Source: a virus (Duplodnaviria; Caudoviricetes). From it: a stretch of DNA of 35,862 bases. The position numbers and the translations under genes were made by a program. The notes below the pieces were generated by a model. That model saw only the letters and a list, made by a program, of their open reading frames with translations. It ran no database searches and had not been told where the DNA came from. Each line of letters starts with the position of its first letter. The stretch's first letter is position 1. The stretch covers positions 1 through 35,862 of IMG/VR virus record IMGVR_UViG_3300020045_003524, one strand, 5' to 3'. Positions 1 through 35,862 of this stretch are shown piece after piece.

Positions 1-121
1 CGGTTATTTTGACTCCTGTAATCTCAGAAAGATAATTAAAACCTTCTTCTGATACATGGAAAAACCATCCTTGAGTACCATTTTGTCTACTAAGCATCAA
101 CCCTTTATCAGCTAAGTCCTC
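1..121. repeat. Terminal direct repeat, copy 1 (circular assembly overlap)
   Basis: Bases 1-121 are identical to 35742-35862, and an ORF reads through the junction, giving a unit length of 35741 bp. Confidence 0.97.
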
Positions 122-274
122 AAGTTCTTCAAACCCGTTACAACCGACATTGCTCATAAAATGATTTCTGAATGCTTCGTATCTTTTGTATTTTCTTCCT
201 GTTATTCTCTTTTCTGTAAATCCTATTGTATGCTTCATGAAATTAATTTGTTTTTCGGTTACATCATATTGCAC
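1..274 (-). CDS. Origin-spanning 97-aa hypothetical protein, 5' part (stop at 35722)
   Basis: AAGGAGG SD then GTG at 274; manual translation MQYDVTEKQINFMKHTIGF...FHVSEEGFNYLSEITGVKITELDDSI* runs across the junction. Absent from the ORF track. Confidence 0.85.
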   Translation of the reverse strand, partial: MQYDVTEKQINFMKHTIGFTEKRITGRKYKRYEAFRNHFMSNVGCNGFEELEDLADKGLMLSRQNGTQGWFFHVSEEGFNYLSEITGVKIT

Positions 275-288
275 GTTAACGCCTCCTT

Positions 289-316
289 AGTAGACAAAAT
301 TTCTCAATTGTTAACT
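289..316 (-). other. dif-like 28-bp site, L type (module 1)
   Basis: AGTTAACAATT-GAGAAA-TTTTGTCTACT; left arm identical to the sites at 6528 and 32245. Confidence 0.75.
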
Positions 317-690
317 AGTTTGTTTTTAATGGCATTCTTGCTTTCGACTTTAACAATAGAATACGCTTCGTTTCTTTTTTCTCTTGCCATCTGTTTTCCG
401 TGGAATTTAGCTAATCTGATATTAACAGATTGCAGCGTATTTTTGTTAAATTCAATGTCGTGCAACTCGAAAATCGCACGTAGTTTTTTGGATGTTATGT
501 CTTTTTCGAATTTTAAGTCAATGTAATCGGCAATCTCTTTGTACATTTTGACATTTTCATATCTACGGACAGATACGGGGACAATGATTTTTAAATCTTC
601 CAGTTTTTTCATTCTTTCGTAGCCGTGGTTTTCTGGAAGATCAATTTTGTCTAGCTTTTTAAAATATTGTTCGACCGATAATTCTACCAT
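304..690 (-). CDS. Hypothetical protein (128 aa)
   Basis: AAGGAG SD; in the leftward early operon; stop codon lies inside the L site. Confidence 0.85.
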   Translation of the reverse strand: MVELSVEQYFKKLDKIDLPENHGYERMKKLEDLKIIVPVSVRRYENVKMYKEIADYIDLKFEKDITSKKLRAIFELHDIEFNKNTLQSVNIRLAKFHGKQMAREKRNEAYSIVKVESKNAIKNKLVNN

Positions 691-703
691 TTTGCGTTCT
701 CCT

Positions 704-1582
704 TTACTCGGCTTTTATTCCTGTTATTTGTTCGAATTTTAAAGCGTCAAAATTAGGAATAGATTTAATAATATTTTTATCTTTTTCAGAAAGAGAATTC
801 CACCATTTATTATTAACATCAGTTAAATCGATTGTTTTTAAATAACCGCCAGTTGTTTCATGTGTAGTATATTTTCGCTTTTCTTCTTCGCTCATGTCTT
901 CGGAATATATCCATTTAGTAGGAATAAATTCTATTTCAGATAGCAATTTATAAGCCATAGAACTTCTCCACTCGTTAATTGTTAAATCTGATTCAATGTC
1001 AAAAAATCTAATTTTATGCACTTCGGTATTGAAGCAACCAGTTTCGTTATCAGATAAATTAAAATCTCCAGTACATTGATCGCCAGTGTTCCTGTTGCCA
1101 GTGTTCCCGTCGCCAGTGTTCCTGTTGCCAGTGTTCCAGTTGCCAGTGTTCCCGTTGCCAGTGTTCCTGTTGCCAGTGTTCCAGTTGCCAGTGTTCCCGT
1201 TGCCAGTGTTCCAGTTGCCAGTGTTCCTGTCGCCAGTGTTCCAGTTGCCAGTGTTCCCGTTGCCAGTGTTCCCACGACCTGTATTTGATTTTCCTAAATT
1301 GACAATTTTAAGAACTTCTTCCCAGCTTATTTCTCTCAATATTTCAATTTTATTAGTGCTGCTTTTATTTCCTTCTGTGGATATTTCTCCATGAGCAAAA
1401 ATTTCAGCAACTTTATTATTTGGGTCAAAATTATAATACTCAAAACAATCAATTGCTTGTTCGCAATAATGAAATCCTTTGTGGCAAACGCTTGGACTTA
1501 CTTTTTCTTCAAAAGTCTTTCCTACCTCATATTTAAAACCTCTACATGTCCAATCTGCATTAAAAACTTTATAACCTTTCAT
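704..1582 (-). CDS. Pentapeptide-repeat protein with (G/W/R)NTG(N/D) repeats
   Basis: N-terminus KGYKVFNADWTCRGFKYEVG is typical of Firmicutes phage pentapeptide-repeat proteins; 13 tandem NTG units. Confidence 0.85.
   Translation of the reverse strand: MKGYKVFNADWTCRGFKYEVGKTFEEKVSPSVCHKGFHYCEQAIDCFEYYNFDPNNKVAEIFAHGEISTEGNKSSTNKIEILREISWEEVLKIVNLGKSNTGRGNTGNGNTGNWNTGDRNTGNWNTGNGNTGNWNTGNRNTGNGNTGNWNTGNRNTGDGNTGNRNTGDQCTGDFNLSDNETGCFNTEVHKIRFFDIESDLTINEWRSSMAYKLLSEIEFIPTKWIYSEDMSEEEKRKYTTHETTGGYLKTIDLTDVNNKWWNSLSEKDKNIIKSIPNFDALKFEQITGIKAE
1082..1273. repeat. 15-bp tandem repeat, 13 copies
   Basis: Core GCCAGTGTTCC recurs every 15 bp from 1082 to 1262. Confidence 0.95.
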
Positions 1583-1604
1583 ATAATTCTCCTTTTAAAT
1601 TAGT

Positions 1605-1859
1605 TTATAGGTAATTTTTGCCAAATATTTTTAAGAAATCTAAATCAGGATAATGTTCAATAAATTTTCTTTGATAAATTTGCTTTATACAAATATCAAA
1701 ATCTTTATTGTGGTGTATTCCTTGAGAATGGTCTTGGTGGTGATAGTGGCATAAATCAATCTTCATGTTGTATTTTTCGCTTAGCTTTCTATTTGGTCCA
1801 AAGAAAACATGGTGTGTTTCAACCATATTCTCAGAACCACATATTGCACATTTTTTCAT
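1605..1859 (-). CDS. Small Zn/HNH-like nuclease (Ref-like)
   Basis: CxxC...HHVFFG...LCxxHH pattern, near the ERF gene. Confidence 0.65.
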   Translation of the reverse strand: MKKCAICGSENMVETHHVFFGPNRKLSEKYNMKIDLCHYHHQDHSQGIHHNKDFDICIKQIYQRKFIEHYPDLDFLKIFGKNYL

Positions 1860-2209
1860 GTTCGCTTAGCTTGCCCCCAATCTCGTTCTAGCTGGGATTC
1901 AATTAGTCTAAGTTGCAGCTTGATTCCTTGTATCTTCTCGTTCATAACTTCGTATTTCACTTTTGACAAGTCCCTTTGAAGCCTTAATTCTGCTACCGTT
2001 TCGTCGCCATGCGCCAGTGTTTGGCACACGGTCCAAGCGACTTTGTTTTCTTCATGTAGCCTAAAAATTTCTATTTTGTTTGCTATCTTGTAATTGTGTT
2101 CTGCCAAGGCGTAAACTTGTCCTTCTTTCCACAACTCGCCATATGATGCAGAGAGGGATTTACTTAGTGCTTCCCTCTCGTTAAAAAGGTTTATAACGTC
2201 CATTTGCAC
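1856..2209 (-). CDS. Hypothetical helical protein
   Basis: Coupled ORF in the recombination operon; the true start may be the ATG at 2203. Confidence 0.8.
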   Translation of the reverse strand: MQMDVINLFNEREALSKSLSASYGELWKEGQVYALAEHNYKIANKIEIFRLHEENKVAWTVCQTLAHGDETVAELRLQRDLSKVKYEVMNEKIQGIKLQLRLIESQLERDWGQAKRT

Positions 2210-2212
2210 CTC

Positions 2213-2842
2213 TTATTTTTTGTCTGGTAATGTTTCTAGCTTCTTCATAAACTGTTCGTTTTCTACCTGTGTTAAATATTCCATGCCGTGTCCAAACTCT
2301 TTTACAAGACTTTTTTCAACTGCCGCTACACCAAATCCTTTTTTATTTGCCAAAACTATCAATTTGTTTGTATCAACAGTTTCTTTTTTTGACAAAGTGT
2401 TTTGTTTGTCCATTGTTTCTGAATGAGTATTGTCCGTGTCCTCGCCAGAAAACAAGCAAAATGTTTTTTGTAGCAAAGCTTTGTATCCATAAGTTAAAGC
2501 TTTTCCGCTTGCCTTATCTTGTGTATCGCATCCATTGCCAACAGTTGCAAGCAATTCGTGTTCGCCCGTTTCAATGTCTACAATTTTGTAAGTTGCCACT
2601 ATTTGAGACATTAAACGAGTAGTTTCGCCTTTTGCATTGTTGTAAACGTCTTTAATTTCATTGATTTGAACTGATACAGGAAATATAATAAGGCCATGTT
2701 TTTTTAATAATGGCTTAATTAAATTTAAAACAGATGCTTCGCTAATCGCTTTGTATGCATTTGTTCCAAAACCTACGGTCATTGATTTGTCTAGTGCTTC
2801 GCTATCAACCATTACGGCATGCATTTTTTGATATAATCCCAT
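2213..2842 (-). CDS. ERF-superfamily single-strand annealing protein
   Basis: Motif GNGCDTQDKASGKALTYGYKALLQKTFCLFSGEDTD matches the ERF signature. Confidence 0.88.
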   Translation of the reverse strand: MGLYQKMHAVMVDSEALDKSMTVGFGTNAYKAISEASVLNLIKPLLKKHGLIIFPVSVQINEIKDVYNNAKGETTRLMSQIVATYKIVDIETGEHELLATVGNGCDTQDKASGKALTYGYKALLQKTFCLFSGEDTDNTHSETMDKQNTLSKKETVDTNKLIVLANKKGFGVAAVEKSLVKEFGHGMEYLTQVENEQFMKKLETLPDKK

Positions 2843-3904
2843 CTATTTAACCTCCCAATTTAAACCGCTACGATTTAGATAATTTAAAAGAGTTTCTTTG
2901 TCTTGCTTTGTTAACGTAAAAACGACGCTTAAATATTCTAATGGCTCCCATACGATTTCTTTTTCTTCTTCAAATATAATTTCGTCTGCGAATTCTATTT
3001 CTTCTGGAATGGTTTCTAAAACTTCTTGCTTTTTAATTTGAATAGACTCTATTTCTATTTTGCGTTGTTCTTTTAGTTCTTTTTCTTTAATTAATCGCTC
3101 AATGTCTTCTTTTTCTTCTTGTTCTTTCTGAATCTTAAGTCTTATTTCGCGTTCAACTTTTTCTTGCTCTGCTTTTGCTTTTGCAAGAATTGCTTCCTCT
3201 GCTCTTTTTATTGCGGCTTCTTCTGATTCTTTTCTTTTTAATGCCAGTAATGTTATTTGCTCAAGAGTTGTAGCAATGTTCATTGTTTCGTAATTTAAGA
3301 CGAATGGGATATCAGAAATACTTACTGGCGTTGCTAAGTTCGCAAGTTTTGAAGCTGTTTCGATATGATCAGCAACCATTTTGATATTTTGACGCTCTAT
3401 TTCTTGAGCTCTGGTTAATTGAAAAATCTGCGCTTCTAAATCTTCCTTGATTTTTTTCTTTGAAGTGGCTGCGTTTGTATACTCTGATTTCTGAACGTCA
3501 ATTCTGTCTGAATACTTTTCAGTTAACGAGGATAAAGAAACAAGTTCAACTGCTGTCTTTTCAGCGTAATCACGCTTTTCCTGTCTTACCTGTTCATCAA
3601 AGAAATCAATCTTGACCTTCAGTTCGTTTTCAGCTTCTTGTATTGTTTCAATCGCCGCTTTGCAAAGTGCTTCGTATTCCGTAAGGGGAACTATAAACTC
3701 TTTCTTTTGAATCTTGCGTTGATCGTCAATTAGTTTGATACCTCTTGTTAATTCAAGTCGTGATTGTTTCATTTCTTTTAGGTTTTCTTCAGTTACGACA
3801 AGACCTTTGTAATCTTGAATGGCAAGCTTTAATTCGTTGTGAAATTCTTCGAAATTTGTGATTATGGCACCGGGTACCACGTTGATTATTTTTAATTCGT
3901 TCAT
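2843..3904 (-). CDS. DUF1351-like coiled-coil phage protein
   Basis: PGAIITNFEEF...YKGLVVTEENLKEMK...R...KKEF..P...YE pattern; adjacent to the annealing protein. Confidence 0.75.
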   Translation of the reverse strand: MNELKIINVVPGAIITNFEEFHNELKLAIQDYKGLVVTEENLKEMKQSRLELTRGIKLIDDQRKIQKKEFIVPLTEYEALCKAAIETIQEAENELKVKIDFFDEQVRQEKRDYAEKTAVELVSLSSLTEKYSDRIDVQKSEYTNAATSKKKIKEDLEAQIFQLTRAQEIERQNIKMVADHIETASKLANLATPVSISDIPFVLNYETMNIATTLEQITLLALKRKESEEAAIKRAEEAILAKAKAEQEKVEREIRLKIQKEQEEKEDIERLIKEKELKEQRKIEIESIQIKKQEVLETIPEEIEFADEIIFEEEKEIVWEPLEYLSVVFTLTKQDKETLLNYLNRSGLNWEVK

Positions 3905-3915
3905 GTATGTTCTCC

Positions 3916-4188
3916 TTATAGTAAAATGTCAGACAATGCGTCTGCAATTGCCGCTTGAATAGTTTCGTTATCGTTAAAAGATTCATCTATTAACTTTTCT
4001 TTAACTAGTTTATTGGTAACCATTCTGGAAATGTTTTCGACGTCAAATCCTTCTACATTTTTAATTGGATATGGAAGTGTTTCTCCGCTTTCTGAAACTA
4101 CACGACCTTTTCCATCTACAAACAAATCATGTCGCAAGTTGATGTCTAATACCATTTCGCCAATCTCATAAAATTGTTTTGATTTCAT
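3916..4188 (-). CDS. Hypothetical protein
   Basis: AAGGAG SD precedes the ATG at 4188 (MKSKQF...). Confidence 0.75.
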   Translation of the reverse strand: MKSKQFYEIGEMVLDINLRHDLFVDGKGRVVSESGETLPYPIKNVEGFDVENISRMVTNKLVKEKLIDESFNDNETIQAAIADALSDILL

Positions 4189-4378
4189 TTCTGATTCTCC
4201 TTGCGTTATCAATTCTGATTTGTTTAACTCTTAGTGCGCGTTTGCGGTTAATTTGATATCTGTTGACCATCTTGTCAACTACCAAAAAGAAAAACGCCAA
4301 CGCCAGTGGCGCTAAAAAACTGTAGGCAAGCATTAATGCAATATCAATTAGCATTTGTCTTTCGAAATATAGTTCCAT
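4166..4378 (-). CDS. Small membrane protein
   Basis: ATG overlaps the stop of the upstream HTH gene; one hydrophobic helix followed by a basic tail. Confidence 0.7.
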   Translation of the reverse strand: MELYFERQMLIDIALMLAYSFLAPLALAFFFLVVDKMVNRYQINRKRALRVKQIRIDNARRIRNEIKTIL

Positions 4379-4533
4379 TATTTTTTTCCCCTTTCTAACC
4401 ATTCTTTTACTTTCTCAATATCAAAAATCAATTTGCGTCCTGGTGTTATAAAAGGACATCCTTCTTTTGTCCATCTTCGTACTGTTTGCTCAGAAACTTT
4501 AAAATGTTGAGCAACTTCTTTTGTTGTATTCAC
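4378..4533 (-). CDS. Xis/MerR-like winged-HTH DNA-binding protein (51 aa)
   Basis: AAGGAGGTG SD plus GTG; MNTTKEVAQHFKVSEQTVRRWTKEGCPFITPGRKLIFDIEKVKEWLERGKK*. Below the ORF-track size cutoff. Confidence 0.88.
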   Translation of the reverse strand: MNTTKEVAQHFKVSEQTVRRWTKEGCPFITPGRKLIFDIEKVKEWLERGKK

Positions 4534-4562
4534 GTTGTCACCTCCTTGCTATCAATGATTAC

Positions 4563-4591
4563 ATATTATCACATAATATAACATATGTCAA
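4563..4591 (-). promoter_or_regulatory. Leftward sigma-A promoter
   Basis: TTGACA-17 bp-TAATAT directly upstream of the HTH gene SD. Confidence 0.8.
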
Positions 4592-4621
4592 ATTAAAGTT
4601 TATTAATATTGCAAGTTTTTG

Positions 4622-4650
4622 TTTACATATTGGATGATAAGATGTATAAT
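4622..4650 (+). promoter_or_regulatory. Rightward sigma-A promoter (divergent)
   Basis: TTTACA-17 bp-TATAAT upstream of rha. Confidence 0.8.
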
Positions 4651-4716
4651 AAAGAAGTCGACAAATAAACTCACTATCGAATGATTGATTGTGAAATTTA
4701 AGAAAGAAGGTTATAT

Positions 4717-5355
4717 ATGAATGAATTAGTTATTTATAAGAAAAATGAGATTTATGCAGAAAGCCAGCAAGTAGCAAAAGTATTCGAGAAAGACCACAAG
4801 AACGTATTAAGAGACATAAACGATTTAATGGTTAATTGTAGCGAAGAATTTTCACGGCTCAATTATGAGCCATCAACTTATAAGGTTAGAGGAAAAGAGT
4901 ATCCATGCTACCATTTAACAAAAGATGGTTTTACAATGTTGGCAATGGGATACACTGGAGAAAAAGCGATTCAATTTAAAGAGTTGTATATTAAGAAGTT
5001 TAATGAAATGCAAAACTTCATTACAAGCAGAGCGCTGATCAAGTTAGAATTTCCAGCTTTAACAGATAACATTAAAAACAGCCACGAAGAACCGAAGCCA
5101 TATCATTATTCAAACGAACTTAACATGATCAATAAAATTGTATTAGGGATGACAGCGAAACAATTTAAAGAAGCAAATAGCATTGAAGAATCAAAATCTA
5201 TCAGAGAATATTTAACAACGGAACAACTTTCGGATATTATGGAATTGCAAAGAATTGATTCTGGATTCGTTGTTGCTATACCAGATTATCAAGAAAGAAA
5301 AGAAATGCTTAAAAAATATTACAATAAGAAAAAGCTAATGTTAAACAATATATAA
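4717..5355 (+). CDS. rha: Rha-family phage regulatory protein
   Basis: SQQVAKVFEKDHKNVLRDI...YPCYHLTKDGFTMLAMGYTGEKAIQFKELYIKKFNEM is the Rha domain signature. Confidence 0.92.
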   Translation: MNELVIYKKNEIYAESQQVAKVFEKDHKNVLRDINDLMVNCSEEFSRLNYEPSTYKVRGKEYPCYHLTKDGFTMLAMGYTGEKAIQFKELYIKKFNEMQNFITSRALIKLEFPALTDNIKNSHEEPKPYHYSNELNMINKIVLGMTAKQFKEANSIEESKSIREYLTTEQLSDIMELQRIDSGFVVAIPDYQERKEMLKKYYNKKKLMLNNI

Positions 5356-5369
5356 AAAGGAGAAAATAA

Positions 5370-5543
5370 ATGAAGTCAAGTGAATTAGCAAAAGATTTGA
5401 TGAAGTATCCGGGCTTTGAAGTGAATTTTACATTTTGCGACGGATATAGTACTTTTCCAAACTATAGAAAATTTGAAAAAATTAAAGTTCAAGACATTGG
5501 ACATAGCGACAAAATTATTTCGTTAGGTGGAGAAGAAATTTAA
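5370..5543 (+). CDS. Hypothetical protein (57 aa)
   Basis: AAGGAG SD; MKSSELAKDLMKYPGFEV...QDIGHSDKIISLGGEEI*. Confidence 0.75.
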   Translation: MKSSELAKDLMKYPGFEVNFTFCDGYSTFPNYRKFEKIKVQDIGHSDKIISLGGEEI

Positions 5544-5571
5544 AAATAATATTTTATTATAAAAAGGAGCA

Positions 5572-6147
5572 ATGAAAATGATCAATTTAAAATGGCCTAC
5601 AGAATCAAAAAGAGTAACTTGCGAATTTGGACCACGTGACAGAGGGGATAAATTCCACGATGGTTTAGACATTGGAGCTTTTGCTCCAGGTGTAGAAGGC
5701 GACATTGTTAGGGCGATGCACAATGGAACTGTAGTGTATTGTGGGAACCGTGGGGTTTATGGAAATCTTATAGTGATAGATTCTATAGATAAGAAATTTA
5801 GCACGGTTTATGGGCATTTAAAAGAATTTAAAGTTAAGAAAGGAAATAATGTTCTAGCTGGTTATGAAATCGGTCTAATGGGCAACACAGGAGAAAGCAC
5901 AGGGGCGCACCTGCACATAGAATTAAGAACGCAGCCTTATAACGCAACAACGTATTGGAATAGCAAAAACGGAAAATTCTTATCAAGTGTCAATCCGTCA
6001 TTGTTTTTTGAGATTCCACAGTTGACAGATAAAGACATTATACAAAGACATTGCAATTTCAGCGATCCAGAAGCGGTGTTTTCGTTGCTAGAAAAGCATC
6101 CTTATTCAGAGGATTTATTTAAGAAGTGGGCAGATAGTTACAAATAA
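5572..6147 (+). CDS. M23 metallopeptidase, probable endolysin
   Basis: HxxxD (HDGLD), YGN, YGHL and GxTGxSTGAHLHIE motifs; short C-terminal helical extension. Confidence 0.9.
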   Translation: MKMINLKWPTESKRVTCEFGPRDRGDKFHDGLDIGAFAPGVEGDIVRAMHNGTVVYCGNRGVYGNLIVIDSIDKKFSTVYGHLKEFKVKKGNNVLAGYEIGLMGNTGESTGAHLHIELRTQPYNATTYWNSKNGKFLSSVNPSLFFEIPQLTDKDIIQRHCNFSDPEAVFSLLEKHPYSEDLFKKWADSYK

Positions 6148-6178
6148 ATACAAGTACACAGTTAAGGGATGGTGAAAA

Positions 6179-6529
6179 ATGGAAAAATCTTATGAAAAAT
6201 TAAAAGAACAAATAGATGGAATGATATTTGAACAGCTTAAAGATTCTTTGAATATATCGCAAGCGAGCACAACGCAATTAAGCGAATCTATTGACTTTGA
6301 TAAACTACATCAAATTAACCAAATGTTTTTAGAAAAACCGAGATACGCATATATTTTAAGTAACCATATTTCTAAAACAGAAATATTTGTAAGCAACGAA
6401 GATTTAATGCCTTTTGAAAGAAATGGTGTTAAATACAAAATTGTATTTATAAATCCAGCTTGCACGGATGTTATTAAAAAGTTAATTGAAATTGGCGTGA
6501 AAAGCGCAGAAGAAATTGGATTGATATAG
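6179..6529 (+). CDS. Hypothetical protein (116 aa)
   Basis: ORF in the rightward operon; TAG stop overlaps the L site. Confidence 0.75.
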   Translation: MEKSYEKLKEQIDGMIFEQLKDSLNISQASTTQLSESIDFDKLHQINQMFLEKPRYAYILSNHISKTEIFVSNEDLMPFERNGVKYKIVFINPACTDVIKKLIEIGVKSAEEIGLI

Positions 6530-6555
6530 TTAACAATTGAGTAATTTTACGAAGG
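6528..6555 (+). other. dif-like 28-bp site, L type (module 3)
   Basis: AGTTAACAATT-GAGTAA-TTTTACGAAGG. Confidence 0.8.
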
Positions 6556-6573
6556 AAAGGAGAATCAAAAACT

Positions 6574-6786
6574 ATGAGTGAATTTGGTTCAAGAGATTTA
6601 CTTTTAATGTGTAGAAGCAAATTTGAAGTTGAAGAAATGCGCAAATATGTCATAAAAAATAAAAATTCAGATAGGGTAGCTAATGAATATTTTAGCGTTT
6701 TATCTGCAGACTGTTTAAGGTATATTGAAGCACTAGAAAAGGCTGGTATACATCCAAACAATATAGAAAATTTGCAAAATAAATAA
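6574..6786 (+). CDS. Hypothetical protein (70 aa)
   Basis: AAGGAG SD immediately after the L site. Confidence 0.75.
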   Translation: MSEFGSRDLLLMCRSKFEVEEMRKYVIKNKNSDRVANEYFSVLSADCLRYIEALEKAGIHPNNIENLQNK

Positions 6787-6801
6787 AAATTAAAAATCGA
6801 A

Positions 6802-6846
6802 AGGAGTAAAGAGGTTTGGTCGACCAACAAAAGCGCTTTTACTCTT
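6802..6846 (+). promoter_or_regulatory. Structured leader of the methyltransferase gene
   Basis: AGGAGTAAAG can pair with TTTTACTCTT; the element contains the 12-bp palindromes TTGGTCGACCAA (6816-6827) and AAAAGCGCTTTT (6829-6840). Confidence 0.65.
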
Positions 6847-6856
6847 AGTAGAAAGA

Positions 6857-7546
6857 ATGAAAATATTAGTAGCATGTGAGGAATCTCAAGCAGTAACAAA
6901 AGAATTAAGAGCATTAGGCCATGAAGCGTATAGTTGCGATATTGAGCCTTGTAGTGGCGGCCATCCTGAATGGCATGTAATGGATGATGTAGTGCCTTTG
7001 TTGAAACCAGTCGGGAGATTCTTCAAATTAGAAAATGGAGAAGTTATTGGATTTGATAAAAAATGGGACATGATTATCGCTTTTCCACCATGTACATACC
7101 TTACAAACGCAGGAACTAGACATTTTAGCAGAAGAATAAATCCAGAAGAAAAAGTTGTCGCAAGGGAAAAATTAAGAGAAGAAGCATTTGAGTTCTTCAT
7201 GTTATTTGCAAATGCAGATTGTGACAAAATAGCAATTGAAAACCCTGTAGGATATGCAAATGGAATGTATCGCAAGCCTAATCAAATTATTCATCCATAC
7301 TACTTTGGTGACAATGCAAAAAAACGAACATGTCTATGGTTAAAGGGATTGCCAAATCTTACACCTACAAACATGTTGCCTGAACCAGAACCTGAATACA
7401 TATGCCAAGGCGAGTTGTCAAAAGGTAAAAAAATAGGATGGTGCGAAGGTATAAAAGGAACAACAGGCGGTCAAAAAGGTAGAGCGATGGCAAGAAGCAA
7501 AACATTTCCAGGAATAGCAAAAGCAATGGCTACACAGTGGGGATAG
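6857..7546 (+). CDS. Short phage C5-cytosine DNA methyltransferase-like protein
   Basis: Catalytic-like IAFPPCTYL (motif IV) and IAIENPVG (motif VI); N-terminus MKILVACEES; C-terminus RSKTFPGIAKAMATQW. Confidence 0.82.
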   Translation: MKILVACEESQAVTKELRALGHEAYSCDIEPCSGGHPEWHVMDDVVPLLKPVGRFFKLENGEVIGFDKKWDMIIAFPPCTYLTNAGTRHFSRRINPEEKVVAREKLREEAFEFFMLFANADCDKIAIENPVGYANGMYRKPNQIIHPYYFGDNAKKRTCLWLKGLPNLTPTNMLPEPEPEYICQGELSKGKKIGWCEGIKGTTGGQKGRAMARSKTFPGIAKAMATQWG

Positions 7547-7573
7547 GTTCGGAATAGTCTAATTTTGCGAATT
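7546..7573 (+). other. dif-like 28-bp site, R type (module 3)
   Basis: GGTTCGGAATA-GTCTAA-TTTTGCGAATT, beginning at the methyltransferase stop codon. Confidence 0.8.
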
Positions 7574-7580
7574 TAATAAA

Positions 7581-7624
7581 TAAAAACAAAGCCACCTACA
7601 TAATAGTAAGTGGCTTTGTTTTTA
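7581..7624. terminator. Bidirectional intrinsic terminator
   Basis: TAAAAACAAAGCCAC...GTGGCTTTGTTTTTA between convergent operons. Confidence 0.88.
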
Positions 7625-7813
7625 AAACTTATCTTTATCAGTAGGCGAATTTAAAATTCCAATTGTTACAAGCAACTGCAATCCCATTGCCGCCAATGTG
7701 TTATACATCTGAGCTTCATACGGTGTTAAAACTTGCGTAAATAAAAGAATTGCAATTACCTGAGATAAAATTGATAGCCATAGTGTTAGGCTTTTCCATC
7801 TTGATTGTTTCAT
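7622..7813 (-). CDS. Holin (two transmembrane helices)
   Basis: MKQSRWKSLTLW...GILNSPT pattern typical of small Firmicutes phage holins; last late gene. Confidence 0.8.
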   Translation of the reverse strand: MKQSRWKSLTLWLSILSQVIAILLFTQVLTPYEAQMYNTLAAMGLQLLVTIGILNSPTDKDKF

Positions 7814-8145
7814 TAATCTTCGTCCCTTCTTTTGTGATGCTCTGAATGCTTGGCTTCGAGCGTTGTTAATCTGCTATTTAATTCCATTGTTAATTTTGAC
7901 ACGTCAATCACTTGTTCTTTCAATTCAAGTATTTTAATTTCAGCATTGCTTGAATTTGTTTCTAGTTTTCCGATTTTTGAACCGTATGTACTTAATATTT
8001 CTTTCAAGTCAAATAGCGTTTCGTTTGTTGCCTTTAATAGCGATCTCATGCTGCTATAATCCGAAATCAATTTTGTGTAAGCGCCAACTATGGCTAATAT
8101 GCAGGTAAGCACTCCTGCGCCTGACGCTATATCTTTCCAATCCAT
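7813..8145 (-). CDS. Membrane-anchored coiled-coil lysis accessory (XhlA/holin-like)
   Basis: N-terminal TM helix plus coiled coil, directly upstream of the holin. Confidence 0.6.
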   Translation of the reverse strand: MDWKDIASGAGVLTCILAIVGAYTKLISDYSSMRSLLKATNETLFDLKEILSTYGSKIGKLETNSSNAEIKILELKEQVIDVSKLTMELNSRLTTLEAKHSEHHKRRDED

Positions 8146-8149
8146 ATTG

Positions 8150-8218
8150 TCACCCCTTGCTTGGTCTTGGTTTTGTAGGCTTTACTGGTTTTGGCGGTTT
8201 CTGCTTGCTTCTTTTCAT
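8150..8218 (-). CDS. Putative 22-aa Lys/Pro-rich peptide
   Basis: AGGAG SD, ATGA overlap with the upstream stop; MKRSKQKPPKPVKPTKPRPSKG*. Confidence 0.5.
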   Translation of the reverse strand: MKRSKQKPPKPVKPTKPRPSKG

Positions 8219-8469
8219 TTAATATCTCCTATTGTTTGGGTTTGGCTTACTGTTCCATAATCATAATCGGTAGAAAAATAAAGTCTTGTGCATTCTTGAA
8301 TTGTTTTTGAATTTTGTGTTTCTATCCAACATATTGTAATTGAAAAAGTCATCACTATTAATATTAAAAGGCATAATAGATATTTGGTGAATTTTTCTAT
8401 TCTCTTGTTGGTTTGTTCGCTTAATTTTACTAGTATTTCAAGTATGTTTTTTTCATCCTCTGATGTCAT
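8215..8469 (-). CDS. Single-TM membrane protein in the lysis cluster
   Basis: Hydrophobic segment YLLCLLILIVMTFSITICWI. Confidence 0.7.
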   Translation of the reverse strand: MTSEDEKNILEILVKLSEQTNKRIEKFTKYLLCLLILIVMTFSITICWIETQNSKTIQECTRLYFSTDYDYGTVSQTQTIGDIK

Positions 8470-8508
8470 TTGTTGTCCCCTTTCGTGATAAAATCCCCTG
8501 CTATAAGA

Positions 8509-8538
8509 ATTTTACCACGAATATATGGGAACTGTAAA
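8509..8538 (-). promoter_or_regulatory. Promoter for the lysis/membrane cluster
   Basis: TTTACA-18 bp-TAAAAT with an extended -10 TG. Confidence 0.55.
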
Positions 8539-8539
8539 A

Positions 8540-11500
8540 CTAATTTGATACATTTATGCCTTTGTTAATTAAAAACTGATTCTTGGCGTATTCAAATCCA
8601 TCAGAACTAAGGTTTGAAAGTACAGAAGACAATTCTTCGTTTGATAATTTATCAATTGCCGAACTTTTTAATATTTCAGATAATTGATTTTTAATATATT
8701 CTCCTGAATTTTTATTCCAATTAGAAATATCGTCCTGATTAAGAGAGTATTCTTTTTTGTCATATGTTGCCTTTTTAGGGGCAATTCTTGGAAATATATT
8801 TTTGTCTTGAGTTTTTTCATAAGAATTAATTATGAATTGTTCTTCTTTGGTTAGATTTTTGTCGCCTATTTGTCCAGGATTTACAAAAGCATTTATAAAT
8901 CTTTCCGTTGGAGTATCTCCGTATTTAACAGGCTGGCCCAATGTAGAATATTTAATAGGCAACATTTTGCTGAGACCAGGAATTTGATTTATAAGAGATT
9001 GAGTTGGATCATTGTAATCAATTTGTCTTTGATAAGGATCAGAAACTTGTCTAGCTTTTCTTAGCATTGATAAACCTGGTATGATTTGCGCTGGCGCTTC
9101 TTTGGCAAGTCCTGTTACATTTTCAAGAATAGAACCTTGTCCATATCCTCCGAATATCTTTTGAAGTCCAGTTAATAAAGGTTGTTCAAATATTGTGTTT
9201 GCGCTTTCAATTATGGATTTCATGCCATTGTTATAAATCTTTTCTTTCATTTCTGTTTCTGACAATCCTTTGTTATAAAGATTTGCGCCAATCGAAAACG
9301 GAATAGAAGCAGGCTGAAGCCAATCAAAAGAATATTGTTTGTCTCCAACATTAAAAGCATAGTCTGCAATTCCTGAAGATTTTTGAAACTCTTTCTGGTC
9401 TTTGTCTTCAGAATACGCTCCGCTTATGATTCCGGCTTGCGCTAATGCATAACCAAGGGCAATAAGTGCAGTTCCTGTAAGATTTCTTGCAGCACGTTCT
9501 GTAAATTGAGCTTGATCAAACATTCCGTTTTTTGAAAAATTATCATATAGCACGTTTTTGCCAATCGTTCTGCTTATTCCAAGTGGAGTATAGTCAAAAA
9601 TCTTATCTATTATGTTGGACGGAGTAAATGCAAATGGTAAAACTACCCTTCCTGGTATTCCGAAATGTCTTCTTGCTCCCATAACCGAATTTGCTATAGC
9701 GCTTTTGTTTTGAAATGTTCTTTCTTCAGCAATTCTAGTAGCTTCAGCAGTTGATAACTGTTTGTTGTTTTGAGGTAGCCTTGACAGTCTTGATTCTTCT
9801 AGCGATTTATGAAATTCGAAAAACGGCCTATCTCCTGCGCTTAAAAGAAACGAAGTCAATTCATTTGCTTGATTTAATGCTTTATTTACTTTTCTTTTAA
9901 TAATATTACCAGAAGTATCATTAAAAACTTTTGACACACCTATTTCAAATTGTCCATTATCTGTCCTAGTATTAATTCCTTTGGAATAATCATTCCAAGC
10001 ATACGCAAGACCTTTTTTTGCTCCTGATAATCCAGCTTTAAAATCTGAAGGTTTGTATAGATTTGATGTTTTTTCTTTCGTTATAAAACTAGTTAATGCG
10101 TCAATAGGAACTCTAGGAATCTCTTTTAATACTTCAAATCCACCTATTGCAGTATTGCCTGCTATGTTTCTGATTTGGGTAGTGGGATTTAATAACATTG
10201 ATATTCTTTGAAGTGTTGCGTATTTTTCGGTTAAAGAAGCCGGAACCTTATCATTAACAACCTTCATAGCTTGAGCAATTAAAACTTCTTTTTCTCTTTC
10301 GGTTTTTGCAAGTTTTGATTCTTCCATCTTAGAAATAATAAAAGCCTGTTCTTGCTTAGTAAGCCCTTCTATTCCATACTTTTGTTTTACAACATCAGCA
10401 ATTGCCTGATTATCAAATGCACCAAGATTTATAAGTTCAATTAATCTTTCGTTTCCACTTTTCTTAACATACGTTTTTTTCTCTTTTAACATTTGATCTA
10501 GTATTGATTTCTTTTTAGATGATTCAAGTTGATCAAACGCCTTAGATGTTGCGTCAATTATCTCGGAATAATATTTTGTGTTTGTATTTAGCATCATATC
10601 TGTTATTAACTTATATTTTGCTCCATACACGGATTCCGCTCCAAGTCTAACGAGCTTATTCAGGTCAATGTTGTTATCTTTTAAATATTGCCTTACAATA
10701 GGTTCTAACCTGGCATTGACTTTATCAACATAATTCTGATTAACAAATGCACCAAGATTTGCAATTTCGTGAACTTTTGTTTCTGCTGACTTTTGCAATA
10801 ATGGTTGTTTTGCTTCTGGAAAATAAACTTTTAAAATAGCTTCTCTTTTTGATTTTGTGAGTTCTTTTAGTTTGTTTTCTATTTGAGTTGATATTCTTTC
10901 GGCTTCAGCTCCTTCGACTCCAAGCTTTTGAATTATATCAGCTTTTATCGCTTCTCTTGATGGTCTTCCCATTTCAAACATATTCCTTACTACTTTGTCC
11001 ATTTGTAAATCAAGATCGCTGATTGATTCTTTAATCATGGTATTAAGTGTGATATTTCTTTTTAAAGGAATAGGTTTTGGACCTGAAGGCGTTTCTGGTT
11101 TTAATGTAATTGTTTTTTCTGAGTCAACAATGTCTTTTTTGTCTGTAGAAGGTTTTTTAATAGACTTACTAATTTCTTTTTTTGCATAGTCTATTATTTC
11201 TTTGGTTGTTTCTAAATCCGCTTTATTTAATGAATCTGATATTTTAGAAGTTTCTTTTTCTATTTTTTTGCCTAGGTTAGTTCCTTCCAATTGTTCATTG
11301 TTTATTTTATTAGCTTGAGAGTTGACAAATTGAAGCGCACCTTCAGGTGTCATTTTTTTAAGCATGGACATCGCTTGAACTTGTTGTCCTGAATTTGTTC
11401 CTAATTCTGCATATTTAACAGATAGCTTGTTATATAAATCAAGATTTCTTTCATTAACCGATTGCCTAATCAAATCTTGAAATATAGCAACATCAGTTGC

Positions 11501-13111
11501 GTTTCTAAATTTTGAAAGATTTAAAGATTCGTTTATTGCCGAATCCTTATCATTATTAATTATGTCTTGAGCTTCTTTTAATGTATCCTTATTTGTTATA
11601 GCGTCATAATCAAATAATCCAGCTTCAATATTTTTAGCTGTTTCTTCAGCCATTGGTTGAGTCAATGAGGAGCCGGTCAATGTTTGAGCTGTTTTTGATT
11701 GTTTTCTAATAGCGTTTAGCTTTTCAGTAAGGTTTTTAGCGAATAGCTGAAGATTTATTTTTAATAATGGATCTTTTTCTATAGCTATCTGGTTTTCTAT
11801 ATCAGCTATAGCTTTTGTTAAATCAGGTTCGGTATTTAAATTTTCTATTGAATAATTAGAAGCACTTTGTTGTTGTTTTGTAATTTCACTTACCGGAATA
11901 GAGTTTTTGGTTTCTAAAGGCCCAATAGGAGAACTTTCTTGCATAGGTTGAACGTTTGTATCAACTGAAGTTTTGACGTCGCTTAAAGTGCCTTCGTTGG
12001 GTTGAGAATCTAATTCTTGCATTATATTAACTCCAGTAGCTTTCTCAACGTCATTGTTAACTTGCGCCATGGTTTCTGGTGACGTGTCTTTGTTTTGAAT
12101 TGCTGTTATAGCAGAATTTACACCAGCCATTGAGCCGCCAAGCAATAATGCAGATGTTGCGCCAGTTGCGCCAGATTCTAAGATTTGTTGCAGGTTCATT
12201 CTAGCTGTTGGGTCAAATGTTACTTTGCGATTAATTGTGTCGGCTAGTTGCGAGGTTGATTCTCCAATAAATTCAGTTCCCATATTTGAAGCAATTTGCT
12301 TTATAACATTACCCGTTTTGCCTGTAATGATTTTTTGCAAACCTTTTAATGGCAAATATTCGGTTGCAATTTCTGTTCCAGCGGACAGCGCGCCATAGCC
12401 TAATTTCTGTGGATAGTTAGCGCCCGATTGTTCAGCAGTTGACACACCTTGACCAAAACTTGTAGCGCCTAATACTCCAAGTCCAGCTGTTCCGCCAGTT
12501 AATGCAGATGCAGCCATCGTTGGTGCAGATTGAAGAACGCCACTTAGGACACGTTCTGGCGTGTTTAGATTGGTTGGTATTTTTGATTGGATATATGATT
12601 GGTCCTGTTCAAGCTTAGATTGTGCGAATTTAGGAATGTTAAGTAATGTATTTTGAGAAACGTCAAGCTTTTGTCCGCTAAGTTTTTGATTAAGCAATGT
12701 AGGCGGAGCAAGTGCAATTTCGCCAGCAGTTAACAAAGCCTTGTTTAATCCCGTTGCCAGATTAGAAAGTCCAGCACCAACAGACGGAAGGATAACGCTG
12801 GGTCTTATTGCAGACAATGGAACATAGGGAGGTCTCGCTTGAGCCTGTGATGTTTTTGGGATTTCAATTGTAGGTTGTGTAATTTCAGGTTTGGCAAAGT
12901 CTGCCTGATACTCATTAAACGTCTTTAAAGGCGTTATAGTGGTTTCGAACGGTATGATGTTAGCTTTGTATGGTTGTGGCATAATAGATGGCTTAAAATC
13001 GGTTTTAAAAGGCGAGTTACCATAAGTAACCGCCTGTGAAAGTTGTTCTTTTTTGTAGTCTTCAAAGGAATAGCCTTTTTTCCCTTTTTTGTAATCTTCA
13101 AATGATACCAT
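8540..13111 (-). CDS. Large internal virion/DNA-ejection protein (1523 aa)
   Basis: Size and position after the tail genes; Gly/Ala-rich membrane-like region; helical C-terminal half (MLLNPTTQIRNIAGN, LPFAFTPSNI, YSFDWLQPAS) typical of podophage ejection proteins. Confidence 0.7.
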   Translation of the reverse strand: MVSFEDYKKGKKGYSFEDYKKEQLSQAVTYGNSPFKTDFKPSIMPQPYKANIIPFETTITPLKTFNEYQADFAKPEITQPTIEIPKTSQAQARPPYVPLSAIRPSVILPSVGAGLSNLATGLNKALLTAGEIALAPPTLLNQKLSGQKLDVSQNTLLNIPKFAQSKLEQDQSYIQSKIPTNLNTPERVLSGVLQSAPTMAASALTGGTAGLGVLGATSFGQGVSTAEQSGANYPQKLGYGALSAGTEIATEYLPLKGLQKIITGKTGNVIKQIASNMGTEFIGESTSQLADTINRKVTFDPTARMNLQQILESGATGATSALLLGGSMAGVNSAITAIQNKDTSPETMAQVNNDVEKATGVNIMQELDSQPNEGTLSDVKTSVDTNVQPMQESSPIGPLETKNSIPVSEITKQQQSASNYSIENLNTEPDLTKAIADIENQIAIEKDPLLKINLQLFAKNLTEKLNAIRKQSKTAQTLTGSSLTQPMAEETAKNIEAGLFDYDAITNKDTLKEAQDIINNDKDSAINESLNLSKFRNATDVAIFQDLIRQSVNERNLDLYNKLSVKYAELGTNSGQQVQAMSMLKKMTPEGALQFVNSQANKINNEQLEGTNLGKKIEKETSKISDSLNKADLETTKEIIDYAKKEISKSIKKPSTDKKDIVDSEKTITLKPETPSGPKPIPLKRNITLNTMIKESISDLDLQMDKVVRNMFEMGRPSREAIKADIIQKLGVEGAEAERISTQIENKLKELTKSKREAILKVYFPEAKQPLLQKSAETKVHEIANLGAFVNQNYVDKVNARLEPIVRQYLKDNNIDLNKLVRLGAESVYGAKYKLITDMMLNTNTKYYSEIIDATSKAFDQLESSKKKSILDQMLKEKKTYVKKSGNERLIELINLGAFDNQAIADVVKQKYGIEGLTKQEQAFIISKMEESKLAKTEREKEVLIAQAMKVVNDKVPASLTEKYATLQRISMLLNPTTQIRNIAGNTAIGGFEVLKEIPRVPIDALTSFITKEKTSNLYKPSDFKAGLSGAKKGLAYAWNDYSKGINTRTDNGQFEIGVSKVFNDTSGNIIKRKVNKALNQANELTSFLLSAGDRPFFEFHKSLEESRLSRLPQNNKQLSTAEATRIAEERTFQNKSAIANSVMGARRHFGIPGRVVLPFAFTPSNIIDKIFDYTPLGISRTIGKNVLYDNFSKNGMFDQAQFTERAARNLTGTALIALGYALAQAGIISGAYSEDKDQKEFQKSSGIADYAFNVGDKQYSFDWLQPASIPFSIGANLYNKGLSETEMKEKIYNNGMKSIIESANTIFEQPLLTGLQKIFGGYGQGSILENVTGLAKEAPAQIIPGLSMLRKARQVSDPYQRQIDYNDPTQSLINQIPGLSKMLPIKYSTLGQPVKYGDTPTERFINAFVNPGQIGDKNLTKEEQFIINSYEKTQDKNIFPRIAPKKATYDKKEYSLNQDDISNWNKNSGEYIKNQLSEILKSSAIDKLSNEELSSVLSNLSSDGFEYAKNQFLINKGINVSN

Positions 13112-13122
13112 TTCGTACCCCC

Positions 13123-14403
13123 TTATTTGGATGAGTTAAAGGCATCCACTAAAGCTTTATAGCCAGCTTGTCCATAATCATTTACAAGTTGGGCTTCTTT
13201 GTCAGTTAACATCTTTTTATATAAAGTTCTTTCAGCTTCGTTTGTGCTTTTTGCGGAGTTGACAAGAGCCGAATAAGACGGATCATTTAATAATGCAGGA
13301 TTGAATTCCTTAGTAGTCTGTTGTCCTATTTGTGTATTTTCTGCTTGAAGTCCAGAAAGTTGAGCCGATTTTATTTGGTTGTCTAAACTTGTAGGGTCTT
13401 GGTCCGCGTTAAACTTTGCCCATGCAAGAGCGTTATTTCCTTGAGATACGCTTAATTGGCCTCTGCTTAATGCGTTTTGAATAGCCGCCTGAGCTTCTGC
13501 AAATGTTTGTTGGCGCAAATCTAAAGCATTAGATGCGATCCATTGTTTAGTATTAAAATCCATATTGGCGTTAAATTGTCTTACGCCCTCATCAAATGAT
13601 TTTTGTTGTTGTTGCTGTTGAAGATTAAACTGTCTAACACTTTCATTATACGCGGCTTGTTGGTTAGCTTGATTAATTGCAGATTCCTTGGCCGATTGCG
13701 TTTGTTGTCCACCATACATTCCAGTTATTCCAGCTTCTTGTAGCGCTGTCGTTCTATTAGTATTTGCTTGGTTGATTAAATTTTGAATATTAGCTATGTC
13801 TGCGGATGCGTTAGAACTTTGTAGTCCTGTTTGATATGCTGATTCTGCCAATGATTGTCTTCTTGCAACATCTGCCAATGCGTTTGATTCTGCTGTGTTG
13901 GACGATGCTAAATTAGATTGCAAATTACCCATTCCAATTTGTTGCATTTGAGCGGACGCACCAGCGCCTTCAAGTTTTGATTTTGCCATTAACTCTGCTA
14001 AACGTTTGGCTTGTGCGGATGCTTCGGATGCTATTTCATTTCTATTTGCTTGATACGTTGGTGCAATTGTGGATTTTTCGGCATTTAACGATTGCAATGC
14101 GGATTCTTTTACTGCTCCAAGTTCTGCCATGGCTTTTTGTTTTTGAGCCGCTGCAAGGTCTGCGATTCTTTGTTCAGATGTGGCTTGTTGTGATGCTTGC
14201 GCTTGTTGTGCGTTTCTTGCCGCTATAACGCTTTCTAAGTCGGCAGAAGATGCGGTGTCACTGGTTATTCCATATTGATTCCTGAGCGCTGTATTGGCGG
14301 TTGAAGCTGTTTTTTTGTCTTGTTCCGTTCCTGTTGTGTATAGTTTTTTATTAGCGAGTAGCTTTTCAAGTTCAGACGTTTGAAGATCGTATATAGATGC
14401 CAT
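13123..14403 (-). CDS. Gln/Ala-rich coiled-coil internal virion (pilot-like) protein
   Basis: A/Q-rich helical sequence with repeated xxVRQFN; directly precedes the large ejection protein. Confidence 0.65.
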   Translation of the reverse strand: MASIYDLQTSELEKLLANKKLYTTGTEQDKKTASTANTALRNQYGITSDTASSADLESVIAARNAQQAQASQQATSEQRIADLAAAQKQKAMAELGAVKESALQSLNAEKSTIAPTYQANRNEIASEASAQAKRLAELMAKSKLEGAGASAQMQQIGMGNLQSNLASSNTAESNALADVARRQSLAESAYQTGLQSSNASADIANIQNLINQANTNRTTALQEAGITGMYGGQQTQSAKESAINQANQQAAYNESVRQFNLQQQQQQKSFDEGVRQFNANMDFNTKQWIASNALDLRQQTFAEAQAAIQNALSRGQLSVSQGNNALAWAKFNADQDPTSLDNQIKSAQLSGLQAENTQIGQQTTKEFNPALLNDPSYSALVNSAKSTNEAERTLYKKMLTDKEAQLVNDYGQAGYKALVDAFNSSK

Positions 14404-14418
14404 GGTATCTCCTTTTAT

Positions 14419-14443
14419 AAAAGCCCACTGTTTCCAATGGGCT
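14419..14443 (-). terminator. Intrinsic terminator/attenuator hairpin
   Basis: AGCCCATTG-GAAA-CAGTGGGCT followed by TTT. Confidence 0.65.
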
Positions 14444-14498
14444 AAAGTTTATTTAAGCAACAATTTTAGATATTATGGTGTTTATAACAATTCGCATA

Positions 14499-15098
14499 TT
14501 AATAAACCTCTATTTGACCTGTGATTTTAGAAAAAAGCGTATATGTATAAGAATTATTGTCGGAATATGCTATGTTTATTTTATCAACAAAATATATTCC
14601 AGTGTCAAAAAAGGAATCAGAAATTACAGATTCTGTATATTTACTCCAAAAACTACTTCCGTCAGTGACTATTATATAAATTCTTATTTTTGTTTTAGAA
14701 ACCCTCATGCATTGCACAAAAACAATTGAACAGCTTGTGCTTTGTAAAAGAAAACCATCAAAAACCGATACATATTCACCTGTTGATATAGATTTTATAT
14801 ATAGGCCACTATTTCCGCTATTAAAAGATAAATTATAAAAAGCGGACGTGCTGACACTAGGAATAGAGTTATTACTAAGTCTTAAAATGAATCCATTTTT
14901 CATAGATGTTGTAGAAATCGTTCCTCTTATAGCTTCTACAATTGATGCTGTTTTCCATAATCCGCCTCCAGAAGAAACGCTTGTAACGGATTGCAGTAAA
15001 GAACCACTGTCAACATTTATAGACGACAAATAGAAGGAAAAATCTTCAAAATTTTTATTATCCAATCTGAAATCATCAATGCTTTTTATTCCATTCAT
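14499..15098 (-). CDS. Ser-rich beta-strand protein, putative tail/receptor-binding accessory
   Basis: Coupled to the upstream tail genes; visibly AT-rich. Confidence 0.55.
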   Translation of the reverse strand: MNGIKSIDDFRLDNKNFEDFSFYLSSINVDSGSLLQSVTSVSSGGGLWKTASIVEAIRGTISTTSMKNGFILRLSNNSIPSVSTSAFYNLSFNSGNSGLYIKSISTGEYVSVFDGFLLQSTSCSIVFVQCMRVSKTKIRIYIIVTDGSSFWSKYTESVISDSFFDTGIYFVDKINIAYSDNNSYTYTLFSKITGQIEVY

Positions 15099-15406
15099 TA
15101 ACTCACCTCATAGCCATTGATTATGACATCTATAGCCGAACCAGTTCCAGCCAATCCGCTAACAATGTCGCCAGCTTCTAAGACGCTTTTAAGTCCTTCA
15201 ATTACAAATGTGTCATTTTTTGTAACTACTTTTCCAGTTAAAAATGATGTGCTATCAAATAAAATTGTTGCCGTTGCGTCTGTTCCTGTTTTATTTGAAA
15301 TACTCATTCCTGTTATAACTGTAGTTTTTCCAGAAGCGGCAGTTAATAAAGTTGTTGCGCCAGTTCCCAATGTTCCGTTGTAGAGTTTTTTAATCGTTAC
15401 AGCCAT
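15098..15406 (-). CDS. Small virion structural protein
   Basis: Thr/Gly-rich beta protein (VLEAGDIVSGLAGTGSAIDVIINGYE) in the tail cluster. Confidence 0.6.
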   Translation of the reverse strand: MAVTIKKLYNGTLGTGATTLLTAASGKTTVITGMSISNKTGTDATATILFDSTSFLTGKVVTKNDTFVIEGLKSVLEAGDIVSGLAGTGSAIDVIINGYEVS

Positions 15407-15793
15407 TTACATACCTCCCATGATCATGATTAATTCTAATTCATTTACTTTAGTTGTTACTAGGTTTGTATTTTCATCAACCTCATTTATTGCTCCTGTT
15501 ACATTTGTTTTAGCCGTAGTCGTCAAACCTGCAAGGCTTCCAATTTTTACATCTGTAGCCATGGAACCATCTGTAATCGAACCTGGAGAAATTCCGCTAA
15601 TTACAGCCGCCGCAAGTTCTGCCTTTGTTGCCATTGTGGTATCAATTTCAACCGTTAGTGTTTCGTTTAGATACTCTTTTAACAGCGTAGCGGCTTCATC
15701 AAACAAGGCTTGTGTTATTGTGTAATCTTGAGAAAAACTAGCTGGTTGCGATTGGTGTATTTCCACATCTGCGGTCATTTTACCTAATGCCAT
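15407..15793 (-). CDS. Putative short tail fibre/collar protein
   Basis: IGSLAGLTTTAKTNVTGAINEV fibre-type motif. Confidence 0.6.
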   Translation of the reverse strand: MALGKMTADVEIHQSQPASFSQDYTITQALFDEAATLLKEYLNETLTVEIDTTMATKAELAAAVISGISPGSITDGSMATDVKIGSLAGLTTTAKTNVTGAINEVDENTNLVTTKVNELELIMIMGGM

Positions 15794-15801
15794 TATATCA
15801 C

Positions 15802-17559
15802 CTATTTAACCTTTCCGCCAATAGTGGCTGTCAAATCCATACCAAGAACAGTTGCCCTATAATTTAACTTATTGTTTCGTAAAATAATTTTAATGTAGGA
15901 GAATTTCTTGGCCTTTGTTCTAACCATTTTTGGCTTTGGAGATGAAGTTGTAACATAGGACCAATTAGCATAATCTATATTTGAATAATCAAATAAATTG
16001 TAACCGATTGGTTGCGACGCTTCTTTTACTTCTCCATCGTCTATTTGCCAGTATACATTTAAGTTGCTCTTGGTGTCTGTCTGCATCGGCACAAACGTTT
16101 CGCTCGTAAACTTCCTAAGATATGGAACGTCAAAATCATAATATCCCATTTCCCATAATGCATCAATTGCAACTCCGTTAAAGTTTCTTAAACTATCTTT
16201 AAAACGCATTATTTTGCCATTTGAGGTACCAAAATACATTTGGTCATCTATTACTATCAGTGAAGAAATGGTGTCATTTAAAAGCATTTTGTACCACGTA
16301 TCATTTTGATAATTGTAGACTATTACCAATTTTCCACTTGAAATCCACATCTCTTTTTTAAATTCCCAATGAGCAGTTATAATACTTGTTAAATCTATTG
16401 AATCAATTGAGTTTTGGACTCTTTTACTTATGTACTTTGTTGCTCTTTGAGTTTCAACAGAGGTTACTAACCATTGATGAACTCCGTTTTGAAAAGAAAA
16501 AACACTATCAGCTATAGTTAGCGATTGGCCAAGCGCTACATTTCCAACGGTATCGCTAAGTTCTGATACAGGAAAAGTTACAATGTCATTTACCATAGAA
16601 TAGTACGAATAAAAGCTTTTGCCTTTGTCTGTTAAAATAACTTGATAGTTTTCATTGTGACTCATAATATCAGTGATCAATAATTCATTATCTCCGCATT
16701 CCGAAAACGCCAATGCAGGGAAATATTCCGCACTCATTACAGGGCTGATGTCCTCTAGCCCTGAGTAGTATCTTCTGTTTGTATTTGAACCAGCGAACAT
16801 ATGAACTCTTGTTCCAAACTTCGTCGAGCGTTTACATGATGTTATTTCGGACCTAGCGCTTGAGTTTGCTTTTTCCCATTTTATTTTAACATTGTCGGTT
16901 CCAGCAATTGGCGCTCCGTGCGGAGTTGTTCCTGCCGCAAAATTTACAGTTCCCAAGGTTCTGTTTACAGTAAAATGCGTTCCTTCTGTTTTTGATACTC
17001 CATTAATAGTAATGGTCAATAAAGTTGCATCTATTCCTGTTTCCCTTAAATAATAAGTCGTAGATGTTCCGTCTGCCGAAAACCATTGCCATTTTTGGCC
17101 GGTTAGAAGGTTTATTTGCTCGTAGTTTGTGCCACCTCCAGCAGGAAGCGTTTCTTTTGCTATTACAGGAGCATAACCAACCACATCTCCGAATGTTGTT
17201 CCGTCATACTTTTGATACTTTGTGCCATCTTGTATATATAATATTCCGTTAAGCCCAAACATGTACGCGCTATTGCCTGTTATAGTGCCTATTTGAACTG
17301 TTGTTGAAGTTTTCTTGAATACTTTGCCATTACAAACAAAAACATGCATTAAAACATCGTTTACGTATCCGTGCCATTGAGATACAACAGGGTACGCTTC
17401 AGATGATAAATATTGTTCATACCCTTCAATTTGCTTTAGTTTGTAATTGTCAGTTACTCTAAAGTTAACCATATCATTAGCTTCACCAAATTTAATTTGG
17501 GTATCTCCGTCTATGGTTTCGTTTAGGCCTAAAAACTTGACAAGTGGTTTAATTTGCAT
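15802..17559 (-). CDS. Tail nozzle/DNA-stabilisation protein (P22 gp10 / T7 gp12-like)
   Basis: About 585 aa, beta-rich, FLGLN N-terminus, follows the adaptor gene; GGAGG SD favours the ATG at 17559. Confidence 0.65.
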   Translation of the reverse strand: MQIKPLVKFLGLNETIDGDTQIKFGEANDMVNFRVTDNYKLKQIEGYEQYLSSEAYPVVSQWHGYVNDVLMHVFVCNGKVFKKTSTTVQIGTITGNSAYMFGLNGILYIQDGTKYQKYDGTTFGDVVGYAPVIAKETLPAGGGTNYEQINLLTGQKWQWFSADGTSTTYYLRETGIDATLLTITINGVSKTEGTHFTVNRTLGTVNFAAGTTPHGAPIAGTDNVKIKWEKANSSARSEITSCKRSTKFGTRVHMFAGSNTNRRYYSGLEDISPVMSAEYFPALAFSECGDNELLITDIMSHNENYQVILTDKGKSFYSYYSMVNDIVTFPVSELSDTVGNVALGQSLTIADSVFSFQNGVHQWLVTSVETQRATKYISKRVQNSIDSIDLTSIITAHWEFKKEMWISSGKLVIVYNYQNDTWYKMLLNDTISSLIVIDDQMYFGTSNGKIMRFKDSLRNFNGVAIDALWEMGYYDFDVPYLRKFTSETFVPMQTDTKSNLNVYWQIDDGEVKEASQPIGYNLFDYSNIDYANWSYVTTSSPKPKMVRTKAKKFSYIKIILRNNKLNYRATVLGMDLTATIGGKVK

Positions 17560-17560
17560 T

Positions 17561-17941
17561 TTATTCCTCCGTTCCAAACATTACGTCTGTTATGGTTGTT
17601 TCTACCGCCTTTGTTCTTGCAAATGCATAGCGCCTAAGCAGATCGACCATGTTTGAAAAATACAAATATAGTTTTTCGTTTTCTTCTTTAAATAATTCAA
17701 GGCCAAGAATATAAGGTAATAAACCTAATGATATTTTATCGGTGGTTTGCAAGTTGTCACTCATTGAAGTTAACGGAATAACATCTATCTCGTTAATTAG
17801 CGGCAATTGAACAACTGTTAATATTGATGGAGTTCTGAATTTATACGTTTCTGTATCTGATGTGTTAATTTGATTTATACCTTGGCTCATTTCATCAGCT
17901 AAAGCCATGGTTTTATCAAATACTTGTTGAACTGTTGTCAT
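17561..17941 (-). CDS. Head-tail adaptor-like protein
   Basis: Helical 126-aa protein upstream of the nozzle gene; strong SD. Confidence 0.55.
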   Translation of the reverse strand: MTTVQQVFDKTMALADEMSQGINQINTSDTETYKFRTPSILTVVQLPLINEIDVIPLTSMSDNLQTTDKISLGLLPYILGLELFKEENEKLYLYFSNMVDLLRRYAFARTKAVETTITDVMFGTEE

Positions 17942-17986
17942 ATTCCTCCTTTTGTGGGTTATGCTCTGACCACAACAGAGTAATTA

Positions 17987-18014
17987 TATTCGCAATTGAA
18001 TCCTTTTCCGTAGC
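17987..18014 (+). other. dif-like 28-bp site, L-like (module 4)
   Basis: TATTCGCAATT-GAATCC-TTTTCCGTAGC, 3 bp past the stop of the 44-aa gene. Confidence 0.65.
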
Positions 18015-18017
18015 TAA

Positions 18018-18152
18018 TTAAACGATCAAATCTTCTCTTCCATCGGCGATCAAAATAGTATCAATGTCATTTTTAAATTGTGGATATTTTGCTACAACTA
18101 AAGCATAATCTAATTTTCCTAATTCAATTCTCATTGCTAAATAAGCTGCCAT
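18018..18152 (-). CDS. 44-aa XkdX-like tail-fibre accessory protein
   Basis: GGAGG SD; MAAYLAMRIELGKLDYALVVAKYPQFKNDIDTILIADGREDLIV*. Confidence 0.75.
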   Translation of the reverse strand: MAAYLAMRIELGKLDYALVVAKYPQFKNDIDTILIADGREDLIV

Positions 18153-18153
18153 A

Positions 18154-18402
18154 TTATAATCCTCCCATGATTAAAAAGTCTAATGCTTCTTGTGCAAGCA
18201 TTACTTGATTTGCGAGTAACTCAATTTGTTCTTCTATTGTTGGTTCTATTTCTATTGGTTCAATTACGGGTTCTTCTACTAATTGCCAACCTTCGGCTTC
18301 TAAAACCGCTGTTGGCAATAAATTATAATTACTAACATTTTGACCATTATTTAAGACTCCTGTTTGTGGAAGTCCATATTGCTCATTTCTTTTATATATC
18401 AT
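18154..18402 (-). CDS. XkdW-like tail-fibre chaperone
   Basis: C-terminus EPTIEEQIELL...AQEALDFLIMGG; precedes the XkdX-like gene. Confidence 0.6.
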   Translation of the reverse strand: MIYKRNEQYGLPQTGVLNNGQNVSNYNLLPTAVLEAEGWQLVEEPVIEPIEIEPTIEEQIELLANQVMLAQEALDFLIMGGL

Positions 18403-18414
18403 TTAATAAACCTC

Positions 18415-18927
18415 CTATTCAGAATAAGTAATTAAAGCATCTAATTCTGCTAACGTTTTAGATTCTAAATTATTAGCCGTTAAATCAACAACCATAATTG
18501 TATCTATGAATGCGTTAAACGTTCCGTCACCCCAAACATAAACCCTTCCCGAATTAGATGTAAGCTGAGTTGATATCGCTGATACTTTTACCCATCCATC
18601 AGTTAAAGACGACTTAATTGCATTTGCCTTATATGATGAACCATCAAATAATCTTAATAACAAGTCTCCAGAAGTGTAATTTGTAATTTTAACATAGGCT
18701 GATATGTAGTATTTATTACCATTAACGCAATCAAAATCATGATATCGTATTCCACCACCTGTGGTATAGATTGAATAATCTTTGTGATATTTATCAACAC
18801 TTGATTGATTCAGCCCTAACCCAACAACTACCCAGTTATCTAAGTTTTCAAAGCTACTATCTAAACACAAATTATCAAATACTGGTAAAGAATTTGACAT
18901 TTTTTTAATAACTTGTCCTATCAACAT
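18415..18927 (-). CDS. Carbohydrate-binding-module-like (jelly-roll) protein
   Basis: NL..DSSFE...GNKYYISAYVK...WVKVS...FIDTIMVVDLT pattern. Confidence 0.65.
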   Translation of the reverse strand: MLIGQVIKKMSNSLPVFDNLCLDSSFENLDNWVVVGLGLNQSSVDKYHKDYSIYTTGGGIRYHDFDCVNGNKYYISAYVKITNYTSGDLLLRLFDGSSYKANAIKSSLTDGWVKVSAISTQLTSNSGRVYVWGDGTFNAFIDTIMVVDLTANNLESKTLAELDALITYSE

Positions 18928-18928
18928 A

Positions 18929-19312
18929 TTAAGTCCTCCTTACAGAGTACCCTGCCCATGTTGTGCCACCGTCAATACTGTCATACGCAAGCCAATAAGA
19001 TTGTCCAGTTGTAAATGAAGGAGTGCCACTTGCGAACGTTGTGCCTGTTGGGTGTGTAATTGCACAAGCTGTCGTACAAACTAAGTCAACCGATACTGTA
19101 ATTAAACTAGCTGACGCATTTTTATTACTAAAAATAATTGACTTTGCATTAGCATCTGCTGACACAATTTTAAAGTTTTTAATTGCTGCATTATTTAGAT
19201 CGATTGTAAAAACATTCGCTGCGTGTGTGACTGTTATTAGGCTCTGAATAGAGGCCATTTGCGAAGCTAATTTTTCACCCTTTAAAAACGCTAAAGTTCC
19301 TAAATCTGACAT
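18929..19312 (-). CDS. Short tail-fibre-tip-like protein
   Basis: ATG at 19312 overlaps the upstream TAA; C-terminus ITHPTGTTFASGTPSFTTG...SIDGGTTWAG resembles fibre tip domains; contains an in-frame dif-like site. Confidence 0.65.
   Translation of the reverse strand: MSDLGTLAFLKGEKLASQMASIQSLITVTHAANVFTIDLNNAAIKNFKIVSADANAKSIIFSNKNASASLITVSVDLVCTTACAITHPTGTTFASGTPSFTTGQSYWLAYDSIDGGTTWAGYSVRRT
19240..19267 (+). other. dif-like 28-bp site, R-like, inside a CDS (module 4)
   Basis: GGCTCTGAATA-GAGGCC-ATTTGCGAAGC; left arm 9/11 to the 7546 site, right arm 9/11 to the 32245 site; encodes ASQMASIQS on the minus strand. Confidence 0.65.
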
Positions 19313-19464
19313 TAAATCACCTTCCATTCCGTACCTGTCCAAATGTACGTATTTGTTGTGTCGTATTCATATGCCAGTGTATCACGGTCTATATTTGTCG
19401 GCTTTGTATCTGTGCTGTACCCTGTCCAAACTCCTAAAAGTCTAGCGTATTGAAAATTTGCCAT
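19312..19464 (-). CDS. 50-aa virion-associated protein
   Basis: AGGAGG SD; MANFQYARLLGVWTGYSTDTKPT...AYEYDTTNTYIWTGTEWKVI*. Confidence 0.75.
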   Translation of the reverse strand: MANFQYARLLGVWTGYSTDTKPTNIDRDTLAYEYDTTNTYIWTGTEWKVI

Positions 19465-19475
19465 GTTGTTTCCTC

Positions 19476-19991
19476 CTACATTTCATAAAAATTAAGTATT
19501 AAATCTATATACTTATTTGCTCCGGCTACATTTTGAACTTCTATTAGCAATTCGTATCCAGGAAGAATAACAGTTTCCAATCTTCCAGAACCAGCGCCGC
19601 CAGCTTGTGTGTTAGGATTTCCACTTGCGCCTGCTGCGTCATCTCCGCGCATAGAACCAATAAGATTTGCAGTAGCGGTTTGAAGCGTGTAAACTTCTGT
19701 TGTTGCCGTTTTTATGCTCCCTATTACTCGATTCCAAGGAATATATGCAGAATTAACCAATGGGAAAGACGCGCCTTCAAACGTTCTTAAATATGCCTTT
19801 CCTTCTGTTGCCCAATTTATTTGAACGTGGCAGGATTTTGTTGTTGGTTTTATTCTAATATATGCGTAATTGTTATCCGGAACAACTCTAAAGGTCTTGC
19901 TAACTGTAAATAAATTTTCAGCGTGTACTTCATAATACTCTACGTCGACGTTCATAACTGGCGGCCTTACTGTATTTGAATGGAACGACAT
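19476..19991 (-). CDS. Hypothetical structural protein (171 aa)
   Basis: Beta-rich ORF in the late operon. Confidence 0.65.
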   Translation of the reverse strand: MSFHSNTVRPPVMNVDVEYYEVHAENLFTVSKTFRVVPDNNYAYIRIKPTTKSCHVQINWATEGKAYLRTFEGASFPLVNSAYIPWNRVIGSIKTATTEVYTLQTATANLIGSMRGDDAAGASGNPNTQAGGAGSGRLETVILPGYELLIEVQNVAGANKYIDLILNFYEM

Positions 19992-19996
19992 TTAAA

Positions 19997-20251
19997 TCAC
20001 CCCTTTTTTACTGCGTCAATAATTTCTTGCTTGCTCATTTTGTATGTATTGATTCCAAGTTCTTTGGCTAATGTTCTAAGTTCTGGTAGTCCCATTTCTT
20101 TTTCGTCTTTTATTTCAGAATCAACAACGTCTTCTTCTTTTGTTTCTTCAATTCCGTTCATTCCTTTAACCAAAACATATCCTTCTCTTTCCCAAATGTT
20201 TTTTAGGAAATCGTTAGTTTCAACAATATGTATACCGTTTGTCATTTTCAT
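19997..20251 (-). CDS. Small protein with Rho-N/HeH-like domain
   Basis: LPELRTLAKELGINTYKMSKQEIIDAV; follows the capsid gene. Confidence 0.7.
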   Translation of the reverse strand: MKMTNGIHIVETNDFLKNIWEREGYVLVKGMNGIEETKEEDVVDSEIKDEKEMGLPELRTLAKELGINTYKMSKQEIIDAVKKG

Positions 20252-20269
20252 ATTTTTATCCTTTCAATT

Positions 20270-20305
20270 AAAAAAGGCCAAGGCCACATAAGACCCTAGC
20301 CTTTT
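20270..20305 (-). terminator. Intrinsic terminator after the capsid gene
   Basis: AAAAGGCTAGGGTC...GGCCTTGGCCTTTTTT. Confidence 0.75.
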
Positions 20306-20311
20306 AGTTAA

Positions 20312-21139
20312 TTATGCAATTTTGTGTTGTGCTACTGCTTTTCTTTTTGGAACAAGCACAAATGCATCATACACGAAGCGACCTTCGATTAATGCACCAG
20401 AGATTCCAGGTGGATCTTCGTGAGTGTTAACATCTTCTAATTGCATAGGTGCAGCCCCTGCGCTTGGATGGGTTAAAATAAACGCTGTATTAGCTGGAAG
20501 GTAGGATGTAGGAACCATTACCACTTTAATATCATCAATCATGCCAACTTGACCATTGATTAACATTTTTTGAGCAATATCTCCTTTAAGGATAAAAGAA
20601 GGATCAAGTTTAATAAATTTGTAGTATGATGGACTAACAAAGGCAATGCGTCCAGTTCTAGGAACTTTTGCATCATCTAGGTATTTTGCGCCATCAAGCA
20701 TTTTTTCGTAAGCGTTTGAAGCTGTGATTGCTGCGGTTGCGACTTGGGATTCAGCCAATGCTGCTGCTGCCAACACGGTTAAGTTGTATGTATCTTGTTC
20801 TGGAAAAAGCTGTTCTTCCATTTGAATTTTGATAACCGAACCTGTTGTCTTTACCAAGTTTTGTTGTAAATAATTGCCTTTATCAACTGTGATTGAGAAC
20901 GCTCTGTCTTTGGTGATTGCGTACTCGTTAATAGTATCTTGTAATTCTGCTGGGGAACCAAATCTGTTGGCACCAGTTCTTGTGTAATCGGCCAACGCTT
21001 GAGATGTTAACGTGTAAACAACTGCTGTTTTTGCTCCAATAAAGTCATATTTTGCGCCAAATGCCGCTTTTGTTAACGAACCAAGTGTATATACCTGCTC
21101 GATACTCTTTTGATACTTTTTCGCTAAATTAACTGCCAT
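20312..21139 (-). CDS. Major capsid protein
   Basis: MAVNLAKKY...DRAFSITVD...VPRTGRIAFVSP...GQVGMIDD...IEGRFVYDAFVL; follows the scaffold gene. Confidence 0.9.
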   Translation of the reverse strand: MAVNLAKKYQKSIEQVYTLGSLTKAAFGAKYDFIGAKTAVVYTLTSQALADYTRTGANRFGSPAELQDTINEYAITKDRAFSITVDKGNYLQQNLVKTTGSVIKIQMEEQLFPEQDTYNLTVLAAAALAESQVATAAITASNAYEKMLDGAKYLDDAKVPRTGRIAFVSPSYYKFIKLDPSFILKGDIAQKMLINGQVGMIDDIKVVMVPTSYLPANTAFILTHPSAGAAPMQLEDVNTHEDPPGISGALIEGRFVYDAFVLVPKRKAVAQHKIA

Positions 21140-21152
21140 TTTTTTATTCTCC

Positions 21153-21938
21153 TTATTCTCCTAAAAGGCCAGCAAGGAAATCGTCATCATTTGATTTTTC
21201 TTTACCATTTCCAGATGTTGACTTAACGACCGCCTTTTGTTTAACGGTTTCGTTTTGTTCCTTTGTTTTCTGCTTGGCTTCTAGCTCTGCGATTTTGTTT
21301 TTAAGTGTCTGCAACTCTGCATCTTTCGATCTAATTGCGTCTTGTTTTGTGTAATCATCGTACGCTCTTGTCAAGTCTTCGCCATTGTTATTTACTTCTT
21401 CCCACACTTCTACAGGAATTGATTTAGGGTCAATGGTTGGATACTTGCTCAAGAATCTTTCGTACATTTTTGTTGATGCTTGCTTTTTATTTGTTTCAAA
21501 GTCTTTTTTGATTTGGTTTTTGTCTTTTCCATCACGTTCTGCGGCCGCTTCAAAGTACTGGTCAAACAAAGTTTCAATCAAATCAGATTCGCTCATGTTG
21601 TAAAGTTGGGATAATTCTTTTATTTTTTCTGATTTTTCTGTCGCAAGATTCACCTTTTCACTTAATCTGTCGTGATTCATTCCTTTTTGAATAAGAGTTT
21701 TTAACTCATCAGGGGAAAAATCTTTAAGTTTCTTTGTTTCATGAAGGAATTTAACCTCGATTTCGTCAAGTTTTAATTGATCCTTGGTTTCTTTTTGCTT
21801 GTTTTCTTCTTGTGTTTCTTCCGTTTGTTCTTCTGATTCTTCTAATTCTTCCGCGTCTGTGGTTTCTTCTTCGGCTTCTTCTTTGTAATCGTCAGGTAAA
21901 ATGTATTCTTGTTCTTCGATGATTTGGTCTTCATCCAT
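21153..21938 (-). CDS. Capsid scaffolding protein
   Basis: Acidic N-terminus, QKGMNHD motif, coiled coil, C-terminal DDFLAGL; lies between portal and capsid. Confidence 0.82.
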   Translation of the reverse strand: MDEDQIIEEQEYILPDDYKEEAEEETTDAEELEESEEQTEETQEENKQKETKDQLKLDEIEVKFLHETKKLKDFSPDELKTLIQKGMNHDRLSEKVNLATEKSEKIKELSQLYNMSESDLIETLFDQYFEAAAERDGKDKNQIKKDFETNKKQASTKMYERFLSKYPTIDPKSIPVEVWEEVNNNGEDLTRAYDDYTKQDAIRSKDAELQTLKNKIAELEAKQKTKEQNETVKQKAVVKSTSGNGKEKSNDDDFLAGLLGE

Positions 21939-21974
21939 GGCTTATTTCTCCTTCTTGGGTTTGGTTGCCCATAT

Positions 21975-22011
21975 AAAAAGAGTGTCATTACTTTTTATGT
22001 AACGACACTCT
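21975..22011 (-). terminator. Terminator-like hairpin between the Com-like gene and scaffold
   Basis: AGAGTGTCGTTAC-ATAAAAA-GTAATGACACTCT followed by TTTT. Confidence 0.75.
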
Positions 22012-22019
22012 AAGGTGTT

Positions 22020-22190
22020 CTAGTTGTTCAATTTTGGTTCTTCTGATTCTTTGTAAGACATGAATTGCGTAACCGTTCCGCATCTGTGGCATTTTATTTC
22101 TAAAACACTACCTGGCATCATCTCTGATTTTCCTAAAAGAAACGGTTTTCCTCGGCCGCAATTCTTGTTTGAGCATCTCAATTCTCTCAT
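22020..22190 (-). CDS. Com-family zinc-finger regulator (56 aa)
   Basis: AAGGAG SD; MRELRCSNKNCG...LLGK...LEIKCHRCG... resembles the Mu Com-like pattern. Below the ORF-track size cutoff. Confidence 0.8.
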   Translation of the reverse strand: MRELRCSNKNCGRGKPFLLGKSEMMPGSVLEIKCHRCGTVTQFMSYKESEEPKLNN

Positions 22191-22204
22191 TGTGCTTCTC
22201 CTTT

Positions 22205-22233
22205 ATGGTATCATATTTTACTTTTGTTGTAAA
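22205..22233 (-). promoter_or_regulatory. Candidate promoter for the Com-like gene
   Basis: TTTACA-17 bp-TACCAT with TG upstream of the -10. Confidence 0.45.
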
Positions 22234-22235
22234 TA

Positions 22236-23924
22236 CTATTGCATAGCCTGTTGCATTAGCGCCTGTTGCTGTTCTGGAGCCATTTGTGCGTACTCTTGCT
22301 GTTGTTCAGGTGTTAGTTCACTTAATATTTCTTCAGGTGTTTTAGGGGCATTTTGTTGCGTTTCTTGGACTTGCTGTTCATTTTTTAATCTCTCTAGGAT
22401 TTTATCACTTCCTGGGAATAAGTTCGGATAAGATTCTAATAAATCCATGAATGTTATAGCGCCTTCTTTGAAGAAACTTTCTGCGGTCAATCTATCTGCC
22501 ATTTCGTCATATGGGCTAGTCGCTCCAACATCAACTTTCGTTGTCATGTATATGCCTTTAAGTTCGTTAAAATCATACATTACAACTTCTTTTCCTCCGC
22601 CTTCTACGCCTACTGCCACTGGTCTAATGTCGTAATACGCGCTAACCATATCAAGAAAAACGTTTCCAAGGCTTTCTAACGCGTCGTACATATTATCTCT
22701 TGGACCCGTTAGAGGGATAGCGGATTGTTTAGCGGTTACAGATATAGCCGCTCCTGACGCTTGTTCAGGGTTTACGTTGCCTAACATAGAATCACTTGCG
22801 CCTAATGTTTCTTTTGTGTAGTCCCATGCCAAGTTGATCATCTGTATAATTTGAGGCGACATTGTTCCAGGTTCCATGTACTTAGCTAAGTTGCTAATGT
22901 TTTCGTTAGGGTTTAAGTTTTCTACACCAATTGCCCCTCCTACTTGGTTAGTCCATCCACCTAAGCGGTTTCTGTCATAAATAACCTTTGGGAAAGCCGT
23001 ATCCATTAAATTCTTCATGGCCATGGCAAACATTCTGTTTATAAAAATCTGATTTGGAATAATCGAAGTACACAATGCTAAACCGTGGTAATTGTTTTTT
23101 TGTCTTTCCCAATTGTCCATAACTACAGGATAAATTGAAAGCCCAGTGTCAATTTCTTTATAAATCTCAACGTCTTTAATGGATTTTGTTACGAATATTT
23201 TCTTTTCGCCTTTTACGGTCCTGCGTTCGTACATAATAACATATGTAGCTTTTCCGCTTCCGTCAGCATCCTCAATCTCAATTCTACTATCCAATCCAGC
23301 CTGATATTGATTATCATAGTCTCCTTGTAATTCTTGGTCTTTTCCGTTGTGATAGTTATATTCTTCTTGCAAGTCGCTAATCATATCGCGTCCAACTACA
23401 AGGATATACGGTTGTTCTTGGACATTTTTATTATTGGGATTTCCAAAGTAAATATTAACGCCGTCCACTATTTCCATGCATATTTCGCCTTCAACGTCAG
23501 AATACTTGCCGTCAAGCGGTTTTTTATCTGTGTCGAAATAGATATGCCATGCAAAATCTCCTGATATTGCTGCGTCTTTGTAGCTATCCCTAATTATAGA
23601 TTGAAGCTTGACGCGTTCGGCAAAGTTTTCAAACTCTGTGTTCAGAATCTTTAACGCTGTTTCTTCTTCTCCTTTGCGCGCTATATGACTGAAATAAACC
23701 TTGCTAGGAGTAGATGTCAAGCTTGCTACGAAGAACGTTATAATGCGCTTTATAATGTTAAATACAGGCTTTGGAAGGCTCTCGCTTGCTGTACTGTTAA
23801 CATACTGGTTTCCTTTAAACATTTCCCAATTTGTATCAACCATGTCATACAATGGAGGGTCTAGCCTTTGATTAAATTTCTTTCCGTTTTCTAGACGTTG
23901 CCATGCTTTTGTGATATTATCCAT
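22236..23924 (-). CDS. Portal protein (podovirus type)
   Basis: 562 aa; GNQY...PKPVFNIIKR...GASDSMLG...ASGAAI motifs; Gln-rich C-terminus; position upstream of scaffold. Confidence 0.88.
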   Translation of the reverse strand: MDNITKAWQRLENGKKFNQRLDPPLYDMVDTNWEMFKGNQYVNSTASESLPKPVFNIIKRIITFFVASLTSTPSKVYFSHIARKGEEETALKILNTEFENFAERVKLQSIIRDSYKDAAISGDFAWHIYFDTDKKPLDGKYSDVEGEICMEIVDGVNIYFGNPNNKNVQEQPYILVVGRDMISDLQEEYNYHNGKDQELQGDYDNQYQAGLDSRIEIEDADGSGKATYVIMYERRTVKGEKKIFVTKSIKDVEIYKEIDTGLSIYPVVMDNWERQKNNYHGLALCTSIIPNQIFINRMFAMAMKNLMDTAFPKVIYDRNRLGGWTNQVGGAIGVENLNPNENISNLAKYMEPGTMSPQIIQMINLAWDYTKETLGASDSMLGNVNPEQASGAAISVTAKQSAIPLTGPRDNMYDALESLGNVFLDMVSAYYDIRPVAVGVEGGGKEVVMYDFNELKGIYMTTKVDVGATSPYDEMADRLTAESFFKEGAITFMDLLESYPNLFPGSDKILERLKNEQQVQETQQNAPKTPEEILSELTPEQQQEYAQMAPEQQQALMQQAMQ

Positions 23925-24117
23925 TCTTCACCTTCTTATATGCTATCTCTGGCGTGTAATTCATGATCGCGTCAAAATGCTCGTTCATTTCTTTGTCTTT
24001 CTGATTTTCTTTTTTTTCTATAATTACGGTTTTGTTTTTACTGTTAAAATACAAATACAAAACAATTCCAATAATTCCAGTTTGTACAAATGCCAAAATC
24101 ATTAAATATATTTCCAC
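23917..24117 (-). CDS. Small single-TM protein
   Basis: N-terminal hydrophobic helix; overlaps the portal start. Confidence 0.7.
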   Translation of the reverse strand: MEIYLMILAFVQTGIIGIVLYLYFNSKNKTVIIEKKENQKDKEMNEHFDAIMNYTPEIAYKKVKNG

Positions 24118-24129
24118 GTTATCCCCTTT

Positions 24130-25770
24130 CTATGGTATCAATATATTAGTGTCTACCCATACATTGTTTGTCCAGCCAACGCCAGCGCTTGCGGTAAGTT
24201 GTTTAACTCCATAATTGTAGTCCCGTCCAAATCTGTTGTTTCGGACAATTGCGTCAGTTGATTCGTAATTAGTTGCATCGGTTACATAAACAGTATATCC
24301 GCCACCATTTAGCCAATTATATTCGATTAACACATTGTCTATATCTGCCGAATCTGGTTTAATCATAAAGTTGGACGTTGCTATAAAACCTTCTACGCCA
24401 GACGGCATGTGAATGTTATTTCGATGAATAACAACATTTGAACCGCCAGACAATTGCATTCCGTCCGCGTGTGCACCTACACGTCTGCCAAGTCGTTCTA
24501 TGAAGCAATCTTCTACTGTGACATCGTTTCCGAGTTTAATGCCATCCGCACCGCAATCATGTATGTGACATTTTTTAGCTATGTATTTATTACCCACAAT
24601 AGCTGCCGATCCAGTACTAAGGCAAGCGCTCATATCAATCTCACAATTCTCAATAGTAATGTTCGTACCACTAAAAATCTGAACCCCATAATAACTACCA
24701 TCTGGAGGCGTAATCTTACAATTTCTGATTGTAAGATTATCCGCATTAGCGCCCACTGTGACGTATCCAGAAAGGTTTTTCCCTTCGTACACCGCATTAC
24801 TGGTGTTCAACGCTATAATGCCAGAATCTGCTGTTAATACCGTTTCGCCATATCCTGTGTTTGTTGCATCTGGTTTAGTGTATTCTACTGCCCAAGGTTC
24901 GCCATATGTAGGTGGTTCAACTGGTGGAGTTCCATACGGAACAGATTCGGCATAACCATTTACGCCAACCCAATAAGACATCCAATCATTCATTTGCGTT
25001 TTTGTTGGTTCGTTTCCTGCCCCAAAAATATCAGTCAGATCAAATAAAAATGCAAGTTTTGCGGTAAGGTTATCCCATGCGCTTGACCTAGTATCTTTTA
25101 TTGCTAATTGATTGCTAGTGGCTGAACAAGTTGCCAAAGCTCCTAAAAACTCATAATCTCCACCGCCAGAATGTGCTGAATAGTCGCTTGCAAACTCAAC
25201 CCTAGAACTTGCTGTGTTTGATTTTAAATATGCGCATCCGTAATATTTATGACCAACTACAAGCGTTGGTCTTTTTCTGATGTAACCATTAATTGCTGTG
25301 GCTATAAAAACAACCTCATTCTCAACACAACTAACCGCGTTTGCCGTAGAATAAACCCATCCGTCAGGTTTGCTGTCAACAGTTGTTACATCATTCATAT
25401 TTCCATCGGTTCCTAGAATATTAGTCATCATAACAGGGGCTTCTTCTGTTGTAACGCTCAGTGGTAGGCTAGAAAGCGAATCGGAAGTTGTCTCTGTTGC
25501 TTTTACCCTTTGATAAATGTTGTATTCCGTTTCAGCTAACAAAGATTCAAATAAAGGCGAATCTTGCCATGTTGAATTATCCTTTGAATATTCGTTATCT
25601 AAAGAGTAAACAACTTGAATTGAATTATATGTTTTGAAATCTAAAACGGGAACGCCAGGTGTTGCAGGTATAGAAGGAGAAGATGTTGTTTTTGCATTTC
25701 TATAGCACAACCCTAAAATTTTCCCGTTTCTTTTAGCGTATAGTTCCTTTTTTCCATTTCTTATTATCAT
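24130..25770 (-). CDS. Multidomain FN3-like / CBM-like / right-handed beta-helix protein (putative depolymerase or adhesin)
   Basis: LLAETEYNIYQRVK (FN3-like); VGHKYYGCAY...FLFDLTDIFGAGNEPTK (CBM-like); repeated TIRNCKI, TIENCEI, TVEDCFI, HADGMQ, LIEYNW (parallel beta-helix). Confidence 0.72.
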   Translation of the reverse strand: MIIRNGKKELYAKRNGKILGLCYRNAKTTSSPSIPATPGVPVLDFKTYNSIQVVYSLDNEYSKDNSTWQDSPLFESLLAETEYNIYQRVKATETTSDSLSSLPLSVTTEEAPVMMTNILGTDGNMNDVTTVDSKPDGWVYSTANAVSCVENEVVFIATAINGYIRKRPTLVVGHKYYGCAYLKSNTASSRVEFASDYSAHSGGGDYEFLGALATCSATSNQLAIKDTRSSAWDNLTAKLAFLFDLTDIFGAGNEPTKTQMNDWMSYWVGVNGYAESVPYGTPPVEPPTYGEPWAVEYTKPDATNTGYGETVLTADSGIIALNTSNAVYEGKNLSGYVTVGANADNLTIRNCKITPPDGSYYGVQIFSGTNITIENCEIDMSACLSTGSAAIVGNKYIAKKCHIHDCGADGIKLGNDVTVEDCFIERLGRRVGAHADGMQLSGGSNVVIHRNNIHMPSGVEGFIATSNFMIKPDSADIDNVLIEYNWLNGGGYTVYVTDATNYESTDAIVRNNRFGRDYNYGVKQLTASAGVGWTNNVWVDTNILIP

Positions 25771-25778
25771 ACGATCAC

Positions 25779-26189
25779 CTACGCTTCAAAAACAAAATAT
25801 AGTTTTCCATCTGTCTCTTTCGTAGCCGGTAGTGCTTCATAGTCTGCTTCTTCCAGATTGCTTCCGTCTTCATTTGCCACAACTATTCCACCCAACAAGC
25901 CTTGGTTGTTAATTAACTCAATGTTTGTATTTAACTCAGCAATGTCAATCACATCATTAGTTATAACTGCCGAAAACTCACAAGTTCCAACATTTGTAAA
26001 TACTTCAAAGCTAGAAAAATCAACTCTGTTTTCCCATATCTGTTGCGCGTGTATTGTTTGGTTTTGAAACACTCCCACGTTTAATTCAATATCGATATTT
26101 CCTGTGTTTGTTACTTTAAGTTTGTTTTGTGTTGGCGAATATGCAAATGTTTGTTTTGTTGTTGTAGCTGTTCCTGTTATGGTTGCCAT
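25779..26189 (-). CDS. Putative fibre/anchor protein
   Basis: C-terminal EADYEALPATKETDGKLYFV motif typical of phage fibre joints. Confidence 0.5.
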   Translation of the reverse strand: MATITGTATTTKQTFAYSPTQNKLKVTNTGNIDIELNVGVFQNQTIHAQQIWENRVDFSSFEVFTNVGTCEFSAVITNDVIDIAELNTNIELINNQGLLGGIVVANEDGSNLEEADYEALPATKETDGKLYFVFEA

Positions 26190-26201
26190 GCGTTCTCCTT
26201 T

Positions 26202-27635
26202 TTACCACTCGGACATTTCACGAGCGTATGCGTCATACTCATTGTATTTCTGTTTCTCTTTTATTTTAACAAATGAATTAAATCTTGTCACTGTGTAATA
26301 TCTGTATGCGTCAACTATGTGGGTTAAATAATGCGGTTGTGTTGCTACATCGTTCGGATTCGCTTCATCTCGCTGTACCTGGGATATGTGTTTTATAAGC
26401 GTTTGACAATTGTTAAATATTCTAGCCCTTGATGTTTTATATTCTTTTCCAGTTTCGACATCTTTTGCGTCAATTATTTTTAACGCTTCTTTCACAGTCA
26501 ACCAACCTTGTTCTCGCTTGTTAGAAGCCATTGTGAGGTTAATCCCATTTTGCCTGAACAATTCTGTTATCTTTGTCCCTGTGTCCTTTGTGCGGCTTTC
26601 TAAATCGCTAGGGGCGTATATTGCGTATACTTTATCAGTTCCCATGACTTGCTTGATTCTTTCGCACGCTTTGCTGACAATTAAATCAGGTTCATGCAGT
26701 TCCTTGTAAGTAACCACATTTCCTTGAGGGTCTACAGCGTGCCATAGAACCGCCAACATATCTAGGCCATAGTCTAAGCTTGCATACTTTGTCCAGCTTT
26801 CAGGTATTATATGCGGTTCTATAACGTGTATATCTCTGTCAAATTCACTAAAAAATGAACCTCCAGATTTTATAAACCTAGCTTCACCTAGTTGTTTATA
26901 CTTTTCGGGGTCTGTGGTCCTTAAAACCTCGATAGATGCCCTTTGAATGTTTGTTAGGTATGGATTGTCATGATGCGTAGAAAGGACTATCAAAACTGTT
27001 ATAATCTCTTTGTGCTGCACTCCGTTTAATTCGAAATCTATTTCTAAATTCTTTTCGAATACCTTTGGCCTTCTGCTGCTTGGGAAATATTCAATGACTT
27101 TGTCAGGAACGGATTGTATAAACATTTCATTTACAAAACAGTATTCATTGACAGGGTTCATCAGCACGGTTAATTTTCTGTCGGATGGCTCACCGCCACG
27201 CAATTGATGCAATAATGCTATGAAATCATCATAAGACAGCCATTCACCTTCTTCTATTAGGATTTCGGTTATCTGGTCCAGCGCTTTGACTGATTTTTTT
27301 TGCTGATCAGAAGAATACCCCATGAACAAAGCTTTATTCCCATTGATATTATTTTTAATAACTGGAGGGCTTTTTGTTATGTCGTACGCTGGCGTATGTT
27401 CAAATTGCTCTATCTTGTCTACTAGTCCAGCGTAATAGCCTTGTATCATGCTTTTTTCTAAATCCTCAATTACTAGTAAATTATAATTATTCTTGCTCCC
27501 CAGGTTCATTGCCAATTCAATCTGAGAATTATAAGACTTACTAGAAAAACGACCACCTACCTGTATTATAACCGTGTATGGTTTTGCAAGTACGTGATCG
27601 TAGTAAAAAGGTGTTAATTTGATTTCTTTTTCCAT
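26202..27635 (-). CDS. terL: Terminase large subunit
   Basis: Walker A-like GGRFSSKS, Walker B ILIEEG, nuclease motifs LDYG and HIVDAYRY. Confidence 0.93.
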   Translation of the reverse strand: MEKEIKLTPFYYDHVLAKPYTVIIQVGGRFSSKSYNSQIELAMNLGSKNNYNLLVIEDLEKSMIQGYYAGLVDKIEQFEHTPAYDITKSPPVIKNNINGNKALFMGYSSDQQKKSVKALDQITEILIEEGEWLSYDDFIALLHQLRGGEPSDRKLTVLMNPVNEYCFVNEMFIQSVPDKVIEYFPSSRRPKVFEKNLEIDFELNGVQHKEIITVLIVLSTHHDNPYLTNIQRASIEVLRTTDPEKYKQLGEARFIKSGGSFFSEFDRDIHVIEPHIIPESWTKYASLDYGLDMLAVLWHAVDPQGNVVTYKELHEPDLIVSKACERIKQVMGTDKVYAIYAPSDLESRTKDTGTKITELFRQNGINLTMASNKREQGWLTVKEALKIIDAKDVETGKEYKTSRARIFNNCQTLIKHISQVQRDEANPNDVATQPHYLTHIVDAYRYYTVTRFNSFVKIKEKQKYNEYDAYAREMSEW

Positions 27636-27649
27636 TTTTTCACCTGATG

Positions 27650-28018
27650 TTATTTTCCAATTATAATTGTTGGCATTTCAATTTTTCCACTGTGTTCTAC
27701 TCTATCGATAAACATTCCGTTAGTTTTTGCTATCAGCTCAGATACTTTTATTCTATCATACGTTTTTGCATCTTTATCGTTTAGTATATCAGTCCAAAAC
27801 GCCCTAACGTCTTCTATTCCAGCAACCTTAGATTTATCCATCTTAGCGTTCCTTAGCTTTAGATAATCAGATACAGCCTTTAGCTTAAGAGTTCTGCAGG
27901 CATTAACCTCAGCGCCATTTCCTTTTGCCTTATAAAACTTTGCATATGATTTACCTTTTTCGCCTGTGATTAAATATTCATCCACAAACTTTTTTTGCTT
28001 TTCAGTTATTTCTGGCAT
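27650..28018 (-). CDS. terS: Terminase small subunit
   Basis: ITEKQKKFVDEYL...DRIKVSELIAKTNGMF; directly upstream of terL. Confidence 0.9.
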   Translation of the reverse strand: MPEITEKQKKFVDEYLITGEKGKSYAKFYKAKGNGAEVNACRTLKLKAVSDYLKLRNAKMDKSKVAGIEDVRAFWTDILNDKDAKTYDRIKVSELIAKTNGMFIDRVEHSGKIEMPTIIIGK

Positions 28019-28033
28019 TTAATCACCTCTTTT

Positions 28034-28267
28034 CTACAACAATTCAAATTCATTTTTCAGCTCAATAATGCGGTCTTCGCATTCTTTTTTTAGCCTTTCC
28101 AATATTTTAGCAGAAGAATATTCGTCAATCTCCATTTCCAATTCTCCTTTTCCTATCTTTACCTGACTTTTGTATATTATATGTTCTTTTAATTTTTCAA
28201 TCATTTTCCTTTCTTCTTTTATTTCTTTTTCTAACGACTTAGCTTTTTCTAATACTTCTAATTCCAT
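28034..28267 (-). CDS. Hypothetical coiled-coil protein
   Basis: GGAGG SD; 77-aa ORF. Confidence 0.75.
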   Translation of the reverse strand: MELEVLEKAKSLEKEIKEERKMIEKLKEHIIYKSQVKIGKGELEMEIDEYSSAKILERLKKECEDRIIELKNEFELL

Positions 28268-28285
28268 GGTATCGCCTCCGCTTTA

Positions 28286-28313
28286 ATTATAGTTTAATTC
28301 TAATAATTTGCAA
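28286..28313 (-). promoter_or_regulatory. Candidate promoter for the packaging operon
   Basis: TTGCAA-16 bp-TATAAT. Confidence 0.5.
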
Positions 28314-28369
28314 ATCTAATATATTTATACCACTTCTATATTTTAAAGGCTCATATGCCAGTTTAAATG

Positions 28370-28446
28370 CGTAAGGGATAGACTATATCCCCCACATGAC
28401 ACCGCTACAATGTCACGTCTAAGACTATTCAATTTTTGTCCTTACG
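28370..28446 (-). ncRNA. Candidate structured non-coding RNA or leader
   Basis: GC-richer island downstream of TGcTATAAT (28456-28464); CGTAAGG/CCTTACG closing stem plus internal hairpins. Confidence 0.4.
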
Positions 28447-28540
28447 GATAGTTATATTATAGCATATTTTTTCAAAAAAATAAAGTCAATATGGTTAGTA
28501 TTGGCTTTACTTTCATAACATTAGAAACGATATAATATAT

Positions 28541-29134
28541 CTAATTGTTTAATATATGTATTTCATTTTTGTTTGAATCGTAAGCTTTATGCCCTCTATT
28601 TATACAATTAGAAATATAATGATTATCTCTACCTATATATCTACTAGCTTCTGATTTTGAACTAAACGACATTTTTTGATTTTTAATCAATAGGCATATT
28701 TCATGTTGAGTGTTTTTATACAATCCATTTTTATAAGCATGTTTAATATTTTCTTTTAAAGTTATCCATTCAAGATTTTCTATGTTATTGTTGTATCTGT
28801 TTCCATCTTTATGGTTTACTGTAATTCTTTGTGAACCAGTTTTTTCCCCTTCTGGCATACCATAAAAAGCACAACATACAACTCTATGCAATAACCAATC
28901 TTTTGGTTTTCCGTCTTTCCATAAAGATATTTTATATCCTTCTGGTTTTGGAATTTTTGTTCTGTTTTTAATTATTCTTCCTTTCCATTTTCGCAATCCA
29001 TGCCGATCTGTATGTGTTAGTTTTCCATCAATTGACCTAACTCTTCCAAAAGAAGAAGCTTGATACAATCCTTCGTAATTTGGTATATCTTTCCATATCT
29101 CGCCTTCTAGGCAATAATCCGTTGTGTTAAACAT
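28541..29134 (-). CDS. NUMOD4-HNH homing endonuclease
   Basis: EIWKDIPNYEGLYQASSFGRVRS (NUMOD4); HRVV...VNHKDGNRYNNNIENLEWIT..EN (HNH). Confidence 0.93.
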   Translation of the reverse strand: MFNTTDYCLEGEIWKDIPNYEGLYQASSFGRVRSIDGKLTHTDRHGLRKWKGRIIKNRTKIPKPEGYKISLWKDGKPKDWLLHRVVCCAFYGMPEGEKTGSQRITVNHKDGNRYNNNIENLEWITLKENIKHAYKNGLYKNTQHEICLLIKNQKMSFSSKSEASRYIGRDNHYISNCINRGHKAYDSNKNEIHILNN

Positions 29135-29157
29135 AAAATAACACCTCCTATATTAAA

Positions 29158-29187
29158 ATTATAACATAGAAAGTGTTAAAATGTCAA
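29158..29187 (-). promoter_or_regulatory. Consensus sigma-A promoter for the HNH gene
   Basis: TTGACA-18 bp-TATAAT with TGn, followed by AGGAGGTG. Confidence 0.8.
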
Positions 29188-29598
29188 TTAAAAAGGTATC
29201 GAATCATCATCCATTTCAGGTTCAATTGGCACAAATCCAGTAGGCAGTCCGCTTTTATTTGGCGCTTGTTGCTGATCATCTTTTTTGCTTTCACAAAACT
29301 CTTGCTTCTCCGCAATAATATCTGTCGTATAATGTTTTACTCCGTCCTTGTCGTAACTTCCTGTTTGCAATCTTCCAGTAATTAAAACTTGCATACCCTT
29401 TTTGAAATACTTTTCAGCAAACTCGCCAGCTTTTCCAAACGCTACAACGTTAAAGAAGTCCGCTTGTTGCTCTCCGTCTTTTTTGAAATCTCTGTTTACT
29501 GCAATCGAATACTTTGCAATTGCCATTGGTGGTGTTCCTTGTGAATATCTAACCTCTGGATCTTTACAAAGTCTAGCTTTTAAAATAACTAAATTCAT
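29188..29598 (-). CDS. ssb: Single-stranded DNA-binding protein
   Basis: OB-fold motifs RLCKDPEVRY, ADFFNVVAFGK, GRLQTGSY; acidic DDSIPF tail. Confidence 0.96.
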   Translation of the reverse strand: MNLVILKARLCKDPEVRYSQGTPPMAIAKYSIAVNRDFKKDGEQQADFFNVVAFGKAGEFAEKYFKKGMQVLITGRLQTGSYDKDGVKHYTTDIIAEKQEFCESKKDDQQQAPNKSGLPTGFVPIEPEMDDDSIPF

Positions 29599-29759
29599 CT
29601 TTTCTTCCTCCTGTTTTTGCTTTCCGCGCGACCTATGTTGTTTCTGTGCGCTCGTTTATGCGTGTCTCTGATTTGATAAATGTATGTACGCTGCATACTG
29701 TATTTTACTGCAAAATAAGTTAATATTGCTATTAGTATTGTTATTATTGTGTTTTGCAT
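29595..29759 (-). CDS. Small membrane protein (54 aa)
   Basis: AAGGAG SD; MQNTIITILIAILTYFAVKY...; ATGA overlap with ssb. Confidence 0.65.
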   Translation of the reverse strand: MQNTIITILIAILTYFAVKYSMQRTYIYQIRDTHKRAHRNNIGRAESKNRRKKR

Positions 29760-29777
29760 TTATTCTCCTTTTCAAAA

Positions 29778-29903
29778 TTATTCCTTTCCGCATCCATAAA
29801 CTTCATGCATTGCATCTTTATACCCTTTTTTATACTGTCCAGTTGCGCCAATAGACATTACTACAGCGCCAATTATTAAACCTAAAACAAATGATATAAT
29901 CAT
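29778..29903 (-). CDS. Small membrane protein (41 aa)
   Basis: GAGGAGG SD; MIISFVLGLIIGAVVMSIGATG... Confidence 0.65.
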   Translation of the reverse strand: MIISFVLGLIIGAVVMSIGATGQYKKGYKDAMHEVYGCGKE

Positions 29904-30277
29904 TTTAATTCCTCCTCAGTTGGAAATCTTGCTTCTTTCCAAGTAGACATTGACGACCCTGTCCAGCTCGTGGCACTATTTGACCATGCAAAAATAGTTT
30001 CATTTTCGTATTTTGCAAAATGGCGTTTATACCACTCTGATTTCGAATGTTCTTTAACCATAATTTTTGTATCAACTTCAATTTTTGACCAATCTACAGG
30101 TTCTTCGTATTCTGTAAAATCCATTTTCAAAACGTCATTGTACGCAAGTCCTACATTTGTCCATGTTTTTGTTGAATTAGAAAAGAAAAATAAAAATCCA
30201 TCTTTATCAATTTTCATTTTGTCTTCATATCCCCAAACACTATATTCTTTCCCGACTTCCAACTCTGTAATCTTCAT
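29900..30277 (-). CDS. Phage hypothetical protein
   Basis: PVDWSKIEVDTKIMV...WYKRHFAKYEN motif recognisable from Clostridia phages. Confidence 0.75.
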   Translation of the reverse strand: MKITELEVGKEYSVWGYEDKMKIDKDGFLFFFSNSTKTWTNVGLAYNDVLKMDFTEYEEPVDWSKIEVDTKIMVKEHSKSEWYKRHFAKYENETIFAWSNSATSWTGSSMSTWKEARFPTEEELK

Positions 30278-30414
30278 CTTTTCGCCTTTCTGACTATTCC
30301 AGTCACTCTACGCATCATACACGTAGGACACTCATAATATTTTATGCGTTTCTTGGTTACGCTGATGTTCCAATCCTCGTGACATACATCACAAGTTTTA
30401 TATACCTTCGCCAT
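30274..30414 (-). CDS. Small Zn-ribbon protein (46 aa)
   Basis: GGAGG SD; CDVC...CPTC. Confidence 0.65.
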   Translation of the reverse strand: MAKVYKTCDVCHEDWNISVTKKRIKYYECPTCMMRRVTGIVRKAKR

Positions 30415-30544
30415 CGTCGTCCTCCCAACACTTGTAATATCCGTCGCATTCGCTACATTCTGGATATTCTTTTTCTAGTTGTTCCTTGCAGATCATCCTG
30501 TTTTCGTCTTTAATATCATTCTGAATATCATCCAGCGTTGTCAT
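30398..30544 (-). CDS. Small Cys-containing acidic protein (48 aa)
   Basis: ATGA overlap; MTTLDDIQNDIKDENRMIC...CSECDGYYKCW. Confidence 0.6.
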   Translation of the reverse strand: MTTLDDIQNDIKDENRMICKEQLEKEYPECSECDGYYKCWEDDDGEGI

Positions 30545-30762
30545 GATTCATCACCTCGATATAATCTCAACATATCTTCTCTGCCTTTTAGTCTGGCTTC
30601 GTATACGTCGTTTTGACGCTCTTTTTCTTTAAGGTCTAACAAGTTATCATAATATCCTTTTAAACCGTTTATTTGTGCCTTTAAATAGTTTATACGCATA
30701 TTACAACCAGATAATACCATTGCAAAAACAAACACTACCATCATTAATGCCCATTTATCCAT
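30541..30762 (-). CDS. Small membrane/lipoprotein-like protein
   Basis: Hydrophobic N-terminus ending LSGC. Confidence 0.65.
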   Translation of the reverse strand: MDKWALMMVVFVFAMVLSGCNMRINYLKAQINGLKGYYDNLLDLKEKERQNDVYEARLKGREDMLRLYRGDES

Positions 30763-30776
30763 TTTATCACCTACTT

Positions 30777-31121
30777 CTACATATTCATTTTTATTATTTT
30801 GTTAATGTCATTATCGTACCAATTGCAATTACCATACTTATAATCTTTGCATTCTTTTTTATTATTTGCTGCTCTTTCTATTCCTTTTGAACAATTAACT
30901 TCTATAGTCAAAATAAATTCTCTATCCCCACAGTTGCAAAATCCACCATACGAATAATGTTTTCCGAGAGAATCATCTTCGCATTTTTCGGCAATAAATC
31001 CTTGATTAAATTCACACGAATAACAATTTTTCATAACTGGATCATATTTGCATTTGTGCCTATTTTTTGTTTTAAATATTTGTTGGCAGTATTGACATTG
31101 ATACATTTTGATTTCTTTCAT
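30777..31121 (-). CDS. Cys-rich hypothetical protein
   Basis: YQCQYC...CYSC and further cysteines. Confidence 0.7.
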   Translation of the reverse strand: MKEIKMYQCQYCQQIFKTKNRHKCKYDPVMKNCYSCEFNQGFIAEKCEDDSLGKHYSYGGFCNCGDREFILTIEVNCSKGIERAANNKKECKDYKYGNCNWYDNDINKIIKMNM

Positions 31122-31129
31122 TTTATCAC

Positions 31130-31306
31130 CTATAGCCCCGTCAGAAATTTAAAGTTCTTTGCATTTTCGCACGTTCTTAATATTTCACAATTTAAACACT
31201 GGCTATTGCACTTATGCCAGCAATCAATTCTGTGATCACATTTATAGCATTTATCCAACTTTTCTCCTGTGTTAAACTTGCAAATCTTTCTGTTGTTCTC
31301 TGTCAT
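31130..31306 (-). CDS. Cys-rich small protein (58 aa)
   Basis: AAGGAG SD before the ATG at 31306 (MTENNRKIC...). Confidence 0.6.
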   Translation of the reverse strand: MTENNRKICKFNTGEKLDKCYKCDHRIDCWHKCNSQCLNCEILRTCENAKNFKFLTGL

Positions 31307-31406
31307 AGCAATTCTCCTTACATAGTTCACATGTTTCGGATTTATAAATTTCATTTTCGTCGTGAAACTTCTTGCAGTCGTTTACTCTTTCTTCGTATGT
31401 TTCCAT
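31272..31406 (-). CDS. Small Cys-containing protein (44 aa)
   Basis: SD (AAGGGAG) comes from the R site; METYEERVNDCKK...CELCKENC. Confidence 0.55.
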   Translation of the reverse strand: METYEERVNDCKKFHDENEIYKSETCELCKENCYDREQQKDLQV

Positions 31407-31415
31407 GGTTAACTC

Positions 31416-31443
31416 CCTTCGTAAAATTAGACGTTTCTTTCGT
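31416..31443 (-). other. dif-like 28-bp site, R type with degenerate left arm (module 2)
   Basis: ACGAAAGAAAC-GTCTAA-TTTTACGAAGG; 17 bp identical to the 35706 site. Confidence 0.72.
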
Positions 31444-32234
31444 TAATCATAACAACCACACGGGACGGAATCTTCTTTATCAATCATAAAATCGCATATT
31501 GTCATTTGCGCTTCTTCCCATTTAATCAATTCTTTCCATGAGTAATTTCTGCCTAATCCTTTAACTCTTACCAGGTCTGCTTGTGCTAAATCTTCCATGT
31601 CAACTGCTCTTTGGAATAGATCTGGATGTTTTTTTCTTAAATCTCGTATTTCTTGTTTTTTCATCGAAGGACAAAAAAAGCACGATGATTTACCTGGTAA
31701 CGGAAGTCCTTCTTCTTTGATTATACGAATACAATCTTCGCGATCCCATTCCCATATATCAATCAACGGATACATGTTTTTATATTTCTTGTTGACTATA
31801 TCGAATGCTATAGCATTTGTTTTCCTTCGCTCCTCTCCAGCGTCATATCCAATACTACGAATAACCTTTTCGCCTTTTGCCCATATATCAATACATGGTT
31901 TATAGTTATTGCAGAATTTTTCCTGTACAGACATTTTGTGTTTTTGAGAGCATGTCTTGAATCCATATGCAATTGAGGGAAGTTTTTTGCCATCTAAACA
32001 TTCTTGCTCTAGCGTTAATCTGTTTCCATTTTTATCCGTGTATTTAACCACCGTTATTTCTGGCATATCGTGCGATTCTAACCATTTGTTCATTATTTCT
32101 ATATATTCATATGTTTCGGGCATTTCTCCACCTGTATCAGCAAACAAAATCAAATCAACTGCAAATTTATATCTATGCATTCCGATCAACATTGCAGTGC
32201 TGTTTGTTCCACCGCCAAATGACACTATGTTCAT
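31443..32234 (-). CDS. PAPS-reductase-family (PP-loop, Cys-rich) protein
   Basis: VSFGGGTNS PP-loop, FADTGGE, YPL, SSCFFCP and C-terminal PCGC; SD spacing favours the ATG at 32234. Confidence 0.85.
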   Translation of the reverse strand: MNIVSFGGGTNSTAMLIGMHRYKFAVDLILFADTGGEMPETYEYIEIMNKWLESHDMPEITVVKYTDKNGNRLTLEQECLDGKKLPSIAYGFKTCSQKHKMSVQEKFCNNYKPCIDIWAKGEKVIRSIGYDAGEERRKTNAIAFDIVNKKYKNMYPLIDIWEWDREDCIRIIKEEGLPLPGKSSCFFCPSMKKQEIRDLRKKHPDLFQRAVDMEDLAQADLVRVKGLGRNYSWKELIKWEEAQMTICDFMIDKEDSVPCGCYD

Positions 32235-32244
32235 TCTTTTCACT

Positions 32245-32272
32245 CCTTCGCAATTTTTCTCAATTGTTAACT
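32245..32272 (-). other. dif-like 28-bp site, L type (module 2)
   Basis: AGTTAACAATT-GAGAAA-AATTGCGAAGG with inner dyad CAATT-N6-AATTG. Confidence 0.8.
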
Positions 32273-32510
32273 AACTCCGTATCCCGCTATTAAAATGATT
32301 CCGGCCATATTTCATTGACCCTGTTTTCTGTTGTCGCAAAAACCCCTTGTAAGTCTGCTCTACAAACTTCTCTGCATTTTTAATTTTATTATCTGTATCT
32401 TTGTTTGCTTTCCACGTTAAGAAGTTAGAGCAATCAATGTGGCACATCTCATTTCTCAACATACATCCTTTACCGTTGTTGAAGCACGGACAGTCAGATT
32501 TGTTCATCAA
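32271..32510 (-). CDS. Cys-rich hypothetical protein
   Basis: CPC...C...CHIDC; TAG stop overlaps the L site. Confidence 0.7.
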   Translation of the reverse strand: MMNKSDCPCFNNGKGCMLRNEMCHIDCSNFLTWKANKDTDNKIKNAEKFVEQTYKGFLRQQKTGSMKYGRNHFNSGIRS

Positions 32511-33061
32511 ATACCCCCTGTTAATTTTTTTGTTGTTTCTGATAGTAATTTACTTACATTCTCTTGTCTAATTTGATTTGCTTGCTTGGCTACACTTGGC
32601 GGCAATGCACATTCAATTTTATCTCTGTCAACTTTCGTCTTATAGCTTTCCATGAATCTCGCTCTATCTGCTGCCCTATTATTAATATCAGACACGCATA
32701 GCGAACGCCATCCCATCATTCTTGCTGTTTCGGCAACAATTGGATCCATTTTCGACAGCGCCTGTTCTTCTTTGTCTGCTCCAAATGCTCCAATCTTTCT
32801 TTCTACATCTCCCCAGGCATCTAACGGGTCCATATATTTCTTTCCCGTTAACGGCGTATGGTTTTTTCTAATGTCTGCAATTGTTACTGGAAAGTTACTT
32901 GTCGCTATGTGCGTCATTATAATTGTTTGGCACTCTTTAAAGTCTAAATCTTCAATGCTTTTGCTCCATACGTCCAATCTTACCGCGTTTGATAATATTT
33001 GTAATTGTGGCCATAATTCTTCGACCATGGACAAAACTACTATTGTTTGTTCTCCTGTCAT
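32507..33061 (-). CDS. Replicative helicase loader/inhibitor (G39P-like)
   Basis: DVW...IEDLDF...HIATSNFPVTIADIR; directly after the initiator gene. Confidence 0.72.
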   Translation of the reverse strand: MTGEQTIVVLSMVEELWPQLQILSNAVRLDVWSKSIEDLDFKECQTIIMTHIATSNFPVTIADIRKNHTPLTGKKYMDPLDAWGDVERKIGAFGADKEEQALSKMDPIVAETARMMGWRSLCVSDINNRAADRARFMESYKTKVDRDKIECALPPSVAKQANQIRQENVSKLLSETTKKLTGGI

Positions 33062-33954
33062 AATTCTCCTTTTGAGCGTAGAAAGTCTTGTACTACGCTA
33101 GATTGTATTTTGCTTGCTATTCTTTCTTTTGAACTCATTTCTTGAGTTATCCTTACCGGTTGTTTTGCTTTAATCATAAGTTGATCAAATTGTTTTCTTA
33201 GTTTATCTGTTGATAATATATTTCCCTGCCAAAAAGTGTCACTTGTTGCAAAGTCAATTACAAGTCTAATATCATTCAGCGACCTGTTATCTATGCGAAT
33301 CATTTTATCAACATGAGTTGCCCATGATTGCATATTGGGTTGTTTGAAATTCTCGTTGTTGTTTTTGATTTTCAAAAGAAGATATTCAGAAATAGATATT
33401 TCATCCGAATCGTCGGAAAACTTGTTTTTCTCGACAGAGATATTTTTTTCTTTCTTTTGCTTTATCTCTTTATCTAAGTCTAACTCTATATCTAGTTCTT
33501 TCTCTATATCTATCTCTATATCTGTGTTACATTTTTGTACATTCTCGTTACAATTCGTTACACTGGCGTTACATTGTAACAACTTTATTGATTCTCTGTG
33601 TTTTCTAACCCTTTCAGCCGACTCTGTTTCGCTACCAAGATTATTAAAAGTATCAGTAAGAATCAACTGTTTATCGTTTACCATTTCAATAAATCCGCAT
33701 TTTTCCAAAAACGATAAAGTTATTGAAACATTGTCAGGATCCTCATCTATTTCTAGCGCTATTTCTTCAGCAAAAGAATCATCAATACCATCAAAAAATA
33801 ATTTACCTTCGTTTCTAAGGCTCAGCAATTGCATTTTTAAATATATAATAGTGAATGTATCACCACCAGCAATTTTGCGAAGCTTCTTCATTTCTTTTTG
33901 GTTAAAAAAATCCTCTTTAAGTTTTAGCCAGTAGTATTTTTTTGATTCTGCCAT
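33058..33954 (-). CDS. Phage replisome organizer / replication initiator
   Basis: YYWLKLKEDFF...GDTFTIIYLKMQLLS...GSETESAERVRKHRE N-terminal domain; C-terminal FWQGNILSTDKLRKQFDQL. Confidence 0.9.
   Translation of the reverse strand: MAESKKYYWLKLKEDFFNQKEMKKLRKIAGGDTFTIIYLKMQLLSLRNEGKLFFDGIDDSFAEEIALEIDEDPDNVSITLSFLEKCGFIEMVNDKQLILTDTFNNLGSETESAERVRKHRESIKLLQCNASVTNCNENVQKCNTDIEIDIEKELDIELDLDKEIKQKKEKNISVEKNKFSDDSDEISISEYLLLKIKNNNENFKQPNMQSWATHVDKMIRIDNRSLNDIRLVIDFATSDTFWQGNILSTDKLRKQFDQLMIKAKQPVRITQEMSSKERIASKIQSSVVQDFLRSKGEL
33526..33580. repeat. Iteron-like GTTACA repeats; probable replication origin
   Basis: GTTACA at 33526, 33547, 33557 and 33568, GTACA at 33537, inverted TGTAAC at 33575; about 10-11 bp period inside the initiator gene. 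Confidence 0.7.
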
Positions 33955-33965
33955 TTATTCACCTT

Positions 33966-34130
33966 CTAGTAATGTATTTCAACAACTGAATGATTTAATT
34001 TGCAAATATCAAGAAGTTGTTTAAGTTGTGAATCGTCAGTTATTTTAAACGAAGATCCATTGTTATTTTCCATTTGTTCAAAGCTATCAAAAACAAAAAC
34101 ATTGATGCAATTAGAAATCTCATTTTCCAT
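33966..34130 (-). CDS. Hypothetical protein (54 aa)
   Basis: Starts right after the HTH stop; MENEISNCINVFVFDSF... Confidence 0.6.
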   Translation of the reverse strand: MENEISNCINVFVFDSFEQMENNNGSSFKITDDSQLKQLLDICKLNHSVVEIHY

Positions 34131-34301
34131 TTATTGTTCCCCTTTCGCCTTTAACCATTCATTAACTTCTGATTCTGAAAAACGAATTGCCCTATCAATT
34201 TTTATACAAGGCATTCCTTTTTTGTCTATCCAAGCTTTCAATGTTTGTCTGCTAACTTGTAGTTTTTGACACATTTGAGCAATTGTTATTAATGTTTCCA
34301 T
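34131..34301 (-). CDS. Second Xis/MerR-like winged-HTH protein (56 aa)
   Basis: AAGGAGGTG SD; METLITIAQMCQKLQVSRQTLKAWIDKKGMPCIKIDRAIRFSESEVNEWLKAKGEQ*. Confidence 0.88.
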   Translation of the reverse strand: METLITIAQMCQKLQVSRQTLKAWIDKKGMPCIKIDRAIRFSESEVNEWLKAKGEQ

Positions 34302-34322
34302 TTGTTCACCTCCTTGAATACG

Positions 34323-34351
34323 ATATTACAACACTTAACGTTATTTGTCAA
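34323..34351 (-). promoter_or_regulatory. Sigma-A promoter of the replication operon
   Basis: TTGACA-17 bp-TAATAT, the same hexamers as the 4563-4591 promoter. Confidence 0.8.
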
Positions 34352-34379
34352 CAACATTGGTTAATATTTATTTTTAAAC

Positions 34380-34405
34380 AAAAAAAGAAGCGGTTGCCCA
34401 CTTCT
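34380..34405 (-). terminator. Intrinsic terminator after dUTPase
   Basis: AGAAGTGG-GCAA-CCGCTTCT followed by a T run. Confidence 0.88.
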
Positions 34406-34413
34406 AATTTTTA

Positions 34414-34887
34414 CTATTTTCCACTACTTCCCAGCTTGCCAGTTCCCCTATCGCTTTCGATTAACATTAGATCAGTAAAACTTAATTCCACAGATGCCAA
34501 ATCGTGCGACCTGTGAATAATCGCTTGGCAAATTGCTTTTTGCATTGGGTAATCACCGTTAAAATCATCAGCAAATACGAAATCTTTATCATTGTGGTTG
34601 GTGATAGCGATAAATATTTCGCCACGATAACCGCTATCTATTACACCGCAACGGATGCCAATTCCTTTGCTTCCCAGACTGCCACGTTCTTTTATTTCTA
34701 GCCAGTAATCCACTGGAAGTGCCACGAATAAACCTGTTGAAATCATGTTTGTAAAATGCGGTGGGATGATTAACTTTCCGCACTTAAAATCTCCATAAAT
34801 ATCAAAGCCTGCGTTTTCTCGTACCTTTTCAGGCATTTTAATTCCAGGATGTTTTCTTGCCCATGCTATGGTATCTTTAATTGTCAT
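34414..34887 (-). CDS. dut: Trimeric dUTPase
   Basis: AGFDI, RGSLG, GVIDSGYRGE and RGTGKLGSSG motifs. Confidence 0.95.
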   Translation of the reverse strand: MTIKDTIAWARKHPGIKMPEKVRENAGFDIYGDFKCGKLIIPPHFTNMISTGLFVALPVDYWLEIKERGSLGSKGIGIRCGVIDSGYRGEIFIAITNHNDKDFVFADDFNGDYPMQKAICQAIIHRSHDLASVELSFTDLMLIESDRGTGKLGSSGK

Positions 34888-35320
34888 GCTTTAACTCCTT
34901 CATCAGTTTAGTTTTCTTTTCTGCCAGTTGTTCAGGTGTGTTGTTTTCAATTTGGTTTGCTACTTCTTCGACGTACTTAATGCATCGTTTAAATCCGTAC
35001 CCGTGAAGCTTATTTAAAGCAACAACGGACGCATTAATATAATTCTCTGTTATATGTAGTTCTGAAGCATTTAAAGCACGTTTAAAAGTAGTTTCATTAT
35101 ACTTTTGATTACTTGCTTCAATGTCAAAGTTCAAAGCTTCTATGCACTCTTTAATTGCGTTTTTAAAAATAGGGTTGTCTAGTTCGATTTGTATTAATTT
35201 TAAAATATCAATTGCATCTTGATGTTCAGCTTGATCAAGTATATCAAGTTTGTTTTCTGAGTTTTTCTTAGTTTTAAGTTCAAGAGTTTTCGTTTTTAGT
35301 TTCTGTTCAAATAATTTCAT
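34877..35320 (-). CDS. Hypothetical protein (147 aa)
   Basis: GGAGG SD; coupled between rusA and dut. Confidence 0.75.
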   Translation of the reverse strand: MKLFEQKLKTKTLELKTKKNSENKLDILDQAEHQDAIDILKLIQIELDNPIFKNAIKECIEALNFDIEASNQKYNETTFKRALNASELHITENYINASVVALNKLHGYGFKRCIKYVEEVANQIENNTPEQLAEKKTKLMKELKHDN

Positions 35321-35699
35321 TTGTAACCTCCGTTATTTCTATTTCTGTTCTAGGGCATTCTTTGTCGTATCTTACACGACTTCCATCCATAGATACTACT
35401 ATTTTGCTGTTATCATCTTCCAGTATTCCGCACTTGACTAATGTGTCATTTATAGCGCTTAGAAGGTTGGTTAAATCGACTTTGCGTCTAGTTTGCATAT
35501 AGAATACACATTTTAAATTAATAGGCTTATTTATGGGTTCTAAGAGTTTTAAATGTTTAGTCAGATTTATGCAATCTTTTTCATACTGGCAATACTGCTT
35601 GCTAGGTAATAGGGCTGTTTTAGCCCCATACCTAACAATTCTGCTAGAGTTCTTTTTGGTTATTGGATTTAAAGGTATTATAAAGCTATATAATATCAT
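35307..35699 (-). CDS. rusA: RusA-family Holliday junction resolvase
   Basis: RRKVDLTNL..AINDTL...GILEDDN...PRTEIEI; SD GAAGGAG from the R site favours the ATG at 35699. Confidence 0.88.
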   Translation of the reverse strand: MILYSFIIPLNPITKKNSSRIVRYGAKTALLPSKQYCQYEKDCINLTKHLKLLEPINKPINLKCVFYMQTRRKVDLTNLLSAINDTLVKCGILEDDNSKIVVSMDGSRVRYDKECPRTEIEITEVTNEII

Positions 35700-35705
35700 G
35701 ATTCT

Positions 35706-35733
35706 CCTTCGTAAAATTAGACTATATCGAATC
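35706..35733 (-). other. dif-like 28-bp site, R type (module 1)
   Basis: GATTCGATATA-GTCTAA-TTTTACGAAGG; contains the TAG stop of the origin-spanning gene. Confidence 0.8.
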
Positions 35734-35862
35734 ATCAAGTTCGGTTATTTTGACTCCTGTAATCTCAGAAAGATAATTAAAACCTTCTTCTGATACATGG
35801 AAAAACCATCCTTGAGTACCATTTTGTCTACTAAGCATCAACCCTTTATCAGCTAAGTCCTC
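35722..35862 (-). CDS. 3' part of the origin-spanning 97-aa protein
   Basis: Continuation of the ORF starting at 274; TAG at 35724-35722. Confidence 0.8.
   Translation of the reverse strand, partial: EDLADKGLMLSRQNGTQGWFFHVSEEGFNYLSEITGVKITELDDSI
35742..35862. repeat. Terminal direct repeat, copy 2
   Basis: Identical to bases 1-121. Confidence 0.97.

Follow-up and report, generated by a model that had tools for sequence, protein, structure and literature searches.

How did the same short sequences come to frame unrelated accessory genes at three places in one phage genome? Opinion is divided on how accessory genes enter and leave phage genomes while tightly packed operons stay intact, with linker-guided homologous exchange set against illegitimate recombination followed by selection. 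The genome of the Caudoviricetes virus studied here (IMG/VR record IMGVR_UViG_3300020045_003524) offers a compact, testable example, in which three unrelated cargo sets are enclosed by the same 15-nt three-frame stop block and the same Shine-Dalgarno (SD) leader. The window, that is, the whole stretch of DNA analyzed, spans 35,862 nucleotides. Both of its ends carry an identical 121-bp overlap, which reduces the unit to 35,741 bp; thus, the sites at 289 and 35706 flank a single 97-aa gene that crosses the window ends. The nearest named phages suggest a streptococcal host. From the sequence, the reading we favor, tentatively and with slightly more doubt than belief, is that six sites are conserved stop-and-restart intercistronic junctions marking the joints of recombinational cargo exchange.

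An earlier note on this DNA described eight related 28-bp sites, in four pairs, three of them made up of one left (L) and one right (R) site. All eight strings are present where it placed them. Six of them, the L and R sites of three loci, form a real, nonrandom repeat family, whereas the fourth pair resembles them no more than chance would predict. The note had also placed an L site before, and an R site after, one or two unrelated genes; this is true at three places, with the L and R sites of each place on one strand. The repeat search paired 6527–6556 with 32244–32273 (30 nt, 87%), 296–317 with 6527–6548 (22 nt, 95%), and 7548–7571 with 35708–35731 (24 nt, 88%). The family has two exact cores. 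Alpha is the 15-mer TAGTTAACAATTGAG, which has exactly three copies and is the sole 15-mer present three times; beta is the 14-mer TAATTTTACGAAGG, also in exactly three copies. With the tandem repeat at 1030–1330 masked, the 14-mer families with three copies are alpha, beta, and a purine run in coding sequence. Such families average 0.075 per genome, and never exceed 1, in 200 Markov-1 simulated genomes. At least three beta matches arose in 0 of 100 shuffles, and at least three matches to the alpha 14-mer, with up to two mismatches, in 5 of 100.

The fourth pair was proposed at 17987–18014 and 19240–19267. Each of these stretches agrees with the closest genuine site at just 18 of 28 positions, and 100 simulated genomes average 23 such windows (maximum 37). 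The second lies antisense within an open reading frame (ORF) at 18929–19342. We therefore rejected both as members of the family.

Conservation within the six sites is sharply partitioned. Outer halves are identical between loci, while the cargo-side halves differ. The alpha copies show no differences over 15 positions in all three pairwise comparisons, and over the following 14 positions the differences number 7, 4, and 7. Likewise, the R sites at 35706 and 31416 are identical over GTC plus beta (17/17) and share only 1 of 11 positions on the left. Identical short sequences (alpha 15/15 and beta 14/14, three times each) thus lie at the boundaries of nonhomologous genes with unrelated flanks. 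A beta-like sequence, TAATTTTGAAAAGGAG, is also present at an ordinary junction (29765–29780).

We find each of the six sites on the coding strand, filling the interval from an upstream stop codon to a downstream SD and spanning both signals in sense orientation. The first L site (s1; 289–316, minus strand) consists of alpha, completed by the T at 317, and then AAATTTTGTCTACT, which continues into AAGGAGG, ahead of the GTG that starts cargo C; a TGA within alpha terminates an upstream 128-aa ORF. In s2 (6528–6555, plus strand), alpha is combined with an exact beta, followed by AAAGGAG and the ATG of a 70-aa ORF, and the TAG that opens alpha (6527–6529) terminates an upstream 116-aa ORF. In s3 (32245–32272, minus strand), alpha is followed by AAAAATTGCGAAGG(AG) and the ATG of a PAPS-reductase-like gene, and the opening TAG terminates a 79-aa ORF. 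Among the R sites, s4 (35706–35733, minus strand; GATTCGATATAGTC plus exact beta) has the cargo C stop as the TAG at 35724–35722, and AAGGAG is separated by 4 nt from the ATG at 35699 of a RusA gene, which the beta leader of this site serves. Both s5 (7546–7573, plus strand; GGTTCGGAATAGTC then TAATTTTGCGAATT) and s6 (31416–31443, minus strand; ACGAAAGAAAC, then GTC plus exact beta) start at the final base of a stop codon, that of a methyltransferase and that of the PAPS reductase, respectively. At s6, a 6-nt gap separates GGGAG from the ATG of a 44-aa ORF (31272–31406). No gene follows s5, whose SD lacks AGG; directly after it lies a bidirectional terminator hairpin of 19 pairs (7581–7624).

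Within 14 nt, alpha has a stop in each of the three frames, which is true of 0.08% of the genome's windows of that length. It ends upstream ORFs in two frames, through TAG for two of them and TGA for the third, and beta provides the SD to three downstream genes. The site junctions are 22–44 nt long, compared with mostly 14 nt or less for the usual operon junction. RNA folding gave no stable structure at five of the six sites (z −1.14 to +0.65); the stretch at s5 folds with z −5.04, a signal that comes from the adjoining terminator and not from the site. A sense-strand sigma-70-like promoter match was found at none of the six sites. Two weak 9/12 promoter-like matches lie antisense over s3 and s6, with totals at shuffle expectation, and an Rfam search of the sites matched no family.

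Two of the three cargo sets are DNA-modification-type genes. Cargo A (6574–7546, plus strand) comprises the 70-aa ORF (6574–6786) and a DNA methyltransferase (6857–7546; phrog_757, E 6.6e-60). The methyltransferase has its own conserved leader (6794–6856), and it is this leader, not alpha or beta, that is common to a Clostridium scindens phage. Thus, methyltransferase exchange did not use alpha and beta, which speaks against the reading we favor. Cargo B (31443–32231, minus strand) is the PAPS-reductase-like protein (phrog_424, E 3.8e-41; Pfam PF01507). Cargo C is the 97-aa ORF (phrog_13561, minus strand), whose 5′ part occupies 1–274, with its GTG start at 274. The ORF then passes through the circular junction and stops at 35722, its 3′ end, including the TAG, occupying 35722–35741. 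GC and GC3 of the cargo genes equal those of their neighbors, so that nothing points to recent import, and this counts against reading the sites as recombinational joints.

If the sites are such joints, cargo would be swapped by homologous recombination between related phages at alpha/beta junctions. The shared outer sequences would act as portable linkers, so that any genes with an alpha on one side and a beta on the other could take each other's place. With stops and a restart signal built into the linker, inserted cargo would leave translation of the neighbors undisturbed. That s5 keeps the motif without a gene, its AGG lost, fits a junction that traveled with cargo. The phage itself has recombination functions available, as Pfam identifies both an Erf-family single-strand annealing protein (2213–2842, minus strand; PF04404, E 5.5e-14) and a RusA-type Holliday-junction resolvase (35307–35699, minus strand; PF05866, E 1.7e-9). 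These would probably carry out the exchange, with Erf as the candidate for the phage's own recombinase, and Erf-type recombinases are described as promoting mosaic formation (PMC3945230). The length of the repeats counts against homologous exchange: The exact tracts measure 14–17 nt and the longest imperfect match 30 nt at 87%, which is below or near the minimal efficient pairing segments given as 23–27 bp for Red-beta and 31–34 bp for RecA (PMC3945230).

It also counts against exchange joints that no close relative was found in IMG/VR, in metagenome and genome collections, or among GenBank phages and plasmids. A search for a sequencing run for the phage likewise found none. Motif searches gave 33 and 4 matches in IMG/VR and three in metagenome contigs, all unrelated, and the alpha-beta pattern had no exact match in genome contigs covering 185,579 species at one genome per species. 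In favor of the junction reading, a relative by TerL (G003; 56–57% identity) has a leader of its own, AAAGATAGAGG, in nine copies on one strand, with GAAAGATAGAGG in eight of the nine. An ATG lies within 16 nt downstream of all nine copies, and the ORFs behind them encode 35–165 aa. The copies mostly follow TAA, and this leader, too, is a stop-plus-SD sequence.

A different origin was proposed in the earlier note, namely dif-module exchange by a host or helper Xer recombinase. On that account, the 28-mers would be 11-6-11 core sites for a host (Xer-like) or helper tyrosine recombinase, and cassettes would swap within the central 6 bp. Xer sites are described as two 11-bp arms with partial dyad symmetry around a 6-bp center (PMC5357621), and several features of the phage sites recall them. 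The 15/22 match of the 6528 site to pdif arms, claimed in the note, is real and even reaches 16/22 with the best variant. Scored against six pdif sites from Acinetobacter plasmids, s1 to s6 reach 13, 16, 13, 13, 15, and 14 of 22. Only s2 scores above all 51 control junctions, and composition-matched shuffles give P values of 0.0002 for s2, 0.0008 for s5, and 0.003 for s6. Furthermore, the reverse complement of beta matches a XerC arm at 9 of 11 positions. Dyad matches number 7, 4, 7, 6, 7, and 4 of 11, against a genome mean of 2.9 and a value of at least 7 in 1.1% of windows, although a best-frame dyad of 6 or more is also reached by 29 of 51 ordinary junctions; the dyad center coincides in four of the six sites, and the switch from conserved to variable sequence falls in or beside the proposed 6-bp center. 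The note's claim that the phage lacks a recombinase also held, in that neither PHROGs (57 ORFs) nor Pfam (52 ORFs) revealed a tyrosine or serine recombinase. Any Xer-like activity would thus have to be supplied by the host. We nevertheless regard this origin as very unlikely. The flanking sites of dif modules are inversely oriented (PMC13141974), whereas L and R are direct in all three pairs. Three of four inner XerD-arm positions differ, the L sites reading AATT where pdif has TTAT, and a single change at such a position is probably inactivating (PMC13141974). A score of at least 13 is ordinary, being reached by 18 of the 51 junctions, and 66 genome windows score at least 15 compared with a simulated mean of 54. 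In addition, s1 and s6 have a single recognizable arm each (5/11 and 1/11 identity to their counterparts), and only one of three predicted cassette-circle sites is two-armed (dyad 7, 3, and 3). Because s1/s3 and s4/s6 are direct repeats with identical centers around replication genes, these genes would be lost if such a recombinase were active. Every site also contains stops and an SD, and, if the host is a streptococcus, its XerS site would have an 11-bp center (PMC5357621). We give equally little credence to a dual use, in which the 28-mers would be targets of a host Xer-like recombinase, letting a phage without a recombinase trade promoterless cassettes, and would also provide the three-frame stop and ribosome-binding signals that make insertions translationally nonpolar.

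Two further accounts do without exchange at the sites, and we consider each of them unlikely, though less so than recombinase targeting. The motifs might be RNA or DNA cis-regulatory sites through which a sequence-specific factor, such as a translational repressor or an RNA-processing enzyme, coregulates the accessory genes; they would then be conserved by function rather than by recombination history. The perfect identity of alpha in three copies, beside varying positions, could reflect the binding of such a factor, and to that extent counts against linkers. All sites are sense-oriented in 5′ leaders, the partial dyad is centered at one place, the nine-copy leader of G003 precedes small early ORFs, and the Pfam scan found two small HTH_17 proteins in the phage. 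However, s5 has no gene to regulate, the sites form no stable RNA structure, a dyad of at least 6 is, in the best frame, no rarity at ordinary junctions (29 of 51), and the account comes without a candidate factor. Alternatively, the repeats might be functionless relics of a junction copied by an old duplication or by illegitimate recombination, and retained only as parts of stop codons and SDs. It would agree with this that each exact core has only three copies, that none of the other records searched contained the motif, that the cargo does not differ in composition from the rest of the genome, and that a beta-like sequence occurs at an ordinary junction. Neutral relics, however, would not hold alpha at 15/15 three times beside 4–7 differing positions of 14; the accessory genes are consistently bracketed by the repeats, and three-frame stops within 14 nt are rare.

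Should relatives prove to vary their cargo in the alpha-to-beta slots, this phage would provide a clean natural case of linker-mediated, nonpolar cassette exchange outside the T4 group. If true, this would also suggest a simple design rule for placing genes into phage operons. If the sites were host-recombinase targets, they would instead represent a new kind of cassette system, and the dual use would make it an integron-like cassette system in a Firmicutes-type phage.

It is an established proposal, made for lambdoid phages, that short conserved sequences at gene boundaries lie at the joints of phage mosaics (refs 21 and 22 in PMC3029335). Those linkers, proposed as homologous-recombination substrates for module swaps, resemble the sites described here in that a short sequence at gene boundaries is shared between otherwise unrelated neighbors, with Erf as the phage recombinase in the present case. 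Here, by contrast, the sequence occurs three times within one genome and combines a three-frame stop block with an SD leader; its exact cores are only 14–17 nt, and its exchange between genomes is putative. A demonstrated case of mosaic-joint sequences is that of the PeSL cassettes of T4-type phages, which are credited with modular shuffling (PMC2839356). There, too, repeated intergenic motifs that include an upstream stop and a downstream SD flank accessory genes, nonessential ones in the PeSL case. A PeSL, as described, contains a strong sigma-70 promoter together with a terminator stem-loop; there are about 50 in each genome, and their formation of mini-circles has been demonstrated (PMC2839356). 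The phage sites differ in having no sense promoter-like match, no stem-loop, and only six copies.

The dif modules of Acinetobacter plasmids share with our loci the 28-bp length, the possible 11-6-11 layout, and the bracketing of accessory genes (PMC13141974). As in those modules, the element has no recombinase, and one site matches the pdif arms at 16 of 22 positions. Unlike pdif, the phage sites do not keep the invariant inner ATAA/TTAT, are direct rather than inverted, coincide in part with translation signals, and in every case point the same way as the genes. Integrons, with their attI and attC sites, hold promoterless, co-oriented cargo, and their resident-side halves are conserved while the cassette-side halves vary. 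The same holds for the co-oriented, promoterless cargo of this phage and for its conserved resident-side and variable cassette-side halves. The differences are that profile scans (57 ORFs with PHROGs, 52 with Pfam) found no IntI integrase, that there is no long folded attC-type hairpin, and that the cassettes occupy three scattered loci rather than one array. Engineered nonpolar resistance cassettes of the aphA-3 type carry three-frame stops at their 5′ end and a ribosome-binding site at their 3′ end, so that the downstream gene is still translated. A search of the literature for a natural phage counterpart found none. The three cargo sets have the layout of the engineered cassettes, three-frame stops ahead of the cargo and a ribosome-binding site behind it; unlike the man-made cassettes, the arrangement is natural, and its nonpolarity is putative.

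All eight 28-bp strings that the earlier note described as dif/pdif-like sites occur in the window where it placed them, and six of them form a genuine family of related repeats. These comprise three L sites (s1, 289-316, minus strand; s2, 6528-6555, plus strand; s3, 32245-32272, minus strand) and three R sites (s4, 35706-35733, minus strand; s5, 7546-7573, plus strand; s6, 31416-31443, minus strand). The L sites have in common a 15-nt block, alpha (TAGTTAACAATTGAG; plus-strand starts 303, 6527, and 32259), the sole 15-mer with three copies. A 14-nt leader, beta (TAATTTTACGAAGG), is found at 6542, 31416, and 35706. Simulated genomes (n = 200) contain a mean of 0.075 three-copy 14-mer families. 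The fourth pair proposed as sites (17987 and 19240) was rejected: its match to the best true site (18 of 28 positions) is equalled by 23 windows on average in simulated genomes, and 19240 falls within a gene in antisense orientation. A 13-nt match (ATTCGATATAGTC) inside the PAPS-reductase gene (31791-31805) was judged to be chance.

On the coding strand, each of the six sites extends in sense orientation from the upstream gene's stop codon to the next gene's ribosome-binding site. L sites consist of alpha followed by a beta-like leader. Alpha has a stop codon in every frame (TAG, TAA, and TGA) inside 14 nt, as do 0.08% of this genome's 14-nt windows. Stops in two frames are used, TAG ending two upstream open reading frames (ORFs) and TGA the third. 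In R sites, a variable left part is followed by GTC and beta. The cargo C gene (a 97-aa ORF spanning the window ends) stops at the TAG of ATAGTC in its R site, and the stops of the methyltransferase and PAPS-reductase-like genes fall on the first base of theirs. The GAAGG(AG) of beta is the Shine-Dalgarno (SD) sequence of RusA, a 44-aa ORF, and the PAPS-reductase-like gene; s2 has an additional second SD, and s5 reads GCGAATT with no gene behind it. Site junctions measure 22-44 nt, versus at most 14 nt for most within-operon junctions. The outer halves of the sites are the same across loci (no differences over the 15 positions of alpha; 17/17 identical between s4 and s6), whereas the cargo-side halves diverge, with 7, 4, and 7 of the 14 positions past alpha differing and 1/11 positions identical between s4 and s6 left of GTC.

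The first 121 bases of the 35,862-base window are identical to the last 121 (1-121 and 35742-35862), giving a unit of 35,741 bp; this overlap falls within the cargo C gene. By the IMG/VR classification the record has direct terminal repeats, whereas CheckV estimates it to be 54% complete. The GC content is 35%, and profile scans (PHROG, 57 ORFs; Pfam, 52 ORFs) reveal a tailed-phage layout: terminase, portal, major head protein, and a 1,523-aa internal-virion-like protein; an M23 peptidase and holins; and an early region with Erf, RusA, SSB, dUTPase, a DnaD-like replisome organiser, Rha, and two small HTH_17 proteins. Most genes lie on the minus strand. An operon on the plus strand (4717-7546) ends at a bidirectional terminator (7581-7624). 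The closest named phages are distant, with major head protein identities of 49% to Dulem virus 31 and 42-43% to Streptococcus prophages, and the replisome organiser has short DNA matches in Clostridium, Streptococcus, and Butyrivibrio phages. These distant matches suggest that the host is a low-GC Gram-positive bacterium.

Several other features of the window were recorded. The 292-aa ORF (704-1582), from a gene family widespread in IMG/VR (83 relatives), carries fourteen tandem 15-nt units (1037-1321) encoding pentapeptide repeats (Pfam Pentapeptide_2) behind a DUF7666 domain. Three overlapping TCTMTATCT-type repeat copies inside the replisome-organiser gene (33467-33523) are probably origin iterons. 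Downstream of s6, the 44-aa ORF (31272-31406) shares 83 nt, read in another frame, with a 74-aa ORF (31130-31354); both are cysteine-rich and could be one frameshifted gene or two overlapping genes. Long non-coding gaps lie at 28268-28540 (273 nt, with several promoter-like matches), 30278-30540 (263 nt), and 17942-18153 (212 nt), and a perfect 12/12 sigma-70 match lies in the region upstream of an HNH gene (region 29158-29187).

The motif and the early genes were not found in IMG/VR, JGI metagenome contigs, 185,579 species genomes, GenBank phages, or plasmids. By megablast, neither 1-12000 nor 24000-35862 matched any GenBank phage, and plasmids likewise yielded nothing. In IMG/VR, the 292-aa ORF had 78 loci at up to 58% identity, none with an alpha/beta core; TerL had 12 loci at 53-63%, lacking the motif and having no early genes in common; the replisome organiser had a single partial locus; and cargo C had no relative. 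The 353-aa ORF had none in IMG/VR or in species-genome contigs. The 128-aa and 116-aa ORFs upstream of s1 and s2 had no tblastn match in phages, and the former matched only itself in a large protein set. The alpha 15-mer occurred at 33 IMG/VR loci and an R-site 17-mer at four, none in the same context, while the alpha-beta pattern gave three unrelated matches in metagenome contigs and none in genome contigs. We rejected the idea that the motif travels with PAPS-reductase: the 21 homologue loci inspected, out of 48, belonged to phages of high GC content whose junctions are tight and lack the motif. In another IMG/VR phage (L168, 3752-5248), a 42% homologue of the window methyltransferase comes immediately after a PAPS-reductase homologue. 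Two cargo genes placed in separate cassettes in the window thus adjoin there, which hints at a common DNA-modification function.

The methyltransferase has a 60-nt leader (6794-6856) with ~90% identity to that of the Clostridium scindens phage phiCs5676-1 methyltransferase, exceeding the ~80% of the coding part. This similarity is bounded by leader and gene, not by alpha or beta. The leader contains a perfect 12-bp palindrome (TTGGTCGACCAA, 6816-6827), possibly an operator or a structured element through which this methyltransferase family is controlled. A virus record related by TerL (G003, IMGVR_UViG_3300033388_002017; 56-57% identical) has a leader of its own, AAAGATAGAGG, in nine copies, all on the minus strand (4364, 4507, 4623, 9380, 9597, 10106, 10315, 37097, and 37471), with GAAAGATAGAGG in eight of the nine. 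Every copy is followed within 16 nt by an ATG, at a distance of 4-12 nt, and most come after a TAA plus an A/T run; the downstream ORFs encode 35-165 aa. The G003 leader is a lineage-specific extended ribosome-binding or junction motif. Thus, repeated stop-plus-SD leaders before small early genes recur in this group without dif-like geometry.

The earlier note inferred that the sites serve dif-module exchange by a host or helper tyrosine recombinase. Measured against six pdif sites listed in Table 1 of PMC13141974, its match of s2 at 15/22 arm positions is correct, and the best pdif variant gives 16/22. Scores for s1 to s6 were 13, 16, 13, 13, 15, and 14 of 22, with composition-matched shuffle P values of 0.042, 0.0002, 0.018, 0.024, 0.0008, and 0.003, which are not independent because the sites have halves in common. 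Among 71,482 windows genome-wide, 66 scored at least 15 (simulation mean, 54) and 17 at least 16 (simulation mean, 10). Regions upstream of the other 51 genes, each taken at the best of 17 frames, served as junction controls: 18 reached at least 13, two at least 14, one 15, and none 16. One site therefore stands out above all 51 controls, while the others are ordinary. Dyad symmetry was 7, 4, 7, 6, 7, and 4 of 11; the proposed dyad center coincides in four of the six sites, but 29 of the 51 ordinary junctions reach at least 6 in their best frame. The single dif modules described in PMC13141974 have inverted flanking sites, whereas the window cargo is flanked by direct ones, and in the XerD arm the inner TTAT is replaced by AATT. 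Sites s1 and s6 each have only one recognisable arm, and of the three cassette circles predicted, just one would carry a two-armed site. Both s1/s3 and s4/s6 are direct repeats with identical centers surrounding the replication genes, which an active recombinase would remove. As the earlier note held, the phage appears to encode none, tyrosine and serine types being absent from the PHROG and Pfam matches. With two defining dif features failing and most scores ordinary, the dif/pdif model is unsupported, and Xer-like recombination sites are very improbable.

Five of six site stretches gave RNA folding z-scores between -1.14 and +0.65, and the -5.04 of s5 is due to the adjoining terminator; on these scores, and with no Rfam match, an RNA hairpin, riboswitch, or known RNA family was rejected. 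No site has a sense-strand sigma-70-like promoter, two weak (9/12) promoter-like matches lie antisense over s3 and s6, and sigma-70-like match totals equal shuffle expectation; a sigma-70 promoter within the sites was rejected. It is unlikely that the six sites are regulatory, and equally unlikely that they are functionless relics. Tentatively, we read them as conserved stop-and-restart junctions, portable linkers for accessory-gene exchange. Accessory genes would be exchanged at alpha and beta by homologous recombination, with the phage Erf and RusA as likely agents; owing to the stop block and restart leader, such insertions would leave the translation of neighboring genes undisturbed. Against this linker reading, the exact tracts are just 14-17 nt, versus the 23-27 bp quoted for Red-beta in PMC3945230, and cargo composition shows no sign of recent import, with no GC or GC3 difference from neighboring genes and no foreign signature.

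Searches of the open-access literature turned up no account of natural three-frame-stop junction cassettes in phages. The linker reading matches the boundary-sequence proposal as outlined in PMC3029335, and also the PeSL cassettes of T4-type phages as presented in PMC2839356. On the basis of one genome and three cassettes, we class the window sites as a variant of the known conserved boundary sequences at mosaic joints.
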